This document shows, piece after piece, positions 1-64,000 of a stretch of 64,000 nt of DNA. Below the pieces are notes generated by a model that ran no database searches, was not told where the DNA came from, and saw nothing but the letters and a program-made list of their open reading frames with translations. The number at the start of each line of letters is the position of its first letter. Within the stretch, counting starts at the first letter, position 1. The translations under genes were made by a program, and so were the position numbers. Where the stretch lies: the IMG/VR virus record IMGVR_UViG_3300046808_001241, positions 124,001 to 188,000 of that record. One strand, given 5' to 3'.

Positions 1-67
1 TGATTCCTTACATTGGAGCCCTTGCTGATATAGTAGGAGAATAAACAAATTCTATAAGTATTGAAGT

Positions 68-898
68 ATGATTTTTACTTTAATCCTTGGTTTTTGTGCT
101 CTTTTTGTTGCAGGCTGTGCTGCGTACTTTTCTGTATTGGGCATTGCAATGCTTTTTTCAGGAAGCTTTTTACAAGTAGCAATAATGGCTAGCTCTTTGG
201 AATTAGGAAAGCTTGTTGCTACTTCATACCTTTACCGTTATTGGAACAATACCACGTGGTGGCTTAAAGCATATTTGTGTATTGCTGTATTGATTTTAAT
301 GGGAATAACATCAATTGGTGTATTTGGTTATCTTTCTTCAGCTTATCAAGTAAACTCTGGAAAGTTCGAACAAATTGATACAAAAATGCAATTAATCGAA
401 ACACAGAAAGCAGCTTTAGATACGGAGATAGAACAATTAAACAAACGCACTGAAACTCTTAATGAAATTAGAATAACACAAGAACAAAGAGTTCAACAAG
501 CCGGAAACTATAAAGCTCCAAGAGAACAAGCATATGCTGCAATTGAAAAAGCAAACGAAGAAGTCAAAACAATATCTGACAAACTACAAAATCTAAGAGA
601 ACAAAGATTTCAAAAAGATAATGAAGTAATTTTATTAAAACAAGAAGTGAGTAAAGCAAAAGATATCGGAACGTTCATGTTTGTAGCAAGTGCTCTTAAT
701 AAACCTGTAGACACGATTGTAATGGTGTTTATAGCAATATTAATTTGTGTATTCGATCCTTTAGCCGTTTCTTTGGTTTTAGCATTCAATGTAGCTACAA
801 AAGGTTCTATATTAAAAGAAGAGATACAAGAACCATCAGAAGAAACTGATCCAAAATCTATAAAGATTTCTACAAAAGGAAGATTGAAGGCTCGTTAG
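68..898 (+). CDS. Membrane-anchored coiled-coil protein of a type common in T4-like phages
   Basis: Three N-terminal hydrophobic segments, a long Q/E/K-rich coiled coil and a C-terminal TM helix ending DPLAVSLVLAFN; TATAAGTA box at 53-60. Confidence 0.6.
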   Translation: MIFTLILGFCALFVAGCAAYFSVLGIAMLFSGSFLQVAIMASSLELGKLVATSYLYRYWNNTTWWLKAYLCIAVLILMGITSIGVFGYLSSAYQVNSGKFEQIDTKMQLIETQKAALDTEIEQLNKRTETLNEIRITQEQRVQQAGNYKAPREQAYAAIEKANEEVKTISDKLQNLREQRFQKDNEVILLKQEVSKAKDIGTFMFVASALNKPVDTIVMVFIAILICVFDPLAVSLVLAFNVATKGSILKEEIQEPSEETDPKSIKISTKGRLKAR

Positions 899-2025
899 AA
901 AAAATCAGCAACGATAGCATTATTGCCACCAGCTTGATTGTTTTTTACTCCAACAAATCTGTTATTAGCAACAGTCACGTCGCTGATTGCTACAGTAGTA
1001 GGTACGTTTGCGAAAGCGACCCAGCTTATTCCATCTTTTGACATTGCTTGATAGTTTACATCTATAGCGACAAAATATCCATTGTTATACGTAACTGAAT
1101 TCCAATTGCGCTTTAGATTAGGGGAAGTATAAGAAACGCCATACCAACCAATTCCGTCATTAGAGTAAGCAAATTGAAATGTTGATGTTGAACCTGAACC
1201 ACAAACAGCAACATATCTGCCACTTAACGGCAAGTTGACACTTCCGTCATAACCGTAAGCAACTTGTGTCCATGCATGACCAGTTTGCAAATTTTGACCA
1301 AGAGGAGAATTACCTACTGCATAATTGCCTCTATTCCACAAACTTCCTCCATCGTTTGAATATCCAAACTTATGATCTCCTGCCGATCCACAAGCAACTA
1401 ATCTATGATTAGGCATTTGAGAACCTTCAGCGAGATTGCCTGTATATCCTTGATTATTTGAGTTAGGAACACTGTTTACCAAAAACCCAGCAGATAGCCA
1501 ATTAACGCCGTCAGCGGAGTACATACCACACAACTGATTTGTATATCTTCCATTTTTTGAACCAATGGCTATATATCTTCCGTGATATGAACTGTATTGA
1601 CAATCGCTTGTTTCTAAGGAAGTAACAGCGGGACTAATAGTGCCTACTGTCCATCCTGTTAAAATATCAACAGAAGTATAATAATTTATAGTGCCAGATA
1701 TTGAAGCAAATTGAGTTTCAAGCATAACCCATATGTTGTTACCCCATGCTATAGCATTGTAAAATTCTGAACCTACTGCTGGATTTATCGGATTTATAGG
1801 AGTCGCCCAAGTATTTCCGTTGTCAGTTGAGTAACTGTATCTGTTAAATCCAGCTACTACAAGAGTATTCGTTGGTCCATAAACGACTTCGCTCCAAGGC
1901 CCGGTTGCTAAGTTTTTTTCAATCCAACCATACGAGGATAGCTTCCAAACAAGCGTTCCATTAAGCCAGGCTTCTTTTGCTGGCGTTCCTCCATAGCTTA
2001 TATATGTAGAATCGTTAAGTTGCAT
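895..2025 (-). CDS. BNR/Asp-box beta-propeller virion protein (putative receptor-binding protein)
   Basis: Repeated Asp-box motifs YSTDNGNTW, YSADGVNW, YSNDGGSLW, YSNDGIGW, MSKDGISW. Confidence 0.7.
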   Translation of the reverse strand: MQLNDSTYISYGGTPAKEAWLNGTLVWKLSSYGWIEKNLATGPWSEVVYGPTNTLVVAGFNRYSYSTDNGNTWATPINPINPAVGSEFYNAIAWGNNIWVMLETQFASISGTINYYTSVDILTGWTVGTISPAVTSLETSDCQYSSYHGRYIAIGSKNGRYTNQLCGMYSADGVNWLSAGFLVNSVPNSNNQGYTGNLAEGSQMPNHRLVACGSAGDHKFGYSNDGGSLWNRGNYAVGNSPLGQNLQTGHAWTQVAYGYDGSVNLPLSGRYVAVCGSGSTSTFQFAYSNDGIGWYGVSYTSPNLKRNWNSVTYNNGYFVAIDVNYQAMSKDGISWVAFANVPTTVAISDVTVANNRFVGVKNNQAGGNNAIVADFF

Positions 2026-2036
2026 AATACATATAC

Positions 2037-2822
2037 TTAAACGTAAGGAACTGATGTTTTAAAGCGATGACCGACTGACAAGTTTTCTACCAAGTTCCAT
2101 TTCCATGCAAGATAACCTTCTACCATTTCTTGATCTATCGGATTAGAGAAAGCTATGAGTTCGGCAATAAATCCATCAAGCGATTGATCTTCGTTATAGT
2201 TGCCGCCGATATTTAATGAAGTAAACGAATTGTTTGCTATGCTTCCTGAAACTAGTTGCGTCCCATTAACACGAATCGTTGATGCTGTTGAATTAAAGTA
2301 AAACGAAGTAAGATAATTGTTATTTTCTACCGCTGTTCCGTCTGGTGTTTGAATGCTTGTCGTGTTAGTTAAAATCTGAAAAGTGTCTGATGTTAGAGTT
2401 CTCCTAACAGCAATTCGCGGACTCACTGTCTCTGTTCCAGAAAAAAAGAAATCTTGATCTTCCAACGCATCATCATCAAACCGCACTATTCCAGCAATAC
2501 AGAATGGTTGAGCTTGCGTGAATGTATTGTTTTCGAGAATTTGATTTGAGGATAATGTTGTCTTTGTCCACTCCAGAACATTCAACCCATTGAGTGTCCT
2601 TGTCCCTGTATTCGGGCCAATCTTACCAACGGTTAGTGGAGCCACCGTCCATCCATTCCCTGACTTATCAAGCATCTGGGTAACTTGGTTGCCTATAGCT
2701 GTGATTGTGGAAAGGTCAGAAGCATCATACCAAAAAACCGTTGACATATTGCTTGGAGTCCATGGTATGAGATTTCCAATTGATCTGGCAGCTAAATCTA
2801 ATCCTAGACTCAGTTTAGGCAT
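2037..2822 (-). CDS. LamG/concanavalin-A-like lectin-fold virion protein
   Basis: WYDASD start, VTQMLDKSGNG, C-terminal DGFIAELIAF...EMVEGYLAWKW pattern typical of phage ConA-like domains. Confidence 0.7.
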   Translation of the reverse strand: MPKLSLGLDLAARSIGNLIPWTPSNMSTVFWYDASDLSTITAIGNQVTQMLDKSGNGWTVAPLTVGKIGPNTGTRTLNGLNVLEWTKTTLSSNQILENNTFTQAQPFCIAGIVRFDDDALEDQDFFFSGTETVSPRIAVRRTLTSDTFQILTNTTSIQTPDGTAVENNNYLTSFYFNSTASTIRVNGTQLVSGSIANNSFTSLNIGGNYNEDQSLDGFIAELIAFSNPIDQEMVEGYLAWKWNLVENLSVGHRFKTSVPYV

Positions 2823-2825
2823 GGC

Positions 2826-3443
2826 TTAAAGTTTGTAAACTATGACTGCTCCATAGGTCAGACTCAAAGAAGTAATGGGACCATTAAACGTAAAGTTCAA
2901 AGGCAATTCATAATTCGTTAGTCCTGTCGTTGTAGAGTTTGTAGCAGAAAGAGTTGCTAGCCTACACGATGAAACAACTTGTATTGTAGTAAATTGTCCA
3001 TTAACAACTCCGTCTGTTGGTTGTACAAAGACAAATCCTGACTGACCTAATTGACTGTTTAATTTAGCCGACAAATCGTGAAGCAAACTTTCTACTCCAT
3101 CTACACTAACTTCTAATTGATCAGTGTTTAAATCTACTTCGATCGCAGAACTGGTAATTGAATGAAGAAGAGTAATGATTTGGTTTTGTTTATCAACTTG
3201 TATAGAAGTAAGCTCATCCAATAATGTATTTGTTCCTGTTGCTAAATTTTCTAAAGCAGAAGTATCAACAGTAACACTTCCAGCTGACAAAGAAATATCG
3301 CTAGCATTTGCTAAATATGTTGCTCTAGCATAAAGAGGTCGGTTGGCTCCTTCTACAGGAACCCAAGAAAAAGTTTCAGCCATTCCAACGTTGTATGTTG
3401 GAGGAGCAGTCGGTGTAGCAGTTAAAACAGGAGTTAAGGCCAT
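2826..3443 (-). CDS. Virion structural protein; N-terminal paralog of 48281..50095
   Basis: Shares P(T/S)YNVGMAETFSWVPVE..NRPL.AR..Y..N.SD with 48281..50095; TATAAATA at 3450-3457. Confidence 0.55.
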   Translation of the reverse strand: MALTPVLTATPTAPPTYNVGMAETFSWVPVEGANRPLYARATYLANASDISLSAGSVTVDTSALENLATGTNTLLDELTSIQVDKQNQIITLLHSITSSAIEVDLNTDQLEVSVDGVESLLHDLSAKLNSQLGQSGFVFVQPTDGVVNGQFTTIQVVSSCRLATLSATNSTTTGLTNYELPLNFTFNGPITSLSLTYGAVIVYKL

Positions 3444-3449
3444 ATAGCT

Positions 3450-3457
3450 TATTTATA
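3450..3457 (-). promoter_or_regulatory. T4-type late promoter TATAAATA (exemplar of many ATAA(A/G/T)TA boxes in the window)
   Basis: Exact TATAAATA 6 nt before the ATG at 3443; the related box recurs upstream of most late genes. Confidence 0.7.
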
Positions 3458-3466
3458 TAAAATTCC

Positions 3467-3494
3467 TTGATTTTCATCAAATGAAGTGTAATAT
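3467..3494 (+). promoter_or_regulatory. Possible sigma70-type early/middle promoter
   Basis: TTGATT-16nt-TAATAT just upstream of the ATG at 3501. Confidence 0.4.
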
Positions 3495-3500
3495 TTACTC

Positions 3501-3767
3501 ATGCCTACAAACAAAGACACACTAAAAGACCTCCTTAAGCGCAAAGTTGTTCAAATTACCTTTAAAAAGAAAGACGGAACAGAACGAGTAATGAAATGCA
3601 CCCTTCAAGAAGACCTTGTTCCAATTTATGAGAAAAAGACAGAGCGTGTTAAAAAACAGAATGATGAAACGCTAGCCGTTTGGGATCTAGAGAAAGATTC
3701 GTTCCGATCTTTTAAGGTTGATTCCGTAATCGATTATCAATCAATAGAAGAAGGTTACGAACTTTAA
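3501..3767 (+). CDS. WYL_2/DUF2693-like Sm/SH3 beta-barrel protein
   Basis: VVQITFKKKDGTERVMKCTL...LAVWDLEKDSFRSFK matches the family pattern. Confidence 0.75.
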   Translation: MPTNKDTLKDLLKRKVVQITFKKKDGTERVMKCTLQEDLVPIYEKKTERVKKQNDETLAVWDLEKDSFRSFKVDSVIDYQSIEEGYEL

Positions 3768-5659
3768 GACAGCTCTGTAAGCTGAGCTCCTACGGACGCT
3801 ACTGTCGAACAATTTTTAAGTCTCTTCCAAATAGAATTCGAACCAATTTCTGTAACATCGAAGTTAAGAAGACTATCAATACTTAAAATAGCTTGACCTG
3901 TAGTATTATCTACAGGGATGTTATAACTAACAGAACTTGCAGAAGGAACATAACAACTTCCAGTTAAATTTCCTCCAGCATATGAAATTCCATATCTTAC
4001 ATCTCCAGAAAGAGGGTATAGATTGGTCGCAGATGTGGCATCAATTAAAGTTCTAGTTGTGTTGTAGTCGTCTGGATCTTTCAATGTAATTTGAACGTTA
4101 TTAATATTTTTGTTTAAAAACAAAGGACCGGATATTGGAAAGTTTCCTTGCGATCCAACTTCGATCTCTTCGACAATAAATTTTGCAGTTATACCTGCAG
4201 CTAGTCCAGCAAAAGCATCTCGTTGTGCTCCAGCGACTGCCGTTATGCCATAATCATTGCCGATGACTTTTTTAATATAAACTGATCCAGCAGCGGCTCG
4301 AATTCCACAGCCTGTGATTCCACCATAAACGTTTCCTACAACTGTTGTAGTTGATGTCGTTCCTGTTTGGTTTACTGAGTAGTTAGTCTCAGCTGTAGGG
4401 GAAGCGAAGTTCTGATCTTTGCCATAGACGTTTCCTGTAATATTTAAAGTTCCGGCTGAATTTGTAATGTTTGTAATATTTGATGCATTATTTGCTGGAT
4501 GAGTGTCATATATGTTTCCTGTAAAATTAAGAACAGCAGAAGCGTTGTTCAGGGCTATGTCTCCGTTACTAGGAGCATCTATAATATCCGTGTCTCCAGT
4601 TACATTTACTGTTGAAGCTCCAGTTATATTTAAACCATACGAAGTGCCAGCGAGTGTCCAATTGTTAATGCTTGTATTCGGACCGCCCTCAACATTTCCT
4701 GTAATGTTAACTGAGTTAGAACCTGTGACGTTTACTGCATGTTTTCCGGTGAGGTTGTTTGTCAAATATTTTGATCTTCCTCCAACGCAATTTCCAACGA
4801 TGTTTACATTCGCAGCAGAACTCCCAGCTAATACTACTCCAATTTGATTTGAGACAGTTCCAGATCCACCGTCAACGTTTCCGTAAATGTTTACGTCTCC
4901 AGTTACATTGTTTAAATTCAATGCTGCACTAGCTCCTCCATCAGATGCTCCATAACAATTGCCGTTGATTGTTAAATTACCTTGTGTATTTGAAGGAAAA
5001 GATACTCCAATTCCATAAGAACCATACACATTACCATCGATCGTTATTGTTCCATAAGTAGATGAAGTATTGTTGTGTCTTATACTATAAGCAGTAGCAC
5101 TAGTTCCGCTACCACTGACATTTCCTGTAATAGTTAAATTGCCATCAGATACATTCACTATGCTAGCACAATAAGCTTGAATTCCTCCATTAACGTTTCC
5201 TGTTAAACTGATTGTTCCAGAGGAAGAATTTCTGATTGCTTCGGCGTGTTGTCCGTTTGTATTGTTTGTAGTGTTAAGTGTTACATTTCCGCCAGTAACG
5301 GTTCCTGATACAGATACGGTTCCATTACCAAGATTGTCCAATGCTCTGCCCAACGCTGCTGTCCCACCTATGACGTTTCCATTAATGGTAGGACTGGCAT
5401 CATTTGATACTTCCAAACAAACGGTAGTACCTGTTTGAACGTTTGCTTTTATTATTACATTGCTATCAACCACAAACTTTCCACCAGCAGAGGCTCCATT
5501 TTCTGCAATATTAGAAATTTTAGCTACGGTAATATTGGTATCGATAGTAACAGTATATGTGTTACTATAAACATTATCAACAGAAGTAGGAACAACTCCC
5601 CCAACCCAAGTTGTTGTATTCGAAAAAATTCCAGTTTGTGCTGCTCTTATATTAGCCAT
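3764..5659 (-). CDS. Right-handed beta-helix fibre/spike protein
   Basis: N-terminal TW.GGVVP...D.V motif, G/N/T-rich ITGNV.GG repeats, C-terminal DVRYG.SY.G..LTG...VP motif. Confidence 0.7.
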   Translation of the reverse strand: MANIRAAQTGIFSNTTTWVGGVVPTSVDNVYSNTYTVTIDTNITVAKISNIAENGASAGGKFVVDSNVIIKANVQTGTTVCLEVSNDASPTINGNVIGGTAALGRALDNLGNGTVSVSGTVTGGNVTLNTTNNTNGQHAEAIRNSSSGTISLTGNVNGGIQAYCASIVNVSDGNLTITGNVSGSGTSATAYSIRHNNTSSTYGTITIDGNVYGSYGIGVSFPSNTQGNLTINGNCYGASDGGASAALNLNNVTGDVNIYGNVDGGSGTVSNQIGVVLAGSSAANVNIVGNCVGGRSKYLTNNLTGKHAVNVTGSNSVNITGNVEGGPNTSINNWTLAGTSYGLNITGASTVNVTGDTDIIDAPSNGDIALNNASAVLNFTGNIYDTHPANNASNITNITNSAGTLNITGNVYGKDQNFASPTAETNYSVNQTGTTSTTTVVGNVYGGITGCGIRAAAGSVYIKKVIGNDYGITAVAGAQRDAFAGLAAGITAKFIVEEIEVGSQGNFPISGPLFLNKNINNVQITLKDPDDYNTTRTLIDATSATNLYPLSGDVRYGISYAGGNLTGSCYVPSASSVSYNIPVDNTTGQAILSIDSLLNFDVTEIGSNSIWKRLKNCSTVASVGAQLTELS

Positions 5660-5662
5660 GTA

Positions 5663-5947
5663 TTAGAGTCCCTTTACGTTGATGTAGTTTTGAATAGCAT
5701 TATAAATTTGTGAAACGGCTTGCTGTTCTTCTAAACTAGCTGTATTTAAACTTCCTAACAAAATGCTCTTGTAATCAGAATCCTTCTTAACTACATTTCC
5801 TTCTTCGTCGATCCTTGTGGGAATTAGCCTTAAAGCAGCATTGGCTTCAAAATTGCCTCCCTTTTTATAAAAAGAAGTAATAGATAAATTTGCGCAATAT
5901 TTTGGATATTCAACTCCGTCTATAATGGTTGGTGTAGATGCATTCAT
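5663..5947 (-). CDS. Hypothetical protein
   Basis: 94-aa ORF packed between fibre genes with a TAAATA-like box upstream. Confidence 0.55.
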   Translation of the reverse strand: MNASTPTIIDGVEYPKYCANLSITSFYKKGGNFEANAALRLIPTRIDEEGNVVKKDSDYKSILLGSLNTASLEEQQAVSQIYNAIQNYINVKGL

Positions 5948-5966
5948 ATTGATATTTAATTTTTTA

Positions 5967-6815
5967 TTAAGAATAAATGGCAGTTAACCTGCCTGTCCAG
6001 TTTGCGTTGTTTACAGTTTGTGTAGAAGAAACAGTTCCTACATCTGTATATGTTAGTTTAGAAATATTCCAAGCTGGTTCGTTTTCTAAAGATCCTACGG
6101 GGGCATTTCCGCAATAAGAAACACTATAAGAACTGTATTCGACGTAGTCGTGTTTTTTTAAAGTTTGTTGAGAACTTCCCCAATTTGAGGAGTTTGTTTG
6201 AACAATAGTATAAGTGTCTTGCCAAACAGACGTAAGAGCTCTGACTTCAGTGTCTTGGCCTGCAATTCCTTCAGCAATAATTCCAGTTAACCCTGAACCG
6301 TCTCCATAAATCTTTCCAGCAGCTGTTAAGTTATTAACATATGTGAACCCGGAAAGATGAGATGTAATATTAGAACCCAGAATAAACGACTCGGAATGGT
6401 TTAATGTGTTATTGACGCCTCCTAAAATTGCTCCAAAGTCCCCTCCGGTCAATATTGTGTTATTAGAACCATTTCCTATTAATGCATAGTCTGCTTCAAT
6501 ATCATTATCCGATCCATTGATGACTGTTGAACCGGCTCCAGAGACGTCGTTGTTTACTCCTCCCAGAACTCCTGCTAAAAGTCCTGTAACTGTATTCGAC
6601 CCATATTGATAATTTGAAGAGCTTAGGCTTACATCAAGAGTATAAGGTTGTTGCTCAGCGTTTAAAAACGTTTTAACCGTGTTATTAGTAGCTTTAGTAA
6701 ACAGTTTTCCGTCTGCTGTATTGACTGCAATTTCCCCAGCCGACAACGAAGCAGTAGCAGGAACCACCCCACTGTTGGAATTTCGTTTATGAAGAATCGT
6801 CGACGGAGCAGACAT
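5967..6815 (-). CDS. Fibre protein with Mtd_N-like N-terminal domain
   Basis: TILHKRNSNSGVVPATASLSAGEIAVNTADGKLF; short GG..N beta-repeats; AATAAATA at 6822-6829. Confidence 0.7.
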   Translation of the reverse strand: MSAPSTILHKRNSNSGVVPATASLSAGEIAVNTADGKLFTKATNNTVKTFLNAEQQPYTLDVSLSSSNYQYGSNTVTGLLAGVLGGVNNDVSGAGSTVINGSDNDIEADYALIGNGSNNTILTGGDFGAILGGVNNTLNHSESFILGSNITSHLSGFTYVNNLTAAGKIYGDGSGLTGIIAEGIAGQDTEVRALTSVWQDTYTIVQTNSSNWGSSQQTLKKHDYVEYSSYSVSYCGNAPVGSLENEPAWNISKLTYTDVGTVSSTQTVNNANWTGRLTAIYS

Positions 6816-6820
6816 CTGAG

Positions 6821-6964
6821 TTATTTATTACTTTTTAATTCAGATTTACACAGAAGTTCTTGTTTGATCTGCTTAATCTTTGGCTTAACAGTGGTTACTT
6901 TTTGCAACTCCGCAGATTGAGTTGTAATAGATTTAATAAAAATGTTTTTAAAAATTTCAAACAT
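6821..6964 (-). CDS. Small 47-aa basic ORF missing from the supplied track
   Basis: MFEIFKNIFIKSITTQSAELQKVTTVKPKIKQIKQELLCKSELKSNK fills the gap exactly; AATAAGTA box at 6970-6977. Confidence 0.55.
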   Translation of the reverse strand: MFEIFKNIFIKSITTQSAELQKVTTVKPKIKQIKQELLCKSELKSNK

Positions 6965-6975
6965 AGGAATACTTA

Positions 6976-7161
6976 TTAAAAGGTACCCATGTCTGTTATG
7001 GTGTTTCCTGAAAGATTTTGAGATTCTGAAGAGCCAATATAAAGAGTTCCTCCTACCTCATTGACTGCCAACTCCCCAGGACGCAGCATTGGAGGAGGTC
7101 CTGGAGCTCCACTTACTCGTCTTTTGATTAAAATTGTGCAATACTTTCTTTGTTCTTCCAT
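6976..7161 (-). CDS. Stand-alone Mtd_N-like mini-protein
   Basis: TILIKRRVSGAPGPPPMLRPGELAVNEVGGTLYIG, close to the N-terminus of 12800..15451; ends TDMGTF. Confidence 0.7.
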   Translation of the reverse strand: MEEQRKYCTILIKRRVSGAPGPPPMLRPGELAVNEVGGTLYIGSSESQNLSGNTITDMGTF

Positions 7162-7413
7162 CTAACTACTTAAGTTTTGACTCTGGAGAGACATCATATG
7201 TTCATCTTGAAACATACTTTTGTACGGTTCATCACAATCTTCTGAGATAATCCAACCGAGTTCATTCAGAGCTTCTTCCAATGCAAGTTCGTAAGAAAGA
7301 GAGTTCAGCACAATAGTTTTAGGTGACTCGTCTTTCGAAGTTATTGTAAAAATTTTTCTTGGCATAATTGTTTTAGCTTTTTTTTGATAAGCTCTATTAA
7401 TTGTTCGTCCCAA
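7162..7413 (-). CDS. Hypothetical protein
   Basis: ORF abuts the next gene; real start may be the internal MPRKIF. Confidence 0.45.
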   Translation of the reverse strand: MGRTINRAYQKKAKTIMPRKIFTITSKDESPKTIVLNSLSYELALEEALNELGWIISEDCDEPYKSMFQDEHMMSLQSQNLSS

Positions 7414-7450
7414 AATTTAAAAATTTCTCATGAAATATTTAAGCTAATTA

Positions 7451-7730
7451 ATGTGAGACAGAAAATGTAAATACTTTAATGACGGGATTGATTACGAAGT
7501 CAAATATAAAAAAGGCATTGAACTCGAAAAAAATTGAAAAGACGAACACGAAATCGCCAAAAACCTCAATCGAGTATCGAGATTGCTTTTGTACTTAAAT
7601 ACCAGACATGTTTGATGTTCTTGTATATTGTTTAGAAGAATACGAAAAACGCTTGGATTCTAGAGACTCAATGTGTGATCTCGTAGACGATAAAAATCAA
7701 AAAGATATTAATAATATATATATGCAATAA
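7451..7730 (+). pseudogene. Probable decayed gene
   Basis: One frame reads M*DRKCKYFNDGIDYEVKYKKGIELEKN*KDEHEIAKNLNRVSRLLLYL with TGA stops; a shifted frame continues PDMFDVLVYCLEEYEKRLDSRD to TAA at 7728-7730. Confidence 0.35.
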
Positions 7731-7768
7731 AACAGCTTTCTCAAAATATTATAAAACGTTTTGATGCT

Positions 7769-7957
7769 CTAGTGAAAATCCCTTAGGTAGCTTTTAGGTT
7801 CGTCTGCAGAACCTTCAGAATCTGCAACGTCGCTTGTGCTTTCATAATCATCCTCTGCATAATGTCCATAATGTTGTTTGTATAATTCAGGAAAAAGAGT
7901 ATAGATTTCAACTCTCATGCAATATTCAGCGTCATCTTCCCATTCAAACTGTTTCAT
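7769..7957 (-). CDS. Small acidic hypothetical protein
   Basis: 62-aa ORF following the glycan operon. Confidence 0.5.
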   Translation of the reverse strand: MKQFEWEDDAEYCMRVEIYTLFPELYKQHYGHYAEDDYESTSDVADSEGSADEPKSYLRDFH

Positions 7958-7969
7958 AAATTCTATTAT

Positions 7970-8801
7970 TCACACTATATCTTCAACCTTCAAATCCCTT
8001 CCTTTAAAGTTTCTGTAGTCTAAATTAGGAAACGTTTTTGTGAAAAAATTAAACTGTCTTGGGTCTACGCTATCGAACCCTGGATACTCTAAATTCGCAA
8101 TAGGATAAACAGACCTGTCTATGTCCAATATTTTGTATAACCTGTTTATCGTCTCTGTAAAATAACATTCATTCATATGATTATGAGAAACACATAATAA
8201 TTTGTTTTGAAATTCTTTTTCTATATAATCACACATATTAATCCGATTATCATATAAATCAGATTCTTCTTTATATCTTTGCCTGTTTTCGTTTCTATAT
8301 TTTTGATAATTTAGATTAAATGGATATTCATTTTTCAATATTGCAGCAAGAGCAGGATCCTCGGATTTTTGGAGATAGTTTATTATTTCTTCGGCATTAT
8401 TTGCTTTAGTTTTAACGTATTCTATGTACGGAGAAAATCGCCTTGCATCTGTTAAATGAGCAAAAAACCGAGTATCCGGAATACAAATTTTTAAACCGGT
8501 TGCTATTGTATCATGTAAGTAGGTTGTTTTGAGTTCATCTATTACTGATGTTCCAGAGTGATCTTGAAATACAAAAATCTCAGCCTCTCTAATTTTAGAA
8601 TGAATACAGTCCTTATAGATTTCTTGAGCTTCTCTGTTTTCAGGAGACCACACAGCAAAGACACCATGTTCGTTCCAAAAAGGTTTCAAACCACAGTCCT
8701 TGCAAAGTTGAACGTCAAATTTATCCGACAATTTTAATCTAAAATGTTTGGCGACAACTCCAATTTGGCAGTTGCCATAAAATAATATCTTTTTTTTTCA
8801 T
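7970..8801 (-). CDS. WcbI-like polysaccharide biosynthesis protein, frameshifted at an A9 tract after its ATG
   Basis: ATG at 8801-8799 then 9 A (8798-8790); with 8 A it reads MKKKILFYGNCQIGVVAKHF and joins ORF 7970..8731. GNCQ, FVFQ, I.IP...F and HNH resemble WcbI-family motifs. Confidence 0.65.
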
Positions 8802-8804
8802 TGG

Positions 8805-8990
8805 TTAATTATAATTTGCCAGCTTGCTGATTTGACTTTCCAAAAAAATTATATGCTGGATAAAATCATATTTTTCGCATATAATTGCTTCGAGTTCTTG
8901 TCTTAATTTTATATTTTGATTTTCAATAGACAAACTGTCTATTTCCTCAAATAGTAATTTATCGATTACTGGTGAATCTCCAAAGGTCAT
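8805..8990 (-). CDS. Small coiled-coil hypothetical protein
   Basis: 61-aa ORF overlapping the upstream stop by 4 nt. Confidence 0.5.
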   Translation of the reverse strand: MTFGDSPVIDKLLFEEIDSLSIENQNIKLRQELEAIICEKYDFIQHIIFLESQISKLANYN

Positions 8991-9727
8991 TTCGTATATT
9001 GTTTGATGATGTCACATCTTGCTACATCATCAAATTTTATATCGGTTTTGTTGCAAAATTCCTTGCAAGCGTAGTGGGAATAGTGAACAAGCGGTTTGTT
9101 CCAAAAATCATGTCTAGGAGGATCGGAAATAAAATTTCTATCTCTTGTCATTTTAATATCTTCGTCTTTGTCTATTATTTTGTCGTGATAATACAAACAG
9201 AAGAACTCTTGATCATGAAAATGTCTGAATTTTCGTTCTTTATACATTTCAATATATTTTTTTATGTTTTGTTCCGTAACACTAATAAATTTTTTGCACA
9301 AGGTTAAAAACTGCGATGGGGTTCCGCTAGCGAAACACGGACAACAATTATCCATTAGATGCAATGTGTTTTCTGGTTCGATTGGATTAAAATTGTGATT
9401 TATCACATCATAATCGCTTACATAAAATTTTTCCTCAATCTGAGTAGAATAAGCTAACCATCGAAGCCAGCAACTTAAACCATATTTTTTTAAAGGCATT
9501 CCTGCAATTTCTTGATGAAGTCTGGTTGTTTCTGCAACAAATTCTTTATAAAAATCTGCTTTCTCAGCATCCTTCCTTGTTAGTACAATTGGCTCAAACC
9601 CGTGATCTTTCCAAGAATTCTCCCAAAGAGCAACCAACTCATCTTGATTTTGGAAATTAATGTTTTCGTAATATGTATAGATTTTCATTTCAGTATGTGT
9701 ATTTAAACGTTTTAATGTCCCATTCAA
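8987..9727 (-). CDS. Putative GT-A fold glycosyltransferase (real start probably MKIY at 9688)
   Basis: W..SW..HG..P.VL, CWLRWLAY, DxD motif YVSDYDVIN, later HDQE. Confidence 0.6.
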   Translation of the reverse strand: MNGTLKRLNTHTEMKIYTYYENINFQNQDELVALWENSWKDHGFEPIVLTRKDAEKADFYKEFVAETTRLHQEIAGMPLKKYGLSCWLRWLAYSTQIEEKFYVSDYDVINHNFNPIEPENTLHLMDNCCPCFASGTPSQFLTLCKKFISVTEQNIKKYIEMYKERKFRHFHDQEFFCLYYHDKIIDKDEDIKMTRDRNFISDPPRHDFWNKPLVHYSHYACKEFCNKTDIKFDDVARCDIIKQYTK

Positions 9728-10325
9728 AAAGATTATAAATTAAATTTTTTGTTTCTTCGTCGTAAAAATCCTTGTAGTCTTTTCTAACTATATATTTCTC
9801 CGAATTGTTTAAGTGTGGAACATCTATCTCTGAAGTAAATTGTAGCTTGTCTTTAATCAAAGAAAATTCTTCTTTTAAGTTTTCTAACTTGATGACACAA
9901 TCCAAAGAAAACGTGTCTTCTAATACCATGTAGGGGTTGGTCGTTAGCTCAGAATTAAAATTTTTCTTAAAATATTTAAAAGCAAATTCTTTAAACGTCA
10001 TTTGTTTAGAATCTTTGACGTATTTGGGCATTTTAAATTGATCTGCTCTTTTAAGAAAATATTCATATTCTTTGTGCCTAGTATGATTGTAAAAAGAGAC
10101 GGCTCGATCCCAAGGATTACGTATTACAGAAAACTTAAAAAACTCGCCTGGATCAAGTCCAAACGTTTTGATCTTGTCTACATGCATTTTTAAAGATCCA
10201 TGTTTAAACTTATGAACTTGTGGATATTTTTCCCTCAATTTTAAAAACCCTAACATCTCTTCAATGGATGTACCTCCGCATTTAGGAGGGTGAGTAAAAA
10301 TAATCTTTTTGTTTAAGTCGTACAT
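9690..10325 (-). CDS. Sulfotransferase (Sulfotransfer_2/carbohydrate sulfotransferase-like)
   Basis: 5'-PSB motif IFTHPPKCGGTSIE and 3'-PB motif FSVIRNPWDRAVSFY. Confidence 0.85.
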   Translation of the reverse strand: MYDLNKKIIFTHPPKCGGTSIEEMLGFLKLREKYPQVHKFKHGSLKMHVDKIKTFGLDPGEFFKFSVIRNPWDRAVSFYNHTRHKEYEYFLKRADQFKMPKYVKDSKQMTFKEFAFKYFKKNFNSELTTNPYMVLEDTFSLDCVIKLENLKEEFSLIKDKLQFTSEIDVPHLNNSEKYIVRKDYKDFYDEETKNLIYNLFEWDIKTFKYTY

Positions 10326-11195
10326 TTATCTTATAAATGTTTTAAACAAAAGCTCGTCCCAATACGTTCTGTTTTTAAATGTTGTCTGTGCTTCTAATGA
10401 GAGTTGTTCGAAATTTATTTTCTTGTTTGATGTTTCGTTTTTTGTTAAAGTATCCCAAGCGCGTCTTTCAATTTGAGCAATATCAAAGCCGTAGCATACT
10501 AAAAACGTTTCTTGAAGTGCTTTGTCCGTTTCCTTAATATGAAACACGTGAAATTGTTTTAACATTTCCACTGTTTGTTGATATAAATCTTCGTTTATAG
10601 GAGTTGAATTGTTAGTGTTATTTAGATTACGAATCAACCAACTGTCTTCCAGTTCTTCTGATAACACATAATCCTCAAACGTGAGCGATTTAATCTTTCC
10701 GTGAGTTCGTTCATGAGCCGACAGATCAGACGTAATGTAGTTGTAAAATGACTGTGCTCTTAAAAACGGTTCTCTTAAAATTATAAACTGATGTAAATCA
10801 TAATTTTTTGCTAGCTTTGTTATTTCATCTCTACAACTAAAACCACGAGCTTCGATAATAATTCCAAACAAAAAAACATTTGCTAGCAGATTTTCGTTTA
10901 AATTATTAATATCAATATCCCATTCTGTATTAGAATGTTTTTTGTCAAAAACATTAAGAGTTTCACAAAAATAATTTGGATCCCCAATTAAAAATTTTGC
11001 AACTATAAATTCGTTGCTTTTAATCTGTAAACACTTGATAGAATCTTGATTAAGAGAGAAATTTTTTAGCCAATCTGTATAAATTCTTCTATAATACCTA
11101 AAGGACATTAACATCCAATCAGAAACATATGTTCCTGCATTTTTTGGTATATGATAAAAGACTGGTATTTTACGCTTTTGGATTGCAAGTTTCAT
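10326..11195 (-). CDS. Second sulfotransferase
   Basis: VFYHIPKNAGTYV and IILREPFLRAQSFYNY. Confidence 0.8.
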   Translation of the reverse strand: MKLAIQKRKIPVFYHIPKNAGTYVSDWMLMSFRYYRRIYTDWLKNFSLNQDSIKCLQIKSNEFIVAKFLIGDPNYFCETLNVFDKKHSNTEWDIDINNLNENLLANVFLFGIIIEARGFSCRDEITKLAKNYDLHQFIILREPFLRAQSFYNYITSDLSAHERTHGKIKSLTFEDYVLSEELEDSWLIRNLNNTNNSTPINEDLYQQTVEMLKQFHVFHIKETDKALQETFLVCYGFDIAQIERRAWDTLTKNETSNKKINFEQLSLEAQTTFKNRTYWDELLFKTFIR

Positions 11196-11982
11196 TTAAC
11201 CAGTAGTTGTATTCTGGGCACGTGACAATATCTGCTAAAGAAGTATCTTTACAACCGTGATGAACTACTGCCTCTGGATAGATCGGTTCATCATATGTTA
11301 CTACTCCATTCAAATCTCCATTATCCTCGCCTTTAATCATATAAGGATTTGTGTGAATTTTATAATTTAATGTTCTGAATCCTTGCTGAATAAGTTTTGT
11401 ATCAGCAGTATGCGGCATTATTTCCCATTGTGTAACGACATCAAAAGCAGTTGGGAGCTGATCAACATATTGCCAGATAGTGCAAATTTCATCGACTCTT
11501 GGAGGATATACGGCAGTTCCTTGCAAGTGTTCTGCAATATTAATTATATATTCATCTTTTGTTACAGTAGTTGTATTTTGAATAGTACCAAAACATGGTT
11601 TGCCACATTTGTGATATGCTTCTTCTAAAACATCTGCCCATTTTGGTTTTAATGCTATACAATCAAGCTCCATCCAAAACCATGGCTGCTTGTTATCGAT
11701 TTCTTTTAAATATTCGATTGTATATTTCCAATAACAATTTGGACCTTGTGGCCAGCCACTTGTCCCATCTCCTTGTTTAAACAAATGCAGATTTGCTTTA
11801 TTAGGAAATTGATCTTTGATTAGATCAAAAACAGAACGAGCAAAGTGCTTGTCAGAAGGACGAGACACGACAAGCAATTCGTGATTCGTATATAAACCGA
11901 AGTGTCTTAGGCTCTTTATGAAACCTAAGACACTTAAAGGTTTTTGAAATTCGTAAGATGAAACAGGAACAATTATAAGCAT
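11170..11982 (-). CDS. Putative glycosyltransferase-like protein
   Basis: GWPQGPN..W and WFWMELDC (DxD-like) motifs; heads the operon with AATAAATA at 11988-11995. Confidence 0.5.
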   Translation of the reverse strand: MLIIVPVSSYEFQKPLSVLGFIKSLRHFGLYTNHELLVVSRPSDKHFARSVFDLIKDQFPNKANLHLFKQGDGTSGWPQGPNCYWKYTIEYLKEIDNKQPWFWMELDCIALKPKWADVLEEAYHKCGKPCFGTIQNTTTVTKDEYIINIAEHLQGTAVYPPRVDEICTIWQYVDQLPTAFDVVTQWEIMPHTADTKLIQQGFRTLNYKIHTNPYMIKGEDNGDLNGVVTYDEPIYPEAVVHHGCKDTSLADIVTCPEYNYWLNETCNPKA

Positions 11983-12009
11983 GGGCTTATTTATTTTCCT
12001 TGTTTTAAA

Positions 12010-12711
12010 TTACAATTCGATTCCTGCTCCAGAATTATAAAGAGAAGAAACTTCTCCTAATGTAAGAGCCCTATTCCAGATACCAACTGCGTCAACCAAT
12101 CCTTTTCCATTTTGGCCGTCTCCTGCTCCTAAAACGAAGCTCGAGTCTTGAAATGCGTCCCCTGTGTTTTCCGTATGAAAGAGCTGTCCGTCTACATATA
12201 TTTTAACTTCCCCGATTGTGGAATCATGAGAAAGAACAGCATGCACCCAAACGTTCGAAGCTAAACTTCTCGAAGGTTCATTTCCTGTGGAAGGAAGATA
12301 AAAAGCCAAACGTCCGCCAGTATAACTATCAGCATAAACAGACGTTCCGAATGCTTTTACTACACACAAAGGAAACTCTTCAATTCCGTTTCTATTAATC
12401 CAGCAAGAATATGAGCCAGATGAGCCTGTTACAATAGAGGCAATTTGAGCTTCTAGTGTTTGATTTCCTTGTAGATTTGCTGCATTTCCGATCTTTCCAG
12501 AAGAGAAAGTTACTCCACCATTATTGGTAAGAGTATTTCCGTTTCCAGAAGAATCTGAAGTGTCGCTGAGTCTATAAAAAGCCTGAAGACCGCTCGATAA
12601 GCCGCCTCCTCCACCGCCTCCACCATAGCCATAGCTAGAGGAAACTACTCGCATTTTGCCAGTAGATGTAAATTTAACTTTTGCTGCAGATCGTATATTT
12701 AAAAGTGCCAT
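12010..12711 (-). CDS. LamG/ConA-like domain protein
   Basis: LQAFYRLSDTSDSSGNGNTLTN, WVHAVL, IYVDG, GLVDAVGIWNRALT.EV..LYN. Confidence 0.85.
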   Translation of the reverse strand: MALLNIRSAAKVKFTSTGKMRVVSSSYGYGGGGGGGGLSSGLQAFYRLSDTSDSSGNGNTLTNNGGVTFSSGKIGNAANLQGNQTLEAQIASIVTGSSGSYSCWINRNGIEEFPLCVVKAFGTSVYADSYTGGRLAFYLPSTGNEPSRSLASNVWVHAVLSHDSTIGEVKIYVDGQLFHTENTGDAFQDSSFVLGAGDGQNGKGLVDAVGIWNRALTLGEVSSLYNSGAGIEL

Positions 12712-12745
12712 AATGTTTATTTAATGTTTAAGTTTTGTTTTAAAA

Positions 12746-12774
12746 CCCCATACTGGGTTTGGACCAGTATGGGG
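12746..12774 (-). terminator. Rho-independent terminator
   Basis: Perfect 11-bp stem CCCCATACTGG/CCAGTATGGGG with 7-nt loop, then TTTT on the minus strand, downstream of 12800..15451. Confidence 0.8.
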
Positions 12775-12799
12775 AATTAGTTTAATTTTTTTCTACAGG

Positions 12800-15451
12800 T
12801 TAGAAGCTTCCGCCATCGAGGACGAATCCAAAAATGGTTGAAGATGTTCCGTTACCAGAAAGATCTGAGGTAAATGTAACACCGTTAGAAACATTCAATG
12901 TTCCTGTGAATGTGCCATTACGAGCAAAGATGTCTTCTGTTGCAGAGATTGAACCAACAACTGTTAACTCTTCGTTAGGAGTTTCAGTGCCGATACCAAC
13001 CAATCCGCCATCAACAAACAACGTAGCATCACCGGTACCGCCGCCAATTTCTAAACCACCAGCAGCAGTAATTGTGCCGGAAGCAGAAATGTTGCTAGCT
13101 ACGGTAAGTTCGCCAGTAAGATCCCCACCCGAAAGAGGAAGGAAATTAGCGTGAACGTAGTTGGTTGCACTTGCTGCGTTTGAATCGATTGCAGCTGAAA
13201 GAGCAGCAACGTCAGAAACGCGAGCAGACTCTTCGGCGTCAATAGCAGCATCAAGGGTTGCAGATACTGAAGCAACTGTTGAGTTTAAGGTAGCAACTTC
13301 TGAAGCAATTGAGCTTTCAAGAGCAGCAACTTCTGAGTCAACAGATGCTGACAATGAATCGATTTTCGAATCAAGGGTAGCTGAAACAGATGCTAATTCT
13401 GTAGTGGCAGCATTCGCAAGGTTGGTGATGGCGTTGTTTAAATCGCCGTCAGCAGCTTGGAAGGCACTTACAATTTCAGTTAAGGAATCAAGGGCAGCAG
13501 GGTCAACATTGCTAAGAATGCTGTTGATTTGACCTTGGAGATCACCAGAAACTGCAACTACTGTTGAGTTAAGGGTGCTTACTTCTGAATCAATCTTTGA
13601 GTCAAGAGCAGCAGAAACAGATTGAACTGTTGAGTTCAATGTAGCAACTTCTGAAGCAATTGAGCTTTCAAGAGCAGTAACTTCTGAGTCAACAGAAGCT
13701 GAAAGGCTTGAAACTCGACCATCAACGTAGCTCTTGGTTGTAGCAGCATTAGCAGCAACAGGCTCAGCAACAAAGACTTGGCCAGTAGCAGAGATGTCAC
13801 CGACAACTGTTAACTCTTCATTAGGAGTTTCAGTGCCAATACCAACCATACCACCACCAACATACAATGTAGCGTCACCAGCACCACCAGCACCAATTTC
13901 CAACCCACCAGCAGCAGTAATTGTGCCGGAAGCTGAGACGTTGCCTGTTACAGTAACTCCGCCAGTAAGATCTCCACCCGAAAGAGGGAGGAAATTAGCA
14001 TGGCTGTAGTCTTTACCAGCTTGGTCACCAGCAGCGAGATCGCTTGCGAGTGTAGCTGAAACAGAGGCCAATGTGGTTTCAATAGCAGAGTCTGCAGCAA
14101 TACGTGCAGCTTCTTCAGTTGAAATATCACCTTTGAGCTCAGCTGAGAGAGCTTCGATTGCAGCAGTTGAGTTAGTGTCAATAGCGTCAATCTGGGATTG
14201 GAGATCGCTAGAAACGGAAACAACTGTTGATTCGAGAGCAGAGTCAGCAGCAATTCTTGCAGCCTCTTCAGCGGCAATAGCAGCTTCGAGAGTTGAAGAA
14301 ACAGAAACAACTGTTGAATTTAGAGTTGAAACTTCTGAATCAATTTTTGAATCAAGACTAGCTGAAACAGATGCTAAGTTTGTTGAAGCACTGTTAGCTA
14401 ATGAAGTGATAGCACCATTAAGGTCGCTGTCAGCAGCTTGGAAAGCTGAGACGATTTCAGTCAATGAATCAAGAGCAGCAGGATCAACGTTCGAAAGAAC
14501 ATTGTCAATTTGGCCTTGAAGATTGCTTGAAACTGAAGCAACTGTTGTGTTTAATATAGCAACTTCTGAAGCAATTGTGCCTTCAAGAGTTGTAACTTCT
14601 GAGTCAATCTTGGAATCAAGAGTTGCTGAAACAGAAGCCATTGTGGACTCGATAGCAGAATCAGCAGCAATACGAGCAGCCTCTTCAGCAGCAATTGCTG
14701 CTTCGAGAGTCGATGAAACTGAAACGACTGTTGAGTTTAATGTCGAAACTTCTGAATCAATTTTTGAATCAAGACTAGCTGAAACCGAAGCCATGGTGGT
14801 TTCGATTGCAGAGTCAGCAGCAATACGAGCAGCTTCTTCAGAGTCGATGGCTGAATCAAGAGTAGCTGAAACTGAAGCCAGAGTTGTTTCAATGGCTGAG
14901 TCGGCAGCAATACGAGCAGCTTCTTCTGCGTCGATAGCAGCAGAGAGAGCAGCAACGTCAGCGTTGGCTCCTGATTCTAAGTTGTCGATCTGAGTTTGAA
15001 GATCGCTTGAAACTGAAACAACTGTGCTATTAATGCTAGCTAAGGTGTTTGTGAGGTTCGAAGCAAAGTTTTCATCATCACCAAGGGCAGAAGCCAACTC
15101 GTTAAGAGTATTAAGGGCTTCTGGAGCCATGTCGATAACTGCAGCAATTTCGCTAGTAATTCTAGCATCCAAAGTGGAAGAAACTGACTGAATAGTTGTA
15201 TTCAGAGTTTCAACTTCAGATGTAACTCTTGAATCAAGAGTAGAAATTTGTGATTGGAGATCACCAGTAAGCGAAGCAACCGATGAGATTGTCGCAAAAT
15301 GGCCTTCACCACCGATAGGTATTACACCGGCTTGTGAGCCGTAGTATAATACTGAATCAACTTCGTTGAATGCAAGTTCACCGCCTGATAGGGCACCGGG
15401 AGCACCAGCAGCACCAGTCAAACGACGTTTAATAAGGATTGTGTTGTACAT
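12800..15451 (-). CDS. Long fibre protein: Mtd_N-like N-terminus, A/S-rich coiled-coil repeats, two VGIGTETP modules, C-terminal DGGSF
   Basis: TILIKRRLTG.AGAP..LSGGELAFNEVD; APEALNTL.ELA.ALGDD.NF; repeated AEEAARIAADSAIE; two copies of HANFLPLSGGDLTG...VGIGTETPNEELTVVG. Confidence 0.8.
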   Translation of the reverse strand: MYNTILIKRRLTGAAGAPGALSGGELAFNEVDSVLYYGSQAGVIPIGGEGHFATISSVASLTGDLQSQISTLDSRVTSEVETLNTTIQSVSSTLDARITSEIAAVIDMAPEALNTLNELASALGDDENFASNLTNTLASINSTVVSVSSDLQTQIDNLESGANADVAALSAAIDAEEAARIAADSAIETTLASVSATLDSAIDSEEAARIAADSAIETTMASVSASLDSKIDSEVSTLNSTVVSVSSTLEAAIAAEEAARIAADSAIESTMASVSATLDSKIDSEVTTLEGTIASEVAILNTTVASVSSNLQGQIDNVLSNVDPAALDSLTEIVSAFQAADSDLNGAITSLANSASTNLASVSASLDSKIDSEVSTLNSTVVSVSSTLEAAIAAEEAARIAADSALESTVVSVSSDLQSQIDAIDTNSTAAIEALSAELKGDISTEEAARIAADSAIETTLASVSATLASDLAAGDQAGKDYSHANFLPLSGGDLTGGVTVTGNVSASGTITAAGGLEIGAGGAGDATLYVGGGMVGIGTETPNEELTVVGDISATGQVFVAEPVAANAATTKSYVDGRVSSLSASVDSEVTALESSIASEVATLNSTVQSVSAALDSKIDSEVSTLNSTVVAVSGDLQGQINSILSNVDPAALDSLTEIVSAFQAADGDLNNAITNLANAATTELASVSATLDSKIDSLSASVDSEVAALESSIASEVATLNSTVASVSATLDAAIDAEESARVSDVAALSAAIDSNAASATNYVHANFLPLSGGDLTGELTVASNISASGTITAAGGLEIGGGTGDATLFVDGGLVGIGTETPNEELTVVGSISATEDIFARNGTFTGTLNVSNGVTFTSDLSGNGTSSTIFGFVLDGGSF

Positions 15452-15577
15452 ATGTTTATTTTATTTTGTCTAAGATGTTGACTTCCAAAGCCAACTAAAT
15501 TACTTATCTAGTTTGTGTTATTTTTTTAAGCCCAGATCCCGTGAAACCCCGCTTTTTATCAGGCTTGAGAAAGATTT

Positions 15578-15859
15578 TTAAAAATAACCGCCATCTCGAA
15601 CATTCAAATTAACAAGATTTTTTGGAGACAAATATCCAATAACATCTGCTGGCTGAGCTGATGTAGCCATAATAAACGTGTCTTTATCGTCGTGTTTAAA
15701 GTATTCTGGTTCGCTCAAGTCTTTAGGAGCGTTATCTATATTGAGTCTTATTAAAATTTGAGGTGCATTAGCGTTCAATGCAGACAAGTTTTGCAAAGTT
15801 GTCAAGGCTTCGTGTCGCTGTTGCGTATACTGTCTACGATTAAAAATGTCTTGACTCAT
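15578..15859 (-). CDS. Small virion protein ending in DGGYF
   Basis: C-terminus NVRDGGYF; coupled to the upstream ORF. Confidence 0.6.
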   Translation of the reverse strand: MSQDIFNRRQYTQQRHEALTTLQNLSALNANAPQILIRLNIDNAPKDLSEPEYFKHDDKDTFIMATSAQPADVIGYLSPKNLVNLNVRDGGYF

Positions 15860-16206
15860 TAGAAGTATCCTCCATCCATCATATTTACCTCTAGCAAGTT
15901 AACAGAGGAAACTGGTGTAGTATAGATAATCAAATCGTTTGGGTGATCGTCAGTATTAATTTCGTATACTTCTAGACCATCAACAATACCAACAAACGTT
16001 CTTCGCATAATAGATCCTTTGTTTTGCTCAAAGAATTCCCTTGTTTCTTTTGCGGAAGTTAATAATACTGTAGCTACAGAAGCTTGGTTTTCGTAAAATG
16101 GAATAGAAGCTGGTTGAGGAGTAAATGGAACACTTGGTGGAGGAACATAGTGATTTGCGTTCGTAACTCCTCCATAATAGCCATAAATTGCTGATTTATT
16201 TTTCAT
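15859..16206 (-). CDS. Small virion protein ending in DGGYF
   Basis: C-terminus DLIIYTT...NMMDGGYF; coupled to neighbours. Confidence 0.6.
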   Translation of the reverse strand: MKNKSAIYGYYGGVTNANHYVPPPSVPFTPQPASIPFYENQASVATVLLTSAKETREFFEQNKGSIMRRTFVGIVDGLEVYEINTDDHPNDLIIYTTPVSSVNLLEVNMMDGGYF

Positions 16207-17252
16207 TAGACGAATCCTCCTTCGTATACATCAGTCAAGTTAATAAATGGTTGGTTTGTAGTATAGATGATATCATCTTCTTCCTTACCACTGGTTTGAA
16301 TCATGAATGTTTTTGTGCCGCTTACATCAGATATTAAAGTACGCAACATAACATTATTCTTTTGATCAAGCATGTAAATTTGCTCAAGCTGTGTTGCATT
16401 CAAGTCCGGAATTCCTGCAGTCAGCGAAGCAAATTGTGTTAATATATCAAGTTCGTTCTGAGTAAATAAAGCTTGTTTTGCATACGGTCCTGGAACAGCA
16501 CTCAAACTAGTCACAGTCAAGCCTTCTGGGCATGTTGGAGGCTCTGGTGGAACAAAATGGTTTGGATTGGCGTTTAAACCTGCAGGATCCTCTGAATAAT
16601 AATCGTATATACACTTTGCAGAGTTTTGTACAGAGTCTGGATATGGTTGGAAGAGCTCTTCTGGGTTTTCACCTCCTGCAAAACGTCCATAATCCCCTCC
16701 GTCAGAAATTTGCTTGTTGTTCGGACCAGTTTCAACACCGGGCTCAAACGAATACTCATAACGTTTGCACTTCATGTACCATACATAGTGGCCCATCAAA
16801 GCATTAGTCATCGGAAGGTATTCATCATCCCTTTCAGTTATTTCATAAATCGGTGCTGATCTTCCTCCGGGCCTGTCAGCAGCATATTCCGTTAATTGAA
16901 TGAGATCTCCAGCTTTTGGTTCAAAACCACAGCCAATCTTTTCATAAAATGAAGAAATATGAACAACTGCTGTCATATCACAATCAGCCATAATGCCGAA
17001 CTTAGAAAGCATTAATGAATCGTTTGTAATATCGGTCATTATGATCAAATTTTCTACTTTTCCGAATCTGGAAGTAGGATCTTCCCCATAAAGAAAATTG
17101 TGAGAACTTATTGTATAACCGTTTGTATAGTAGGTAACAGACGTTCCATACTGCTCAATTTGTTCCTTCCACCATTTTGAGTAGTTTTCCCGCTCATTAG
17201 CGTTGTTCCGTTTGTTTAAGAAACGGATCTTGTCTGTTGAAGTTGTTAGCAT
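16206..17252 (-). CDS. gp14: Neck (head-tail adaptor) protein, T4 gp14-like, with C-terminal extension
   Basis: EQIEQYG..V.YY, LYGEDPTSRF, LSKFGIMADCD, EPKAGDLIQL, YVW.MKCKRYEYS. Confidence 0.7.
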   Translation of the reverse strand: MLTTSTDKIRFLNKRNNANERENYSKWWKEQIEQYGTSVTYYTNGYTISSHNFLYGEDPTSRFGKVENLIIMTDITNDSLMLSKFGIMADCDMTAVVHISSFYEKIGCGFEPKAGDLIQLTEYAADRPGGRSAPIYEITERDDEYLPMTNALMGHYVWYMKCKRYEYSFEPGVETGPNNKQISDGGDYGRFAGGENPEELFQPYPDSVQNSAKCIYDYYSEDPAGLNANPNHFVPPEPPTCPEGLTVTSLSAVPGPYAKQALFTQNELDILTQFASLTAGIPDLNATQLEQIYMLDQKNNVMLRTLISDVSGTKTFMIQTSGKEEDDIIYTTNQPFINLTDVYEGGFV

Positions 17253-17734
17253 CTTAATCCGTTAGGTGTCTTTAGCCATTGAAATCTAGGAATTTCATAA
17301 ATTCCTTCGTACCTGTCTTTGTCAATCGGACGAACAGTTGGCATATAAACAATCTTTCTTACTGTTCCTACAGCAAGTCTATTACTCAAAGCCTTTGCAA
17401 GCTTCATAATTTCTTCTGCAAGGAGTCCATCAACATCAACGTCCATTAAGTTCTTGTTTAATTCAATGAGAACGATTAGTTCTGACTTTTTACTTTTAGA
17501 ACCAGGATTACAAGCATTTCCTACCAAATAATAATTTTTTACTCTTTGGGGTTGGCCGCTAGTAAATTGTTCCAAGTCCGAAGTAATTTGTGCATGGATT
17601 GCTGGTAAAAGCATTGGCGGTTCCCCAGTTTCTGAAAAATAAAAGACGGTAGGATCTAATTGATTCGGTCCAATGGGAATTTTGTATACTGTTAGATAGT
17701 CAGCATATTTTTTTTCAAACAAAGGAAATGACAT
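17246..17734 (-). CDS. Nucleotidyltransferase-fold protein with degenerate active site
   Basis: LDPTVF...LLP.I..QI, LVGN...SELIV in place of GS...DxD, C-terminal EGIYEI...QWLKTP. Confidence 0.5.
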   Translation of the reverse strand: MSFPLFEKKYADYLTVYKIPIGPNQLDPTVFYFSETGEPPMLLPAIHAQITSDLEQFTSGQPQRVKNYYLVGNACNPGSKSKKSELIVLIELNKNLMDVDVDGLLAEEIMKLAKALSNRLAVGTVRKIVYMPTVRPIDKDRYEGIYEIPRFQWLKTPNGLRC

Positions 17735-17762
17735 AAAACTACTTATTAAAATTTTGCAAGAA

Positions 17763-17786
17763 AAAAGGCTCCCGAAGGAGCCTTTT
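17763..17786. terminator. Rho-independent terminator (bidirectional shape)
   Basis: AAAAGGCTCC-CGAA-GGAGCCTTTT. Confidence 0.85.
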
Positions 17787-17808
17787 CTTTAGTTATGAAA
17801 TCTTAGAC

Positions 17809-18708
17809 TTATTTGATAAAGTCGCCTTTTTTGACAGTTGATTTGACTTCAGGCTTGCCTTTTTGGAGGTGGGCTTTCTTGTCACCGAGAGCTTTTGGTT
17901 CAGGGGACGATGAAACTTTGCCGGTGTGGGCCTTGCCACCTTTAGGATGGAGACGACCGATTTTGTTAGCCTTTGCCATTAGCTTCTTTTTCTTGTCGCC
18001 AAGAGCTTTGGGCTTATCTATTGATTCTTTCATCGGAGACTCTTCTTCGCCTTCTTCCTCAGAAAATTCTTCGTCGAAGTCTTCTTCTGAGTACTCTTCG
18101 TCACCTTCTTCCATGTTTTCTTCACCAGCGTCTTCGAGCTTGGAGAGAATTGATGAGAGTTTGTCTTGAAGTTCTTTGAGATCGGAGAGGAGATCGCCTT
18201 CCTCTTCTTCGGTTTCTTCCATTTCGTCTTCCATTTCGTCACCGAGCTCGAGTTCTTCGTCACCAGCTTCCATTTCTGGAGTAGCGGCCATTTCTTCTTC
18301 GAGTTCTTCGTTAAGGGTTTTTTTGAATAATGTTTCGAATGCGCTCATAGTAAAACTTTCTTTTTTAACTTTTTCTTCTTTTTCCTCTTCTTCATCCTTA
18401 GTTGGATCTACTTCAGTATCTTTCATTTCTTTGCCTTCTTCTGCTTTTGTTTCTTTAGCAGGAGCTGAATGTGGCATTGAGGATTTTGTAGCAGTTGGTT
18501 TTGAAGCAGAACCTGTGGTTTCTTCGTAAGCAGGACCTTGCTTCATTTTTGCTTTTTCAGGACCTTCTACTACCTTTGGCTTAGTACCAAAGAGATCTTG
18601 CTTGGCTTTGAGAGTGCCAACTTCATCATGAGAAGGATTTTGTAAAGCGTGTTTTTCAGCTTCGTTGAGAAGGATTTGATCGTAGATATCAGAAAGAGGA
18701 TTTTTCAT
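17809..18708 (-). CDS. Highly acidic/basic prohead core- or internal-protein-like protein
   Basis: E/D-rich centre, K-rich ends, several (I/L)xE sites (ILLNE|A, TLNE|E). Confidence 0.5.
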   Translation of the reverse strand: MKNPLSDIYDQILLNEAEKHALQNPSHDEVGTLKAKQDLFGTKPKVVEGPEKAKMKQGPAYEETTGSASKPTATKSSMPHSAPAKETKAEEGKEMKDTEVDPTKDEEEEKEEKVKKESFTMSAFETLFKKTLNEELEEEMAATPEMEAGDEELELGDEMEDEMEETEEEEGDLLSDLKELQDKLSSILSKLEDAGEENMEEGDEEYSEEDFDEEFSEEEGEEESPMKESIDKPKALGDKKKKLMAKANKIGRLHPKGGKAHTGKVSSSPEPKALGDKKAHLQKGKPEVKSTVKKGDFIK

Positions 18709-18751
18709 GTCTTATTTTATTTATCTAATTTGAATTATTTTTTAAGAGTTA

Positions 18752-19138
18752 TTATGGTTTATTTGGCCAGACTACTTCTCCAGGAGTTTTAAATTTATTA
18801 GGAATGTCTCGAAGAGCTTGACGATAGGTTAGCCAGGCTTCTTTAGATGGCTTTGGTGAGGCGTCTTCAAACATAACCCAATCAGATTGAGAAATTAATG
18901 CATTTCTTTTCATTCTAATTTGATCCCAAGTAATTTTAGGAGCTTCTTGTTTAGGGACATCTTTGATTTCCCATTGAGATCCATTCCAAAAAGCAACTTG
19001 TTCAGAAGATACTTTTGGTGGCTCAACTTCTGTTGCAAATGCTGGAACCAAAAAAGAACCTTGAACAAGAGGATCTGGATCAGCTTTTCCTTCTGCTACA
19101 AAAAATTTGGTTGAAGAATCATAATGATAAATTTTCAT
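18752..19138 (-). CDS. Tail fibre assembly chaperone
   Basis: IYHYD..T..F...G.ADPDPL..GSFLVPAFAT.VEPP N-terminus and W.QIR..RNAL...SDW...DA...W..YRQALRDIP C-terminus. Confidence 0.8.
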   Translation of the reverse strand: MKIYHYDSSTKFFVAEGKADPDPLVQGSFLVPAFATEVEPPKVSSEQVAFWNGSQWEIKDVPKQEAPKITWDQIRMKRNALISQSDWVMFEDASPKPSKEAWLTYRQALRDIPNKFKTPGEVVWPNKP

Positions 19139-19142
19139 ATTT

Positions 19143-19925
19143 TTAGAATTTTATGCAGTAAAGAAGAGGAATGTTTCTAGGGCGACTAGTTCCTGATGTC
19201 CCTTCCGAATTGCCTTTTAAAGCAACCCCAGCAGTTCTAGGAACAGCGGACATTGATGCTCCGCTGTAATCAGATATGGAATAATCATCTACTCCCAATG
19301 TATTTCTGCTAGCAACTTCTGAAGTGCCTGTAACCGATGTTGACCACACCGCAAAATTATTGTTGTCTACGGCCATTAACGATCCTTTTTGCCAAACACC
19401 TATTCCTCTTCCGCTATCAATTCCTCTGGAATCATCCCATGCTCTTACAAACTCTCCTCTAAAATCAGGAAGTCTAAAAGTAGTAGAACCATCTCCTTGG
19501 CTAAAAGATCCTGTAGCACTAGTCGAATACCATGCTGTATCTGTGACTAAATTTCCACTTGCTTGTGCAAAAGTCCACAAATTTGAATAGGTAGATCTGG
19601 ATAAAGATGCTCCGTTTAGTTTAATCCAACCACTGGGAGCAGTTGTTGAAGGAAAAGCCATCACAGAACCAACAGGTACAACAGAGGTAGTAGCAGAAAG
19701 AGTCCTCGTAGAGGCATTCCAATCTAAATCAATAGTTGGACTATCAAAAACGTTTACGGAAGCATCAGGAACACTTGCACTTAATTCACAAACAGCTGCA
19801 GAAAGAGCTGCAAAGTTTCCATTAATCTTTGGAAGAGAAGCTCCAATACATTCATCGCCGTCTATATACTGTACATTGACACAAGACATACTTTTAATTA
19901 TTACAACTAACCATTTTCTGAACAA
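19143..19925 (-). CDS. Short fibre: CIGDSL-type anchor plus phage tail-collar domain (likely start MSCVNV)
   Basis: ECIGASLPKINGNF; PVGSV.AF....AP.GW.KLNG...SR..Y..LW...FRLPDFRGEFVRAWD..RG.D.GR; ends RPRNIPLLYCIK. Confidence 0.85.
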   Translation of the reverse strand: MFRKWLVVIIKSMSCVNVQYIDGDECIGASLPKINGNFAALSAAVCELSASVPDASVNVFDSPTIDLDWNASTRTLSATTSVVPVGSVMAFPSTTAPSGWIKLNGASLSRSTYSNLWTFAQASGNLVTDTAWYSTSATGSFSQGDGSTTFRLPDFRGEFVRAWDDSRGIDSGRGIGVWQKGSLMAVDNNNFAVWSTSVTGTSEVASRNTLGVDDYSISDYSGASMSAVPRTAGVALKGNSEGTSGTSRPRNIPLLYCIKF

Positions 19926-22900
19926 GTTGGATCAAAATAATCAAATAATAATTCTAAATTTGTCCAAAGTTGGTTCGACAACCGATTTATAACAGCATTG
20001 GTTACGATTTCGTTTTGACCAAGTATTAGGTCGTCTTTCGAATATACAGGAGCTCTATATGACTTGCAACCAGTTTCAGAATAAAATAATGAAGTTCTAA
20101 ACAGTTCGATGTTATCCCACAACCGATGGAATGATTTCAAATAAACCCAAGGTTGAATATATTCTTCTTTATGAACAAGAATTTCATGTAAGTCCCAATA
20201 AAGTTTTTCTGAAATTACTGCTTTTACGTCAGTAATTTTCATTAGATCTGGAATTTTTAAAATCTTATCCCCAATTGTTACATAAATGTTTCTGAACTTA
20301 TCTTGCATGATAGAATTGTACCCTTGCAAGATAGCTCCTGAACCACACTTATATTCATTTAATAAGAGCTCAAATAAGGTTCCAGTTCTAAAAAACTTTG
20401 TAATTCCAAAGTCATGAGTAATGTAAATTACTTCCCTATTAAAACTTGTATTAATCTTTTTAGGATTTATTACTTCAGCTGGCCAACTATACTCAAACAA
20501 ATACACTCCTTCTGAATCGAAAACATATATAGCTTTAGGAGTCAAGCAATGAGTATTTTGCTGAGAGTCAACACAAACTGATATTGGTGCGTTGTCTAAA
20601 AATTTATCGCTTGTTATTACTTTTTGGCTTTTACCATTGAATGTAAATTTTTTGACACACTCATTTCCTGTATCAGCAATCCAAACATCATGATCTTGAT
20701 CTATATGAATATCGCTTGGGTTATTCAATCCTTGAGGAGTTGTTGCTAAGCCAAAAGTACCCCATGATGTAAACAACTTAAAGGAATCTTCCTTAATAGA
20801 AAATACACTCACTTTAGATAAGACATTATCTAATACAAACACTTTATTTTCATCGGATGCAACGCCTACGATATTTTGGAACGAGAACAGCTCATCAGCA
20901 GCTCCTCTTCTTGCAAGATAGGTTGCAACATAATCAGTTTTAATTAAATGAATTTCTGTTGGATATGCAACTACTAAACGATCTAAAGTACTAATATGTT
21001 CTGCGTCAACTAAGCTACATCTTTGAGTAAACGAACAAGACGGAATCTGAAAATATTGACTATCAATTGTAGAAATCTTCCAGTTGTCCCTGTCACAGTT
21101 CAGAGACTCAGAGTCAGATTCACATTTTTCAAACTTCCATTTTTTAGCAAGATCGGAAGCACATTTTGTATCTTTCCACTTAACGTTTAATTCAGAAACA
21201 TTACAGCGTCTTGATTTCCACTTCCATTCGATACAATATTTTCCTAAGCACGTCGGATCGGTTTGAGAACCTTCACATTCGTGATATTCCCATGTTAATG
21301 GAAAGTTTGTTCCTTCACATTCCAAAGCTGCCCAATTTGCTTCTAATTCAACGTTCGTGGGACATTCAAGATCCTGCCAAACGTAAACCGGAGTAGTGGT
21401 TTCAATTGTTGTAGAAGCAGCTCCTCTGGGTCCAAGCCATCCGTAAAATTTATTTTTTGATTTGTAAAGCCTTGTATATTTGTTGAGATCTTCTAAAGCA
21501 TTATAAATTTTTTCCAAAACACTGTTAACATTGTCTGCAACTGCCCATTCATTAGGAGTCATTCTTGGAGTTTGATTGTAAGGCAACTCAACAGGAGTAA
21601 ACTCTGTTTGAAAATAATCTTCATTTACTTCATCATATTGCTGAACAATTTCAACCATTCCCGGAAACACCACAGTTGTTGGTTGAGAAATATTCGTATT
21701 GGTATTCTTAAGCAAGGCAGTAGCAGATAGATCAGCTACTCCAATCTGATCGAATATCATCGTTCCTGATAAACTAGATCCAGATAAAGTCAAAGTAGTA
21801 GGAGATAGTTCTGATTGCAAAACTATATTTTCAAGTTGATAAGGAGCACTCGGAGTTCCAACAGAGAAAATTTCTACAGGATTGTTTTTGATATTAAAAT
21901 AGTTTTTAACAAACAATTTTGCAAAAGGAACTGGAGATACCGTAGCGCTTACATCAAATGTTTGAGTAGTTTGTTTTGGAATCCAATCAAAGGGAGTTGC
22001 AGAAATTACAATAGTCTTTGTTGCTGAAGTATATACGGCAACTGTAGTATTAAACGTCGAGGCGCATTTAAAATAATCTAAGTTGAGATCTTTATCATAG
22101 CTTAAACCGAATTGATAAGCATAAATGCTAGGCAGAAAGCTTGTTCCTGAGAACGAATCGTATTCCCCACCCCACTCCCCAATATCAGATGTGGCTTCAA
22201 CTCCCCACTTTGATCCATTATATGTTTCTGTTAAAACTCCGGAAGCAGAAGGAACGGTTATAATTCCCAAAAATTTTTGAGAAGAATAATCAAATGGCAA
22301 CGAGAACGAAGGTTGAGAAAACGGAGAATCGAACGAAACTGGAGTAGAGCTTGGATACGACCTTATTTCGATGTCTTCTTTTAAATAGCTATTTGAAGAA
22401 CTTGTTCCTCCCGTAAGGTTCTGAGTCGAGGTGAAGTACGGATAAAACTCTAAATTGCCTGTATTATCTTTATACGTTAAAAGAGGAGCTGTGGAAGGAA
22501 TTGCATTAGTTGTTACAAAAAGACTAACAGGATAAGATTGTTCTAAATCCGGTTCTGATGTAATTGTAGTTGTTGCTGTAGCAGTATTGACCAAAACAAC
22601 ATCTAATAAAGAGGTTGCATCTGAAGTATTCAATATTTCTGTTACACTATTGCCAACAAACCAATTTGCAGTTGCTCCATTGGTTGTCGTTGAAGAAAGT
22701 CTAACAACTTCTGTGTGGCCTTCCCCATAGAAAAATGCTCCTTCTGATTGCGTATAGTTTGAGGAATTTAAATTGATCTGTTGAACTGTTCCTCCTACAT
22801 TTTTAATAACAGAGCTGGGATAGACGATAAACTCTGCTGTCGGAATTGTTGCAACAAACACAGAAGAGAGTTGAAACTCTGCTACAGGTTCAAAATCAGG

Positions 22901-23182
22901 ACTTGCAGTAGAAACAGATACAGTAATAGAACAGACGCAAGGAGTGGTGCAACTAAAGTTGCGAGATGTTTGAAAGGTAAAATCGACATTATTCGAAACA
23001 AATTGAGCAGGAGTTCCGTTATTAAGAGCTGAAGTTACATAGTATTGTGTTCCAAGTTCTTCATCAGGTAAAAGCAAATCGCTTAATTTGATCGAAACTG
23101 TATATGGACTTGCAGAAGTAAGTCTATAAAACAACGAGCTATTAGAAGTTCGTTCAAAATTTGCAAACAAATCAAGAGCCAT
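19907..23182 (-). CDS. Large baseplate/tail protein with Cys/Trp-rich segment and NHL beta-propeller
   Basis: NHL repeat GLNNPSDIHIDQDHDVWIADTGNECVKKF; W..xxC repeats; AATAAATA at 23192-23199. Confidence 0.65.
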   Translation of the reverse strand: MALDLFANFERTSNSSLFYRLTSASPYTVSIKLSDLLLPDEELGTQYYVTSALNNGTPAQFVSNNVDFTFQTSRNFSCTTPCVCSITVSVSTASPDFEPVAEFQLSSVFVATIPTAEFIVYPSSVIKNVGGTVQQINLNSSNYTQSEGAFFYGEGHTEVVRLSSTTTNGATANWFVGNSVTEILNTSDATSLLDVVLVNTATATTTITSEPDLEQSYPVSLFVTTNAIPSTAPLLTYKDNTGNLEFYPYFTSTQNLTGGTSSSNSYLKEDIEIRSYPSSTPVSFDSPFSQPSFSLPFDYSSQKFLGIITVPSASGVLTETYNGSKWGVEATSDIGEWGGEYDSFSGTSFLPSIYAYQFGLSYDKDLNLDYFKCASTFNTTVAVYTSATKTIVISATPFDWIPKQTTQTFDVSATVSPVPFAKLFVKNYFNIKNNPVEIFSVGTPSAPYQLENIVLQSELSPTTLTLSGSSLSGTMIFDQIGVADLSATALLKNTNTNISQPTTVVFPGMVEIVQQYDEVNEDYFQTEFTPVELPYNQTPRMTPNEWAVADNVNSVLEKIYNALEDLNKYTRLYKSKNKFYGWLGPRGAASTTIETTTPVYVWQDLECPTNVELEANWAALECEGTNFPLTWEYHECEGSQTDPTCLGKYCIEWKWKSRRCNVSELNVKWKDTKCASDLAKKWKFEKCESDSESLNCDRDNWKISTIDSQYFQIPSCSFTQRCSLVDAEHISTLDRLVVAYPTEIHLIKTDYVATYLARRGAADELFSFQNIVGVASDENKVFVLDNVLSKVSVFSIKEDSFKLFTSWGTFGLATTPQGLNNPSDIHIDQDHDVWIADTGNECVKKFTFNGKSQKVITSDKFLDNAPISVCVDSQQNTHCLTPKAIYVFDSEGVYLFEYSWPAEVINPKKINTSFNREVIYITHDFGITKFFRTGTLFELLLNEYKCGSGAILQGYNSIMQDKFRNIYVTIGDKILKIPDLMKITDVKAVISEKLYWDLHEILVHKEEYIQPWVYLKSFHRLWDNIELFRTSLFYSETGCKSYRAPVYSKDDLILGQNEIVTNAVINRLSNQLWTNLELLFDYFDPTCSENG

Positions 23183-23203
23183 TATGCTTATTATTTATTG
23201 CTG

Positions 23204-25687
23204 TCAGTCGACCCAAAGCACCTCAATTAGATCAACATACATTGGCTGAAGTTGAGTAACCATTTGTTTAATTTGATCTTCAATGATTTGTCTTGTTTTT
23301 GTGTCTTGTATTGCTGTTCCTTTAAGTTTAATTTTATAAAAAGGAGCTTTTGAGCCTGGAAGTTTGTTTTTAAACATCCTTTCAACCGTTTCGATATATT
23401 GAATATTTGGAACAGGAAGCGTCCAATAGATATCATCAGCAGGAATGGATGATCTTAAGAAAAACTGAAACTTGTTATTTTCTAAACAATAGTTATAAAT
23501 CTTGATGTCTTCGAATTCTCCGTTGAAAATGGAAGATACGTATCCAATTTCATCATTGAATCCTGTTTGAGAACCTGCAGAAGATCCAATAAAAAACAAA
23601 GGCTGGTTGTCGTACGACAATTCATATTGGGCGGAATATGGCAGTTCCATTAACAATTGCTCGCCAACATACACAGAAAACTTTTTGTTTCTAAGAGTAA
23701 CGATTATATGCTGCCAGCTATCATTGTCCCAGTTGCTAATAGAAGCTTGTGAACTAAATTGCGTAAAAGTCAATTCTTCTTGAGTTTTGTCTTTTAGCGA
23801 AGCTCTTAAAACAAGCTGAGTTTGATTGTTGTAAGGAGATAAATTTTTAAAAATTCTTCTATGCTCGTATCCAGTAAAGTCTCCTTTAGCTAAAAACTTA
23901 AATTGATTTGCATCTTGATTTAAAACAGAAAGAGTTGTTGAATTGAATAGAGCTAGAATGCTAATTGTATTAATCAACTGACCAGACATGTCGTGTATAT
24001 ACAAATACGGCTCATCAGAATAATAAATTACACAATTCCATTGTCTTGTTTGAGACTCCCTATCATACACGCAGAAAAAGCTAATGTTCTTTTGTTCGTG
24101 ATTAATATCTAGACCAACATCTGTTGTTAGTACAGGATCAGAAAGAGGTTCTGATTTTGAATCTATTACTGTTAAACTATTCCTACCATGCAATACCCAA
24201 AGCCTATCGTACGGATCAATTGCTACATTGGTAGCTTTGTCTGAAAATACGTGATACAGAGTCTCATTACCGTTTTGTTTTTTGTATAAGTTTTGATCAG
24301 AGCGAGGAATAAACCATTGCGTAGTTTCTATAAATTTAGAATCAAAAACATCATTCGAAATATCAAGCTCAAAAAAATCTGCTTCGCTGTTATATCTATA
24401 CGAAGATACTGCAGACAAAGATGTTTGTTGAATAAGAGTGTTAACTAATTCCAATTTAAAATTAAAAGTATATAGAGCGATGTTAGTACGAATTATTACC
24501 GAATTATTTTTTCCGATCAGCATTTCAACTGGAAGTTCGTCAACACCACTGAACGTAAATGGAGTTTTAAGCTTTTTAGTTGAAGCTATTATCTTGCCTG
24601 TGTTGTCTATTTTATAAATTGTTCCAGAATTATCAGAATTACAAACAACTACGTTTTGATCAAAATCGATTGCAATTAGCTTTGGGGAAGCAAATATTTG
24701 TTGAGTGATTTGCACTGACTTATCCAAGTATCCAATAAGTCCTTCGTTAACGTAAAGTACGTGTCCGTAGTTTGTTTCTGGAATTACAAAGAACGGATAA
24801 CTACTCAGCGTTTGAACAAAAACTCCATAACCTCCTCCACTAGAAAAATTGCCAACTAGCTGAGTGGTTTGCGCATCATTCCAATTTGGACTTTGAGCCC
24901 AAAAAGCTAAAGTAAATTCATTTGTCGGACAGTAAGAGGAATTATATGTTAAAATAACCTCTGTATTTTTGTTATTATCGAATCTTATTACAGGATTGGT
25001 AACTCTTCCTGGATCTTCGTCTATTGTATATAGTTCAGATGTAGTTGCGGTCGTTGCAATTGCTGGTTCAATTCCAGAAACGCTATTAACTTGATTCGTA
25101 TTCCAATTTTTGAGATCTAGCTTAATATATTCCCCACTGAGACCTCCCAGTGTGCTGACAATATTGTTTGCAGTAGATTCCCCAACATGAAAGTATTTGT
25201 ACATTACTCCAGGCTCAAACATCATCTTTGACGGAACATCCCTAAAAATTGGATCATTGGGCGTATAAACTGGTCCTTCTGATAGCTGAGCAATTGCGAT
25301 AGAAAATTTAAACGAACCTGGATTATACATCCTATCCATCCATCTTAAAACTCCTTGAGGATCTTTGTATAGCCAACTGCAAAACCAAACGCCATCAGCA
25401 ACATCAGAAATTGGATCACCGTTCGGAGTAACATTTCCAAAGTTTTTTCTATTCTTAAAAATACGATCAGAAGCAGCAGGAAAAGGTCCTCCAGTTGCTC
25501 CATCAACGATCAACGAACTGTCTTTTAGTGAAATCGGCTTAGTATAAAACGGAATGTGAAAATATGTTTCTTTGTCAGCTTTTAGAATGAGTTCTTTTCC
25601 ATCATGCTGATAACCTAGTAAAATCTTTTCAGATCCTTCATCCCTATTTCTGTTTACGTAGAGTTTGTTATAAATTCGATCGCTCAT
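23204..25687 (-). CDS. Large virion protein with split LamG domain around a beta-propeller
   Basis: FTLAFWA, DSWQHIIVTL..KKFSVYVG, FNGEFEDIKIYNYCL. Confidence 0.65.
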   Translation of the reverse strand: MSDRIYNKLYVNRNRDEGSEKILLGYQHDGKELILKADKETYFHIPFYTKPISLKDSSLIVDGATGGPFPAASDRIFKNRKNFGNVTPNGDPISDVADGVWFCSWLYKDPQGVLRWMDRMYNPGSFKFSIAIAQLSEGPVYTPNDPIFRDVPSKMMFEPGVMYKYFHVGESTANNIVSTLGGLSGEYIKLDLKNWNTNQVNSVSGIEPAIATTATTSELYTIDEDPGRVTNPVIRFDNNKNTEVILTYNSSYCPTNEFTLAFWAQSPNWNDAQTTQLVGNFSSGGGYGVFVQTLSSYPFFVIPETNYGHVLYVNEGLIGYLDKSVQITQQIFASPKLIAIDFDQNVVVCNSDNSGTIYKIDNTGKIIASTKKLKTPFTFSGVDELPVEMLIGKNNSVIIRTNIALYTFNFKLELVNTLIQQTSLSAVSSYRYNSEADFFELDISNDVFDSKFIETTQWFIPRSDQNLYKKQNGNETLYHVFSDKATNVAIDPYDRLWVLHGRNSLTVIDSKSEPLSDPVLTTDVGLDINHEQKNISFFCVYDRESQTRQWNCVIYYSDEPYLYIHDMSGQLINTISILALFNSTTLSVLNQDANQFKFLAKGDFTGYEHRRIFKNLSPYNNQTQLVLRASLKDKTQEELTFTQFSSQASISNWDNDSWQHIIVTLRNKKFSVYVGEQLLMELPYSAQYELSYDNQPLFFIGSSAGSQTGFNDEIGYVSSIFNGEFEDIKIYNYCLENNKFQFFLRSSIPADDIYWTLPVPNIQYIETVERMFKNKLPGSKAPFYKIKLKGTAIQDTKTRQIIEDQIKQMVTQLQPMYVDLIEVLWVD

Positions 25688-26571
25688 AATTTAGGAGAAT
25701 ATGTACCAGATGAAGAGAAATTCGTTTTCATCAAAGCAACGTTGAGATTTACCGTTTCTGATTCAGTCAGATCTGTTGTTGGACATGAAACCAACAAGTT
25801 TGTATTTTTTTCTGTGTTTGTTTTGATATCGACGGTTTGTCGAGTATTGTAACCAAGAAGTTCGTTAAAGTATTTAATTTCAGAAGTAGTTGGATCGAAG
25901 TTATATTCCAGAGAAGTATCTGTAACAGGAACTACAGAAAACCGATACGGATTTACCAAAGTATCATTTAATTCAACACCAACTGCTCTAAGCACTTTGT
26001 CGACTCCATAAGACAAAAATCTATAGCCTTCCGGAGTTTTTACTTTAAAAGATATTTGACCGTCTTTAAAGTCTACTTCAAAACGTCTAACAAAGATTTG
26101 TGACTCGTCTAATATTGTTTCTGATAGTCTTACTGTGTAAGGATATTGCTCATCGATTTGAAGATAGTTTGATTTGTCAGCTTTTAATTCAACTACATTT
26201 GATGTTATAGGAATTATGTTTACAAACAAATTTTGACCATTACCTCCGACATAAACTTGCTTTCCTGTTACTGTTAAAAATTCGTTATTCTTAGCTTTTA
26301 AAAAAGTAGTACCAGCAATTGTTCCTAAAGATAGAGTAGATTTTTGCGTTTCAAAAACCGATTGCAGGTCTTTCACGTCAGTTAAAACCAAACAATTCTT
26401 TTTGCTCAGAGCAGCATCTTTAAAATTTCTAAACAGAGTATAATCATAATACCCAAAGCTTCCTCTGTAGGCATTATATACGTTGTGGAGCTTTTCTTCT
26501 GAATTATAGTTATATGTAAACTTTACAGAAGAAATAGCTGATAATGGTCTAGTGTTAACAACAAATGCCAT
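25684..26571 (-). CDS. Virion structural protein, possibly beta-trefoil
   Basis: LKAKNNEFLTV, LKADKSNYLQID, FKVKTPEGYRFL repeats. Confidence 0.5.
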   Translation of the reverse strand: MAFVVNTRPLSAISSVKFTYNYNSEEKLHNVYNAYRGSFGYYDYTLFRNFKDAALSKKNCLVLTDVKDLQSVFETQKSTLSLGTIAGTTFLKAKNNEFLTVTGKQVYVGGNGQNLFVNIIPITSNVVELKADKSNYLQIDEQYPYTVRLSETILDESQIFVRRFEVDFKDGQISFKVKTPEGYRFLSYGVDKVLRAVGVELNDTLVNPYRFSVVPVTDTSLEYNFDPTTSEIKYFNELLGYNTRQTVDIKTNTEKNTNLLVSCPTTDLTESETVNLNVALMKTNFSSSGTYSPKL

Positions 26572-26575
26572 GTTG

Positions 26576-28006
26576 TTAATTATCTATTCTCCAAACGGCA
26601 ACTCCGTCGTTTATTTCCCCAACAATTACTTTTCCGTTGTCTGTTAATTCATTCTGAAGGAGAGTTATAGAACTTCCATCGAAAGTTTGAAGCTTTAGTG
26701 GACCGACGATGGTAGAAGCGCAATCAGCAGTTCCTGTTGAGCTTGAATATGCAGTAATGGACGGATAATAAGAAAAGCCAGAATTTGGTAGTTTTCTGTA
26801 CGTATAAATTATATCAAAATTTCTTGGATCTTGCCAGTCCAAATTAAAGATGTCAGAAAACACAAATGGTGAATTTGAATCAGGAGACCATCTCCTTTGA
26901 GTCAGAAGTGGGCTACCATCTCCAAGATCCCAAACAATTTTTTCTACAGGAAAGCTTCCGCACTTAACAAATCTGGGAGTCAATCTTACAGTTAACGGAG
27001 AAATTTTTCCTGGAGTCAAATCGATTGCTGAAAGATAAGCAACTGGAGGAATTTCAAGAACACGCAAGAATGCTTCTTTAACGATCGTGACCTCTTTTGC
27101 AGAAAGCGTTAGTGGTTTCTGAGAGCAGTTTGCTCCTCCCATTCCATCCCATGTTTTGTTTAACGAAGAGTCACATTTTGTTTCATCCCAAGTTAAAACT
27201 TTTGCTAAAGGATTTGCTGACAAGTCACAAGAAACATTATTCCATAGCCAACTAACGCTTTCTGTAGCATATTCGAGACACGGACCAGATATTCCTGACC
27301 ATATCAATTGATTAGAATCTTGGAATCCAGATTGATTCCACGTTATTGGATTGTTTCTGGGATTGGTTGGAGAAGAGCACAGAAAATTGTACCACTGCCA
27401 GTTGAACGGCAATTGTTGTAATTCTTGCTCTGGTTGCACATACAAACCTCCGGAATTTGCCCAAGCAGCGTCGCAACGTTCTTCTGGGCGGTCATTCCAG
27501 CGCTTTTCATATTGTTGACTGGATAGAGTATTGTTCCATGTTATTGTAGGTTCTAGAGTGTCCGTACAATCCCGTTTATTCCAAGTCCATTCTAAGCAGT
27601 ATCTTTCAATACACGAAAATGCTTGATATTCTACAGTTCCAACGTTAACGTATTCTGTTTTTGTAAACTTTATTGTATATAAACCAGGCATTATATAGTT
27701 GTGACAATAAACTTCATTAGACAAAGTAGGGGATGAAGTAATATTAGAGTCAGTATTATAATAATCCCCAAAGTCTGCAACTCTTTGTATAGCTATAGAT
27801 GATAAACTAGGAGTTCCTGCAAAAGAAGATAAGGAAACAGAAGTATAAGGAGCGTATCCGATGTATGTAGAATCTGTTCCAGTTAACAAAGACGAGTCAG
27901 TAATCAAACGACTATTAGGAAACTCAACACGAGGAGTTCCATCGTCCCAACTATAATCAGGAGGAACTGAATTAATACTAAAAAAATCAAAAGTTACGTT
28001 GCTCAT
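26576..28006 (-). CDS. Virion protein with PKD-like segments and Cys/Trp-rich repeats
   Basis: DFGDYYN...HNYIMPGLYTIK; IVWDLGDGSP; repeated W..TxC units. Confidence 0.6.
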   Translation of the reverse strand: MSNVTFDFFSINSVPPDYSWDDGTPRVEFPNSRLITDSSLLTGTDSTYIGYAPYTSVSLSSFAGTPSLSSIAIQRVADFGDYYNTDSNITSSPTLSNEVYCHNYIMPGLYTIKFTKTEYVNVGTVEYQAFSCIERYCLEWTWNKRDCTDTLEPTITWNNTLSSQQYEKRWNDRPEERCDAAWANSGGLYVQPEQELQQLPFNWQWYNFLCSSPTNPRNNPITWNQSGFQDSNQLIWSGISGPCLEYATESVSWLWNNVSCDLSANPLAKVLTWDETKCDSSLNKTWDGMGGANCSQKPLTLSAKEVTIVKEAFLRVLEIPPVAYLSAIDLTPGKISPLTVRLTPRFVKCGSFPVEKIVWDLGDGSPLLTQRRWSPDSNSPFVFSDIFNLDWQDPRNFDIIYTYRKLPNSGFSYYPSITAYSSSTGTADCASTIVGPLKLQTFDGSSITLLQNELTDNGKVIVGEINDGVAVWRIDN

Positions 28007-31000
28007 GTTGCACTAATTGTTAAACAGAATGTGTTAAATCCTATCTGGTTACTTACATTATAATTTATATGATATAAACCAGGAGATGGTAACAAACCTG
28101 TAAATACTCCACTATTTGTTGCTGAGATACTAGAAACTCCGCTTGTTATAGAATAACCGGTTGGGTTGTTTGTTGCAGAGACTTGAATTGTTGGAGTCAA
28201 ATTTGTGTTGTATACATTTAAGTATTGATTCAAAACTACAGGAGGCTCTAACACCGTATCAGAGGATATGTTATCAATATACCGATTAATCGTCTTGAGA
28301 GTCATTACTTCAGTTTGATCAATTACATAATCTACAACAAATAACTTTCCGTCTGTTTTTACTCCTTTATAAGTTAGCAAGTATGATTGTTTCGTGTTGT
28401 TAAAATGAAGAGCTGCCTTCGAAAGACTTTGTAAAGGAATGTCACTAACACTATTCCAAACATCATAACTATTACTAACATTATTTGGAAACTTAGTTGT
28501 ATACAATTTTGTACTTAAATCAAACTCAGTCAGCTCTGGATAAAATCCGGATCCAGAAATTACCGTATAAAGAGTGATGAGTTTTTTACTATCGGTTAAG
28601 AACCATGTTTGTTCAAACTTTCTGTTTTCGTTGAGAGGCTCTTTAATGATGTTATCAAATACTGCTGAAATTTTAGCTTCATCATAATCATAATCGATCT
28701 GAATATAAATTGCTGATAATGAAGTTTCTATTAATAAAGTATCAAAAAAGCAATCAACTGATCTAATTCCCTTACCTGTCAGTTGAGAGTAAAATGTTTC
28801 ATCAGATTGAAACAAATCAAATATTGCAGATAATGATTTATAAGCTGGGTTGACCAATTGTTCATTTGTTCTTGTCCACAACTCGCCAAGAACAGCTGGT
28901 CTTTGAGACACCTTTACTCCGCTCAGATCTTTGAACAATCCGTATTGATTGCCAAAAATGTCAGAAGACCAGTAATCAATAACTTGCTCGTTTTGTTTAA
29001 GAATTTGAGTGTCTGCCCAAGCCGATACGTTTCTGACTCCTGTAAAGCTTTTTGGTTCGTTTTTTGTATCCGTCCATTGGTCTGCTTCTGGTCCTCCCCA
29101 TGGAGACACTCTGCTTGAAGGAGTAACTAACCCAAGAAACGTTTGATCGGAATTTGTTTGATAAGGAACAAACGTTTGAAGGGATTTAGTTAAGCTTTTT
29201 TTAACTGCTCCAGCTAGTTGGCCAGCAACAGGAGGCTCCTTTAACCATTGGTTTTTTTCTTGCCAGTCATAAAGAGAATCTTGATCCTGTTTTGATAATC
29301 CTCTTCCTCCGATATGTACTTTTTCGTTTTCTGTTAAAAACTCCCCAGATAAATTCAAAGTCTTAAGAGATGTAGTAAATTCTTTGTTGATGAATTGAGA
29401 AGCTCCAAGATTTTGTGGCAAGAAGTATCCGCCTACATCATCCCTTGTATAGATGTCTTCTAAAACAGGAACCGTTGCAACAGTGGGATAAAATCTATTA
29501 GGTAAATTTGCCCAAGGCTTTGGAGAACTAAAAAATAATTCAGGAGTAGGAGTTTCAAGATCTTGAGTAACATCTGTAGATACAGTCCAAACGAAGCTGC
29601 TCAAAGCATAATATAAAATTTCTACAGGCAATCCGTTTTTAGTATTTGTTAGAGTAATCGGAGTAGCAGAGGTATTATAATATACCGACAAGTCTTCCTG
29701 ACGTTTAGATCTAAAGATTGAAGAAAGATTTGAAAATTGTGAAGTAGTTGCGGACAGATAACACCATTGTGTATCATCAACGAACGTTTTATAGTTAATT
29801 GGCTGTTTCCACTCTAGAGTATAACTTTTTCTATTATAGTCTATAACGCTTCCATAAGATATTTCGAATGGAGAAATTATTGGACTGTGGTTGGGCAAAT
29901 AGCTATCAATGTAGTTATTTGGATATCCCCAAGAATAAATTCCCTTGAATCTTGTTGATGAAGATTTGTCTAAATAAAGCTCAGCCCAGTATGGTCTTGC
30001 TCCTGGAGCATTTTGTTGAGCTTTGTTTGTGTTATAGTTCCAACCAAATAAATCATGTTCGATTAAGAAACCGTTCGTAGATGTTGTAAAATCCAATAAA
30101 ACTTCTTCATCAGAAAATTCAGGAACAACTGATATTAAAGGAATATTTGTCGACTCAAAAACTCTTGCTCCTCCAACTTTTGTTGCAGTGACAGCAATTG
30201 AATACGTTCCAGTAATAGGAGGAGTAAATGTTGGGGCGAAGGTGTTTAAAATCCATTGTTGCTCGCCGTCTTCTAATCTTTCGATTCTCCACGCATTAAT
30301 TGCAGTAATTTCAGTAAATTGAGTAGAAGGATATTGAGGATCTGTAGATCCAAAAGGCTTTTGTTGGAATGGCCAATTAATTGCTGTGTAGTTAACATCC
30401 GAATTTATTGCAATCTTGTCAAAAGATGACCAAACCGTATTAATGTTTTCTGAAGTATTTTCGACCTCGACAGTTGAAAGCAAGTACGAAGTTGTAGTAG
30501 GCCGTCTTTCATATCTAATAAAGTCTCCGGCATTTAGCTTCATCTGAGAAGACTTTTCAGTAGGAGCCCATGTTCCGTCTGCTTGCAATTTAGCTTCAGC
30601 CCAAACTGTTGCAGGAGTTAAAAATTTATAATTTACGGAATATGGAGGAAATTGTTCTTCTTGGGTTTTTGATGTAGCTCTGTAATAAAAATATACTTTT
30701 CCTGGTTTAAGAGTAAGAGGAGTAGTTGAAAGTAGGTTATTCGAAGTCCAAGCTCCATCACCCCAACTGTGTTTTGTTTTAGTTTTATACCAAGCAATTT
30801 CAGTAGAAGATTCAAACGTACCGCTTAAAGAATCCCTCCATGAACCAAAATCAAATTCATCTAGTTTGTTTGTTGTGTCTTCGATAACACAATCAGCAAA
30901 CATATTATTGTCTTGCAATTGTCTTCCGGTATGTCCAAAAGGACTATAATAGACTTGTTTGCAAGTGCACTTTTGCCATTCAAAGCTAGAGACAGAAGGA

Positions 31001-32880
31001 GTGTTTGTAGTAAAAGGACAATCAGCACTATGTGGAATAGTAGCAAAAACGTCATTTACACTTGTTTCGGGGCCCTGCCATAAAAATCTTGTAAAAACTC
31101 CAGGAGCAAATAAAGCACTGAATCCGTCTTGTTTGTGAGTTTTATAACCACTTAACTGAACCATTGCTGCAGAAAGCCAAGCACATTCAAGAGCGGCATC
31201 TGACTCATCTTTATAGTTATTAACTTTGTAAATTTTGTCTGCTAGCTCAAAAGAAGAAGCAGCAATAGATAAAGATGTTGATATGTCTTGAATAGAAACA
31301 GCATTGCAAGCTCCTGCAAATGAAATCTTTTCTAAATACGAATTGAATTCAGATTCCTCATTTACCGTTCCATATGGCCACAAAAGAACGTTTGTGGAGT
31401 TAGGAGAAACAGGCAATGAAGTTCTTTCAAAGCGATATAACCAAGCTCCACTTAATTCCCCGTAAGGGATTGTTGTGTCTTCGGTACGATCTGTTCTAAT
31501 ATAGACTTGATCAGCAAAATTTGGGTTTTTATTAGGAATTGCACCAGAGCTAATCAAAGTTGTGTTATTCAGTAATATAACATCATGAGTGTCAGCTGGT
31601 AAGGTTTGAGACCAATAAGCTTGATTAACTTGAGCTTTTAAATCTTTTGATAGAAAATCAAACCCTTGTGTAAATTCTAAGCTCGAACCAGTCCATGGAA
31701 TATTGATTCCAGATAAACCATATCCCGGAAACGGAAATATAAAAGATGTGGTGGAATTTTGCTTGAGAGAAGACTTAACTGTTTTCGGTTCTTGTTCAAA
31801 GTCTTTATAATAAAGCCAAGCACTTTCAACTCGTTCTCCATTTTTGACAAAGACGACATCTGAATCTTCAATTGTTGCTCCAGCAGTAGCTCCTTCAATT
31901 TTTAGTGAACTCAGAGCTACGGGAGTCAGCTTTCCTTTTATAGCTACACTGTTGTCCAGAGTGCCATACGGATAATAAAAATAATTGTTTCCTGCTTGAA
32001 GAGGAACGTCTGTTGTTTCTGTTACCGAAGAAGCAGCAGTAAATGTTACTGTATACTTGTCTTCTGAAAGATAATTTTGTAAAAAACTTCCGTATAAGTC
32101 TGCATCAGATGTTTCAAGAATATTAGAAGTAAGTTCAGAAACAAATGATTCAACATCCGAACTTAATGGAAGACTCAATGAACTAAACAACCATTCAGAA
32201 GAGGAAAGCACGATTCCTTTTGTGAGGAAGAATTGTTCTGTTGCATCATGAAACAAATTATAGTATCCTGATACAGGAAGGCTGGTAGATTGATCAAAAT
32301 AAACGTGATCATCATAAACTTCTTCTACTTGAATTACTAACGAATCTTGAAGAGCAGAAAATTGAGGAACGACAGTTTGTAAGGATGGGTCTAGTTCGTT
32401 GTTTAATGAAGAAAAAGTTTCGAACAAATAGCGGTAAATTTCTTGCTCGATTGATGTAGGAGTTCCAACTGTATTATACTTTACTTTGGTGTTTTTAAGT
32501 TTATTGCGAAGCTTTAGATAATACAGAGAAATATCTTTAAGCTTTTTAGCAAAGTAAGGAATAGCTAAAAGAAGTTCTTTTTCGTCAGCTAAATTTACCT
32601 TGTTGTACCAAAGGTTTTTTTCTTCTTCAGAAAAGAACAATTGGAGTTGGTCTAGAAGATAAAGATACTTTTGCCTTAAAACAAATTTTTGAGAAAGCTG
32701 CTTTTCTTTATTGTTAGCAAACCACTCTAAAACATATCTTTGATAGTGGTACGGAGCATCCTTTTCAGCAAGACTAGGTCTGCGCTGCTTCCATTCAAGA
32801 TACGAGAACGGAGCATTTAAGTCAGTCTTTGTACCCTGGGGCTCGTTACTAACAATCTGTTTAAGATATTTCGGTTCCAC
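28003..32880 (-). CDS. Very large (1625 aa) baseplate/tail structural protein
   Basis: Uninterrupted ORF in the baseplate cluster, S/T/P-rich, C-terminal Ig-like segment. Confidence 0.6.
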   Translation of the reverse strand: MEPKYLKQIVSNEPQGTKTDLNAPFSYLEWKQRRPSLAEKDAPYHYQRYVLEWFANNKEKQLSQKFVLRQKYLYLLDQLQLFFSEEEKNLWYNKVNLADEKELLLAIPYFAKKLKDISLYYLKLRNKLKNTKVKYNTVGTPTSIEQEIYRYLFETFSSLNNELDPSLQTVVPQFSALQDSLVIQVEEVYDDHVYFDQSTSLPVSGYYNLFHDATEQFFLTKGIVLSSSEWLFSSLSLPLSSDVESFVSELTSNILETSDADLYGSFLQNYLSEDKYTVTFTAASSVTETTDVPLQAGNNYFYYPYGTLDNSVAIKGKLTPVALSSLKIEGATAGATIEDSDVVFVKNGERVESAWLYYKDFEQEPKTVKSSLKQNSTTSFIFPFPGYGLSGINIPWTGSSLEFTQGFDFLSKDLKAQVNQAYWSQTLPADTHDVILLNNTTLISSGAIPNKNPNFADQVYIRTDRTEDTTIPYGELSGAWLYRFERTSLPVSPNSTNVLLWPYGTVNEESEFNSYLEKISFAGACNAVSIQDISTSLSIAASSFELADKIYKVNNYKDESDAALECAWLSAAMVQLSGYKTHKQDGFSALFAPGVFTRFLWQGPETSVNDVFATIPHSADCPFTTNTPSVSSFEWQKCTCKQVYYSPFGHTGRQLQDNNMFADCVIEDTTNKLDEFDFGSWRDSLSGTFESSTEIAWYKTKTKHSWGDGAWTSNNLLSTTPLTLKPGKVYFYYRATSKTQEEQFPPYSVNYKFLTPATVWAEAKLQADGTWAPTEKSSQMKLNAGDFIRYERRPTTTSYLLSTVEVENTSENINTVWSSFDKIAINSDVNYTAINWPFQQKPFGSTDPQYPSTQFTEITAINAWRIERLEDGEQQWILNTFAPTFTPPITGTYSIAVTATKVGGARVFESTNIPLISVVPEFSDEEVLLDFTTSTNGFLIEHDLFGWNYNTNKAQQNAPGARPYWAELYLDKSSSTRFKGIYSWGYPNNYIDSYLPNHSPIISPFEISYGSVIDYNRKSYTLEWKQPINYKTFVDDTQWCYLSATTSQFSNLSSIFRSKRQEDLSVYYNTSATPITLTNTKNGLPVEILYYALSSFVWTVSTDVTQDLETPTPELFFSSPKPWANLPNRFYPTVATVPVLEDIYTRDDVGGYFLPQNLGASQFINKEFTTSLKTLNLSGEFLTENEKVHIGGRGLSKQDQDSLYDWQEKNQWLKEPPVAGQLAGAVKKSLTKSLQTFVPYQTNSDQTFLGLVTPSSRVSPWGGPEADQWTDTKNEPKSFTGVRNVSAWADTQILKQNEQVIDYWSSDIFGNQYGLFKDLSGVKVSQRPAVLGELWTRTNEQLVNPAYKSLSAIFDLFQSDETFYSQLTGKGIRSVDCFFDTLLIETSLSAIYIQIDYDYDEAKISAVFDNIIKEPLNENRKFEQTWFLTDSKKLITLYTVISGSGFYPELTEFDLSTKLYTTKFPNNVSNSYDVWNSVSDIPLQSLSKAALHFNNTKQSYLLTYKGVKTDGKLFVVDYVIDQTEVMTLKTINRYIDNISSDTVLEPPVVLNQYLNVYNTNLTPTIQVSATNNPTGYSITSGVSSISATNSGVFTGLLPSPGLYHINYNVSNQIGFNTFCLTISAT

Positions 32881-32896
32881 TAATAGTAATTATTCG

Positions 32897-33715
32897 TCAA
32901 ATTGCTAAAAGAGGCACCTTAAATTGCTGTCCGTTAATAGTAATAACCAAGCTAGAAATACATTCTGTAATTGTTTGGCCGGGTTCTATAGAAACATTGC
33001 TCAAAGAGACCGCACCCGTCAAATCCCCTCCGGAAAGAGGCAAAAAGTTTGAGTGAGAATATTGTAAAGAAATTGAGTTGTCCCAATTTGTTGCAGAATT
33101 TGTTTGAACTGTTGAGAATGCGCTATCCCAATTTGCAGAGAGATCCCTTAATTCTGCATCAAATGTATTGTCAATTTCCCATGTTGCGGAATTGGTTTGG
33201 ACGACGGTATAAACCTCATTCCAAGCTCCTGAATTTGACTCTACGAGGGTATATGCAGTTTGCCAGTTTGCTGACAAATCCCGTAATTCCGTATCAATGG
33301 AGTTGTCAGTTTCCCAAGTAGCAGAATTAGCTTGAATCAGAGTATAGCTTTCAATCCACGATGCAGAATTTGATTCAACCGTTGAAAACGTACTATCCCA
33401 ATTTGCAGACAAATCCCTTAATTCCGTATCAATGGAGTTGTTAGTTTCCCAAGTAGCAGAATTTGTTTGAATTAACGTATAAGCTTCTTCCCAAAATGCA
33501 GAGTTTGAACTAACAAGAGTATAAACAGATTCCCAATTGCCTGACAAATCTTTTAAATCAGTTCCTTGATATTTAAACAAATCAGGAAGACTATCTTGAA
33601 CTGTTTGAAAAGTTGTTCTTAGTTCCCCTGTAGCACTTGCTTTATATCCTACAAGATAATCCCCACTTTCGAGTGATGTAGAAAGATCAAAATCTGTTAG
33701 CTTCTTGTTTGCCAT
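32897..33715 (-). CDS. Fibre protein with 45-aa Trp-periodic repeats
   Basis: About 3.5 copies of ETxNSIDTELRDLSANW...SNS..W...YT..Q.NSATW; SNFLPLSGGDLTG shared with 12800..15451. Confidence 0.7.
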   Translation of the reverse strand: MANKKLTDFDLSTSLESGDYLVGYKASATGELRTTFQTVQDSLPDLFKYQGTDLKDLSGNWESVYTLVSSNSAFWEEAYTLIQTNSATWETNNSIDTELRDLSANWDSTFSTVESNSASWIESYTLIQANSATWETDNSIDTELRDLSANWQTAYTLVESNSGAWNEVYTVVQTNSATWEIDNTFDAELRDLSANWDSAFSTVQTNSATNWDNSISLQYSHSNFLPLSGGDLTGAVSLSNVSIEPGQTITECISSLVITINGQQFKVPLLAI

Positions 33716-33719
33716 AATG

Positions 33720-36700
33720 TTAATTATCGCTTATTAAGCGTTTTGTTAAAATGTTGTTGAACATAGTTTCTACCAAACCATTGTCACCATACCACTCTTC
33801 ATAGGAGGAAAGTGTATAATCAACGGTTGTGAAATCAGAGTCCCAATTGATTATATTGCCTTTATAACCAATCTGCTCTTCGTTGTACTCAAAGAAGTAA
33901 TAATTGTCAAAAATCGGTTCCCTTAATCCTTCAACTTGTATAGCAGAAAGTTGATATTTTAGATTCGGAGAAGGAAGCTCGATCGACATATTGTTGATGG
34001 TTAAAATGTCTCGTTCGTTTTGAATATCGATTAAGATATTTCCAGCACTTAAAGGAGCAACGTAAACCAGTTGATATTTGTCGCTGTAAATACGATCTTT
34101 TGCAAAAATATACTGACCTGCAGAAACAAATGATGCTTCAGACAACACAGGACCTATGTTTTTGTTTAAATCTGTTTCATAAACAACCTGGCCTCTTAAT
34201 CTGTGTTTTGGTACTGAAAATAGATTTATTAATCTGCTTACTTCTACAGGAAAGTCTGTTCCGTAAATGTTAGCTGGTACAGATAATTGTTCTGCAAACG
34301 ATAATAACTGTGTTATTTCAGCCGTTTCGAAGTCTCCATGAGTCTGTACGAAGTTTGCAATTCTTTCATAGGCCACTCTTCCGATATCTTCTTTTGTAAG
34401 AATTCCGTCTCCAGCAACAGCTGACAAAAATTCATCAAATAAGATAGGATTTTCTTTTAGAATTTCCGGAAGAGCAAGAGATTTAAAATACCCAGCACAA
34501 TCAAACTCTTCATTAACTTTTGCTATATTGAATGAATTGTTTAGATCATACACATTAAACGGGGTAGAAGATCCTCTTACAGGTAATGAACTATAAGAAC
34601 CACTATATTTTTGATACCATCTGTTTCCACTCCAATCTCCACCTGCTTGAGCCGACCTTACCTTTTCTTCAGGCAGAGCGCTTATATAATTTGTTCCACC
34701 TATTACTACATAATTTGTGTTTGCAGTAGGAATTAATTCAAATGTGTTCAAACTGCCAAATGGATCAGAAGTTTTAAATACAAACAACACGTTTTCTTCC
34801 GAATCCACAACCCAAACGCGATCAAAAACATCTACTGTCAACCCTCCCCAAATTTCGTTTTCATAATAGGCTTTATGAATATCTTCCGGAGTATATCCAG
34901 AAACTTCTTCAAACGATTTTGTTGCTCCGTAAAATTTGTAGTGAGTAAATGTTTCGGTTGTATTATTATATTTGCTTAAGAAATTGTAGCCGTGGGTAAC
35001 CCATAGATTGTTGCTACGATCCAACATTATATAGCTTGGTCTGATAGCTCCCTCTATTGTCTTCAGGAGCGTTCCGTCAGTTCCTGAATGAAGTTGAATT
35101 TTATTTGAGTCCCGACAAGCAACCCAAACATTGTTTTCCGGATTTATTGTTAATGAAATAGGAACACTTGTTAAAGGAAGAGAAGTAGCTCTAAACAACT
35201 CTGCTCCAGTGTCTCCATCAAACTTGATCAAAGCAGAGCTGATTGTATGGGAATAACAAGCCCATGCATCGTTGTTGGAGTCAGTTTCAACTATTGGAGG
35301 AGAAACTAGCATCGAACCTTCTGCAGATAAACCAAGTGTTGTGTTTGGGGTGGCTGATAAAACTAAGTTCAATGAAGAATCTAGCTTTAACAAAACTTCC
35401 CTGCTATATAAAGAAATCCAGATATTACTAAAACGGTCAATTGAAATATGAGAAGGGACGTTGTAATCATCTCCAGTATAGCTAGAAATTGGAATCGTTT
35501 GATTAATTCCTAGTCCTCCATTCAAAACATAAAGAACGTCTTGATCCGCGTCTGTTGCATATAGCTTGTTTTGAATTGGATCAAAAGCCATTCCATAAAC
35601 GTTCGAAGTACCAGACAATTGATAGTTTGCCAAATTTGCTGCAGTTAAAACAGGAACGCTAACATAAGAAGCAGAGCCCTCTACAAGAATTCCCAAATCT
35701 TTATAGTATTGAATGTTTCCGCAAATTGTTGAAGAATATGTAACGATATCAATTCTGTTTATTGTGCTAACATTTGGATGGGAAACATAAACATTCGCAT
35801 AAATTGGATATCCATCCGGAAAAGAAAAAGCTAAAGTAGAGCTTCCGGTTTCTTGGTTTGCAGCAATTGTGCTTACTGCAACTACCACAGAAGAACTAAG
35901 AGGAGATAAAGGTGTAATTGTAGTAAAAAGATAACCGCTGGTAGTATTATCTTGTTCGTCAAATGCTTTGAAATACAAAGGGGCTTCAGAAGAGTTATAA
36001 GAAGTACCGTCGACTTCTACTGTATAATAATCTTCAGGAATTAGAGAACCTCCTTCTGCAGACAATACGAGTTTGACTTTGTTTACACCTCCAAGTTCGT
36101 TTGTTCTTGGATACGAAAGAACTTTTGACGGTTGAGTTGATGCATTACCGAACTCGTCAAGCAACGTAGGGTCAAATTCGCATGTAATCATCACAGGAAT
36201 TGGTACGTTTGACCATTTGATTGGATGAATGTCGCTGAGATAGTTTTCTGTGACTTTTAGTCTTGTTGGAATAGCATCATTGATCTGCCAAGAAATTACA
36301 GCACGAGCAACTTCTGAATTGCTATAACTATAATACGGATATCTTAAAGACTCCGGAGGATATGTAAATCTTTCCGTGCTTAGCGTTGCAGCTAATAAAA
36401 GAGGACAGCCGCCTCCGGAGGCTAAGTCATCAACATAATAAAATGAAGCACTACCAGAAACAGCAACGACTTTATTATTTCTATAAATTGGATTGGTTTT
36501 TAATACAATAGGACCATCTAAGTCTTGATCAGTTTCGGCATCGACAAACCTCCAACGAGGAACCAAAAATTCCCATTTTTCTGGAACAGCATAGCTGGGT
36601 ACTGAGTTTGTGTTAAATGCTTGCAAGACGATTGATAAAGGCTGATCAATTTTTGATGACGTCAATTCAATAGTAAAGGGAGAATCAGATTTAACGCTTG

Positions 36701-37004
36701 GAGTTCCATAAGCACTCGGAAGCTGAGTAAAAATCAAAACATCTCGAAAGATGTAATCAACATCAACATCCGTTTGATCGGTTAATAAAAACCCTTCGTC
36801 CGTCCAAGCTGATAAACCAACTCTATAAACTCCAGGAAATCCATATGTAGCTGTGACAGAAGGAGTGTTATATTCAAATAATCCATTTCCTAGATCCCAT
36901 GAAAATTGAGTATATTCGGCTGGAAATTCTGCTGTGTATATGAAATCTGTTGCATATACATTGCCTTTTTGAGATTCCGGAGTAACTGTGAAATAGTTAG
37001 GCAT
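33720..37004 (-). CDS. Baseplate-associated protein with PKD domain and beta-propeller
   Basis: FSWDLGNG...TYGFPGVYRVGL; repeated ISIDRFSNIWISL, INPENNVWVA, LDRSNNLWVTH. Confidence 0.65.
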   Translation of the reverse strand: MPNYFTVTPESQKGNVYATDFIYTAEFPAEYTQFSWDLGNGLFEYNTPSVTATYGFPGVYRVGLSAWTDEGFLLTDQTDVDVDYIFRDVLIFTQLPSAYGTPSVKSDSPFTIELTSSKIDQPLSIVLQAFNTNSVPSYAVPEKWEFLVPRWRFVDAETDQDLDGPIVLKTNPIYRNNKVVAVSGSASFYYVDDLASGGGCPLLLAATLSTERFTYPPESLRYPYYSYSNSEVARAVISWQINDAIPTRLKVTENYLSDIHPIKWSNVPIPVMITCEFDPTLLDEFGNASTQPSKVLSYPRTNELGGVNKVKLVLSAEGGSLIPEDYYTVEVDGTSYNSSEAPLYFKAFDEQDNTTSGYLFTTITPLSPLSSSVVVAVSTIAANQETGSSTLAFSFPDGYPIYANVYVSHPNVSTINRIDIVTYSSTICGNIQYYKDLGILVEGSASYVSVPVLTAANLANYQLSGTSNVYGMAFDPIQNKLYATDADQDVLYVLNGGLGINQTIPISSYTGDDYNVPSHISIDRFSNIWISLYSREVLLKLDSSLNLVLSATPNTTLGLSAEGSMLVSPPIVETDSNNDAWACYSHTISSALIKFDGDTGAELFRATSLPLTSVPISLTINPENNVWVACRDSNKIQLHSGTDGTLLKTIEGAIRPSYIMLDRSNNLWVTHGYNFLSKYNNTTETFTHYKFYGATKSFEEVSGYTPEDIHKAYYENEIWGGLTVDVFDRVWVVDSEENVLFVFKTSDPFGSLNTFELIPTANTNYVVIGGTNYISALPEEKVRSAQAGGDWSGNRWYQKYSGSYSSLPVRGSSTPFNVYDLNNSFNIAKVNEEFDCAGYFKSLALPEILKENPILFDEFLSAVAGDGILTKEDIGRVAYERIANFVQTHGDFETAEITQLLSFAEQLSVPANIYGTDFPVEVSRLINLFSVPKHRLRGQVVYETDLNKNIGPVLSEASFVSAGQYIFAKDRIYSDKYQLVYVAPLSAGNILIDIQNERDILTINNMSIELPSPNLKYQLSAIQVEGLREPIFDNYYFFEYNEEQIGYKGNIINWDSDFTTVDYTLSSYEEWYGDNGLVETMFNNILTKRLISDN

Positions 37005-38815
37005 TAAATGACTTTATCTGTTTCTTGTTCCAAGACTTCGATTTGCGAAAAAACACTCTGTAAGTTATCGTAATACACAAATTCAAAATCTTTCATTTCT
37101 ATATCATTGACAATCGATTGTTTGTCTAAATCCGGATACGAAGGATTCCACATAAACAAAGAAAGTCCATTGAACGTTTCGTCTGTATCCAACCTTCTTG
37201 TAATAATTTTCGAAACTCCATCAACTGCTAGAATACTTTTAGCTAAAGAGCTGTATTCAAAAAGACCTCCAAGAGTCGCATTTGTAGGATTGAAGAAGTC
37301 TTTAAAGATCGTTTCTACTTCTGATGCAATAGATCTAGTGGATCTTTTATTGTTCGTTGAACGGATAATTTCCAATCTACAAAAATCTTTATCAGAAACA
37401 ACTACTTCGTCATTAGTTTTAACACCAATGGATACTGCTTTAAACACTGGATCTAAAAACGTAATTTCAGAAGTAAGAGTCTTGAGCGAATCAATGTTTG
37501 ATTTAATGATTTCTTTTTGAGCAGGCAAAAGGTACTTTAATGTTGATTGCTGACTAACTTTTGGAACACAGCAAATATAAACGTTATTGAAATTACAGCT
37601 ATCTGCATAAGCAATTTGATTCAACAAAATCTGCCTAAATGAAGTTGGAGAAACTTGTATGTCATTAAAATATTTTAAATAATCGCTGGTATAATCCCAG
37701 TTTGAAAACACTCTTACGTCGTTAATAAAGTTGGAGAAGTTTGTTCTAATGAAGGTTTCGTAGTCTTCTTTTGTTACTAAGCGATATTGGCTCTTGAAGT
37801 TTGCAGGAGCATTTTTTCTAATATCATCTGCTGTTTCAATATCTTTTGGAACGGTTGAGCCCACAACATTATTGAAAAACAAATTGTTTAATTGGTTTGT
37901 GTTTAAGTATGTGAACTGTTCGTTGTTTACTTCAGTCAGTAACGGTCCAAATGTTGAAGTATTAAAGATTGACTTCGTTCCAGTAGAAATTTCCCCAGGT
38001 CCGATAATTCCTTGCTGGCCAGAGCTTTGCAAATAATAAATTGCTACTTGATCGTTTTCTTCAAGCTTTCTTCCATTAATACCATCCCCGAAAGTAACTT
38101 CATAAAGAAGATCAGAATTTAATCGTTTTTCGAACGATCTGGAAAAAGCTTGTTCCGTATAAAGTGTTGGAACGTTTGCATATTGCACCCAACGATTTTG
38201 ACGAGACTCATACACATATACATCGATGTTAAAGTGATCCACAAAAATGTTTGAAACGTTAATTGTAACAACTTCATTAGGATCTCCGCTAGCTCTATAT
38301 AATGGATTTTCACGATAAATTCCTTGGTATAAAAGTTTTTTGTTTGTTAAGTCTGTAAGTTCTACTGCTTGCGGGTCTGTTGATATTGCAAACGAGACGT
38401 CTTCGTTAAACGAAAATGGAACTCCAGCAACAGTCAAATAGGTATAACGAGGTATTGTATAAAATCCTGCATTAAGATTTTGTGCCGAACATTGAAAAGC
38501 AAGAGTCGAAGTCTGATAGCCAATTGGTTTGTAGTCAAGAAGCTTTACAATTCTGCTAATGTTTTCATATAACTGAGCTTCAGTAAAGATCGACTCCGTA
38601 CTAGTTCTGTTAAGATAGAACATCAAAGTGTTAAAAGAATATGAAATAATATCAATAATAGCAGCTAGATTTGAACCAATATAGTTTTGATCGGTATAGA
38701 TGCCCTGATCATTCATTCTTTGAATAATCAAATTACGAAGCGATATAGCATCAAATGCTGCGTAGCTATCTTTAGGTAGCGGATATTCGTTTGTTGGTAC
38801 TATTTCGTTGGCCAT
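37004..38815 (-). CDS. gp6: Baseplate wedge subunit, T4 gp6-like
   Basis: FD..SLRNLI...TD.NY.GSNL...IDI.SY....MFYLN...ES....AQL.ENI....KLL.YKP; YEVTFGDGI.GRKL; ETADDIRKNAP..F..Q.R.VT.EDYE. Confidence 0.92.
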   Translation of the reverse strand: MANEIVPTNEYPLPKDSYAAFDAISLRNLIIQRMNDQGIYTDQNYIGSNLAAIIDIISYSFNTLMFYLNRTSTESIFTEAQLYENISRIVKLLDYKPIGYQTSTLAFQCSAQNLNAGFYTIPRYTYLTVAGVPFSFNEDVSFAISTDPQAVELTDLTNKKLLYQGIYRENPLYRASGDPNEVVTINVSNIFVDHFNIDVYVYESRQNRWVQYANVPTLYTEQAFSRSFEKRLNSDLLYEVTFGDGINGRKLEENDQVAIYYLQSSGQQGIIGPGEISTGTKSIFNTSTFGPLLTEVNNEQFTYLNTNQLNNLFFNNVVGSTVPKDIETADDIRKNAPANFKSQYRLVTKEDYETFIRTNFSNFINDVRVFSNWDYTSDYLKYFNDIQVSPTSFRQILLNQIAYADSCNFNNVYICCVPKVSQQSTLKYLLPAQKEIIKSNIDSLKTLTSEITFLDPVFKAVSIGVKTNDEVVVSDKDFCRLEIIRSTNNKRSTRSIASEVETIFKDFFNPTNATLGGLFEYSSLAKSILAVDGVSKIITRRLDTDETFNGLSLFMWNPSYPDLDKQSIVNDIEMKDFEFVYYDNLQSVFSQIEVLEQETDKVI

Positions 38816-38816
38816 A

Positions 38817-39317
38817 TTATCTGTTTCTGGATGTTTCTACAAAAATAAATGATTGTTGTTTGACGTCCAAAATAGTATTTATAGACGTTGTTGTATTTAA
38901 AATAGGGATTGAAACAATAATTGTTATTTCATATTCATTGTCGTCTGGCTTTGCTACTACATTACAACGTTCCAGCTTGACTCTCGGTTCATACTTGTCA
39001 ATAGCTGTTACAATCCTTTCCCCAATCATCTGACCGTTTATTTCAGTTATTGGTTCAAAAAGCCATTGATAGATGTCTAAGCCATACAAAGGAAATAAAA
39101 ACCTTTGGCCAGGCAGAGTGTTAAAAAGATTTCTTAAAGAATTTCTGATTGCTCTTTCATCAAAATCTACTTGGGTATCGTTTCCTTCAATTTTTCTTTG
39201 TTGAGACGTGCTAAATTCACTAGACTTAGCAAAATCCAAATGCAGATCTTTAAACACATATTGCTTCTGCTTGAATTGCTCTGCTATTTGTTCCAGATTA
39301 GCGATCTTGATTGCCAT
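38817..39317 (-). CDS. gp25: Baseplate wedge subunit, T4 gp25-like
   Basis: DERAIRNSLRNLFNTLPGQRFLFP.YG......LFEP...I...I..YEPRV. Confidence 0.92.
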   Translation of the reverse strand: MAIKIANLEQIAEQFKQKQYVFKDLHLDFAKSSEFSTSQQRKIEGNDTQVDFDERAIRNSLRNLFNTLPGQRFLFPLYGLDIYQWLFEPITEINGQMIGERIVTAIDKYEPRVKLERCNVVAKPDDNEYEITIIVSIPILNTTTSINTILDVKQQSFIFVETSRNR

Positions 39318-39381
39318 TAAAATTACTTATTCAAAGAAAATTTGAATGAGATTTTTGAAATAAAATTGATAAATAAGATTC

Positions 39382-39912
39382 ATGAGCAAATTTGATACGT
39401 TACTTGAAGCTGAAGCAGAGAAGTTTCAGTCTGGAGGATATATGGTAGGACAGAGAATCCGCTTTAAGAAAGACGCTTTACAAAGCGAATATGTTAAAAC
39501 ACGTGCTCAATCCTTTCAAGATATTATTAAAGCTTGTATGGATCCTGGTTTTGATTTGAACCTTCGCATTGGAGCAACTAAATCAATTTATCCAACAACA
39601 ACACAAAATTACGGTAACGGAACTCAACAATCAGCCGGTGTATTTTTTGACATATATATTGAATATGCCCCTGGTTTGTTTAGAAATCCAATGACAGTAC
39701 CACTGGAAATTGTTGAAGAAATCCCAGGAGATGAAGGAAGAGGCCCAATTCCCGACAGTCTCCGTCGTAAAAATAAGATTCATGGTCCAGAAGAACAAAA
39801 AGCTGAATCAGATATTAAGGCAAACGTGAATTTAACAACTCAGAATGTTAAATTGCCTGGCTCCAATAAATGGGATGACACCAAACCAGGTGGGGGAAAT
39901 TTCAAACCGTAA
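39382..39912 (+). CDS. Hypothetical late protein with MSKFDTLLE|AE N-terminus
   Basis: GATAAATA box at 39368-39375; N-terminus resembles T4-type capsid-targeted proteins. Confidence 0.55.
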   Translation: MSKFDTLLEAEAEKFQSGGYMVGQRIRFKKDALQSEYVKTRAQSFQDIIKACMDPGFDLNLRIGATKSIYPTTTQNYGNGTQQSAGVFFDIYIEYAPGLFRNPMTVPLEIVEEIPGDEGRGPIPDSLRRKNKIHGPEEQKAESDIKANVNLTTQNVKLPGSNKWDDTKPGGGNFKP

Positions 39913-39955
39913 GTAGAAATTTCAAAAAAACCAATTAACCTAATACGCACGACCT

Positions 39956-40153
39956 ATGTTCAAAAATATTTACTACAAAACCTTAGTTTGGACTTCTTAT
40001 CAAATTGGAGATATTTTGAGTAATTTTGAATATGAATGGAGTTATAACCTCTATCAAAAATGCATGAGCTTTTCTTTAGATTGCGATGAGCATATTGATT
40101 TTTGGTTTTGGAAAGAACCTCCTTTGAACGACGATGAGGATGACAATTTATGA
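39956..40153 (+). CDS. Hypothetical protein
   Basis: 65 aa; stop overlaps the nrdB start (ATGA). Confidence 0.55.
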   Translation: MFKNIYYKTLVWTSYQIGDILSNFEYEWSYNLYQKCMSFSLDCDEHIDFWFWKEPPLNDDEDDNL

Positions 40154-41142
40154 AAACACAAAACAGACCTAAAATATTTGAAGAACAGATAGCAAGAAAG
40201 CCAAATCATTTTTCTTGGACGGACTCGTTCGTCGAGAGTATTCAAAACGGATTTTGGACGCATCGGGAATTTAACTTCAAATCAGACATTCAGCAATTTA
40301 AAGTTAATTTGACCGATCAAGAAAGAGATATTATTATCCGCACGCTTTCTGCTATTGGACAAATTGAAATTGCTGTAAAAACATTCTGGGGAAAGCTCGG
40401 AGAGAATTTGAGATTTCCAAATTTTTCTGACCTAGGTTATACTATGGCCCACACAGAAGTCATTCACAATAATGCTTATGAGCGTCTTATTGACGTATTA
40501 GGCTTAAGTGAAGTGTTTGAAGAAAACTTAAAACTTGATTGGATTCAAGGACGGGTTAACTATCTTCGTAAATACACTCACAAGTTTTATAAAGATTCAA
40601 AGAAACAATATCTTTATGCTATTATCTTGTTCACGTTGTTTGTTGAGAACGTTTCGTTGTTTAGTCAGTTCTATATCATTAACTGGTTTGCAAGGTTCAA
40701 AAACGTTCTTAAAGATACAGACCAACAAGTCAAATACACACGCAATGAAGAAAACCTCCATGCTTTGATTGGCATTAAAATTATCAACACTATTAGAGAA
40801 GATTATCCAGAAATGTTCGATGAAGAGCTGGAACAAAAGATTCTTCACGAGGCAGAAGAGGCTTATAAGTCAGAAGCAAAGATTGTGGATTGGATGATTA
40901 ACGGCATTCAAGAAGAAGGATTGACTGCTCCAATCCTCAAAGAATTCATTAAGAACAGAATTAATGAATCGTTAACTCAAATTGGTTTTAAAACAGCATT
41001 TGAAGTTGATAAAGATCTTTTAAAGACTACAATGTGGTTTAATGAAGAATTGCTTGGAGAGAACGCGACAGATTTTTTTCATAGTCGGCCCACTTCATAT
41101 GCAAAGAACAATCAATCATTTTCTGAAGATGACTTGTTTTAA
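40150..41142 (+). CDS. nrdB: Ribonucleotide reductase beta subunit, class Id-like
   Basis: FW...E, QIEIAVKTFW, EVIH..AY, FVENVSLFSQF, EENLHA, DFF.SRP.SY. Confidence 0.95.
   Translation: MKTQNRPKIFEEQIARKPNHFSWTDSFVESIQNGFWTHREFNFKSDIQQFKVNLTDQERDIIIRTLSAIGQIEIAVKTFWGKLGENLRFPNFSDLGYTMAHTEVIHNNAYERLIDVLGLSEVFEENLKLDWIQGRVNYLRKYTHKFYKDSKKQYLYAIILFTLFVENVSLFSQFYIINWFARFKNVLKDTDQQVKYTRNEENLHALIGIKIINTIREDYPEMFDEELEQKILHEAEEAYKSEAKIVDWMINGIQEEGLTAPILKEFIKNRINESLTQIGFKTAFEVDKDLLKTTMWFNEELLGENATDFFHSRPTSYAKNNQSFSEDDLF
41107..41142 (+). repeat. 36-nt direct repeat, copy 1 (3' end of nrdB)
   Basis: aacaatcaatcattttctgaagatgacttgttttaa; copy 2 at 42865-42900 differs at 2 synonymous positions. Confidence 0.95.
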
Positions 41143-41196
41143 GTTATAAGCTGACTTTACTCGAAAAAGTACACGACTTAGATTAAGTAATCTTGT

Positions 41197-42900
41197 ATGT
41201 TTACACGCGTATTTGATACAAAGTCTTTTATCGATAAATCCAAACAGAAATTTAGTTCCAAATTTAGTTACGAGGATACGGTATATACAAAATCAACAAA
41301 TAGACTTAACGTAATTTGCAGCATTCACGGCAAAGTCGAAATTCTTCCAGGAGTGCACTTGTCTGGAGCGGGATGCCCGAGCTGTTCGAGGGCGTTAAAT
41401 GGCTTGAGTCATAGAATGGACACTGAAACGTTTATTAAAAGAGCTCAAGCTAAACATAATAATTTTTACAATTACGACAAAGCAACATTTCAAGGTAGTT
41501 TAAAAAACCTAATAGTCACTTGTCCTGTGCACGGAGATTTCGCAATTCAAGCAAGTCGACATATAAATAACGGAGCTGGTTGCTCAAAGTGTGGTTTTAT
41601 TCGTCGTGTAAAAAAATGCACTACCCCACTCGATGTGTTTTTAGAAAAGACATCCAAAAAACCAAATTTCGAAAATTATGATTTCAGTTTAGTTAACTTT
41701 AAAAATAAAAAAGAATGGGTTACCGTTATTTGTAAAAAGCACGGAGAGTATAAAACTAAACCTAGATATATTGATAATAGTGCGTTTTTCGGTTGTAGTC
41801 AGTGCAAATGCGAAAGCAGAACTTTCACTACTGATACTTTTATCGAAAAAGCTAAACAAATACATGCCGAAAGATATCTTTATGATAGAGTCGAATATAA
41901 AGATTCACACACAGAGGTGACACTAATCTGTAAAACTCACGGAGATTATATTTGCAAACCTTATGTACACTTGGCGGGAGGAGGCTTTTGTCCAAGCTGC
42001 ACTAACAATGGTGTAAGTTCTTATGAGAGAGAAATAAAATTATTTTTGCAACAAAACGGCATCAGCATAGAATCTTCTTTTAGAGGATTTGACGGATTGA
42101 AGGAAATAGATTTAATTTGTCACAACAAAAAAATAGGAATTGAAGTTAATGGGTTATATTGGCACTGTGACTTATACAAAGAAAAAAACTTTCATAAACA
42201 CAAAACGGAAACTTTGTTAAAGCAGGGATATCGACTAATTCATATATTTGAAGACAGCTGGCTTCTCAAAAAAGACGTTTGTTTGTCAATTTTATTGAAT
42301 GCGTTTAATAAAACTCCCAATAAAATTTACGCAAGAAAGTGTGAACTAAAACTAATTTCAGATAAAGAGTCAAAACATTTTTTAAATGCAAACCACGTAC
42401 AAGGTTCTTGCGTTTCTAAAATAAGATATGGTTTATTCTATAATAACGAGCTTGTATCGGTTATGACCTTCGGCTCTAACAGAAAAAATTTGGGCAATAA
42501 ATCAAAACCAAATGAATACGAACTACTAAGGTTTTGTAACAAAACCTACACCAATGTCGTTGGAGGAGCTTCTAAACTGTTTGCTTCTTTCATCAAACAA
42601 CACAACCCTCGGAAAATAACAAGCTATTGCAATAGAAGTATCGGAACGGGAAATCTATACAAGCAGCTTGGATTTCAGTTTTTATACAATACGCCTCCAA
42701 ACTATTTTTATGTCAGAGGAAGTACAAGATTGCCGAGATTTAAATTTCGAAAAGATGTGTTAATTAAACAAGGACATGATAAAAACAAAACAGAAGCTTG
42801 CATTATGAAGGAATTAGGGTATAATAGAATTTATGACTGTGGAAGCATGAAATTTGAATGGACAAATAATCAATCATTTTCCGAAGATGACTTGTTTTAA
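41197..42900 (+). mobile_element. Free-standing homing endonuclease (C-x2-HG...C-x2-C zinc repeats, PD-(D/E)XK/Vsr-like core, Hef-like C-terminal domain)
   Basis: Four C..HG repeats with GCxxC; EIDL...KIGIEVNGLYWH; ARKC...FLN.NH.QG...YELLRFC...GGASKL...LY..LGF. Confidence 0.8.
42865..42900 (+). repeat. 36-nt direct repeat, copy 2 (end of endonuclease ORF)
   Basis: aataatcaatcattttccgaagatgacttgttttaa, encoding the same NNQSFSEDDLF*. Confidence 0.95.
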
Positions 42901-42903
42901 AGT

Positions 42904-43671
42904 ATGAGTAAAAGTCATTCTTGGCTTTCAGACCAACTTAAAGGTTTTCCTAACTTTGCAAAAATGTTTCGAGATGTTCTTGCAGAGGAATTGCAGCAAA
43001 CCTATTTGGAAGAAGGTTTGATTGCGTCTTGGGATATTGAAAAATTAATCAAAAGAATATCAAACATTATTGGAGACAAAATTTTAGAAGTACAAAAAAC
43101 TACTCTTCCAGACTTTTTAAAAAATACCAACTACGGAGAAGTCTTTACTGTTAATATATTTTTAAAAGAAAAACTAACAAAAGAAGAAACAAATCAAGTA
43201 GACCAACTTTTGGATTTGTTTGGGTATACTAATGCTTTGTGGATTGAACCAGACGGACTTCAGTTGCAGCTAGAACCAAGGTATCCAGTCAAACTTAACG
43301 AACTTATAAAACAAACTTCTGACAACTATCTTTTCCATATAACTCAAAAGAAATCGCTAGACAAGATTAAAGAAATAGGATTAGCTCCAAGACCTTCAGA
43401 AACTAAATTTGAACATCCGGGAAATAGAATTTATTTGTTGTGGCTGCCAGCAGTACAAAATAAAGGGTTGATTGTGAACGCTCTTGTTAAACAGTTAGCA
43501 AACAACAAAAAGCTGGAAGAAAAAGATTTTGCTGTTATGATGCTAAAATATAACCCTAAATACGACTACTACCTAGATGATACTACAACATTGCTCGATC
43601 AAAAAATTATAGCAATGTTCACCACAAATAATATCAACCCAAAAGAAATTGTTAAAATTATAAATTTATGA
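42904..43671 (+). CDS. Tpt1/KptA-like NAD-dependent ADP-ribosyltransferase-fold protein (paralog 1)
   Basis: FHITQKKSLDKIKEIGLAP...HPGNRIYLL...YYLD...TTNNINPKEI; N-terminal LEE|GLI. Confidence 0.65.
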   Translation: MSKSHSWLSDQLKGFPNFAKMFRDVLAEELQQTYLEEGLIASWDIEKLIKRISNIIGDKILEVQKTTLPDFLKNTNYGEVFTVNIFLKEKLTKEETNQVDQLLDLFGYTNALWIEPDGLQLQLEPRYPVKLNELIKQTSDNYLFHITQKKSLDKIKEIGLAPRPSETKFEHPGNRIYLLWLPAVQNKGLIVNALVKQLANNKKLEEKDFAVMMLKYNPKYDYYLDDTTTLLDQKIIAMFTTNNINPKEIVKIINL

Positions 43672-43913
43672 AACGAATATACAAACATTATCCGAATATA
43701 TTCAATTTCAAAATTGGTAAAAAACTAAATATCGGACTTTGGAAGTATCAATCTAGTATAGTTTTTAGATGGATAAATCTCCATCCAAAAATTTGGAAGT
43801 TTTGGAGATTAAATTACTTAAAGGGTAAGTTTGTATACTTTGAGTGCACAATATATAAAAAAATAGAAATTTGGTGGGACGGATTTTTATTTCAAATAGT
43901 GCTAGATAAATGA
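43668..43913 (+). CDS. Aromatic/basic hypothetical protein
   Basis: 81-aa ORF coupled to the upstream stop. Confidence 0.45.
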   Translation: MKRIYKHYPNIFNFKIGKKLNIGLWKYQSSIVFRWINLHPKIWKFWRLNYLKGKFVYFECTIYKKIEIWWDGFLFQIVLDK

Positions 43914-43936
43914 GAAATTTTTTATAAGATTAACAT

Positions 43937-45586
43937 ATGACTGAAAAATACTATTGGCTTAACAATGACTCGCGAAAATTTCTTGAGCGTGGATATCTTC
44001 TTGAAGAAGAAACTCCGGAACAACGAATTCGAGACATTGCAGAAGCTGCTGAAAAATATCTTGGTATAAAAGGGTTTGCTGATAAATTCGAAGAATACGT
44101 TGCAAAAGGTTTCTACAGCTTAAGCTCGCCTGTATGGTCCAACTTTGGAAGAAAACGTGGTCTTCCTATAAGTTGTTTTGGATCTTACATATCCGATACA
44201 ATGGAATCGATTTTGCATAAAGTTTCAGAAGTAGGTATTATGACAAAACACGGAGGAGGAACTTCTGCATACTTTGGAGCAATTCGAGGAAGAGGAACTA
44301 CAATCTCTTGTGGAGGAGAATCTACAGGATCTGTACATTTTATGGAGCTTTACAACAAGCTAATGAATGTCGTTTCGCAAGGTAATGTTCGTAGAGGCTC
44401 ATTTGCTGCATATCTTCCCATCGATCACAAAGATATTGAAGAGTTTCTTGAGATTCGTTCAGAAGGACATGACATCCAAGAAATGTCGTTTGGTGTATGT
44501 GTTTCTGATCAATGGATGAAAGACATGGTTGATGGAGACAAAGACAAACGCAAGATTTGGTCCAAAGTCATTAAAAAGCGGTTCGAATCTGGTTATCCTT
44601 ATATCTTTTTTTCTGATACAGCCAATAATAACGCTCCACAAGTTTATAAAGACAAAGGACTAAAGATTCACAATTCCAATCTTTGCACGGAGATTTTTTT
44701 ATCCAACTCAGAAGAGGAATCTTTTGTTTGTGATCTATCGTCACTTAATCTCGAAAAGTGGGATGAAATCAAAAATACAGATGCTGTTCAAACATTAGTG
44801 TACTTCCTCGACGCTGTGATGTCAGAGTTTATTGACAAAACAGAAGGCATGCAATTCATGGAAGCTCCAAGAAAGTTTGCGATTAACCAAAGAGCTCTTG
44901 GTGTAGGTGTTCTTGGATGGCATTCGCTGCTCCAAACTAAGATGATTGCTTTTGAGTCATTTGATGCGAAGATACTTAATGTGGATGTTTGGAAGACAAT
45001 ACGGGAACGAGCTGACAAAGCCACAGAAGAACTTGCTGGTCTTTTTGGAGAACCAGAATTGCTTAAGGGCTATGGAAGAAGGAATACAACAACTCTTGCC
45101 ATTGCACCCACAACCAGCTCAGCGTTTATCTTGGGCCAAGTATCCCAGTCAATTGAGCCCTATAATTCAAACTATTATGTTCGCGACTTGGCTAAAGGTA
45201 AGTTTTCATACAAAAATCCATACCTTAAATCACTGCTAAAACAAAAGGACAAAGATAATGATGAAACATGGTCTTCGATTCTTGCTCATGGTGGTTCTGT
45301 TCAGCATCTTGATTTCTTATCAGATAATGAAAAAGACGTATTCAAAACTTTTGGAGAGCTTTCCCAAAAAGAAATCGTCATCCAAGCGGCGCAAAGGCAA
45401 AAATACATTGATCAAGGTCAATCCTTAAACGTAATGATTCCTCATGATGCTAAACCAAAAGACGTTAATGAGCTTTTGATATTTGGTTGGGAACAGGGAA
45501 TCAAGAGTTTCTACTACCAAAAATCTACCTCGCCCTCACAAAAGCTAGCTAGATCGATTCTTACCTGCAAATCTTGTGAAGGGTAA
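43937..45586 (+). CDS. nrdA: Ribonucleotide reductase alpha subunit (no ATP cone)
   Basis: SSPVWSNFG...LPISCF, KHGGGTS, QG.VRRGS.A.YL, SNLCTEI, VCDLSSLNL, AIAPTTSS, C-terminal CKSCEG. Confidence 0.97.
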   Translation: MTEKYYWLNNDSRKFLERGYLLEEETPEQRIRDIAEAAEKYLGIKGFADKFEEYVAKGFYSLSSPVWSNFGRKRGLPISCFGSYISDTMESILHKVSEVGIMTKHGGGTSAYFGAIRGRGTTISCGGESTGSVHFMELYNKLMNVVSQGNVRRGSFAAYLPIDHKDIEEFLEIRSEGHDIQEMSFGVCVSDQWMKDMVDGDKDKRKIWSKVIKKRFESGYPYIFFSDTANNNAPQVYKDKGLKIHNSNLCTEIFLSNSEEESFVCDLSSLNLEKWDEIKNTDAVQTLVYFLDAVMSEFIDKTEGMQFMEAPRKFAINQRALGVGVLGWHSLLQTKMIAFESFDAKILNVDVWKTIRERADKATEELAGLFGEPELLKGYGRRNTTTLAIAPTTSSAFILGQVSQSIEPYNSNYYVRDLAKGKFSYKNPYLKSLLKQKDKDNDETWSSILAHGGSVQHLDFLSDNEKDVFKTFGELSQKEIVIQAAQRQKYIDQGQSLNVMIPHDAKPKDVNELLIFGWEQGIKSFYYQKSTSPSQKLARSILTCKSCEG

Positions 45587-46038
45587 TGCAAGGGATTAGT
45601 CATAGAGTTTTCAATAGCGTTTTAGCAAGCGACTTGTTGATTTTATTTTATAAACAACAGCCCTTGCTGACATCTATTGTTGCTGGAGGCATGATTCTGT
45701 TTAGCAGTTTTCCTGATAAAGTAGAAGAATTTAATCTTAAACACAGAGGCATAAGCCATTCAATAATATTATATCTTTTACTTGGAGTATTATATTATTG
45801 GTTTTCAATTCATCTTCATAACTATTTTGATTGGATTGTGTATATTGGATATGGTTTAGTAGCAGGATCAATAGGACACATCCTTGCAGATATGTTTAGT
45901 AAAAGAGGAGTAAGAATTCTTGGAGCTAAGTTTAATTACGGTCTATATACTACAGGAAAAGTTTCTGAGCAGATCTTTTTATTTGGATTTGCTTTAGTGA
46001 ATTACCTGTTGATATACTGGTTCGTGTTTTGTAAATAG
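45586..46038 (+). CDS. YdjM-like membrane metal-dependent hydrolase
   Basis: SH start, FPD..E..KHRG.SHS, GHILADMFSK.GV; hydrophobic helices. Confidence 0.75.
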   Translation: MQGISHRVFNSVLASDLLILFYKQQPLLTSIVAGGMILFSSFPDKVEEFNLKHRGISHSIILYLLLGVLYYWFSIHLHNYFDWIVYIGYGLVAGSIGHILADMFSKRGVRILGAKFNYGLYTTGKVSEQIFLFGFALVNYLLIYWFVFCK

Positions 46039-46078
46039 TCTTTGGCAACACACTGCTTTAGAAAGGACACATATACAC

Positions 46079-46291
46079 ATGACAAAAAACGCTTACGAAA
46101 TCCGTTTGGATGTTCTTCAAATGGCTCATGCAGATGCTCAAATGCGTTATCTTGAAAAACTTAACACAGTTAGAGATAACACAGGAAAAGTTACTGACGG
46201 AAAACACATTGACGAACTCTTTCCAAAGACCTCAGACATCATTGACAGAGCAGAAGAACTCTATGCTTTTGTTGAAGACAAAGGTCTTTAA
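46079..46291 (+). CDS. Conserved small T4-like phage protein
   Basis: KNAYEIRLDVLQMA...P...DII..AEELYAFV. Confidence 0.7.
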   Translation: MTKNAYEIRLDVLQMAHADAQMRYLEKLNTVRDNTGKVTDGKHIDELFPKTSDIIDRAEELYAFVEDKGL

Positions 46292-46307
46292 TTAGGAGTC
46301 GAACCCA

Positions 46308-46348
46308 AGCCCTTCTGAGCTACCAACTTGGAAGGGCTCTTTTTTTTT
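46308..46348 (+). terminator. Rho-independent terminator
   Basis: AGCCCTTC...GAAGGGCT stem followed by a T9 run. Confidence 0.8.
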
Positions 46349-46371
46349 GTTGAGAAATAATTCTTTTGAAG

Positions 46372-46445
46372 GATAAATAAATTTGCTCAGTGCTCCAAAG
46401 GGCTGAACAACAAACATAACTCGCTTAATAAAGGAGATATTAAAA
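46372..46445 (+). promoter_or_regulatory. hsp20 leader: late-type promoter box, hairpin and ROSE-like SD-sequestering hairpin
   Basis: GATAAATA 46372-46379; TTGCTCAG/CTGAACAA stem 46383-46410; CTC(G)CTT-AATA-AAGGAG 46420-46436. Confidence 0.65.
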
Positions 46446-46940
46446 ATGACAAATAAACTAACTACATACGTACCTGGACACTATGCGTCCACAGAGCGTC
46501 ACTTCAGCCAGCTGCCCGCTCTGTTTTCATCCCGCTGGTTCAACTCAATCTTTGACGATACTTTCCCAGAGAAAGTTCTTGAAGATCAAAATGCCTTCTA
46601 CCCTTATAACATTTCCGTTGTAAAAGAAGGAGAAGATACCCAAAAATACATCCTCGAAGTAGCTCTTGCTGGTGTTGGTAAAAACAACATCTCGATTGAC
46701 GTCAAAGATGATGTGTTGACAATTGGAGTATTGAAAGAAGATAAGGAACCCGAACAAGGTCAATCTTATCTGAAGCGTGGAATTAGTCGTCGAAAGTCGA
46801 CTTTTTCATACAAGCTTGATACAAACCAAGTAGATGTGAAGAAAATTCAATCTGCTTACATCGATGGTCTTCTAACAGTAACAATTCCTGTTAAGAAGAA
46901 AGAAACCCATAAAGTTGATATTAAGGTTAATATTGACTAA
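46446..46940 (+). CDS. hsp20: Small heat-shock protein (Hsp20/alpha-crystallin domain)
   Basis: FYPYNI...Y.LEVALAG.....I.I......L.I...YLKRGISRR...F...A.Y.DGLL.V.IP; strong AAGGAG SD. Confidence 0.92.
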   Translation: MTNKLTTYVPGHYASTERHFSQLPALFSSRWFNSIFDDTFPEKVLEDQNAFYPYNISVVKEGEDTQKYILEVALAGVGKNNISIDVKDDVLTIGVLKEDKEPEQGQSYLKRGISRRKSTFSYKLDTNQVDVKKIQSAYIDGLLTVTIPVKKKETHKVDIKVNID

Positions 46941-46950
46941 TAACTAAAAA

Positions 46951-46972
46951 AGCCCTTTTGGAGCACTGGAGC
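46951..46972. repeat. Inverted repeat of hsp20 5'UTR (46385-46404), followed by T7; probably also a terminator between convergent genes
   Basis: agcccttttggagcactggagc reverse-complements to gctccagtgctccaaaagggct, versus gctcagtgctccaaagggct upstream. Confidence 0.85.
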
Positions 46973-46986
46973 TTTTTTTAAAAAAC

Positions 46987-47373
46987 CTATTTAGGCTTAG
47001 TTGGCCAGACTACTTCTTCAGGGGTTTTAAATGTAGTTGGAACGTCTCTTAGAGTCTGACGATAAGCTAGCCATGCTTCTTTGGAAGGCTTTGGATTAGC
47101 ATCTGGAAAGACAGACCAATCAGAGTCTTTTAAAAGAGCATCGCGTTGGGATCTAATTTGTTCCCAAGTAAGAGGATCAACAGGTTCTGGTGTGTTACCT
47201 TTTTCGAGCCAAGCAAGATATGCTTGGTAATCGCTATTAGTAGGATCAAATGCGAAACTAACTTGCGGTGTCACCCCAACGCTCATAGCGTGATTTGGAA
47301 CAATTTGACTTGGTGAGGTTTTATAAAGTTTGTACATCATAAGGTTTAATATTATAATTCGCATCCAGTCCAC
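46987..47373 (-). CDS. Tail fibre assembly chaperone (paralog of 18752..19138)
   Basis: DPTNSDYQAYLAWL.KGNTPEP; W.QIR.QRDALL..SDW...KPSKEAWL.YRQ.LRD.P. Confidence 0.8.
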   Translation of the reverse strand: MDWMRIIILNLMMYKLYKTSPSQIVPNHAMSVGVTPQVSFAFDPTNSDYQAYLAWLEKGNTPEPVDPLTWEQIRSQRDALLKDSDWSVFPDANPKPSKEAWLAYRQTLRDVPTTFKTPEEVVWPTKPK

Positions 47374-48254
47374 AAGATTCTACTGCCAGCAGTTTGACAT
47401 TGCAAATCATATACAGCAGAACTTATAACTCCGCTTCCGCCACCAAGTTGTGCATGGCCAACAGTTAGACTAGCCCATAAAAATTGAAATGTTGCTGTCG
47501 AAAATGGTACCCCGCTAACAAGAAAAGTGCCTGACACACTTACTCCTGTTGGAGGAATTCGTGGAGTGGTGATAAATTGAAACAAAACACTTACATAGCT
47601 GGGTGTAGAGTGTCCACGACCCAAACAAATTGTTTCATACCCTGATGTGTAATTATATGCTGGTAAATACCTCTGACACAAAGCGAGTTCAGTTCCAATA
47701 GGTCTGTGCTCAAAAACAGTAGGAACGTTTCCTTTTTCAAGCTGAGGTAATGAAAAAGTTCCTCCAACGAAACTTACTGTAACATTTGATCCTCCTGTTA
47801 AAGTAAACGTTTCGCCTTTTGTTCTTGCTGTTCCATTTACTGTAGCAGTGGCTGTTCCGGTCCAATTTAAAACATAAGTTCCAGATTCAACGTTCAGTCC
47901 TTCTACTACCTGCTCTACTCCTCCTGCAGGAGCCGTAAAAGTAGCTATGTTCTGGGATGTCAAAAAGGATAAATTCTGACCAGAAGTAACAACTCTCCAT
48001 CTATCTACCGTGTATTGATTTGCTTGAGTCGTTGTTGCTCCAGAGATGTAGCCTCTTTGATTAATAAGACCTTGAGCGTTGATGAGTTTGTTTCTAAAGC
48101 AAAAGTTCAAGCTTGGGATTGAGCTTCTATTTTCAAGCTCACAAACAGCAACATCCAAATTCTTAAAATTATTATTAATTTTTACGAGAGAATTGCCAAT
48201 ACATTCTGTTCTTTCAATGTTTTGAACATATTGATCACCAGTGCAAGTAGCCAT
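47352..48254 (-). CDS. Fibre/receptor-binding protein with CIGDSL-type anchor
   Basis: ECIGNSLVKINNNF..LDVAVC; FRNKLIN....INQRG, YTVDRW, QLEKG.V.T.FE.RP.G.EL.LCQRY. Confidence 0.75.
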   Translation of the reverse strand: MATCTGDQYVQNIERTECIGNSLVKINNNFKNLDVAVCELENRSSIPSLNFCFRNKLINAQGLINQRGYISGATTTQANQYTVDRWRVVTSGQNLSFLTSQNIATFTAPAGGVEQVVEGLNVESGTYVLNWTGTATATVNGTARTKGETFTLTGGSNVTVSFVGGTFSLPQLEKGNVPTVFEHRPIGTELALCQRYLPAYNYTSGYETICLGRGHSTPSYVSVLFQFITTPRIPPTGVSVSGTFLVSGVPFSTATFQFLWASLTVGHAQLGGGSGVISSAVYDLQCQTAGSRILWTGCEL

Positions 48255-48280
48255 ATCTTTAATTATTCAAAAGAACTCAA

Positions 48281-50095
48281 TTAACGACTAACTTCTTCCC
48301 AATCCATAGAAGCAAGCATTCCCGAACCATTAACAGTATCCGTAGAAGCAACTAAAGTAATTTCATATGGAGTCTTTGTTAAATTGTTTCGTTCTAATTG
48401 GAATTTGAATAAAGCCTCTTTAAGAATATCTAAGTTTGGAGAGCCTTGGTTAGAAGCATTCAAGAAGCCACTTGCAAGGATTCTTCCTCCTGCATAGCTT
48501 GTTCCGGTTATATTATACTCAACAGCGCTGTCATCCCCAGCATCAACCCAACTTCCTCCGCTTGTAGCACCGCTAGCTTTTATTTGCCAATTATAGTTAA
48601 TGCCATTTCCTGTTCCAAGAATTGACAGAGCGGTAAGAATAACAATGGCATCTAACCTATCAGGAGTTGTTTTTAACTTAATTGAAATAATTGGATAATA
48701 CGTATTTGTTGCTGCAAATGTTCTTGGTGTAGTAATTGGAATGCTGACTGCTTGTTGCAGACCTCTTAGTTCGTAACCGCCTTCAGAAATTACTGTGGAG
48801 CAGACTTGTTTTAGAGTGCGAGAACCAGACGTTGCACCTTTATTAGTAATTTCATATCTTAAAGGTAAGGAAGCAGTTGTAATGTATGTAGAAGCAATTA
48901 AATTTGCGTGATGGAATGAATGACAGACAACGAATTGACCATTAATAACAAGGCCACATCTTACCGTTCCGACCCCAAGCCATTCAATATCCATCCAAAA
49001 GATTTGAGCTTTTGTAATGTCAAGCGTGAGACCAGAAGGGCCGTTTCCGTCAAGTTTGTCCCCATTCCATGCAGAAAGAGGAACAATTGTTTCAGAGGAA
49101 GGAGAGCCATTAACAAGACTTCTTTCAACAAAGCTAATTGTTCCATCATCCAGCTGAATATAAATTCCATTATCTTGGCCAAAGTAACCAACTCTTTGTC
49201 GAAGATTGGTTGCAGAAGGAGCCATGATAAACGTGTTCATGACTTGTAAAGATTTCCCAGCTTGATAGCTAAAGACTTTTGTTGTTTCCCGGATGACAGA
49301 AGAACCAGACAAGTTACTGACTGTCATGTCAATCAATCCTTGATTTTGGTTGAATGAGGTAGAACCCCCGACTGCAGTTAAAGAAGACCAAAGATTGTTG
49401 TCTCGATACCTGTGAGAAGAATCAAACAAGGTTAGAGGACTGGATGTTCTTAGACGACCAAATGCATCAAAGGTTGGAGAGTGCGCAAAAGTAACAGGAA
49501 ACCCAACAGAAGGATCAACGGTTGCAGTAATTGGATTTGTTACATTAACATTTAAAGATGACGTTGCAGAAACAACAGTTACATTATTATTGTTGAGATC
49601 TTTTAAAGCAATTGAGTTAAGAACATTAACTCCAGTCGTTGGATTAGTAACGGTAATAGAACCAGAGACTCCAACAGTATTAGAAATATTAACAGCAGTT
49701 ACTGGAGCAACTTCAAAGACTCTTAGAGCACTCAGAGTTTTATTGACTGCTGCAAAGTTCCCAGCTTTGTCCCCAATTGTTATGTCATCAACAGAAGATT
49801 CTAAGTCCTGAGTAAGAACCTTGAGAGCATTTCCTTCTGAACCTCCTAATTGAACGATGGTAGCTCGAATTGTATGATTGACTCCATCTGTTAGTTCTAC
49901 TGCTCCAATGTTAATATCCGAAGCACTTAAAGAGATTGAAAGATCGCTTAAGTTTGTAATATAACCAGCACGAGCAAATAAAGGTCTATTGGCATCGTTT
50001 TCAACAGGAACCCAAGAAAATGTTTCGGCCATTCCAACATTATATGAAGGAGGTTGACCAGGAGTGCCAGTAAGTTTTGGAGTAAGAGTAGCCAT
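48281..50095 (-). CDS. Virion structural protein
   Basis: N-terminus shared with 2826..3443; DAFGRLR.S.P.TLFDS, RET..VF.YQ.GKS, WLGVG.VR.G domain seen in phage structural proteins; GATAAGTA at 50103-50110. Confidence 0.65.
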   Translation of the reverse strand: MATLTPKLTGTPGQPPSYNVGMAETFSWVPVENDANRPLFARAGYITNLSDLSISLSASDINIGAVELTDGVNHTIRATIVQLGGSEGNALKVLTQDLESSVDDITIGDKAGNFAAVNKTLSALRVFEVAPVTAVNISNTVGVSGSITVTNPTTGVNVLNSIALKDLNNNNVTVVSATSSLNVNVTNPITATVDPSVGFPVTFAHSPTFDAFGRLRTSSPLTLFDSSHRYRDNNLWSSLTAVGGSTSFNQNQGLIDMTVSNLSGSSVIRETTKVFSYQAGKSLQVMNTFIMAPSATNLRQRVGYFGQDNGIYIQLDDGTISFVERSLVNGSPSSETIVPLSAWNGDKLDGNGPSGLTLDITKAQIFWMDIEWLGVGTVRCGLVINGQFVVCHSFHHANLIASTYITTASLPLRYEITNKGATSGSRTLKQVCSTVISEGGYELRGLQQAVSIPITTPRTFAATNTYYPIISIKLKTTPDRLDAIVILTALSILGTGNGINYNWQIKASGATSGGSWVDAGDDSAVEYNITGTSYAGGRILASGFLNASNQGSPNLDILKEALFKFQLERNNLTKTPYEITLVASTDTVNGSGMLASMDWEEVSR

Positions 50096-50112
50096 TTAGG
50101 CTTACTTATCGC

Positions 50113-50319
50113 TTAAACTTCTTTTGCCCAACTGCGCGGAGTCATTTCAAATCCAAGATCTTTAATGGTTTTGTTGGTATTTCCGCTCAATTCAATTTGA
50201 TATGTTTCAACTGGAGCTTGGCAAGTGTTTGCAGCAGTTTCGTCAGTATAGACATTGCAAATAGCAAAGTCAAAACCTTTTTCAGGATCAATATTAATTA
50301 TGTCGATTCGATGTAGCAT
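50113..50319 (-). CDS. Hypothetical protein
   Basis: 68 aa with a TAAATA box upstream. Confidence 0.55.
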   Translation of the reverse strand: MLHRIDIINIDPEKGFDFAICNVYTDETAANTCQAPVETYQIELSGNTNKTIKDLGFEMTPRSWAKEV

Positions 50320-50334
50320 AATGTTATTTAGTAT

Positions 50335-51711
50335 TTAAAATTTATTATTAAACGGAGAAGTAACAAAATTCATATCAAGAGAAACCGTGTCATATGTATT
50401 TGTTGGATCGTAGATGCGGGCGGTTGTGCTGTCATGTGGAACGCAAAATACTTTTCCGTTTTGCATGAGTACTGCACCAAATCCTGACCCTCCTCCAGTA
50501 AAAACTGCACTTGAAGTGATTAAAGTATCCGATACAGGATCGTATATCTTGGCATTTGTTGTAGATGCGTAGGATAAAGGTGGAATGAACACTTTTCCAT
50601 TAGGAAGAATAACTCCACCAGCAGCAAACAAACCTCCTGGATATGTTCCGCTTGGTACAGTAGTTGTATCCGTTATAGGATCATAAATCCTAGCAGTAGT
50701 GTTAGAAGCAGGAACGCAAAAAACTTTTCCGTTAGGTAATAGAACTGCTCCTAGAGAAGAACTGCTTGATGCAAATGTTCCGCTTGGAGTAGTTAAGGTG
50801 TCTGTAACAGGATCATAAATTCTTGCAGTAGGACCATCTTCAGGATTGCAAAATACTCTACCGTCTGAAAGAAGTACTGCTCCCGAAAAAGAATATGCTG
50901 GAAACGTTCCACCCGCAATAGTTGATGAATTTGTTGACGGATTATAAATTACAGATGGTCCAGAAGTACCCATGTGTCTTAGACAATAAACTCTACCGTC
51001 TGGAAGTAATACTCCTCCATAATAATTATCAGGAAAACTTCCACCAGCAATACTTACGGTATCTGTAGTGGGATTGTATATTCTAGGACTATTACCTTGA
51101 TTTGGGATACAAAATACTCTTCCATCTGGAAGCAAAACTCCCCCATTCGAAAAATAACCTCCTGGATACGTTCCGTTCGGAACGGTTGTAGTATTGGTTA
51201 TTGGATCATATATTCTAGCTGTAGTGCTAAAGCAAGGAACACAAAACACTCTTCCGTCTCGCATTAGAACTCCTCCAATAAAAGCGGACCCACCCGGAAA
51301 GGTCCCATTTGGAGTAGTCAATCGATCCCCAACAATCACATCGTTATTCCTAATAGTATCTAACAAGGCAGCTCTATAATTGACCCATCCAGACCCAATT
51401 TGATTATTTGTAGCGCTTGTTTGAGGAGTTGAGTTCCAAGTTGGAAATGGTCTTGCTCCTCCCCATTGCGTCCCATTGAATGTCATCATCTGACCAGAAG
51501 AAGCTCCAGAAACGCTAACAACTGCTGATAAGACTTTTGAAGTGCTTTGATAAGTCAAATCAATATTAGCAGAATCAACAATATTTAAACTTCCTCCAGT
51601 AGCAGATAAGCTTAAAAGGTTTGCAGAAAGTGTTTGGAAAGCTCCATTGAGATATTCAAGAGAGTCCCCAATACATTGATCTTCAGAAATTGGAATGCCA
51701 GCGAGTGTCAT
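50335..51711 (-). CDS. CIGDSL anchor plus 7-bladed kelch-like beta-propeller (paralog A)
   Basis: Seven G(G/A)VL..(D/N)G(R/K)V...RIY(D/N)P blades. Confidence 0.8.
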   Translation of the reverse strand: MTLAGIPISEDQCIGDSLEYLNGAFQTLSANLLSLSATGGSLNIVDSANIDLTYQSTSKVLSAVVSVSGASSGQMMTFNGTQWGGARPFPTWNSTPQTSATNNQIGSGWVNYRAALLDTIRNNDVIVGDRLTTPNGTFPGGSAFIGGVLMRDGRVFCVPCFSTTARIYDPITNTTTVPNGTYPGGYFSNGGVLLPDGRVFCIPNQGNSPRIYNPTTDTVSIAGGSFPDNYYGGVLLPDGRVYCLRHMGTSGPSVIYNPSTNSSTIAGGTFPAYSFSGAVLLSDGRVFCNPEDGPTARIYDPVTDTLTTPSGTFASSSSSLGAVLLPNGKVFCVPASNTTARIYDPITDTTTVPSGTYPGGLFAAGGVILPNGKVFIPPLSYASTTNAKIYDPVSDTLITSSAVFTGGGSGFGAVLMQNGKVFCVPHDSTTARIYDPTNTYDTVSLDMNFVTSPFNNKF

Positions 51712-51719
51712 GTTAGTAT

Positions 51720-53099
51720 TTATGAGCCAAAGTTTACATATGGACTAGTAACAAAATTCATATCAAGAGAAACTGATTGATACGTCGAAGTTGGATCGTA
51801 AATTCTTGCTGTAGTACCGTTGTGCACAAACACTTTTCCGTTTTGCATTAAAGTTAATCCACCATATGATACAGAGCTCATTCCTATATCTACTGAGCGA
51901 CTCGTATCTGTCAATGGATCGTAAATGTGAGCGCCACCACCAAATCCAACTATTAATACTTTTCCGTTTGGAAGAACACAGGCATCTCCAGAACCAAAAT
52001 TAGAGCCCCCACTTGGTGTAGATACTGTATTGGTTATTGGATCATATATTCTTGCTGGAGCTGGGCTTGTATCACTCGCTGTAGTATAACTAGTGCAAAA
52101 AACTTTTCCGTTTGGAAGTAAAACCACCTTTGACGTAAATTGAGGCAGCCCTCCAACGGTTGTAGTCGTTAATGTAGTGACAGGGTCATATATTCTTGCT
52201 GTACCGTCACCTGCAAAAATAGGCACAAATATTTTTCCGTCAGGAAGAAGTGTAGCTGATTGAGCATATGCTCCTCCGGAAACGTAGGCATAAATTGGCG
52301 TAGCAGGCACGAAAACAGTTCCTGTAACAGGATCCCAAATATGTGCATAGCCACTATAACCCGGAATAGTAAATATTTTTCCACTAGGTAAAACTATAGC
52401 AACTACTCCTTGACTCGTTAACCCAGACCAAGATCCAGAATTTGTAACTGTTTCGGTTACATAATCCCAAATAGCTGCTTGAGGAGCTGTATGTGGATTT
52501 ACAAATACTCTTCCGTCTGGAAGCAAACAAGCTCCAATATATTCCGGACCTCCAAACGTTCCACCTGGAACTGTAATGGCATTTGTAGAAGGATTATAAA
52601 TACGAGCTGTAGTTGTATTTACTGGAGGTAAAAATACTCTTCCGTCTTTAAGTAGAATTCCTCTAGACCATAATCCATTTATTGTTCCGCTTGGAGTAGT
52701 CAATCTATCCCCAACAATGTCCCTATTATTCCTAATAACATCAGTCAGAGCTCTTTGATAATTTAAAAATCCGCTATTGCCAATTTGGTTATTAACAGCG
52801 CTTGTTTGAGGAGTTGAGTTCCATGTCGGAAATGATCTTGCTCCAACAAATGCTGACAAAGTGCTGCTATAAGTCATTCTTTGACCGTCTTGAGCAGTCA
52901 GTGCTAAAGTTGCTGTCAAGGTCTTTGTTGAAGAATTATAATCCAAATCAATAGTTGAAGAATCTTTGGCAGACAACGCATTAAAGCTTGCAGAAACGCT
53001 ATAAACGTTTGTAGAAAGAGTTTGAAAAGCGCTATTAATATATTGAAGAGAATCGCTTATGCACTGATCTTCTGAAATTGGAATGCCATTAAGAACCAT
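51720..53099 (-). CDS. CIGDSL anchor plus 7-bladed kelch-like beta-propeller (paralog B, diverged blades)
   Basis: Seven LL..G(R/K)(V/I)F blades; same linker and C-terminus as A and C. Confidence 0.8.
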   Translation of the reverse strand: MVLNGIPISEDQCISDSLQYINSAFQTLSTNVYSVSASFNALSAKDSSTIDLDYNSSTKTLTATLALTAQDGQRMTYSSTLSAFVGARSFPTWNSTPQTSAVNNQIGNSGFLNYQRALTDVIRNNRDIVGDRLTTPSGTINGLWSRGILLKDGRVFLPPVNTTTARIYNPSTNAITVPGGTFGGPEYIGACLLPDGRVFVNPHTAPQAAIWDYVTETVTNSGSWSGLTSQGVVAIVLPSGKIFTIPGYSGYAHIWDPVTGTVFVPATPIYAYVSGGAYAQSATLLPDGKIFVPIFAGDGTARIYDPVTTLTTTTVGGLPQFTSKVVLLPNGKVFCTSYTTASDTSPAPARIYDPITNTVSTPSGGSNFGSGDACVLPNGKVLIVGFGGGAHIYDPLTDTSRSVDIGMSSVSYGGLTLMQNGKVFVHNGTTARIYDPTSTYQSVSLDMNFVTSPYVNFGS

Positions 53100-53103
53100 A
53101 ATG

Positions 53104-54492
53104 TTAGTATTTATTTACGAATGGGCTTGTTACAAAATTCGTATCAAGAGTAATTGGTTGATAAGAATCTGTTGGATCATAGATGCGGGCGGTTGTGCTG
53201 TCGCAAGGCACTAAAAACACTTTTCCGTTAGGAAGGAGAACACCTCCAAAAAAAGGAAAACCAAGAGGATAATTCCCACTCGGCGTAGTCAATGTATCGG
53301 TAACAGGATCATATATTTTCGCTGTTGTGTTATTATTATTCGGAATACAAAATACTTTTCCGTTTGGAAGAAGAACTCCTCCAAAAAAAGATCCAGAATA
53401 CGTTCCAGCAGGTATTGTCAATGTGTCTGTTACTGGATCATAAATACGAGCGGTTGTAGAGGTATTTGGAACACAAAATACTTTTCCGTTTGGAAGAAGA
53501 ACGCCTCCTGCAAAAGCTCCTGCTGTAGGATACGTTCCTGTAGGGGTCGTTAATGTGTCTGTTGCTGGATTGTAAATACGAGCAGTTGCAGAGTTGTGTG
53601 GAACAGAAAAAACTCTACCGTCACCAAGAAGAACGCCTCCTATAAAAGCAAAAGTTCCTGTAGGATATGTTACTGTAGGGATCGTTAATGTGTCTGTTGC
53701 TGGATTGTAAATACGGGCAGTTGTGGATTGATTAGCTGGAAGACAAAATACTCTACCGTCACCAAGAAGAACACCACCCCTAAAGGCTCCACCTCCAGGA
53801 TATGATCCTGTTGGAGTTGATACAGTATTTGTTATTGGATCATAAATACGAGCGGTAGTGCTATAATATGGTACACAAAAAACTTTTCCGTTTGGAAGAA
53901 GAACGCCTCCTGCAAAGGCATAATTTCCAGGATATGATCCTAATGGAGTTGATACAGTATCTGTTATTGGATCATAAATGCGAGCGGTTGTAGAGTTGCT
54001 CGGTACACAAAATACTTTTCCGTCTGGAAGAATAACTCCTCCTTCAAACGCCTCGCTTCCCGTGTAAGTCCCATTTGGAGTAGTCAACCTATCTCCACTA
54101 ATGTCCCTATTATTCCTAATAACATCAGTAAGTGCTCTTTGCCAGTTTGCAAAGCCATTAATAGATGTTCCACTTAATTGCAAATTTTGAGCACTTGTTG
54201 CGGGAGTCGAGTTCCATGTTGGAAAAGGTCTTTGATCAACCCACTTTTGCTGGACTGCATCATAAGTCAAAGTTTCACCAGCAGAAGCAGGTACAGAAAT
54301 TGTTGCAGAAAGAACTTTCGATGAGCTGTTATAAAATAGAGCAACTTGGTCATTGCTTAGCACATTTAAATTTGCAGCTCCTAATGAAATTCCTTTAACA
54401 TTTGCCGAGAGGGACAAAAAAGCATTGTTGATTGTGTCTAATGAATCTCCAATACAATCATTTTCGGAGATAGGAATGCCGGACAAAACCAT
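53104..54492 (-). CDS. CIGDSL anchor plus 7-bladed kelch-like beta-propeller (paralog C, near-identical blades)
   Basis: Seven GGV(L/I)L(P/G)(N/D)G(K/R)VF..P...TARIY(D/N)P.T.T blades of about 43 aa, with visible DNA repeats. Confidence 0.8.
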   Translation of the reverse strand: MVLSGIPISENDCIGDSLDTINNAFLSLSANVKGISLGAANLNVLSNDQVALFYNSSSKVLSATISVPASAGETLTYDAVQQKWVDQRPFPTWNSTPATSAQNLQLSGTSINGFANWQRALTDVIRNNRDISGDRLTTPNGTYTGSEAFEGGVILPDGKVFCVPSNSTTARIYDPITDTVSTPLGSYPGNYAFAGGVLLPNGKVFCVPYYSTTARIYDPITNTVSTPTGSYPGGGAFRGGVLLGDGRVFCLPANQSTTARIYNPATDTLTIPTVTYPTGTFAFIGGVLLGDGRVFSVPHNSATARIYNPATDTLTTPTGTYPTAGAFAGGVLLPNGKVFCVPNTSTTARIYDPVTDTLTIPAGTYSGSFFGGVLLPNGKVFCIPNNNNTTAKIYDPVTDTLTTPSGNYPLGFPFFGGVLLPNGKVFLVPCDSTTARIYDPTDSYQPITLDTNFVTSPFVNKY

Positions 54493-54500
54493 GTGTATAT

Positions 54501-56489
54501 TTATTGGTTAAAATCCGTTTTCCAACCAAGTACATGAATTGGAATTAACATTTCGTCATTTGTTGCAGCTAGTGAACCTTCTGCTAAACTATTTCCTGGA
54601 CGCTTAACAAAGAATCTTACTATTTGACCTTCTTTGTTTCCTTTAAAATCTGTAGAAAGAGATGCAAAAGTTGTATAATTTATAATTCCATACTGAGCTG
54701 GATAAGCCGAAACTCTAACAACTTCGGTATTTGCAAAATCAAAATTATAATCAGTTCCTTGAGAAACTAATTTACCACCAAAATCCCATGAAACACTAGA
54801 AAGAGGAACTGTAGAAATACCACCTTCAACATCGCTGATCATTGCAAGATTGTATCTAAAATTGTTATTAACTTTTGAGAAATTACCTCCAACAAGAACT
54901 GAATTTTGATACTTCGTCAATGAACTATTGATTAAAGAAGGACCGTTCTGAATAGTTGGCTTCCAGTAAACATATTCCCCAGTTGATGTATCAGAAGTAA
55001 AGCTAGTCTTTTTAACAGAGCAGAGATAACTTTGGTGCTCGTCATTAATTCTTGTGAATCTTCCGTAGCAATAGATTTCAGAATTCGTGTCTTGATCTTG
55101 AGTTACGAAAGAAGTTACAGGACCATTAAACTTTGGTTTCCAAACTGGTTGAATTAACAATGAATTAGTTTGAATCTTATAAGAGACTGCATTGTAGTAA
55201 ACTGTCTGTGCTCCATTATCCCTTGGATTTGAGTTAAATTCAGAATCTGTAAAGCATCTGGAAAATTCACCACCAACATAAAGATAGATTGAACCACCAT
55301 CAGACGTTGTATCATCCACAGTTAGAGTGTAAACTGGACCATTAATAATTGGCTTCCAAGCAGCAAGTCTAACACCATTTTCGTCAATACAGCAAAGATT
55401 TTGACATGTTAGTGTTGTATTGGTGTTAATTTTAAACTGACCTCCGACAAAAATCTTTGTTCCAGAGTATGCAATAGAATTGATCGTACAAGGACCAGAG
55501 AAAATTGAAGAAATGTCAGATAACGAAGCTATTGGGTTTGATACAACAGTTGTTAAATCAATTCTGAATAACCCATTGGAAGTTAATCTAAGTCCAGAAA
55601 CAACAGAAGCACTTTGTGTTCCATAGTTAACATAGTCAAAAGCTCCTCCAACAAACAAGTAATTTCCAATAATTTGTACAGAGTTTACAGAGCCGTTAAC
55701 ATAAAATGGATAAGAGACTCCTGTGCTCTTATTATAGAGACAAAGACCTCTTCCTTTAAAGCCTCCTTGGAATGAACCGCCAACGATTAAGAAAGTAGAA
55801 TTAGAAGCAATTGTATCAACAGAACCCAGAGGACCTAAGTCACCTCCAGTTGAGAATGGATTAGAAATATACGAACCAGTAGCTGATAAAAGAGGCTCCA
55901 CTGCTCCAGCACTCAAGCTGATGACGCCAAATTTTCTTGAAACCGTTCCTCCAATTTCTAAAAATTCCCCACCAACATAAAGATCTGTTCCATCAACAAG
56001 TAAACTATTAACTGTATTATCAAACCAGATTGGACCTCTGGAAGAAACGGAAGAAGCACTATTCAAAGCATAGACTGTCATTCCATCAACTCCGGAAGCA
56101 GTCCACAGAAGGGTTACTTGAGGAATTCGATCGGTCAAGCAAATTGTAGAAAATGTTGCAAGAGGCTTTGGATCGGATGTTGAACTAACATATGGGAACG
56201 TCGTAACTTTTACAGAAGTTCCGTCAAGAAGAGAAATTGTAGAAGGAGAAGCAATAGAGGTTGATTCAAAATCCGTTTGCCAAGTAAAAGAATTCTTAGT
56301 AGAGATTTGAACTTCGTGTCTTTGTTGTTCCGTAATAGACTCTTCGATCATCGTTCCCAATCCAGCAATAACAGAAGGAACTTCACACAAGCCTTGATCA
56401 AGAGCAGAAAAATTAGTATTAAATGTTACTAAAGAATCTCCAATGCATTGATTGGCTCCAACTTGTTGTGTAAAATTACAAACTGACAT
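54501..56489 (-). CDS. CIGDSL anchor plus beta-propeller fibre protein
   Basis: QCIGDSLVTFNTNFSALDQGLC; repeated LYVGGEF/IVGGSF/FVGGAF/VGGNF blades. Confidence 0.75.
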   Translation of the reverse strand: MSVCNFTQQVGANQCIGDSLVTFNTNFSALDQGLCEVPSVIAGLGTMIEESITEQQRHEVQISTKNSFTWQTDFESTSIASPSTISLLDGTSVKVTTFPYVSSTSDPKPLATFSTICLTDRIPQVTLLWTASGVDGMTVYALNSASSVSSRGPIWFDNTVNSLLVDGTDLYVGGEFLEIGGTVSRKFGVISLSAGAVEPLLSATGSYISNPFSTGGDLGPLGSVDTIASNSTFLIVGGSFQGGFKGRGLCLYNKSTGVSYPFYVNGSVNSVQIIGNYLFVGGAFDYVNYGTQSASVVSGLRLTSNGLFRIDLTTVVSNPIASLSDISSIFSGPCTINSIAYSGTKIFVGGQFKINTNTTLTCQNLCCIDENGVRLAAWKPIINGPVYTLTVDDTTSDGGSIYLYVGGEFSRCFTDSEFNSNPRDNGAQTVYYNAVSYKIQTNSLLIQPVWKPKFNGPVTSFVTQDQDTNSEIYCYGRFTRINDEHQSYLCSVKKTSFTSDTSTGEYVYWKPTIQNGPSLINSSLTKYQNSVLVGGNFSKVNNNFRYNLAMISDVEGGISTVPLSSVSWDFGGKLVSQGTDYNFDFANTEVVRVSAYPAQYGIINYTTFASLSTDFKGNKEGQIVRFFVKRPGNSLAEGSLAATNDEMLIPIHVLGWKTDFNQ

Positions 56490-56497
56490 GATGTTAT

Positions 56498-56704
56498 TTA
56501 TTCAACCACTTCTACAACAGAAGCAGGAATCCCTACAAACAACCCACCATATACTGGAAAGTTTGCATTATAGTAAGTGTCTCCGTCTTGTAAAAAAGTG
56601 GCTTTAACTTCTCCAGCTTCTCCGTTTAATGCATCACTAATGTCATCCCATTTTGCGCCAAATTCTGAGACCAGTCCCGTTTTTTTTATTTTAATTTTAG
56701 ACAT
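56498..56704 (-). CDS. Hypothetical protein
   Basis: 68 aa, overlapping the upstream stop. Confidence 0.5.
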   Translation of the reverse strand: MSKIKIKKTGLVSEFGAKWDDISDALNGEAGEVKATFLQDGDTYYNANFPVYGGLFVGIPASVVEVVE

Positions 56705-57371
56705 AAAATATATTCATTACCATGCTATTTGCTGCTTGAGCGTTAGTATTGTTGTTGTCAGCAATTCCCGCTACTATTCTAAATGAAATTCCATTCTGGA
56801 ATTTAAAACCAGATGTTGGCCACCTAAGTCCTCCTCCACCTGCAAAGGTTTGGTACCAAAGCGACCAAGCAATTACAAAAATAGGAATGTCTGCAGAAGT
56901 TGGAGTAGTGGCTTTATCATAAAGTTTCAAATACATCATGGTTCCGTCATTTGAGGGCCATGAATTATAAGTTCCAGCTGAAAATGACATTTCCCCTATA
57001 ATTCCAGGCGAAGCTTTAACTACTGTAGCGTTTGTGGTAGCAGCATTAGTGTATCTAAAAATACTTGAATAACCTTCGACAGCAGGAGAAGAATCTATAA
57101 CTAATTGCGGAGTATCATAGATTACTTGTAGTTGATCTCCAGAAGAATGAGTGGATGTATCAACTTTAAGAGTTAAGACTTTTGTTCCGCTGTTCCAACT
57201 AAAGTAACCTGTACTAGATTGACCGGTTGCATAAAGAAGCGTTCCTCTTGTTTGATTAAGAACAGCAAGAAGACCAGCTATGTTAAATCCATTAACAGCG
57301 GAAAAGTCAAGAGTTCCAGCGTTTGCTGCACCTGGCGTAAAAGTGGGATTGGTTGATAGTATAGATTTCAT
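56697..57371 (-). CDS. Virion structural protein
   Basis: Y/FTF.P....G.L.F....LL.V.N.T....LY...D N-terminal pattern; C-terminal YLKLYDKAT.PT...P...F..GI module. Confidence 0.6.
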   Translation of the reverse strand: MKSILSTNPTFTPGAANAGTLDFSAVNGFNIAGLLAVLNQTRGTLLYATGQSSTGYFSWNSGTKVLTLKVDTSTHSSGDQLQVIYDTPQLVIDSSPAVEGYSSIFRYTNAATTNATVVKASPGIIGEMSFSAGTYNSWPSNDGTMMYLKLYDKATTPTSADIPIFVIAWSLWYQTFAGGGGLRWPTSGFKFQNGISFRIVAGIADNNNTNAQAANSMVMNIFYV

Positions 57372-57379
57372 ATATTAAT

Positions 57380-57616
57380 TTATCCAAAAATTAAAGCATA
57401 AGGAATGAGAGGAGCTTCTGCAGAAAGAGTCCTTGTGTAAGAATCAAAAGTTAGATCAACTGTTGGACTGTCGACAACATTAAAAGAATCTACAGCAGTT
57501 AATAGCTGACAAACATTATTCCCAAGCACGGAAAAATTCGAGTTGATCTTGGGAAGAGAGTCACCAATACACTCAGTACCTAAAATTGTTTGAATGGGAT
57601 TCTGTACACAAGACAT
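57380..57616 (-). CDS. Stand-alone CIGDSL anchor protein (78 aa)
   Basis: ECIGDSLPKINSNFSVLGNNVC...VVDSPTVDLTFDSYTRTLSA then LIPYALIFG*; GATAAATA at 57626-57633. Confidence 0.75.
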   Translation of the reverse strand: MSCVQNPIQTILGTECIGDSLPKINSNFSVLGNNVCQLLTAVDSFNVVDSPTVDLTFDSYTRTLSAEAPLIPYALIFG

Positions 57617-57624
57617 AATAACAA

Positions 57625-58095
57625 TTATTTATCGTCGATTTTCAGAATTTCTTCATTTTCCGGCATTATTAGCTTCTTCATAATTTCTTCGCGAGAAGCT
57701 ACGAGAATGTTGTTGTTAGTGACTTGCTTTGGAGCTTGATTAAGTTGAGCAATTTCTTTTCTTCCTTCAATCCTTACTCGTTCTAGTTGTTCGTCCCTAT
57801 CTGCTTTTTTGTCAATTAAATTTGTTTTATTCAAAGCATCTAACATTTGAGCAGTAGAAGCAATGAGTTTGGCTAATGCTTCAACGTCTTTTGCATCCCC
57901 GGAACTTGTTGTAGCTTGAGTCAAATCTTGCACAGCTCCAACACTTGCTTCAATAACAGCTTTGGTCTTGTTTAAAAAATATTGTTCCGTATCTTCTTTA
58001 TTAAGCACTGGATCTGTTTCGAATGCCTTTTTTGTATTTGGTGCAGGCATTTCGAATGAACTTAATTCATCGAGAAGTGTTTGGATATCGTCCAC
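57625..58095 (-). CDS. Probable terminase small subunit, T4 gp16-like
   Basis: Helical core (A..D....G.AK.VEALAKLI) and C-terminal VTNNNILVASREEIMKKL, resembling gp16 TNN..F.GST.EL. Confidence 0.6.
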   Translation of the reverse strand: MDDIQTLLDELSSFEMPAPNTKKAFETDPVLNKEDTEQYFLNKTKAVIEASVGAVQDLTQATTSSGDAKDVEALAKLIASTAQMLDALNKTNLIDKKADRDEQLERVRIEGRKEIAQLNQAPKQVTNNNILVASREEIMKKLIMPENEEILKIDDK

Positions 58096-58113
58096 GAATA
58101 TTATTTAGCACAG

Positions 58114-58142
58114 TTGACTTGTTTTGAAAAGGTTTTATATTA
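58114..58142 (+). promoter_or_regulatory. Possible sigma70-type promoter
   Basis: TTGACT-16/17nt-TATATT/ATATTA before the ATG at 58149. Confidence 0.45.
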
Positions 58143-58148
58143 ATTCTG

Positions 58149-58340
58149 ATGCAAATTACTATTCAAACTCGTGCAGGACTATTCATTGTCCCAGAACACA
58201 AAGAAGCAGAGCTTATTATGTGGCTTCAAACCAACGCCATCAAAGCGGGTCAACAAACGGTATATGAGCAAGGCCAAACAATTAGCCAAGGATATACTGG
58301 CCGTCAGTTGATTTCGGAGGATCTTGGAAGGGAGTTTTGA
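58149..58340 (+). CDS. Hypothetical protein
   Basis: 63 aa; overlaps the dcd start. Confidence 0.55.
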   Translation: MQITIQTRAGLFIVPEHKEAELIMWLQTNAIKAGQQTVYEQGQTISQGYTGRQLISEDLGREF

Positions 58341-58852
58341 TTATGAAACACATTCTAGGACCCAATTCAAGAAGCACTCTTACAAACGTTCAAGAAGGAG
58401 ACAGCCAACCAAATGCTGTTGATCTTCGTTTGGATAAAGTTTTTAAGATTCTTCCAACTGTATTTGAGATTTCTGACACTCATAAGAAGTTGAGAGAAAC
58501 TCAAGAAGTGCTTCCTGATGAAGAAGGATATTTTAATCTTGAAGTAGGAGATTATGAGATAGTTATGAGTAATATTATTAGCGTAGGAAGTGGAGAATCT
58601 GGTTGGATTATTATAAGAAGTTCGTTAAATAGGTCTAACATCTTCACCACGTCGGGCTTGTTTGATAGCAAATACACTGGTTGCGCTGCGGCCTGTTTGC
58701 ATGTTGGTACAGGGCCTGCTCGAATCAAAAAAGGAACTCGCGTTGCTCAATATCTAAGTTTTGATGCTGAAATGCTCCATGGTTATAATGGAAGTTATGG
58801 ATTTGGAGCAGATGGAAAACCAAAAGCAGATGAAGCAAAATATCACGCGTAG
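58337..58852 (+). CDS. dcd: dCTP deaminase / trimeric dUTPase-family protein
   Basis: QPNAVDLRL, RSSLNR, SGLFDSKYTG, RVAQ, YNGSYG. Confidence 0.8.
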   Translation: MIMKHILGPNSRSTLTNVQEGDSQPNAVDLRLDKVFKILPTVFEISDTHKKLRETQEVLPDEEGYFNLEVGDYEIVMSNIISVGSGESGWIIIRSSLNRSNIFTTSGLFDSKYTGCAAACLHVGTGPARIKKGTRVAQYLSFDAEMLHGYNGSYGFGADGKPKADEAKYHA

Positions 58853-58858
58853 CGACTA

Positions 58859-59953
58859 TTAATAAAGCCGTTCGCATTGCTTTAAATGACTAGGCTTTCG
58901 TCTACCTCCAAAACACCATGCTAAGTCTAAATCTTTTTCTGCATAAGACCAAAGATACCCATGAGCTGATCTTGTTCCATTGCTTTTTCTGCAGCACTCT
59001 ATAATCGCAGACGTATGGTTCTTGCCAACTGCCTTGGCTGCGTCAAGAAAACTACGAAACGTTTGTATGTATTCCCCTGAAAAGTTATATTGAGTTACCG
59101 CTCTAACTGCTCTTCCTGTACTCTTTTTCATTTTGGGTCGAGGGTCAATGGGTAGGCCACATTTAAAGGCTGCGACCCTTTGAGAGCGATTAGTTGGTAT
59201 ATATGGTCCTGGGGACTTGAAAGTAAATGTCCATCTAAATCCCAAAGATATAGAACCTATTCTAGCGCTTTTGTATATATTTCCTGAACCTTCTTGTCTA
59301 TAACCTAGTATGCAATCCTTTGCAGTTTGGGCATTGGGATATCGGTTTATGTAGTTCCCGTGCAAATCCCATTGATATACAGGTCTTTTCTTCTCAAAAC
59401 ACCACTCCAAATCAAGCTGCTCGTTTTCATAAGACCAAAAATATCCTCCGGTAGATTTTTGACCGTCGCTTCTCATGCAACACGCACTTACTGCAGAAGA
59501 AGTGTTTTGTCCGCAATGTTGCGCAGCAGCCAAACAACTGGGAAACGAGCGAATATATTCTCCGAACAAGTTATATTGCTTGACTGGGGAACATAATTTA
59601 TGACTCGGTTCTTCTCCCAGCTTTATGTTGGTAAGAATACCGCCCTCATCGAGATTGGATCGTCCCCATTTTTGTATCAATCTTTTTTCTTCATCTAATG
59701 CAGTTTGCTCGTCAAAACTTTCAAATACTATTTCATATTTTGGTCCATAACCTAACTTTTTTAATTTTTCTATTTTATTAAATTTGTATGGATTGCTCAT
59801 TTTATCAGAAGACCAGTTGTGATAATGCGCTTCGACTCGCTTTCCTTTTCCCTTTCCAACATAAAAAGGTTGATCATTTCTTGGGTCTATGAGAACATAG
59901 ACGTAGTACATAGAATCTGCAGGTAGTTTTTGATTTTCGTTTGTCATAAGCAT
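58859..59953 (-). mobile_element. GIY-YIG homing endonuclease with NUMOD1 repeats, antisense to the operon
   Basis: YYVYVLIDPRNDQPFYVGKGKGKR...H; three PV.Q(Y/W)...G.YI..(F/Y).S...AA repeats; CATAAGTA at 59957-59964. Confidence 0.85.
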
Positions 59954-59963
59954 AATTACTTAT

Positions 59964-60029
59964 GCTCAAGCGCTTTATTTTTTGGTTCGTTTGACATAAG
60001 CACTCTTCCTACCATTAAAGCGCTTGAGC
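59964..60029. repeat. Perfect 14-bp inverted repeat with 38-nt spacer
   Basis: GCTCAAGCGCTTTA (59964-59977) / TAAAGCGCTTGAGC (60016-60029), followed by T6 on the plus strand. Confidence 0.9.
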
Positions 60030-60057
60030 TTTTTTAATTTCATAGTAAAGTGTCTTC

Positions 60058-60243
60058 ATGCATAAATTTAAAGTAGGGGACAGAATCTGTAAGCCAAAAG
60101 GCTATACATTTGATGGAGAAGTTCGTTCCGTCTTTGAGACAATTAATGGAGACGTGAGAGTTGTTGCTGAGTTGACTACTTCTAATGGTCTTGGAATGCT
60201 TCATATTTTTAGCGAATCTCAGTTAGAATTGAGAGCAGAATGA
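60058..60243 (+). CDS. DfrB/R67-DHFR-like SH3-fold mini-protein
   Basis: FKVGDRICKPKGYTFDGEV...AE...GMLHIFSESQLE aligns by eye with R67 FGMGDRVRKKSGAAWQGQI...VE...GSVQIYPVAALE. Confidence 0.6.
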   Translation: MHKFKVGDRICKPKGYTFDGEVRSVFETINGDVRVVAELTTSNGLGMLHIFSESQLELRAE

Positions 60244-60977
60244 ATCACCAGTCGTTTATAGATTACTTCAATAGAGAAGAACAACTCATCCTTCAAGAAG
60301 GTCTAATAACGACATATCCAGCATCTGCTTTTGAGCATGCTTTAAAAACAAACTTTAAAGAGCATATTAAAGAATTGTTTGTAGATAAAAACTTTCTTGG
60401 TTTCAAAACAAAGTTTGAGCTACATTTAAAAGATGTTTCTAAATTAAAAGAAATTGAAAAATTTGCAAATACTTACGGTTATCATTTTGGAGCTTTTAAA
60501 GACAATCCTCCAATGGTACAAATCGAACCAAAATATCCTTACAAAGTATTCAAAGATGATCTACCAGAAAAAGCATATCATATTACAAGAAACGAACATC
60601 TTCAAACAATTCTTAATAAAGGATTGACTCCAAAAGAATCAAAAACGTTTTTTAAACATCCAGGAAATAGAATTTATTTGTTTGTTACGAAGAATTTGCA
60701 AGACGTTTTAAAGCTAAAAGAGCTTCTCAAAAAAACTTTTTCTGCTAGAGAACAAAACGTTGGGTTATCGGTTCTAGAAATAGATTCGTGGTCAGAAGTT
60801 TATTACCTAGATCCTAACCTTGAACCAAAAGATATTTCCAATCATAGCTTAAGAATCTTTACTTTGAGAAACATACCTCCTCAAATGATAAAATTTTTGC
60901 CAGAACTTTCAGATAATAATGGAAAAATCACAAAATCAGTAGAAGATTTCAAGTATCGACAAAATTTAAAGAAATGA
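60240..60977 (+). CDS. Tpt1/KptA-like ADP-ribosyltransferase-fold protein (paralog 2)
   Basis: YHITRNEHLQTILNKGLTP...HPGNRIYLF...VLEID...YYLDP...TLRNIPPQMI; N-terminal LQE|GLI. Confidence 0.65.
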   Translation: MNHQSFIDYFNREEQLILQEGLITTYPASAFEHALKTNFKEHIKELFVDKNFLGFKTKFELHLKDVSKLKEIEKFANTYGYHFGAFKDNPPMVQIEPKYPYKVFKDDLPEKAYHITRNEHLQTILNKGLTPKESKTFFKHPGNRIYLFVTKNLQDVLKLKELLKKTFSAREQNVGLSVLEIDSWSEVYYLDPNLEPKDISNHSLRIFTLRNIPPQMIKFLPELSDNNGKITKSVEDFKYRQNLKK

Positions 60978-61756
60978 GTGACGATAAAATAGAAAAAATT
61001 ACTCATATGACTTTTTATGAGTTTTATAAGCAAGAAGAGCGATTAGTGCTTGCTGAAGGTCTTATAAAGTCCTACCCAATTTTAAATTTTAAATTGGCTG
61101 TTTTACATACTTTTAGAGAGCATCTTTTACATATTGGAATCGGCCAATCTTTTGGAATGGATATAAATCTTGTTATCGTTTTAGATGAAAGAGACGAAGT
61201 TGCTCTTAAAGAGATTGAAGAATTTGCTGACACGTATGGTTATCATCTAGGATTTACAAAAAAACTTTTATATAAAGGTAAAGCTTGTAAAAGCCACCAG
61301 TTTGATCCAAAATATCCAATTGTCATCTCCAAAGAATATATTCCAAAAGTAGGCTTTCATATTGCCAGAAACGAACATTTGAAAAGCATTTTTGAAATTG
61401 GGCTAACTCCTAAAACGAGTAAGAGTGATTTTAAACACCCGGGCAACAGAGTATACCTTCTGGTTGCAAACTCTGTTAATTCAATTCTAAAGACTAAAGA
61501 AGTTTTAAGAGGACATGCTAAACGAAAAAAGCCGAACGAGATTGTTGAGTTGTCTGTGCTAAAAGTCAATATTAATGAAGACTTGGTTTATTATTTTGAC
61601 CCCAATCTTGAGCCAGGAGCTATTGATCCGGAATGCTTTGGAATGTTTGTTCTCAGAAACATTCATCCAGCATATGTTGAACTTCTTCCGGAATTGTCGG
61701 ATAATAAAGGAGTTTCGTCGAAATATAAAGAGTACCACAAAAATTTAAAGAAATGA
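60974..61756 (+). CDS. Tpt1/KptA-like ADP-ribosyltransferase-fold protein (paralog 3)
   Basis: FHIARNEHLKSIFEIGLTP...HPGNRVYLL...VLKVN...YYFDP...VLRNIHPAYV; N-terminal LAE|GLI. Confidence 0.62.
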   Translation: MSDDKIEKITHMTFYEFYKQEERLVLAEGLIKSYPILNFKLAVLHTFREHLLHIGIGQSFGMDINLVIVLDERDEVALKEIEEFADTYGYHLGFTKKLLYKGKACKSHQFDPKYPIVISKEYIPKVGFHIARNEHLKSIFEIGLTPKTSKSDFKHPGNRVYLLVANSVNSILKTKEVLRGHAKRKKPNEIVELSVLKVNINEDLVYYFDPNLEPGAIDPECFGMFVLRNIHPAYVELLPELSDNKGVSSKYKEYHKNLKK

Positions 61757-62685
61757 CCAATCCACTTTCGTCGCTTTGGGTAGAAGCTTATAGACCAAAA
61801 ACTCTTGAAGATATAGTCTTATCAAAAGATGATAGAGAGTTTTTTGAATCGCTACTAACAAAAAAAGAGATTCCTCATCTACTATTTGCTGGCTCACAAG
61901 GTCTGGGAAAAACTTCTTTGAGTCTTATAATTGCAAAACAACTTGCTCCAGCCTCTTACATGATTCTTAATGCTTCCGACACAAACGGAATTGACACAGC
62001 AAGAGGAACTATTTCGAATTTTGCCAAAACAAAATCAATTGATGGTAATATGAAAATCATTATATGCGATGAGTTTTGCAATTTTTCGGTAGAAGGACAG
62101 AAATGTCTGCGCAATTTAATGGAGTCTTTTGCAGAAAATACTAGATTTATAATTACAGCAAATTACCTTCACAAAGTAATTGCTCCAATTCAAAGTCGTT
62201 GCCAAATTATAAATTTAAACCCGACTCTTGAATCAACTGTTGCACGAATTGTAGAAATCCTCAAGAAAGAAAACATAACAATTCCTCAAGATCAAAAGCC
62301 ATTGCTGCTTAACCATATTCGCAAGTATCTTCCTGATATCAGAAGAATTGTGAATGATATGCAGAAGTTTAGTGTTACAGGAACACTCAACATTAAAACT
62401 GATGTTGCTTTGGAATTTGTTGAAAAGATCTTTAAGAAGCTTTGCAATAAACCCAATCTTGTCAACATCCGAAAAGAGATTATCGAAAACGAGAGAGCAT
62501 TTTCTAATGACTATCACTCGTTGCTCAAGCAATTATTTGAAGTAGTTTTTGAGTCTGATCTTCCTTCCGAGAAAAAGACTGAAGCAATGCTAATCATTTC
62601 CAAATCAATGGAACAACAAAGCTTCGTCATTGATAAAGAGATTGGAGCTTTTTCAGCTCTTATAAGCCTTTCCAAAGTCTTTTAG
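61753..62685 (+). CDS. gp44: Clamp loader AAA+ subunit, T4 gp44/RFC-like
   Basis: LWVEAYRPKTLEDIVL, HLLFAGSQGLGKTS, LNASD..GID, IIICDEF, RFI.T.NY..KVI.PIQSRC. Confidence 0.95.
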   Translation: MTNPLSSLWVEAYRPKTLEDIVLSKDDREFFESLLTKKEIPHLLFAGSQGLGKTSLSLIIAKQLAPASYMILNASDTNGIDTARGTISNFAKTKSIDGNMKIIICDEFCNFSVEGQKCLRNLMESFAENTRFIITANYLHKVIAPIQSRCQIINLNPTLESTVARIVEILKKENITIPQDQKPLLLNHIRKYLPDIRRIVNDMQKFSVTGTLNIKTDVALEFVEKIFKKLCNKPNLVNIRKEIIENERAFSNDYHSLLKQLFEVVFESDLPSEKKTEAMLIISKSMEQQSFVIDKEIGAFSALISLSKVF

Positions 62686-62975
62686 CTTCTTCCACAGCAT
62701 CTTCTTGGAGCTTGGGATTGAGGAGCGGTTGCAGCAGTGTTTGAGATAGGACCTGCAGAAGGAGTTGAAGCTTTAAAGACAGAAGTGGGACGATTTGTGT
62801 GCTGAACGGTTGGCAGAGAAGGAGATTGGACTCTGCCAATAAGAATAGACAAATTTCTTGAAGCTATAACAGAATCTTTACAGGGAGCTGTTTTGGCTTT
62901 TACTTCATCGTTTTCCAAAGCATATCCAACATACATTCCGTCTTCTTGAACTATTTTAAGTTTGTATTTGTTCAT
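62682..62975 (-). CDS. Hypothetical protein ending RRCCGRS
   Basis: 97 aa, coupled to the upstream hub-like gene. Confidence 0.55.
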   Translation of the reverse strand: MNKYKLKIVQEDGMYVGYALENDEVKAKTAPCKDSVIASRNLSILIGRVQSPSLPTVQHTNRPTSVFKASTPSAGPISNTAATAPQSQAPRRCCGRS

Positions 62976-64000
62976 AAAACTTTATCAAATTGAGATTCCT
63001 TTTCTTTGAATCTGTGAAGTTTAACAGCATATATCACGTTCATGTAAGAACCAGCTTCAAATAAATGATCTACTTTTACAACAAACCACTGGCCGTATAA
63101 TTTATTATTATAATCATTATCTGCACAACCTGCAACTTTATCAATTCCAATGAATGTTCCAGATTCCCTCAATGTAAGGCCGTATGTTTTAAAACAAATA
63201 CAAGCATTTTGGAATAAACCTGTATAAAGCAAATTATGAAATCCGTTTTTTTGCCTGACTATTTCGTTGTCTCCATTCAAAGTAAACGTTGGAAATACAT
63301 TGCGGTCTTTTTTTGTTTGATGTAAAGTAGGAAGAAATAGTTGTTCTTCGTCAGTTCCTTTTTTGTATAGCTTTGAAATGTAAGATTTGCTGATTGCTTT
63401 TCTTGCAGATAACACATCGTTTCCTTGAAATTGTATATTGAATTGTCTTTTTCCTATGTCAACAGAATATACTGGCGTTGTATTAAACATTGTAGAATTT
63501 GTTTCCGGGGACATATCTACAAAACTGTAAGAAATTATTTGTCCATATTTAAAAGTTTTTAAATCAACATCTTTTCCGTTTCCTCCCATTGGAGCTCTAT
63601 GAATGACAGCAGCAGGAGTTTCTTCTTGATCAGTATGGGAGGTGACAAAAAAATGTTCCTTTTGCAGTTCGCCTGGACCACTATCAGTATTTCCTGCTTT
63701 TTCGAAAAAATCTGTTAGAGGAGTTAAAACTAAAGGTTCGATCAAACCATAAGACGTAGCTCGTTCTGTGTGCAATAAACATAAATCATTTAATTGAGCT
63801 CCTTCAACTCCCTCAATTGATTTAGAACTAACATGATGAGCATAAACGTATTCTAGATCATCAAACGCTGTATATTGTGCAGGAGATGTATAAAATATAC
63901 TACTCGATCCAGTGTCCCAACTAATTCCAGGAGATACCGAAAATTCATAACTTCCTCCATACTCTGGTTTTGATAAAGCTTCGTTTAATATTTCAAGCAT
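62972..64000 (-). CDS. Probable baseplate hub (gp27-like); probably truncated by the window edge
   Basis: C-terminal G.TLR.SGTFI.ID...KLYGQWFV.KV.H.F....Y.N.I.AVK is typical of hub proteins. Confidence 0.55.
   Translation of the reverse strand: MLEILNEALSKPEYGGSYEFSVSPGISWDTGSSSIFYTSPAQYTAFDDLEYVYAHHVSSKSIEGVEGAQLNDLCLLHTERATSYGLIEPLVLTPLTDFFEKAGNTDSGPGELQKEHFFVTSHTDQEETPAAVIHRAPMGGNGKDVDLKTFKYGQIISYSFVDMSPETNSTMFNTTPVYSVDIGKRQFNIQFQGNDVLSARKAISKSYISKLYKKGTDEEQLFLPTLHQTKKDRNVFPTFTLNGDNEIVRQKNGFHNLLYTGLFQNACICFKTYGLTLRESGTFIGIDKVAGCADNDYNNKLYGQWFVVKVDHLFEAGSYMNVIYAVKLHRFKEKESQFDKVL

What the first reader, a model, noticed from the sequence alone, without database searches (positions are those of the whole stretch)
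8729..8807. A9 homopolymer immediately after ATG puts the WcbI-like gene out of frame: candidate phase-variation switch
The ATG at 8801 lies 3 nt after the upstream stop and is followed by 9 A (8798-8790), giving a 20-aa dead-end peptide. With 8 A the frame reads MKKKILFYGNCQIGVVAKHFRLKLSDKF and runs into the 253-aa ORF, restoring the family-typical GNCQ motif. The GNCQ frame has a TGA just upstream and no ATG start of its own. Slipped-strand ON/OFF switching of a glycan-modifying gene is well known in bacteria and would be notable in a phage; transcriptional slippage on A9 could also give partial expression.
Basis: partly seen in the sequence, partly recalled or inferred. Interest (0 to 1): 0.65.

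Follow-up and report, generated by a model that had tools for sequence, protein, structure and literature searches.

The report
Poly-A frameshift in phage WcbI-like gene
A run of nine A's straight after the start codon really does knock a sugar-modifying (WcbI-family) gene of a 217-kb freshwater phage out of frame; the site is a slippage hot-spot that is ON in some related phages and OFF in others, a kind of switch recently shown in phage T2, but whether it flips within this phage's population could not be measured.

Summary
On the minus strand, ATG 8801-8799 is followed by A9 (8798-8790). That frame ends after 20 aa. The next frame holds a 275-codon ORF whose A8 reading begins MKKKILFYGNCQ, the family's consensus N-terminus.

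A9 is not an assembly slip. Two JGI assemblies from different samples and two Logan assemblies (47x, 30x) all carry it. A8/T8 runs inside long genes elsewhere in the genome are in frame.

The protein belongs to the WcbI family by profile and fold. The stretch cut off carries strand beta1 and the Cys that touches acetyl-CoA in WcbI, so the called 253-aa TTG product is probably dead.

Among about 33 distinct related loci, the only broken copies are the window (A9) and L002 (A11). One other uninterrupted tract (A10) is in frame. All 30 short or interrupted tracts are in frame (Fisher P=0.006). The broken ORF shows no decay.

Best reading: a recent, in principle reversible slipped-strand OFF allele at a hypermutable tract, probably leaky through RNA-polymerase slippage. 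Switching within the population is untested, because only contigs were available. Most relatives interrupt the tract with AAG, which argues against an evolved switch. The closest precedent is the A9 contingency locus in T2 agt. I file it as a new member of a known kind, of moderate interest.

The parts
8790..8798 (-). A9 homopolymer (T9 on the + strand), the slippery tract. A8 or A11 would put the ATG in frame with the long ORF.
   Evidence: sequence; one of only 5 runs of 9 or more in 217 kb. A9 in 2 JGI and 2 Logan assemblies.
8799..8801 (-). ATG start codon, 3 nt after the TAA of the upstream ORF. It overlaps TGA 8800-8798 of the long ORF's frame (an ATGA arrangement).
   Evidence: Homologous ATG in L004/L006, L023, L025, L027 and L028.
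8739..8801 (-). 20-aa dead-end reading frame produced by the A9 allele, stop TAG 8741-8739.
7970..8797 (-). Full WcbI-family reading frame (275 codons plus stop), intact apart from the missing in-frame start. GNCQ motif at 8776-8765 (Cys10 at 8770-8768); invariant His207 at 8179-8177.
   Evidence: P0001; 36 homologues, nearest 78% identical. (alignment A1). (WcbI profile and fold); scores 3rd of 36 against a family profile built without it.
7970..8731 (-). 253-aa ORF from the internal TTG, as gene callers annotate it. It lacks beta1 and the Cys of GNCQ.
   Evidence: (P0003); the missing 22 residues hold strand 2-7 and the residue aligned with WcbI Cys14.
8805..8990 (-). Upstream 61-aa ORF, syntenic in relatives. 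It ends 3 nt before the ATG, and its own start overlaps the stop of the 246-aa ORF (ATGA), so this is a tightly packed operon.
   Evidence: Same 61-63-aa gene before the WcbI-like gene in L004, L024 and L027.
8987..12711 (-). Context. 246-aa ORF of unknown function (8987-9727); Sulfotransfer_2 (9690-10325); a second ORF with a PAPS-loop-like FYHIPKNAGT motif (10326-11195; my reading of the motif, no family hit); 270-aa ORF (11170-11982); Laminin_G_3 lectin-fold protein (12010-12711).
   Evidence: Relatives also pair the gene with Sulfotransfer_2 and a weak Gly_transf_sug hit.
12800..15451 (-). 883-aa tail fibre protein upstream in the same gene string. It places the cluster in the tail-fibre/baseplate module.
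   Evidence: PHROG tail fibre families; baseplate wedge at 37004-38815.

Best explanation
A genuine slipped-strand insertion of one A (A8 to A9) in the Lys-coding poly-A tract directly after the start codon has switched off, at the DNA level, a WcbI-family gene. The gene is a putative acetyl-CoA-dependent polysaccharide-modifying enzyme in the tail-fibre/sulfotransferase module of a 217-kb freshwater tailed phage.

Shown: A9 is the consensus in two samples. The frame is broken. The lost N-terminus carries beta1 and the putative catalytic Cys. The same tract is independently out of frame in a second lineage (A11) and in frame in a third (A10). The ORF is otherwise undegraded.

Inferred: a run of 8-11 A slips readily during replication, so the site behaves as a simple de facto contingency locus, as the A9 tract in T2 agt does. 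One replication slip back to A8 restores MKKKILFYGNCQ. In the OFF state a minority of transcripts with 8 or 11 A, made by RNA-polymerase slippage on the T9 template, would still give some full-length enzyme. The hypermutability need not be an evolved adaptation. It follows from a conserved MKKK N-terminus in an AT-rich genome once the usual AAG interruption is lost.
For: - Sequence and frames.
- Not an artefact: the IMG/VR-JGI record and a second JGI assembly from another sample are identical over 4,762 bp, both with A9. Logan contigs of X1 (depth 46.9) and X2 (29.7) have no gap or mismatch over the tract. A8/T8 runs inside ORFs of 180-739 codons are all in frame.
- Family: 27 of 36 homologues hit PF18588. 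The A1 profile hits WcbI 4bqn at E 4.7e-4, with YGNCQ on YGSCQ and NH on His201. The AF2 model has pLDDT 95.6 and its top Foldseek hit is 4bqn (E 3.6e-6, TM 0.57). In WcbI, Cys14 and His201 hold the acetyl-CoA thioester (PMC4104973).
- Hot-spot: 2 of 3 lineages with 9 or more uninterrupted A are out of frame, against 0 of 30 with shorter or interrupted tracts, P=0.0057. A low-depth relative in run X3 has one letter fewer at the tract.
- No decay: P0001 ranks 3rd of 36 against a profile built without it, and its 23 N-terminal residues are 78-87% identical to the nearest full-length relatives.
- Precedents: T2 agt A9 reverts about 1000 times more often than a SNP. RNA-polymerase slippage is efficient on 9 A/T (PMC5009743). 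A poly-A tract rescues an interrupted tssM gene (PMC4256274).
Against: No measurement of tract-length heterogeneity within a sample was possible, because Logan contigs drop minor variants. The two samples that carry A9 are near-clonal and may come from one project, so their agreement says little about stability. Most relatives keep the tract interrupted (the middle Lys codon is AAG in 7 of 10 MKKK loci), and this genome avoids A9 in coding DNA (0 of 13 KKK triplets against 4.9 expected). That fits a deleterious accident as well as it fits a switch. There is only one such tract in the genome, whereas organisms that use contingency loci usually have several. The loci were found largely through protein searches, which under-sample broken copies. 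E. coli RNA polymerase is reported to slip less on A runs than on T runs (PMC6260861 abstract), and the polymerase that transcribes this gene is unknown.
Confidence: 0.55

Rival explanations
1. Plain pseudogenisation. This is a one-off loss-of-function slip in a dispensable accessory gene, on its way to decay, with no meaningful reversion or regulatory role.
For: A9 is the consensus in both samples, and the phage is abundant (30-47x) without an in-frame copy. Relatives mostly protect the site with AAG. The genome selects against such tracts. Accessory glycan genes are often lost.
Against: The 275-codon frame has no stop in a 37% GC genome. All 7 invariant and 33 near-invariant family positions are kept, and the profile score equals that of intact relatives. 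The untranslated N-terminal 22 codons are as conserved as the rest. So the loss is either very recent or not complete. A run of 9 A is physically prone to revert (T2 agt).
Confidence: 0.22
2. Standing recoding. The one-extra-A arrangement is the normal expressed state. Full-length enzyme is made at a set low level by transcriptional slippage (-1 or +2 A) or by +1 ribosomal shifting/sliding on the A run. This works as an attenuator, as with C. rodentium tssM or the Blochmannia poly-A frameshifts.
For: Two separate lineages (window A9, L002 A11) share the same geometry: CAATGA followed by an A run, with exactly one A too many. The ORF and its N-terminus are pristine. A9/T9 runs slip efficiently in bacteria, and tssM is a precedent.
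Against: About 31 of 33 related loci are simply in frame, so the arrangement is not conserved. No stimulatory RNA structure is present (z = +0.88). Two cases of '+1' are expected by chance half the time. No RNA data cover the tract.
Confidence: 0.12
3. The N-terminally truncated 253-aa protein from TTG 8731 is the functional product. It could be reached by re-initiation 7 nt after the stop of the 20-aa ORF, so the gene would not be off.
For: TTG 8731 lies 7 nt downstream of TAG 8741-8739 in a tightly coupled operon. Gene callers annotate this ORF.
Against: It would lack strand beta1 (residues 2-7 of the model) of the central sheet, and also Cys10, which aligns with the CoA-bonding Cys14 of WcbI. 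All 33 homologues that cover that column keep YGNC. No Shine-Dalgarno-like sequence precedes the TTG. In two relatives called from an internal start (L003, L004) the full frame is open upstream.
Confidence: 0.05
4. Sequencing or assembly error: the true genome has A8.
For: Homopolymers are the classic site of indel errors. All four assemblies may derive from the same two samples, since X1 and X2 are flagged as possible sources.
Against: Four assemblies made by two pipelines agree at 30-47x. At least six A8/T8 runs inside long ORFs are in frame. Contig sizes of up to 97 kb at k-mer depth 47 point to accurate short reads. A second lineage shows the same kind of break.
Confidence: 0.03

Closest known systems
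Contingency locus in coliphage T2 agt (A9 at bases 288-296; Gomez, Barrick & Waters, bioRxiv 10.1101/2025.10.21.683753)
   Same: A lytic tailed phage, a run of nine A inside a non-essential sugar-transfer or sugar-modification gene, and +/-1 slips that turn the gene off and on.
   Different: In T2, reversibility (about 1000 times a SNP), read-level heterogeneity (about 7e-4) and the trade-off (TgvAB against McrBC) were all measured. None of these is measured here. Here the tract sits at codons 2-4 rather than mid-gene, the natural consensus is the OFF state, and the enzyme acts on an unknown glycan, not on DNA.
Bacterial phase-variable glycan genes with 5'-proximal homopolymers (Campylobacter poly-G capsule/LOS genes, Haemophilus and Neisseria LOS genes). 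Campylobacter phages are also said to carry hypermutable poly-G tracts. Both points are from my own knowledge and were not checked here.
   Same: The repeat lies at the 5' end of the ORF, so that OFF yields only a tiny peptide. The target is a surface-glycan-modifying enzyme. One tract length in three is ON.
   Different: Those genomes carry many such tracts, kept long by selection. This genome has a single coding tract, at the lower length limit, and relatives mostly interrupt it.
Frameshifts rescued by transcriptional slippage on poly-A (C. rodentium tssM A11, PMC4256274; T. thermophilus dnaX and the endosymbionts Buchnera and Blochmannia, reviewed in PMC5009743)
   Same: An out-of-frame gene with an intact downstream ORF and a run of 9 or more A/T at the break. 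Slippage products with -1 or +2 A would restore the frame.
   Different: In those cases the out-of-frame state is conserved among relatives and mRNA heterogeneity was shown. Here it is rare among relatives and RNA evidence is lacking.
WcbI of Burkholderia pseudomallei (PF18588; PDB 4bqn/4bqo; PMC4104973)
   Same: Same two-lobe fold. N-terminal beta1 ends in a G-x-C-Q motif, and a conserved N-H motif corresponds to His201. The gene sits among polysaccharide-modification genes.
   Different: About 15% sequence identity. P0001 alone does not reach the Pfam threshold. The gene is viral and about 35 residues shorter. WcbI's own catalytic activity was never demonstrated.

Membership tests
WcbI (PF18588) | Significant match to the Pfam model | tested here: inconclusive
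   P0001 alone gives no hit even at E<=1. 27 of its 36-member homologue set do match, best E 9.7e-13, and those members are linked to P0001 at E 1e-35 to 1e-85.
WcbI (PF18588) | Fold: N-terminal four-stranded parallel-sheet lobe plus a helical C-terminal lobe, as in 4bqn | tested here: met
   The AF2 model has pLDDT 95.6 and pTM 0.92. The Foldseek top three hits are 4bqn/4bqo (E 3.6e-6, prob 1.00, TM 0.57/0.51); the next hit has E 0.02.
WcbI (PF18588) | Cys at the C-terminal end of beta1 and the His that contact the acetyl-CoA thioester (Cys14, His201) | tested here: met
   The profile alignment puts YGNCQ on YGSCQ and the invariant NH on N200-H201. C10 is nearly invariant and H207 invariant in A1. 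Roles are taken from PMC4104973.
WcbI (PF18588) | Binds CoA/acetyl-CoA and acts in polysaccharide modification | not testable with these tools
   This needs protein biochemistry. Only the neighbourhood (Sulfotransfer_2; a weak Gly_transf_sug hit in a relative) hints at glycan chemistry.
Simple-sequence contingency locus (phase variation) | Repeat tract in the ORF whose length changes shift the reading frame | tested here: met
   A9 follows the ATG. A8 or A11 gives ON; A9 or A10 gives OFF.
Simple-sequence contingency locus (phase variation) | Both ON and OFF tract lengths occur among related genomes at the same site | tested here: met
   Window A9 is OFF, L002 A11 is OFF and L025/L026 A10 is ON. 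The X3 relative has one letter fewer, which reads ON. These are different lineages (68-79% protein identity), not variants of one strain.
Simple-sequence contingency locus (phase variation) | High-frequency reversible switching, seen as length heterogeneity within a population | not testable with these tools
   All four runs are kept as contigs only, and contigs drop rare variants.
Simple-sequence contingency locus (phase variation) | Uninterrupted tract maintained by selection (conserved or over-represented) | tested here: not met
   Only 3 of about 33 distinct loci have 9 or more uninterrupted A; the rest use AAG or CAA interruptions. The genome has 0 AAAAAAAAA among 13 KKK triplets, against 4.9 expected.
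Programmed transcriptional slippage / recoding | Slippery run of 9 or more A/T at the frame junction | tested here: met
   A9. The threshold is taken from PMC5009743.
Programmed transcriptional slippage / recoding | Out-of-frame arrangement conserved among homologues | tested here: not met
   2 of about 33 loci.
Programmed transcriptional slippage / recoding | Heterogeneous mRNA tract length | not testable with these tools
   Metatranscriptome run X4 has contigs at 6963-7151, 7630-7791, 9142-9332 and 11294-11474, but none over 8790-8798.

The most novel reading that the evidence does not exclude
The tract is a working bet-hedging switch of an uncultivated jumbo phage. Lineages that lost the AAG interruption toggle a tail-fibre-module glycan acetyltransferase ON and OFF, or hold it at a low slippage-set level. 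This would alter a modification of the virion or of the infected cell's surface polysaccharide, trading host range or superinfection exclusion against a host defence. It would be the first natural-population example of a phage contingency locus caught in the OFF state.
Probability: 0.2. Interest if true: 0.6.

Novelty: new member of a known kind. Interest (0 to 1): 0.35.

Why it matters
If the tract switches within populations, it would carry the laboratory finding of phage contingency loci (T2, T4) over to an uncultivated environmental jumbo phage, and to a glycan-modifying gene beside the tail fibres, where ON/OFF states could change host interaction. It also matters for annotation. The gene is called as a 253-aa ORF from an internal TTG that lacks the probable catalytic Cys, and two intact relatives were likewise called from internal starts. 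Start-proximal MKKK tracts in AT-rich phages are therefore a recurrent source of miscalled or silently broken genes. As it stands, this is one well-documented natural frameshift allele at a slippery site. That is useful but not surprising.

Tried and rejected
- **Direct family scans of P0001** (Pfam, PHROGs, NCBIfam) gave no hit. Family membership was reached only through homologues, a profile and the fold.
- **Megablast of 7000-11000 against GenBank phages** found no match.
- **Single-protein scan of IMG/VR** found no relative. The alignment-based scan gave 1. A DNA pattern on the conserved ILFYGNCQ coding stretch gave 15, all in frame.
- **Reads:** every run offered is kept as Logan contigs, so A8:A9 ratios cannot be counted. 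The RNA run does not cover the tract.
- **Tract-stability control:** I tried to compare the other long homopolymers between the two near-identical assemblies, but the second record is not held.
- **Frameshift-stimulating RNA structure** around the tract: none (z = +0.88).
- **Another genetic code** to read through TGA 8800-8798: not invoked. TGA ends neighbouring genes (for example the ATGA overlap at 8990-8987), and nothing in the genome suggests recoding.
- **Non-canonical start** (ATA 8788-8786) in the long frame: considered but without support.
- **dN/dS since the frameshift:** not attempted, because the nearest available relative is only 78% identical in protein, so synonymous sites would be saturated.
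- **tRNA scan of the window:** none found.

Full report
**1. The observation**

Read on the minus strand, the upstream 61-aa ORF ends with TAA at 8807-8805. Three bases later comes ATG 8801-8799, followed by nine A (8798-8790) and a G. The ATG frame gives a 20-residue peptide and a stop (8801-8739). The frame one base further on (window:7970-8797:-, P0001) is open for 275 codons and begins KKKILFYGNCQ. It has TGA 8800-8798 immediately upstream, and its first common start codon is the TTG at 8731, which gives the 253-aa ORF that gene callers report. With eight A the ATG reads MKKKILFYGNCQ... straight into this ORF.

**2. Is A9 real?**

The window is bases 124001-188000 of a 217,182-bp IMG/VR virus record with terminal repeats. 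The same 253-aa product is recorded on a second JGI assembly from another sample (217,042 bp). The 4,762 bp around the gene are identical in the two assemblies, and both have A9.

Logan's independent assemblies of two freshwater metagenome runs (X1, k-mer depth 46.9; X2, 29.7; different samples and studies) span the tract with no mismatch and no gap. These runs are flagged as possible sources of the record, so in effect there are two samples and two assembly pipelines.

The genome holds only five homopolymers of 9 or more bases. The other four are intergenic: terminator-like hairpins, or leaders upstream of start codons. At least six A8/T8 runs lie inside ORFs of 180-739 codons and are in frame; a +/-1 change would truncate them. 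There is therefore no sign of systematic homopolymer error, and I put assembly error at about 3%.

**3. What the gene is**

P0001 alone hits nothing in Pfam, PHROGs or NCBIfam. The word-based protein search returned 36 relatives of 266-296 aa, the nearest 78% identical, most covering the whole repaired protein. 27 of the 36 sequences in alignment A1 match PF18588 (WcbI), best E 9.7e-13.

A profile of A1 finds the crystal structure of B. pseudomallei WcbI (4bqn, E 4.7e-4). It aligns kkkiLFYGNCq with RKKYSVYGSCQ, and the invariant NH motif with N200-H201. An AlphaFold model built with A1 is confident (pLDDT 95.6, pTM 0.92; strand 2-7, helix 10-22). Its three best Foldseek matches are the WcbI entries (E 3.6e-6, probability 1.00, TM 0.57/0.51), and the next match has E 0.02.

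In WcbI, Cys14 sits at the C-terminal end of beta1. It forms a disulfide with CoA and, together with His201, holds the carbonyl of acetyl-CoA. WcbI is a putative acetyltransferase whose activity was not demonstrated (PMC4104973). So 'WcbI-like' is supported by fold and by the two key residues, though not by a direct Pfam hit.

The consequence for the finding is direct. The 22 residues lost when translation starts at TTG 8731 include beta1 of the central sheet and Cys10, so the annotated 253-aa product is very unlikely to work.

**4. Context**

The virus is a tailed phage: baseplate wedge subunit at 37004-38815, virion structural protein at 48281-50095, and tail-fibre families for the 883-aa ORF at 12800-15451. 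The WcbI-like gene lies in a minus-strand gene string between tail-fibre-like ORFs. Its neighbours are:
- a Sulfotransfer_2 gene (9690-10325, E 6.6e-14);
- a second ORF with a PAPS-loop-like motif (10326-11195; my reading of the motif, no family hit);
- a Laminin_G_3 lectin-fold protein (12010-12711);
- several unknowns.

Relatives show the same pairing with Sulfotransfer_2 and, once, a weak glycosyltransferase hit. This is a glycan-modification cassette inside the tail-fibre module. Its substrate is unknown.

**5. The tract in relatives**

I read the DNA at the start of the gene in about 33 distinct loci. The Lys-rich N-terminus is conserved, but it is usually encoded with an interruption:
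- ATG AAA AAG AAR: the closest syntenic relative L004/L006, and L011, L012, L020, L023, L027, L028;
- ATG AAG AAG AAA: L024;
- ATG AAA CAA AAA: L005/L018/L044 and L015/L016 (L008's second copy has ATG AAA AAA CAA AAA);
- shorter N-termini in distant members, including contigs binned as giant-virus MAGs.

Long uninterrupted tracts occur in three lineages:
- the window, A9, out of frame;
- L002, A11, out of frame, with the same CAATGA-plus-A-run geometry and again exactly one A too many;
- L025/L026, A10, in frame, seen in two runs.

So 2 of 3 long tracts are OFF, against 0 of 30 short or interrupted ones (Fisher P = 0.0057). One caveat applies: protein-based retrieval under-samples broken copies.

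In run X3, a low-depth contig of a relative (10 mismatches in 120 nt) has one letter fewer at the tract and no substitution listed inside it, which reads as an in-frame 8-letter tract. L002 and L003 encode the same 270-aa protein and are identical downstream of the tract but unrelated upstream, so a recombination junction lies at the tract. Two intact relatives (L003, L004) had been called from internal starts, although their full frames are open.

**6. Is the broken copy decaying?**

No. P0001 keeps all 7 invariant and 33 near-invariant residues of the family. It ranks third of 36 against a profile built without it (460 bits, against 463 for the best). Its first 23 residues, which are untranslated in the A9 allele, are 78-87% identical to the nearest full-length relatives, at least as conserved as the remainder (71-79%). 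A 275-codon open frame in a 37% GC genome would not persist long without selection. So the slip is recent, or reversible, or the frame is still being read at some level.

**7. Is the tract selected for?**

The evidence points the other way:
- This genome uses AAA for 72% of Lys codons. None of its 13 KKK triplets in ORFs of 200 or more codons is AAAAAAAAA, against 4.9 expected. The only AAAAAAAAG is presumably this gene; I did not check its position.
- Runs of 8 or more A or T are mostly fewer than composition predicts.
- Most relatives interrupt the tract.

Long A runs thus look disfavoured. The window's lineage appears to have lost the AAG interruption (relative to L004: one G-to-A change plus one extra A) and then slipped.

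**8. Mechanism**

Shown:
- a real A9 allele that breaks the frame and removes the part of the enzyme holding the putative catalytic Cys;
- recurrence of breaks at this tract in independent lineages.

Inferred from established knowledge:
- Runs of 8-11 A undergo slipped-strand mispairing at high rates. In phage T2, an A9 tract at bases 288-296 of agt gains and loses one A, reverts about 1000 times more often than a point mutation, and shows about 7e-4 variant reads (bioRxiv 10.1101/2025.10.21.683753).
- Bacterial RNA polymerase slips efficiently on runs of nine A or T, mostly adding bases, and E. coli has a single AAA_AAA_AAA in its coding sequence (PMC5009743). A poly-A run rescues the interrupted tssM gene of C. 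rodentium (PMC4256274).
- Here, transcripts with 8 A, or with 11 A (giving MKKKKILFYGNCQ), would restore the frame, so some leaky expression in the OFF state is likely.
- E. coli polymerase is reported to slip less on A runs than on T runs, and T7 polymerase far more than the cellular enzyme (PMC6260861 abstract). Which polymerase transcribes this gene is unknown.
- No stable RNA structure accompanies the tract (z = +0.88).

**9. Verdict**

| Reading | Weight |
|---|---|
| Genuine, recent slipped-strand OFF allele at a hypermutable, in principle reversible tract (a de facto simple contingency locus, probably leaky) | about 0.55 |
| Non-reverting pseudogenisation | 0.22 |
| Standing slippage-dependent expression | 0.12 |
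| Functional truncated product from TTG 8731 | 0.05 |
| Assembly error | 0.03 |

The anatomy, the family and the hot-spot behaviour hold. Within-population switching and RNA slippage remain untested, and the comparative data argue against an evolved switch.

With the T2 agt A9 locus as precedent, this is a new member of a known kind. Its points of interest are the start-proximal position, the natural OFF consensus in an abundant uncultivated jumbo phage, and the location in a tail-fibre-linked glycan cassette. Interest 0.35.

Noticed in passing
window 12800-15451, 6976-7161, 5967-6815 (all minus strand): Three ORFs share a tail-fibre N-terminal motif (ILIKRR...GELA.NE). The 883-aa one has long Ala-rich internal repeats and PHROG tail-fibre hits. 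The 282-aa one has a sub-threshold hit to Mtd_N, the N-terminal domain of the major tropism determinant (E 0.08). The 61-aa one looks like an orphan N-terminal fragment.
   Followed up: partly
window 46340-46348 and its flanks: A T9/A9 run abuts a GC-rich hairpin (GAGCCCTTC...GAAGGGCTT) and looks like a bidirectional terminator. It is followed by GGGTTCGACTCC, which resembles a tRNA T-arm. ARAGORN finds no tRNA anywhere in the window. Genome position 98997 has the same A9 + hairpin + T-run layout.
   Followed up: partly
L002 3901-4803, L003 1070-1825, L008 357 and 1494: Relatives carry two WcbI-like paralogues, adjacent in L002/L003. Each starts with a short N-terminus followed by (I/V)(I/L/F)FYGNCQ. 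The window's phage has only the one copy in this region.
   Followed up: no
L033, L036, L038, L042, L043, L045 (IMG/VR GVMAG contigs): The same ILFYGNCQ-type genes occur on contigs binned as giant-virus MAGs, all in frame with very short N-termini (MN, MKN, MKK). The family is widespread in aquatic viruses, or else these bins include phage contigs.
   Followed up: no
L003 126-982, L004 1634-2467: The gene callers behind the public protein sets started these intact relatives at an internal Met after GNCQ, although the full frame with MKQERKK... or MKKK... is open upstream. Start-site miscalls in this family hide the catalytic Cys.
   Followed up: yes
L002 about 2960-2980 against L003 about 120-150: Two contigs encode an identical 270-aa stretch and are identical downstream of the A tract but unrelated upstream, so a recombination (or chimeric-assembly) junction coincides with the tract.
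   Followed up: partly
window 41197-42900 (+): A 567-aa ORF with very strong HNH/homing-endonuclease PHROG hits (phrog_559, E 3.5e-111), and a weaker Mom-like DNA-modification match, sits among structural genes.
   Followed up: no
window 6963-7151, 7630-7791, 9142-9332, 11294-11474: A freshwater metatranscriptome run from a fourth study (X4) holds contigs 100% identical to these four stretches. The phage, or its RNA, is present there. None of the contigs lies on the WcbI-like ORF, and DNA carry-over cannot be excluded.
   Followed up: partly
G000 genome 208417-208425 and 213952-213961 (outside the window): An A9 and a T10 run lie about 17-35 nt upstream of two paralogous genes that both begin MS(M/L)IKLLGKTNIQGKTIFDTG. 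Homopolymers in the leaders of a repeated gene family are possible promoter or leader length-variation sites.
   Followed up: no
window 8987-9727 (minus): The two JGI annotations of identical DNA call this ORF with different starts (246 against 233 aa). The 246-aa version overlaps the end of the sulfotransferase gene by 38 nt.
   Followed up: no

What the first reader, a model, noticed from the sequence alone, without database searches (positions are those of the whole stretch)
7970..11995. Late-promoter-driven glycosyltransferase and double-sulfotransferase operon among the fibre genes
The order is GT-like, sulfotransferase, sulfotransferase, GT-A, small protein, WcbI-like, all overlapping or abutting and headed by AATAAATA at 11988-11995. 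Both sulfotransferases keep PAPS-binding motifs (HxPKxxGT and R(N/E)P..R..S.Y). Late timing and position suggest the phage builds a sulfated glycan on its own S/T-rich fibres or capsid, or remodels the host surface. No PAPS-synthesis gene is in this window, so host PAPS would be used unless one is encoded elsewhere.
Basis: partly seen in the sequence, partly recalled or inferred. Interest (0 to 1): 0.6.

Follow-up and report, generated by a model that had tools for sequence, protein, structure and literature searches.

The report
Phage glycosyltransferase–sulfotransferase gene cassette
An uncultured 217-kb freshwater T4-like phage carries, among its tail-fibre genes, a tight six-gene cassette of two glycosyltransferases, two sulfotransferases and a WcbI-like putative acetyltransferase that probably builds a sulfated sugar chain from host-supplied precursors; no cultured phage in the collection searched has these genes, and what the cassette decorates is still unknown.

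Summary
Six overlapping or abutting minus-strand genes lie at 7970-11982, and AATAAATA sits 5 nt before the first ATG.

Gene identities:
- A (270 aa) and D (233 aa) have no Pfam hit, but both fold with high confidence into GT-A glycosyltransferases. A is nearest GT31-type enzymes (Z 13.2). D is nearest GT24/GT8-type enzymes and the PBCV-1 capsid glycosyltransferase A64R (Z about 11).
- C is a Pfam Sulfotransfer_2 member.
- B has no direct hit. Its family keeps the PAPS-binding motifs invariant, and some relatives hit Sulfotransfer_2.
- F is WcbI-like, but an A9 run puts its ATG out of frame in this genome.

A, B and D are functionally linked: single polypeptides A-B, B-D, D-B, A-B-B and B-B recur among B's relatives.

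The late-promoter reading is supported. 41 of 74 ATAAATA sites in the genome lie within 16 nt upstream of a start codon, and the genome has a gp55 homologue.

The whole genome lacks PAPS-synthesis genes, so host PAPS is needed.

The target is unresolved. The fibre-module position and late motif are conserved only in the close lineage. More distant relatives carry the cassette next to ribonucleotide reductase genes behind sigma70-like promoters.

A virion protein is my preferred target, held at modest confidence.

The parts
11988..11995 (-). AATAAATA, a T4/cyanophage-type late-promoter motif (NATAAATA), 5 nt upstream of gene A's ATG
   Evidence: Sequence read. Across the genome, 41 of 74 ATAAATA sites lie 0-16 nt upstream of starts, against 1-8% for control 7-mers of the same composition. 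NATAAATA is described as the cyanomyovirus late promoter in PMC2984593. A gp55 homologue is in the genome.
11170..11982 (-). Gene A: GT-A fold glycosyltransferase, nearest to GT31-type structures; invariant E105-x-D107 and H242
   Evidence: No Pfam, NCBIfam or PHROG hit. 57 homologues, all metagenomic and unnamed. AF2 model pLDDT 93.9. All 50 best VIA-align PDB matches are GT-A glycosyltransferases; the best are B3GalT6 Z 13.2 (rmsd 4.1, 211 aligned), CHSY3-CHPF 13.1, B3GalT5 12.8, C1GalT1 12.4 and Manic Fringe 12.3. Foldseek agrees.
10326..11195 (-). Gene B: divergent PAPS-type sulfotransferase (family-2-like), almost exclusively viral
   Evidence: Motifs HIPKNAGT (5'-PSB) and LREPFLRAQSFYNY (3'-PB) are present. 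The family keeps H15, P17, G21, R141, S149, Y153 and H161 invariant. B itself has no Pfam hit. 5 of 50 relatives hit Sulfotransfer_2 (best E 7e-5) and 2 of 50 hit phrog_3347. In the Atlas feature search, 24 of 30 named hits are Sulfotransfer_2 clusters, score 0.95. hhalign against C is local only (E 4e-5).
9690..10325 (-). Gene C: sulfotransferase, Pfam Sulfotransfer_2 member
   Evidence: PF03567 E 6.6e-14, 53.1 bits against a cut-off of 22, covering profile positions 8-251 of 252. phrog_3347 'galactose-3-O-sulfotransferase' E 1.6e-13. It is the only PF03567 hit in the genome.
8987..9688 (-). Gene D: GT-A fold glycosyltransferase nearest to retaining-type families (GT24/GT8/GT34-like); invariant D92-Y-D94, H158-D159-Q160 and H202
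   Evidence: No Pfam hit for D or for 38 relatives. More than 388 homologues, all unnamed. AF2 model pLDDT 95.6. VIA-align: UGGT catalytic domain Z 11.4 (rmsd 3.5, 193 aligned), glycogenin 11.0, PBCV-1 A64R capsid glycosyltransferase 10.9, mimivirus R699 10.6, LgtC 10.3. Foldseek finds GT6 enzymes at E 1e-4. BFVD matches are viral GT34, GT8 and DXD glycosyltransferases.
8805..8990 (-). Gene E: 61-aa protein of unknown role
   Evidence: No family hit. Among the related loci, a homologue was found only in L004, beside the D homologue.
7970..8801 (-). Gene F: WcbI-like protein (putative CoA-dependent O-acetyltransferase family), with its ATG out of frame in this genome
   Evidence: Homologues at 41-52% identity hit Pfam WcbI PF18588 above the cut-off. 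The family profile's only PDB hit is WcbI 4bqn, E 0.0097, collinear at the GxCQ, FxFQ and NH motifs. WcbI binds CoA and is a putative acetyltransferase (PMC4104973). Frame analysis.
8790..8798 (-). A9 homopolymer directly after F's ATG; it puts the ATG one base out of frame with the conserved ORF
   Evidence: The probable source-sample contig (depth about 30) keeps A9. A diverged strain in an independent riverine metagenome has one base fewer here, which is in frame.
7769..7957 (-). Small acidic 62-aa gene following F, probably the end of the transcription unit
   Evidence: ORF. It is syntenic with the cassette in L060 (42% identity). A 350-nt AT-rich gap without ORFs follows.
12746..12774 (-). 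Intrinsic-terminator hairpin (11-bp stem, then TTTT) after the 883-aa tail-fibre gene. It separates that gene from the LamG gene and the cassette.
   Evidence: The same hairpin is conserved in L060.
12010..12711 (-). Upstream neighbour: a Laminin_G_3 (concanavalin-like lectin fold) protein with a poly-Gly tract, preceded by ATTAAATA. It is a context gene and a possible carbohydrate binder.
   Evidence: PF13385 E 6e-16. Sequence. Truncated to a 25-codon remnant in L060.

Best explanation
This is a soluble, cytoplasmic glycan-building and glycan-tailoring cassette.

Proposed mechanism:
- Two GT-A glycosyltransferases add sugars from host nucleotide-sugars. A is GT31-like and D is GT8/GT24-like.
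- Two PAPS-dependent carbohydrate sulfotransferases (B and C) then sulfate the sugars using host PAPS.
- A WcbI-like enzyme (F) would O-acetylate the product where the gene is intact.

In this phage the cassette is transcribed late, from a gp55-type promoter directly before gene A, inside the tail-fibre module. The most likely acceptor is therefore a phage structural protein made at the same time (fibre, or another virion surface protein), which would give virions a sulfated, negatively charged glycan coat.

Shown here: the gene order, the folds of A and D, the family of C, the motifs and family links of B, the WcbI link of F, the A/B/D fusions, the promoter motif statistics, and the absence of PAPS genes.

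Inferred: enzymatic activity, donor sugars, the sulfated product, late timing, and above all the acceptor.

My odds: enzyme classes correct about 0.85; product is a sulfated glycan about 0.65; acceptor is a virion protein about 0.35-0.4. The confidence given for this explanation (0.4) is for the whole statement including the virion acceptor.
For: - Enzyme classes: C is Sulfotransfer_2. A and D are GT-A folds with invariant ExD and DxD motifs. B keeps the PAPS motifs invariant, with weak Sulfotransfer_2 and phrog_3347 hits in relatives and Atlas support. F is WcbI-like.
- Functional coupling: A-B adjacency recurs in at least 13 viral loci, and fused ORFs occur. Among 150 B-family representatives there are 5 A-B, 2 A-B-B, 5 B-D, 2 D-B and 10 B-B single polypeptides. 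One relative fuses B to a Pfam Sulfotransfer_1 domain.
- Cytoplasmic action: none of the six proteins has a membrane-spanning segment, and the cassette's six genes include no flippase, polymerase or priming phosphoglycosyltransferase.
- Late expression: motif position statistics; the gp55 homologue lies next to a gp47-like gene, as in T4; the motif is conserved before the A homologues in L002, L005 and L060.
- Fibre context is conserved in the close lineage: L002, L007 and L060.
- D's near structural neighbours include protein-directed glycosyltransferases, among them the chlorovirus capsid glycosyltransferase A64R.
- Precedent for phage-encoded virion glycosylation exists in mycobacteriophages (Freeman 2023, as cited in PMC12619734).
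- No PAPS-synthesis genes in the complete genome.
- Contigs from an RNA library are 100% identical to parts of A and D.
Against: - No acceptor is identified. Neighbouring structural proteins have ordinary Ser/Thr content and no S/T-rich tails.
- In more distant relatives the cassette sits beside nrdB/nrdA or among small non-structural genes, and some have sigma70-like rather than late motifs. Only 3 of 39 distinct upstream regions in the viral-contig loci have ATAAATA. Late timing and fibre linkage are therefore not properties of the family.
- B's fold was not predicted, and B fails Pfam on its own.
- A and D match no CAZy-type family model, so donor and linkage are guesses.
- F is frameshifted here.
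- The motif lies only 5 nt from the ATG, which implies nearly leaderless mRNAs. That is untested, and the motif could have another role.
- The RNA-library contigs could come from contaminating DNA, and they give no strand or timing.
Confidence: 0.4

Rival explanations
1. Host-envelope remodelling. The same enzymes act at the cytoplasmic face on host lipid-linked LPS, capsule or S-layer-glycan precursors. Infected cells and their debris then display an altered, sulfated or acetylated receptor, giving superinfection exclusion or protecting progeny from adsorbing to debris. This would be analogous to the seroconverting glycosyltransferases and O-acetyltransferases of temperate phages.
For: - The cassette behaves as a mobile, variable module. 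Its content ranges from A alone to A-F, it occupies different genomic sites, and some relatives have sigma70-like (early) promoters next to nrd genes.
- WcbI and family-2 sulfotransferases come from polysaccharide biosynthesis.
- The genome also carries a GDP-mannose-4,6-dehydratase-like gene and a GT2 elsewhere.
Against: - In this genome the promoter is of the late type, which leaves little time to change a cell surface before lysis.
- There is no membrane anchor, flippase or ligase in the cassette.
- The B family is nearly absent from 185,579 prokaryote genomes. Only 3 loci were found, all MAG contigs; L060 is syntenic with this phage's fibre module and so looks phage-derived, while L061 and L062 were not examined further. 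The module is therefore not borrowed recently from host glycan clusters.
- The phage is T4-like and shows no sign of lysogeny in what was examined.
Confidence: 0.27
2. DNA hypermodification. The glycosyltransferases decorate modified bases in phage DNA, as in T4 and other phages with glycosylated hydroxymethyl-pyrimidines, and the sulfotransferases further modify the DNA-linked sugars to evade restriction.
For: - Virus-encoded glycosyltransferases that hypermodify DNA with diverse glycans are known (Pyle 2024, cited in PMC12619734).
- In several relatives the cassette lies directly upstream of ribonucleotide reductase genes behind early-type promoters.
Against: - The complete genome has no ThyA-family enzyme (the family of dCMP/dUMP hydroxymethylases) and no ThyX.
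- The promoter here is of the late type and the context is the fibre module.
- From my own knowledge, no sulfated DNA modification is known.
Confidence: 0.06
3. Metabolic or small-molecule role. The sulfotransferases act as auxiliary metabolic genes on small metabolites or lipids (for example sulfolipid-like compounds), and the neighbouring GT-like genes are functionally independent.
For: - Phage sulfotransferases are commonly listed as auxiliary metabolic genes with unknown function (PMC10580990).
- phrog_3347 is filed under 'moron, auxiliary metabolic gene'.
Against: - Recurrent single-polypeptide fusions of B with the A-type and D-type glycosyltransferase domains argue for one pathway on a glycan.
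- The operon is tightly overlapping.
Confidence: 0.1

Closest known systems
Mycobacteriophage virion glycosylation (phage-encoded glycosyltransferases that glycosylate capsid and tail-tube proteins; Freeman et al. 2023, as cited in PMC12619734)
   Same: Phage-encoded glycosyltransferases located with structural genes. The proposed acceptor is a virion protein, and the glycan would change the particle surface.
   Different: - No sequence relationship was found.
- No sulfotransferases are involved there.
- The acceptors there are C-terminal glycosylated tails, and no comparable S/T-rich tail was seen here.
- The host and phage lineage are unrelated, and the function here is untested.
Chlorovirus PBCV-1 A64R and giant-virus glycosyltransferases (virus-encoded capsid glycosylation machinery)
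   Same: D's model aligns with A64R (2p6w, Z 10.9, 176 residues) and mimivirus R699 (Z 10.6). A's model aligns with A64R at Z 11.0. All are soluble GT-A enzymes with a DxD motif, encoded by a virus.
   Different: - Sequence identity is only 9-14%.
- Z scores are no higher than to many cellular GT-A enzymes, so this shows a shared fold, not demonstrated kinship.
- Those are eukaryotic viruses.
Carbohydrate sulfotransferases of Pfam Sulfotransfer_2 (PF03567; the eukaryotic CHST/HNK-1 type and bacterial relatives)
   Same: C matches the family model end to end. B and C keep the 5'-PSB (PKxxGT) and 3'-PB (RxP..R..S.Y) PAPS-binding motifs.
   Different: - B is too divergent to reach the Pfam threshold.
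- Both proteins are short and soluble, without the membrane anchor of the Golgi enzymes.
- B's family is almost entirely viral.
WcbI of the Burkholderia pseudomallei capsule cluster (PDB 4bqn; PMC4104973)
   Same: F's family matches the WcbI Pfam model through its relatives, and matches the 4bqn sequence collinearly. Both lie in polysaccharide-type gene clusters.
   Different: - The match is weak (E 0.0097 to 4bqn, and F itself is below the Pfam threshold).
- WcbI's own activity is only putative and needs an unknown partner.
- F's start is frameshifted here.
T4 / cyanomyovirus late promoters (TATAAATA / NATAAATA, read by gp55-gp33-gp45)
   Same: The octamer is identical to the cyanophage consensus. 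It is concentrated genome-wide just upstream of starts, many of them structural genes in the window, and a gp55 homologue is present.
   Different: The modal distance to the ATG is only 5 nt, which implies very short or absent leaders. No transcription start sites are mapped, and gp33 and gp45 were not searched for.

Membership tests
PAPS-dependent sulfotransferase (Pfam Sulfotransfer_2, PF03567) - gene C | Match to the family HMM above the curated cut-off over most of its length | tested here: met
   53.1 bits against a cut-off of 22, profile positions 8-251 of 252.
PAPS-dependent sulfotransferase (Pfam Sulfotransfer_2, PF03567) - gene C | 5'-phosphosulfate-binding loop (PKxxGT) and 3'-phosphate-binding motif (R...S) | tested here: met
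   HPPKCGGT at residues 12-19 and IRNPWDRAVSFYNH at 68-81.
PAPS-dependent sulfotransferase - gene B | Match to a sulfotransferase family HMM above the cut-off | tested here: not met
   B has no Pfam, NCBIfam or PHROG hit even at E 10. Only 5 of 50 relatives hit PF03567 at E up to 0.01 (best 7.3e-5), and 2 of 50 hit phrog_3347 at E up to 0.001.
PAPS-dependent sulfotransferase - gene B | Conserved 5'-PSB and 3'-PB motifs across the family | tested here: met
   H15, P17, G21, R141, S149 and Y153 are invariant; position 18 is K or R; T22 is kept in 48 of 50 and R146 in 47 of 50. BLASTP and hhalign align both motifs with C.
PAPS-dependent sulfotransferase - gene B | Sulfotransferase (P-loop-like alpha/beta) fold | not tested
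PAPS-dependent sulfotransferase - genes B and C | PAPS-dependent sulfate transfer | not testable with these tools
   Needs an enzyme assay.
GT-A fold glycosyltransferase - gene A | GT-A (single Rossmann-like, nucleotide-diphospho-sugar transferase) fold | tested here: met
   pLDDT 93.9. All 50 best PDB matches are GT-A glycosyltransferases, Z 9.5-13.2.
GT-A fold glycosyltransferase - gene A | DxD-type metal/nucleotide-sugar motif | tested here: inconclusive
   E105-L-D107 and H242 are invariant. This is an ExD variant; its placement at the canonical site in the model was not checked residue by residue.
CAZy family GT31 - gene A | Sequence membership in the family (family HMM) | tested here: not met
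   No Pfam glycosyltransferase family hit at E 10 and no PDB sequence-profile hit. GT31 enzymes are only the nearest folds, at 8-11% identity.
GT-A fold glycosyltransferase - gene D | GT-A fold | tested here: met
   pLDDT 95.6. Best matches are UGGT, glycogenin, A64R and LgtC at Z 10.3-11.4 over 176-194 residues.
GT-A fold glycosyltransferase - gene D | DxD motif | tested here: met
   D92-Y-D94 is invariant in 38 sequences and follows a beta-strand (88-91) as in GT-A enzymes. H202 is also invariant.
CAZy GT8/GT24/GT32/GT34 - gene D | Sequence membership in one family | tested here: not met
   No Pfam hit for D or for 38 relatives. The Atlas lead to Gb3_synth (GT32) is weak: score 0.92, 140 shared features.
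WcbI family (PF18588) - gene F | Match to the family HMM | tested here: inconclusive
   F itself has no hit. Four homologues at 41-52% identity score 29.6-39.8 bits against a cut-off of 29.2. The family profile finds only WcbI 4bqn in the PDB, E 0.0097.
WcbI family (PF18588) - gene F | Intact reading frame including the conserved N-terminal GxCQ motif | tested here: not met
   The ATG at 8801 is one base out of frame with the ORF that encodes KKKILFYGNCQ. The A9 run is kept in the high-depth source-sample contig.
T4-type late promoter | TATAAATA-like octamer upstream of late genes, enriched by position | tested here: met
   AATAAATA lies 5 nt before A. 41 of 74 ATAAATA sites lie 0-16 nt upstream of starts, against 1-8% for controls.
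T4-type late promoter | Late sigma factor gp55 encoded by the phage | tested here: met
   T4 gp55 matches G000 45038-45280 (E 6e-5, 34% identity, ORF of about 180 aa). The next gene is a gp47-like metallophosphoesterase, as in T4.
T4-type late promoter | Transcription start at the motif, late in infection | not testable with these tools
   Only contigs of an RNA library were available, with no strand, start or timing information.

The most novel reading that the evidence does not exclude
A large, almost purely viral family of coupled (often fused) glycosyltransferase-sulfotransferase modules lets aquatic tailed phages coat their own virion proteins with sulfated glycans. As far as I know and as far as the searches here show, that would be the first sulfated glycoconjugate made by a bacteriophage. 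Cassette content (A alone up to A-F) would vary between strains like an O-antigen locus, tuning particle charge, adsorption or grazing and enzyme resistance.
Probability: 0.3. Interest if true: 0.8.

Novelty: new variant of a known kind. Interest (0 to 1): 0.55.

Why it matters
Phage-encoded glycosyltransferases are known for DNA modification, serotype conversion and, recently, virion glycosylation. Sulfotransferases in phage genomes are noted only as genes of unclear function (PMC10580990).

Here the two activities are tied together by operon structure and by repeated gene fusions, in families with hundreds of members in aquatic viromes. None of the A, B or D genes appears in the 50,697 sequenced phage records searched.

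If the product is a sulfated glycan on virions or on the infected cell, it adds a new chemical layer to phage-host recognition. It would also be a new sink for host PAPS during infection.

The A and D families additionally give two well-modelled GT-A clades that no family model covers at present.

Tried and rejected
Searches that found nothing useful:
- Direct Pfam (E up to 10), NCBIfam and PHROG scans of A, B, D, E and F gave nothing.
- Sequence-profile searches of the PDB with the A, D and B family alignments gave nothing meaningful.
- A Pfam scan of 38 D relatives gave only noise.
- megablast of the region against 50,697 phage records found no match. tblastn of A, B and D also found none. 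C matched only two uncultured megaphages at 28-30% identity.
- The search for related loci with the single B sequence in viral contigs found no confirmed relative. The A alignment worked.
- hhalign of B's family against C aligned only the 3'-PB motif, so B and C are not close paralogues.

Ideas considered and rejected or weakened:
- Cyanophage identity. One virion protein is 65-68% identical to cyanophage proteins, but the genome lacks psbA, gp6 is only 22-23% identical to cyanophage gp6, and the runs that hold the sequence are freshwater. I treat it as a distant T4-like freshwater phage of unknown host.
- DNA-glycosylation reading. Weakened by the absence of ThyA-family and ThyX genes.
- 'S/T-rich fibre' argument. 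Composition is unremarkable.
- Sigma70 promoter and terminator scan. Counts are at shuffle level, apart from the hairpin at 12746-12774.

Not used: complex prediction, because I do not claim that any two proteins bind.

No alternative genetic code was used. F was read only by reference to the window, with no letter changed.

Full report
**Setting.** The window is bases 124001-188000 of a 217,182-bp virus record with direct terminal repeats, judged complete. It is a distant T4-like myovirus:
- It has a gp6-type baseplate wedge protein, only 22-23% identical to cyanophage gp6.
- It has a head-closure protein, ribonucleotide reductase and a gp55 homologue.
- It lacks psbA.
- The public runs that hold the stretch are freshwater, lake or river metagenomes.
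- GC content is 36.7% for the genome and 31-33% over the cassette.

**Observation.** On the minus strand, six ORFs fill 7970-11982 with overlaps or gaps of 0-3 nt:
- A 11170-11982
- B 10326-11195
- C 9690-10325
- D 8987-9688
- E 8805-8990
- F 7970-8801

AATAAATA lies at 11995-11988, 5 nt before A's ATG.

One correction concerns F. The ORF listing start (TTG at 8731) drops a conserved N-terminus. Homologues begin MKKKILFYGNCQ. In the window this peptide is encoded immediately after a stop codon, and the only ATG (8801-8799) is one base out of frame, separated by an A9 run.

**What the genes are.** Only C is recognised directly: Pfam Sulfotransfer_2 at 6.6e-14, full length, and phrog_3347.

*Gene A.* A has 57 close-to-moderate homologues, all unnamed metagenomic proteins without Pfam domains.
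- Its alignment has invariant E105-x-D107 and H242.
- The AlphaFold model is confident (pLDDT 93.9).
- An exhaustive structural comparison returns only GT-A glycosyltransferases in the top 50. GT31-type enzymes lead: B3GalT6 Z 13.2, CHSY3-CHPF 13.1, B3GalT5 12.8, C1GalT1 12.4, Manic Fringe 12.3. Foldseek agrees.
- The nearest ESM Atlas models are viral 'hypothetical' clusters at TM 0.8. One of these clusters carries a GH130 domain.

*Gene D.* D has more than 388 unnamed homologues.
- D92-Y-D94, H158-D159-Q160 and H202 are invariant.
- The model has pLDDT 95.6.
- Its best structural matches are retaining-type GT-A enzymes: UGGT catalytic domain Z 11.4, glycogenin 11.0, the PBCV-1 capsid glycosyltransferase A64R 10.9, mimivirus R699 10.6 and LgtC 10.3.
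- Neither A nor D reaches any family HMM. They are GT-A glycosyltransferases by fold and motif, not members of a named CAZy family.

*Gene B.* B has 273 relatives at the 50%-cluster level.
- In 50 of them H15, P17, G21, R141, S149, Y153 and H161 are invariant, and position 18 is K or R. This is the pattern of the 5'-PSB and 3'-PB PAPS-binding elements.
- Five relatives reach Sulfotransfer_2 weakly and two reach phrog_3347.
- Protein-language features place B among Sulfotransfer_2 clusters.
- B's fold was not predicted, so B is a sulfotransferase by motif and family bridge, with confidence of about 0.8.

*Gene F.* F's relatives at 41-52% identity pass the Pfam WcbI threshold. The family profile's sole PDB hit is WcbI itself (4bqn, E 0.0097), matching collinearly at three motifs. 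WcbI binds CoA and is a putative acetyltransferase that needs a partner (PMC4104973).

*Gene E* is a 61-aa protein of unknown role.

None of the six proteins has a convincing membrane segment.

**Are the genes one system?** Yes, by three lines of evidence.
1. The ORFs overlap or abut, and no convincing terminator was seen between A and the end of the 62-aa gene at 7769.
2. Among 53 IMG/VR loci that carry an A homologue, B follows A directly in at least 13. D, C and F join in variable combinations, and single ORFs hit two or three of the family HMMs: A+D in L021 and L024, D+B in L019 and L054, A+B+D in L022, A+B in L023.
3. Among the 150 best B-family representatives, the domain architectures are B alone in 120, B-B in 10, A-B in 5, B-D in 5, D-B in 2, A-B-B in 2, and several that combine B with a C-type domain. 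Another fuses B to a Pfam Sulfotransfer_1 domain.

These fusions are strong comparative evidence that the A-type glycosyltransferase, the B-type sulfotransferase and the D-type glycosyltransferase work on one substrate. They also show that doubling of sulfotransferase domains is a recurrent design.

**Promoter.** ATAAATA occurs 74 times in the genome, and 41 of these lie 0-16 nt upstream of a called ATG, most often at 5 nt. Of the twenty other 7-mers of the same composition, eighteen show 1-8%; the two exceptions (47% and 15%) overlap the motif itself.
- In the window the motif precedes A and a series of structural-module genes.
- NATAAATA is the published late promoter of T4-like cyanophages (PMC2984593).
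- T4 gp55 finds a homologue at genome position 45038-45280, followed by a gp47-like metallophosphoesterase as in T4.
- A strong terminator hairpin (12746-12774) follows the 883-aa fibre gene. The LamG gene after it has a variant ATTAAATA.

The cassette is therefore most simply a late unit with its own promoter. The caveat is that a motif 5 nt from the ATG implies almost leaderless mRNAs, and no transcription start is mapped.

**PAPS.** The complete genome has no APS kinase, no ATP sulfurylase and no PAPS-reductase/CysD-family gene. The control genomes do score for these families. Host PAPS is required. The genome does carry a GDP-mannose-4,6-dehydratase-like gene near 202.5-203.6 kb and a weak GT2 near 48 kb.

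**Context in relatives.**
- In the close lineage the cassette keeps its place in the fibre module:
  - L060 has fibre, the same terminator hairpin, a truncated LamG remnant, TATAAATA, then A-B-D, an unrelated gene, the 62-aa gene, the 7162-type gene and more fibre genes. L060 is a contig binned into a freshwater 'Bacteroidetes' MAG.
  - L002 has A after the fibre gene, with TATAAATA before it.
  - L007 has A alone between the fibre genes.
- In more distant relatives, A-B(-C-D) lies just upstream of nrdB/nrdA behind a TTGACT...TATAAT sequence (L012-L015, L018) or among small non-structural genes (L003-L005).
- Only 3 of 39 distinct upstream regions in the viral contigs set carry ATAAATA.

Late timing and fibre linkage are thus features of this lineage, not of the family.

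**Distribution.** No record among 50,697 sequenced phages carries A, B or D. The B family is almost absent from 185,579 prokaryote species genomes: three loci, all in MAG contigs, of which L060 is syntenic with this phage and so looks phage-derived.

**Reads.** Logan contigs of the probable source sample reproduce the region with the A9 run at depth of about 30. A diverged strain in an independent riverine metagenome has one base fewer in the run, which restores F's frame. Contigs of a freshwater metatranscriptome are 100% identical to parts of D (9142-9332) and A (11294-11474, 11602-11921). The frameshift is probably real in this strain or population. The RNA evidence is weak: contigs carry no strand information and DNA carry-over is possible.

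**Mechanism.** I conclude that the cassette is a cytoplasmic glycan-building and tailoring module. Two GT-A enzymes add sugars, two PAPS-dependent sulfotransferases sulfate them, and where F is intact a WcbI-like enzyme acetylates the product.

The acceptor is not identified. I prefer a virion protein (about 0.35-0.4) for three reasons:
- the late promoter and fibre-module position in this lineage;
- the lack of any membrane or export component;
- the precedent of phage-encoded and giant-virus-encoded virion glycosylation.

Remodelling of host envelope precursors is the main rival (about 0.27). It is favoured by the cassette's mobility and by the early-type promoters in other lineages. DNA modification is unlikely here because no hydroxymethylase-family gene exists. 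An unrelated metabolic role for the sulfotransferases is unlikely given the fusions.

**Novelty.** Viral glycosyltransferases and stray phage sulfotransferases are known. A conserved, often fused glycosyltransferase-sulfotransferase module in tailed phages was not found in the literature searched or among sequenced isolates. I rate it a new variant of a known kind, with interest 0.55.

Noticed in passing
window 8790-8801 (minus strand): The ATG of the WcbI-like gene F is followed by an A9 run that puts it one base out of frame with the conserved ORF. A diverged strain in an independent riverine metagenome has one A fewer, which is in frame. The probable source-sample contig keeps A9 at depth of about 30. 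Possible explanations are a fixed frameshift, a mixed population, or a slippage-prone start.
   Followed up: partly
whole genome G000; window sites listed: ATAAATA lies most often exactly 5 nt upstream of ATG starts (41 of 74 sites within 16 nt). If it is the gp55-type late promoter, many late mRNAs of this phage would be nearly leaderless. The extended consensus looks like ATAAATAA.
   Followed up: partly
window 12746-12774; L060 526-554: A strong terminator hairpin (CCCCATACTGG-loop-CCAGTATGGGG, then TTTT) after the 883-aa tail-fibre gene is conserved letter for letter in a relative whose A protein is 68% identical.
   Followed up: partly
window 12010-12711; L060 588-665: A Laminin_G_3 / concanavalin-like lectin-fold gene with a Gly9 tract sits between the fibre gene and the cassette. 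In L060 only a 25-codon remnant of it remains. It could be a carbohydrate-binding virion protein or a variable fibre accessory.
   Followed up: no
L060 (contig CANHGW010000057.1, 'Bacteroidetes bacterium' MAG): A 14-kb contig binned into a freshwater Bacteroidetes MAG is syntenic with this phage's fibre module and cassette. It is either a mis-binned phage contig or a lead to the host phylum.
   Followed up: partly
G000 about 202.5-203.6 kb (L055 1429-2481) and about 48 kb (L056 1342-2088): Outside the window the genome encodes a GDP-mannose-4,6-dehydratase-like NDP-sugar dehydratase (E 6e-77) and a weak GT2 glycosyltransferase. The phage therefore has further glycan genes that might feed or complement the cassette.
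   Followed up: partly
window 50335-56489 (minus strand): Three adjacent genes of near-equal length (458, 459 and 462 aa), two of which share motifs, plus a 662-aa gene. Each is preceded by NATAAATA. They look like a tandem family of late structural proteins; only weak PHROG hits of unknown function were found.
   Followed up: no
window 40150-45586 (plus strand): A 567-aa HNH/homing-endonuclease-like gene (phrog_559, E 3.5e-111) and a 255-aa ORF lie between the gene at 40150-41142 and the ribonucleotide reductase large-subunit gene at 43937-45586. In relatives (L012-L018) the two flanking genes are adjacent.
   Followed up: no
window 7414-7768: An AT-rich stretch of about 350 nt without an ORF of 50 aa or more on either strand follows the cassette. 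The next gene (7162-7413, TTG start) is syntenic with the cassette in L003, L004 and L060.
   Followed up: no
whole genome G000: No psbA, no ThyA and no ThyX in a complete 217-kb T4-like genome from fresh water, while one virion protein (48281-50095) is 65-68% identical to proteins of cyanophages and Puniceispirillum phage HMO-2011. The host is unknown.
   Followed up: partly
ESM Atlas cluster, row 4: A viral cluster of 548-aa proteins joins an A-like GT-A domain (TM 0.76 to A) to a GH130 (beta-1,4-mannooligosaccharide phosphorylase) domain in 46% of its members. This hints that the A family may act on mannosides.
   Followed up: no

What the first reader, a model, noticed from the sequence alone, without database searches (positions are those of the whole stretch)
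19143..57616. Seven-member fibre family sharing a Cys-containing 'CIGDSL..IN.NF..L' anchor with unrelated heads
ORFs 19143, 47352, 50335, 51720, 53104, 54501 and 57380 all start with (E/Q/D)CI(G/S)(D/N/A)SL..(I/L/F)N..F..L, and most continue with a DS.T(I/V)DL....(R/K).LSA-like segment. Their heads differ: tail collar, sugar-binding-like domain, three kelch propellers, another propeller, or none. The motif recalls the GD.L....KIN.NF..L N-terminal trimer domain of T4 gp9/gp10 but adds an invariant Cys. This looks like a plug-in receptor-binding arsenal competing for one baseplate site, possibly disulfide-locked.
Basis: partly seen in the sequence, partly recalled or inferred. Interest (0 to 1): 0.6.

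Follow-up and report, generated by a model that had tools for sequence, protein, structure and literature searches.

The report
Shared cysteine anchor on phage fibres
An uncultured freshwater T4-like phage carries nine tail-fibre genes that begin with the same roughly 40-residue cysteine-bearing helical module and end in unrelated receptor-binding heads. This is a new version of the known plug-in fibre principle, and two of the nine are short adaptors that probably carry a separately encoded head.

Summary
A profile of the N-terminal module finds nine genes in the 217-kb genome, seven in the window and two outside. They score 52-80 bits and the next best ORF scores 8.

The module is always N-terminal. 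It has no Pfam or PHROG family and no match in 50,697 phage records. It does have 896 cluster representatives in metagenomes.

It is predicted as a short coil followed by a 27-residue helix with a clean heptad pattern, then a beta-hairpin 'DSxTIDL..TLSA' unit. Heads attached to it are typical receptor-binding domains: tail collar, Gp53-like_C, Kelch/RCC1 propellers, CBM, S74 and pectate lyase. The 19143-type anchor is 73-94% identical across proteins whose heads are unrelated, and the break falls right after TLSA.

Most members carry three cysteines. The first and third appear and disappear together, which suggests an internal staple. The 'ECIG' cysteine is 93% conserved, not invariant.

The resemblance to T4 gp9/gp10 is a short motif only and is not significant.

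The 'headless' members are adaptors ending in ALIFG. Each is followed by a head gene starting ..TFTPGA, a pairing seen in 10 of 10 contexts, including unrelated phages. A complex prediction gave only weak support.

The idea of one shared baseplate site remains untested.

The parts
19143..19889 (-). Fibre 1 (248 aa). It has a three-Cys anchor (about 19755-19889), one DSPTIDLDWNASTRTLSA shaft unit and a tail-collar head. It is the last gene of the baseplate operon, in a gp12-like position.
   Evidence: 80 bits
18752..19138 (-). Tail-fibre assembly chaperone downstream of fibre 1.
   Evidence: PF16778, E 2e-18
47352..48254 (-). Fibre 2 (300 aa). It has a three-Cys anchor (MATCTGD..ERTECIGNSLVKIN) and no shaft unit. 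Its head is 89% identical over 126 aa to the head of a type-B-anchored fibre outside the window, and it has CBM-like leads.
   Evidence: (phrog_4492 tail fiber)
46987..47373 (-). Tail-fibre assembly chaperone downstream of fibre 2.
   Evidence: PF16778, E 1.2e-17
50335..51711 (-). Fibre 3 (458 aa). It has a single-Cys anchor subtype (M.L.GIPISEDQCIGDSL), a shaft unit and a Kelch-like propeller.
51720..53099 (-). Fibre 4 (459 aa), a paralogue of fibre 3 (196/366 identical in the head).
53104..54492 (-). Fibre 5 (462 aa), a paralogue of fibre 3 (229/382 identical in the head).
54501..56489 (-). Fibre 6 (662 aa). It has a three-Cys anchor (MSVCNFTQ..QCIGDSLVTFN) and a large head, possibly a propeller. 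Orthologues sit in the same slot in L008 and L088.
57380..57616 (-). Adaptor (78 aa). It has a three-Cys anchor, one shaft hairpin and the C-terminal end ALIFG. This is the 'headless' member.
56697..57371 (-). Separately encoded head (224 aa, MKSILSTNPTFTPGA..). Its N-terminal 90 aa are conserved and its C-terminal jelly-roll is variable. It starts 8 nt after the adaptor's stop codon.
56498..56704 (-). Small third gene of the cassette (68 aa, ..YNANFPVYGGLFVGIPASVVEVVE). It may be an assembly factor. It is conserved in L005, L088 and L090.
48281..50095 (-). Virion structural protein inside the fibre cluster. It served as the conserved marker for fetching relatives.
   Evidence: phrog_1645, E 1.3e-141
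37004..39317 (-). gp6-like and gp25-like baseplate wedge genes that head the operon ending in fibre 1.
   Evidence: phrog_219 E 1.1e-38; phrog_261 E 2e-27

Best explanation
The nine genes encode tail fibres or receptor-binding proteins that are probably trimeric. They are built from three exchangeable parts.

1. An N-terminal attachment module of about 40 residues. It consists of an extended N-terminal arm, a turn at E-C-I-G-D/N-S, and a helix of about 27 residues. The helix's conserved I/L/I/F/L/V/L residues sit at heptad a/d positions, so it should form the core of a coiled coil. In most members the first Cys (position 3 or 4) and the third Cys (helix b position, 'VCxL') probably staple the arm to the end of the helix once the particle is in oxic water. 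The nearly invariant middle Cys sits at the apex that would face whatever the module plugs into.

2. Zero, one or more beta-hairpin shaft units (NVxDSxTIDLxWNxSTRTLSA).

3. A head that recombination swaps freely just after 'TLSA'.

The module holds each fibre on the virion. Several conserved anchor subtypes exist, so the fibres probably occupy several related sockets, or branch from one another, rather than all competing for one site.

Two members (57380 and L005:8086) are adaptors. They consist of anchor, one hairpin and the C-terminal ALIFG, and they present a separately translated head (56697-57371 and its paralogue). That head's conserved N-terminal domain (..TFTPGA..GT..) docks on the ALIFG end, possibly helped by the small third gene.

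What is shown: the family, its exclusively N-terminal position, the helix prediction, the head diversity, the mosaic boundary, and the gene-order rule for adaptor and head.

What is inferred: trimer formation, the disulfide, the docking site, and physical binding of adaptor to head.
For: Family and specificity:
- Nine hits at 52-80 bits against 8 bits for the next ORF.
- 896 cluster representatives at E<=1e-3, nearly all matching at residues 1-45 of proteins 39-976 aa long.

Structure:
- AF2 model with 137 rows, mean pLDDT 84.5, helix 17-43 and hairpin 55-66.
- Column statistics show hydrophobic residues at spacing 4-3-4-3.

Fibre nature:
- Pfam scan of 110 family members gave Collar 12, Gp53-like_C 11, Peptidase_S74 4, RCC1 3, CBM_4_9 2 and pectate lyase 1.
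- PF16778 chaperones lie downstream.
- The baseplate operon context fits.

Modularity:
- Anchor plus shaft is 46-62 of 60-66 residues identical in 13 proteins whose heads fall into at least five unrelated groups.
- The 47352 head is 112/126 identical to the head of a fibre that carries a different anchor.
- L008 keeps the anchor subtypes in the same slots but with other heads and copy numbers.
- Five related records carry 3, 3, 0, 4 and 4 anchors.

Cysteines:
- CCC in 125-130 sequences, -C- in 18-19, mixed in 1-3.
- Joint losses occur in close relatives, for example L006 (MAFC..ALCQL) against P0103 (MAFL..SLYAL), and in P0152.

Adaptor and head:
- The upstream protein ends in A(L/I)IFG in 10 of 10 contexts where the head has the TFTPGA domain. 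This includes adaptors with unrelated N-termini and a Chitinophagaceae MAG.
- It is absent in L096, where the head lacks that domain.
- Complex prediction with three copies of each chain gave weak support. The score was 0.45 (runs 0.45, 0.49, 0.41) and the best control was 0.00. The mark was reached by 58 of 80 solved complexes and 2 of 110 mismatched pairs. A pass at 0.60 or under was seen for only 7 of those 80 solved complexes and for both mismatches that passed. The runs agree in at least 89% of contacts and the partner's pLDDT is at least 78.
Against: - There are no virion proteomics and no structure.
- Trimerisation of the anchor was not tested.
- No docking partner was found.
- The Cys1/Cys3 covariation rests on a poorly resolved tree of 46 columns. 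Only 2 well-supported independent pairs exist, and the sign test cannot reach significance.
- The top-hit set is biased toward sequences that resemble the Cys-bearing profile.
- The complex prediction is weak, and by the tool's own calibration such a pass is more often wrong than right without a strong prior.
- Some anchor genes, here and in L007, lie next to the major capsid gene, so attachment to the neck or head is not excluded.
Confidence: 0.65

Rival explanations
1. One reading: all members compete for one and the same baseplate socket. Virions would then be mosaics or carry alternative fibres, and the ECIG cysteine would lock the fibre to the socket by a disulfide.
For: - One module is shared by nine genes.
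- Copy number varies from 0 to 9 among related records that share the conserved phrog_1645 structural gene; other virion genes were not compared.
- The middle Cys is 93% conserved and independent of the other two.
- T4 offers a precedent for a proposed gp10-gp7 disulfide (PMC3004832), and phage Milano has a disulfide network (PMC10811340, listed).
Against: - Anchor subtypes differ strongly (30-60% identity) and are kept slot by slot in L008 and L088. That suggests distinct partners.
- Two members are adaptors.
- Relatives with N or Y in place of the Cys exist.
- Three cysteines around a threefold axis cannot all pair with a single partner.
Confidence: 0.15
2. The module is a diverged homologue of the N-terminal domain of T4 gp9/gp10 and docks on a gp7-like wedge protein. 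The 1094-aa protein encoded just after the gp6-like gene would be the candidate.
For: - T4 gp9 and gp10 carry G-D-x-L...K-I-N-x-x-F-x-x-[IL] at residues 21-38 and 16-33.
- Like this module, both sit at the extreme N-terminus of trimeric baseplate-attached proteins. The gp9 N-domain binds gp7 (PMC3004832).
- The gene order gp25-gp6-large proteins-fibre resembles T4's 6-7-8-9-10-11-12.
Against: - There is no Pfam hit to any family on the anchor.
- A profile search of PDB sequences gave no T4 hit among its matches.
- hhalign gives probability 22% (gp10) and 7% (gp9) over only 10-16 columns.
- The spacing between GDxL and KIN is 4 residues shorter.
- T4 has no cysteines there.
Confidence: 0.25
3. 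The module is only a trimerisation or folding nucleus (an N-terminal 'foldon'), or a handle for a chaperone. Attachment to the virion would lie elsewhere, or some members would be neck or head fibres rather than baseplate fibres.
For: - The clean heptad helix fits.
- The profile's only PDB matches are trimeric coronavirus heptad repeats, at chance level.
- Anchor genes lie next to the major capsid gene in L005 and L007.
Against: - There is nothing N-terminal to the module that could serve as an attachment.
- In known fibres the conserved N-terminus is the attachment end while the C-terminus varies (PMC6872550, listed).
- The 78-aa adaptors have no other domain that could attach.
- The very high conservation of the non-core residues (E14, G17, S19, N24, N26) exceeds what a coiled coil needs.
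Confidence: 0.15

Closest known systems
Anchor-branch receptor-binding protein systems of Klebsiella phages and Ackermannviridae (Latka et al. 2019, PMC6872550; PMC11414711; PMC13352976)
   Same: Several RBPs in one genome share a conserved N-terminal anchor or docking peptide while their C-terminal receptor-binding parts are unrelated and exchanged horizontally. Adaptors and secondary RBPs dock on primary ones.
   Different: - The anchor sequence is unrelated.
- No T4gp10-like branching domain was detected by Pfam.
- It carries a conserved Cys triad.
- The host lineage is an uncultured freshwater T4-like phage.
- Heads are mostly lectin, propeller or collar domains rather than depolymerases.
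T4 gp9 / gp10 N-terminal domain (PF07880; PDB 1S2E, 5IV5)
   Same: It sits at the extreme N-terminus of baseplate-attached trimers, shares a short GDxL..KINxxFxx[LI] motif and is helical.
   Different: There is no statistically significant similarity. The loop is 4 residues shorter, the cysteines are absent from T4, and the T4 proteins are fixed structural connectors, not a multigene family with swapped heads.
T2/S16-type gp37-gp38 fibre tip and Mu/P2-type retained fibre chaperones (my own knowledge, not tested here)
   Same: A fibre ends in a conserved C-terminal element, and the next gene's product binds to it and supplies or shapes the receptor-binding tip.
   Different: No sequence relationship is known. 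Here the junction is a five-residue C-terminal ALIFG and a beta-domain starting ..TFTPGA. It occurs behind adaptors as short as 69 aa.
T4 gp12 short tail fibre (tail collar fibre)
   Same: Fibre 1 (19143) has a PF07484 collar head and sits last in the baseplate operon.
   Different: It is 248 aa against 527 aa, has a different N-terminus and almost no shaft.

Membership tests
T4 gp9/gp10 N-terminal domain (PF07880) | Significant sequence or profile match to gp9/gp10 or to the Pfam model | tested here: not met
   The Pfam scan of all seven window proteins at E<=0.1 gave no such hit. The anchor profile against PDB sequences gave no T4 chain at E<=10. hhalign gave probability 22% for gp10 and 7% for gp9.
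T4 gp9/gp10 N-terminal domain (PF07880) | N-terminal GDxL...KINxxF motif in a helical trimerisation segment | tested here: inconclusive
   The motif is present in T4 gp9 and gp10 read from NC_000866. Here the spacer is 4 residues shorter. A helix is predicted. The trimer was not tested.
T4 gp9/gp10 N-terminal domain (PF07880) | Binds a gp7-like wedge protein | not testable with these tools
Anchor-branch RBP systems | Several RBPs of one genome share an N-terminal anchor and differ in their C-terminal receptor-binding domains | tested here: met
   Nine genes share the anchor. The head domains are diverse and there is a mosaic boundary.
Anchor-branch RBP systems | A primary RBP carries T4gp10-like branching domains that receive secondary RBPs | tested here: not met
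   Pfam gave no gp10-like hit on the fibres or on the large baseplate proteins. Structural similarity was not tested.
Phage tail collar fibre (PF07484) | Collar domain above the gathering score | tested here: met
   19143: 52 bits against a cut-off of 24, E 6.7e-14. phrog_523 tail collar fiber, E 1.5e-38.
Tail fibre assembly chaperone (PF16778) | Domain above the gathering score, encoded directly downstream of a fibre | tested here: met
   18752-19138 scored 66.4 bits. 46987-47373 scored 63.9 bits.
Kelch/RCC1-type beta-propeller heads | Repeated blade motifs that match propeller models | tested here: inconclusive
   50335 scored RCC1_2 27.7 bits against a cut-off of 22, and matched PDB 7on6 (a designed Kelch propeller) at E 1.5e-5 over residues 166-396. 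51720 had Kelch_6 at E 0.023. 54501 had only DUF5122 at E 0.066. No structure was predicted for these.

The most novel reading that the evidence does not exclude
Two new, general plug-and-socket junctions of phage fibres are present here.

(a) An N-terminal coiled-coil anchor stabilised by a covarying cysteine pair. A third, apical cysteine makes a redox- or metal-dependent link to the virion. Fibre retention would then be locked only after release into oxic water.

(b) A universal five-residue C-terminal 'ALIFG' plug on fibres and mini-adaptors. It receives a separately translated head through a conserved 'TFTPGA' beta-domain. This junction is shared by unrelated phages of different bacterial phyla and would be usable as a natural standard connector for swapping receptor-binding heads.
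Probability: 0.3. Interest if true: 0.75.

Novelty: new variant of a known kind. Interest (0 to 1): 0.55.

Why it matters
Host range in tailed phages is set by exchangeable receptor-binding proteins, and the rules of how they are attached are known for only a few cultured groups.

This work defines an unannotated attachment module. It has no Pfam or PHROG family but about 900 sequence clusters, and this genome and its near relatives come from freshwater metagenomes. The exchange boundary is sharply defined. The genome carries nine such fibres plus two more on a second anchor type.

The work also uncovers a conserved two-gene junction, ALIFG followed by TFTPGA, that spans unrelated phages. If the junction is physical, it would explain many 'orphan' short ORFs next to fibre genes. 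It would also give annotators a rule for recognising split fibres, and give laboratory phage work a natural connector to test.

The cysteine pattern offers a concrete, testable case of disulfide use in virion assembly in an oxic habitat.

Tried and rejected
- Programmed frameshift or read-through joining the 78-aa ORF to the next gene was rejected. The -1 frame has a TAA between the two genes, and the downstream ATG is in that frame after it. The same 35-nt junction occurs in the paralogous cassette and in L088.
- A Rosetta-stone fusion of adaptor and head was not found. In the syntenic slot L008 has a 185-aa anchor fibre with a different (Gp53-like) head plus a chaperone.
- megablast and tblastn against 50,697 phage records gave no real match for the anchor. 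The only hits were Gordonia minor tail proteins at E=10.
- The first related-loci run on the nine-member alignment failed because the alignment was not conserved enough. A four-member alignment found only two loci.
- T4-type late promoter TATAAATA is not enriched (4 found, 4.9 expected).
- Internal repeats that could give multiple sockets in the large baseplate proteins were not convincing by self-BLAST.
- Foldseek searches of the adaptor and head models gave nothing below E 1e-3. VIA-align gave only common jelly-roll or CBM-like matches with Z up to 6.7 for head residues 95-224.
- The formal covariation test for Cys1/Cys3 was underpowered.
- psbA is absent, so this is not a typical cyanomyovirus.
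- Complex prediction gave weak support only and is reported as such.
- RNA-library contigs identical to parts of 54501-57376 exist in one freshwater metatranscriptome run. They do not prove transcription and do not cover the adaptor gene.

Full report
**Context**

The window is bases 124001-188000 of a 217,182-bp IMG/VR virus record with direct terminal repeats. It has a T4-like layout:
- gp25-like and gp6-like baseplate wedge genes at 38817-39317 and 37004-38815;
- ribonucleotide reductase genes and Hsp20;
- a phrog_1645 virion structural protein at 48281-50095.

The major capsid protein is only 34% identical to that of any phage in a 50,697-record collection. There is no psbA. Only freshwater and lake metagenomes hold the DNA. 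This is therefore an uncultured freshwater T4-like myovirus of unknown host.

**Checking the observation**

A strict pattern found nine ORFs genome-wide and none in 50 shuffles. An HMM of the module scored these nine at 52-80 bits and the next ORF at 8 bits. The two extra members lie in a second fibre cluster beside the major capsid gene, at L005:7069-7722 and L005:8086-8295.

The 19143 gene most likely begins at the ATG at 19889 (MSCVNVQ..), in line with its paralogues.

Six of the nine have three cysteines (MSC.., ECIG, VCxL). The three Kelch paralogues have only the middle one.

**What the module is**

- No Pfam or PHROG model covers it. The PHROG hits on these proteins all start after residue 50.
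- tblastn against the phage collection found nothing.
- Because the family scans left it open, I ran the exhaustive profile search once. It found 896 cluster representatives at E<=1e-3 and 131 at E<=1e-10. Nearly all match at residues 1-45 of proteins 39-976 aa long.
- Column statistics over 165 hits show near-invariant I10, E14, C15, I16, G17, S19, L20, I23, N24, N26, F27, L30 and C35. The hydrophobic residues at 16, 20, 23, 27, 30, 34 and 37 have heptad a/d spacing.
- AlphaFold2 with a 137-row alignment predicts coil 1-16, helix 17-43 (pLDDT above 90) and a beta-hairpin at 55-66. The hairpin is the DSxT(I/V)DL..TLSA unit.

The same hairpin unit occurs two to three times in tandem in two fibres of the second cluster. 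Those fibres start with a different N-terminus, MAG..IS.L.DG..QPTD..PVARGS.

**Fibre nature and modularity**

A Pfam scan of 110 family members found these head domains:

| Head domain | Members |
|---|---|
| Collar | 12 |
| Gp53-like_C | 11 |
| Peptidase_S74 | 4 |
| RCC1-type propellers | 3 |
| CBM_4_9 | 2 |
| pectate-lyase-like | 1 |
| H-lectin | 1 |

In the window:
- 19143 has a collar head (E 6.7e-14).
- 50335 matches a designed Kelch propeller (7on6, E 1.5e-5). It has two paralogues at 50-60% identity.
- 47352 has CBM-like leads only.
- PF16778 chaperones follow 19143 and 47352.

Thirteen metagenomic proteins share 73-94% identity with 19143 over anchor plus shaft. Their heads fall into at least five unrelated groups, and the break comes right after 'TLSA'.

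The 47352 head is 112/126 identical to that of a type-B-anchored fibre in the same genome, so heads move between anchor types.

The related contig L008 keeps the anchor subtypes in the same gene slots but with other heads and a different copy number. Five related records carry 3, 3, 0, 4 and 4 anchors. Only about 6 of 80 contigs with the phrog_1645 marker have the anchor nearby.

**Cysteines**

Among the top hits the patterns are CCC in 125-130 sequences, -C- in 18-19, and mixed in 1-3. Joint loss of the first and third Cys appears in several lineages. One example is L006 against P0103, and another is P0152.

On a tree built with the Cys columns masked, the two traits change 6 and 7 times. Only two independent pairs lie on supported branches. 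Both go the same way, but the test is underpowered.

The middle Cys varies independently. It is replaced by N or Y in some relatives that keep the other two.

I read this as a probable Cys1-Cys3 staple within the anchor, plus a separate apical Cys of unknown role. Precedents for disulfides in phage tails exist: a proposed T4 gp10-gp7 bond (PMC3004832) and phage Milano (PMC10811340).

**Relation to T4 gp9/gp10**

The recalled motif is real. Read from NC_000866, gp9 has GDILFDGGNKINSDFNAIYNAF and gp10 has GDYLRKGGIKINENFDELYYEL.

The similarity is not significant. The anchor HMM scores 1-2 bits locally. hhalign gives 22% and 7% probability. The PDB profile search returned only chance-level coiled-coil matches.

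Functional analogy is plausible, since the gp9 N-domain binds gp7. Membership is not shown.

**The 'headless' members are adaptors**

Gene 57380-57616 (78 aa) ends in ALIFG. It is followed after 8 nt by a 224-aa gene (MKSILSTNPTFTPGA..) and then a 68-aa gene. The paralogous cassette sits at L005:8086-9129. A frameshift fusion is excluded.

The head family has 88 word-search hits. The N-terminal 90 residues are conserved (near-invariant TFTPGA..GT) and the C-terminus is variable.

In every context examined where the head has that N-domain, the upstream protein ends in A(L/I)IFG. The ten contexts are the window, L005, L088, L089, L090, L091/L092, L093 (a Chitinophagaceae MAG), L095, L097 and L098. 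The upstream proteins range from 69 to 417 aa or more and have unrelated N-termini. L096 has a head that lacks the N-domain, and it has no such neighbour.

The AF2 head model (pLDDT 81) has two beta domains. The C-terminal one is a common jelly-roll or CBM-like sandwich, with Z up to 6.7.

A complex prediction with three copies of each chain gave weak support:
- score 0.45 (runs 0.45, 0.49, 0.41), best control 0.00;
- the mark was reached by 58 of 80 solved complexes and 2 of 110 mismatches;
- a pass at 0.60 or under was seen for only 7 of those 80 solved complexes and for both mismatches that passed;
- the runs agree in at least 89% of contacts, and the partner's pLDDT is at least 78.

The conserved gene order gives a good prior, so I consider binding likely but unproven.

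**Verdict**

The family is real, larger than reported and specific. It is best described as a new N-terminal attachment module for exchangeable receptor-binding proteins. The principle is known from Klebsiella phages and Ackermannviridae (PMC6872550, PMC11414711), but the sequence is unrelated, it has a cysteine triad, and it comes with a split adaptor-head variant.

The single-site competition idea, the disulfide lock to the baseplate and the gp9/gp10 kinship remain unproven.

Noticed in passing
L005:7069-11829 (genome 111069-115829, outside the window): A second fibre cluster lies beside the major capsid gene. It holds two more Cys-anchor genes, a paralogous adaptor/head/small-protein cassette, two fibres with a different N-terminus (MAG..IS.L.DG..QPTD..PVARGS) carrying 2-3 tandem 33-aa repeats, and three PF16778-like chaperones.
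   Followed up: partly
L090, L091, L093, L095, L097, L098 (unrelated phage contigs and a Chitinophagaceae MAG): Proteins of 102 to 417 aa or more with unrelated N-termini all end in A(L/I)IFG. Each is followed within a few bases by a head starting ..TP.YTFTPGA.G.GT. This looks like a general two-gene fibre junction that I could not find described (motif search of papers).
   Followed up: partly
P0034 (133 aa) and P0041 (115 aa), metagenomic hits: These short proteins hold three and two tandem copies of the E-C-[IL]-G-D-S-[LR]..IN motif. Their meaning is unknown.
   Followed up: no
window 19907-23182 and 26576-28006 (-): These are baseplate-operon proteins with many cysteines: 21 in 1091 aa (13 of them between residues 607 and 722) and 12 in 476 aa. 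They share a weakly similar Cys-rich stretch (30% over 50 aa, E 5e-6). They may be disulfide-rich domains or candidate sockets.
   Followed up: no
window 41197-42900 (+) and 58859-59953 (-): These are homing-endonuclease-like genes. An HNH-family ORF (phrog_559, E 3.5e-111) lies between the small and large RNR subunit genes. A 364-aa ORF with an HNH hit flanks the fibre cluster, and an orthologue sits in the same place in L008.
   Followed up: no
window 12800-15451 and 32897-33715 (-): An 883-aa protein without cysteines has tail-fibre PHROG hits. It shares two repeated segments (28-35% identity) with the 272-aa protein inside the baseplate operon.
   Followed up: no
window 54501-57376: Contigs from one freshwater metatranscriptome library match parts of the 54501 fibre, the 68-aa gene and the 224-aa head with 0-1 differences. 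This hints at expression in nature but does not prove it, because DNA carry-over is possible.
   Followed up: partly
window 57625-58095 (-): A 156-aa Cys-free protein of unknown function directly precedes the anchor cluster. It is conserved in the same position in L008 (64% identity), and L088 has a 158-aa gene in the same position that was not compared. It is a candidate partner or assembly factor.
   Followed up: no
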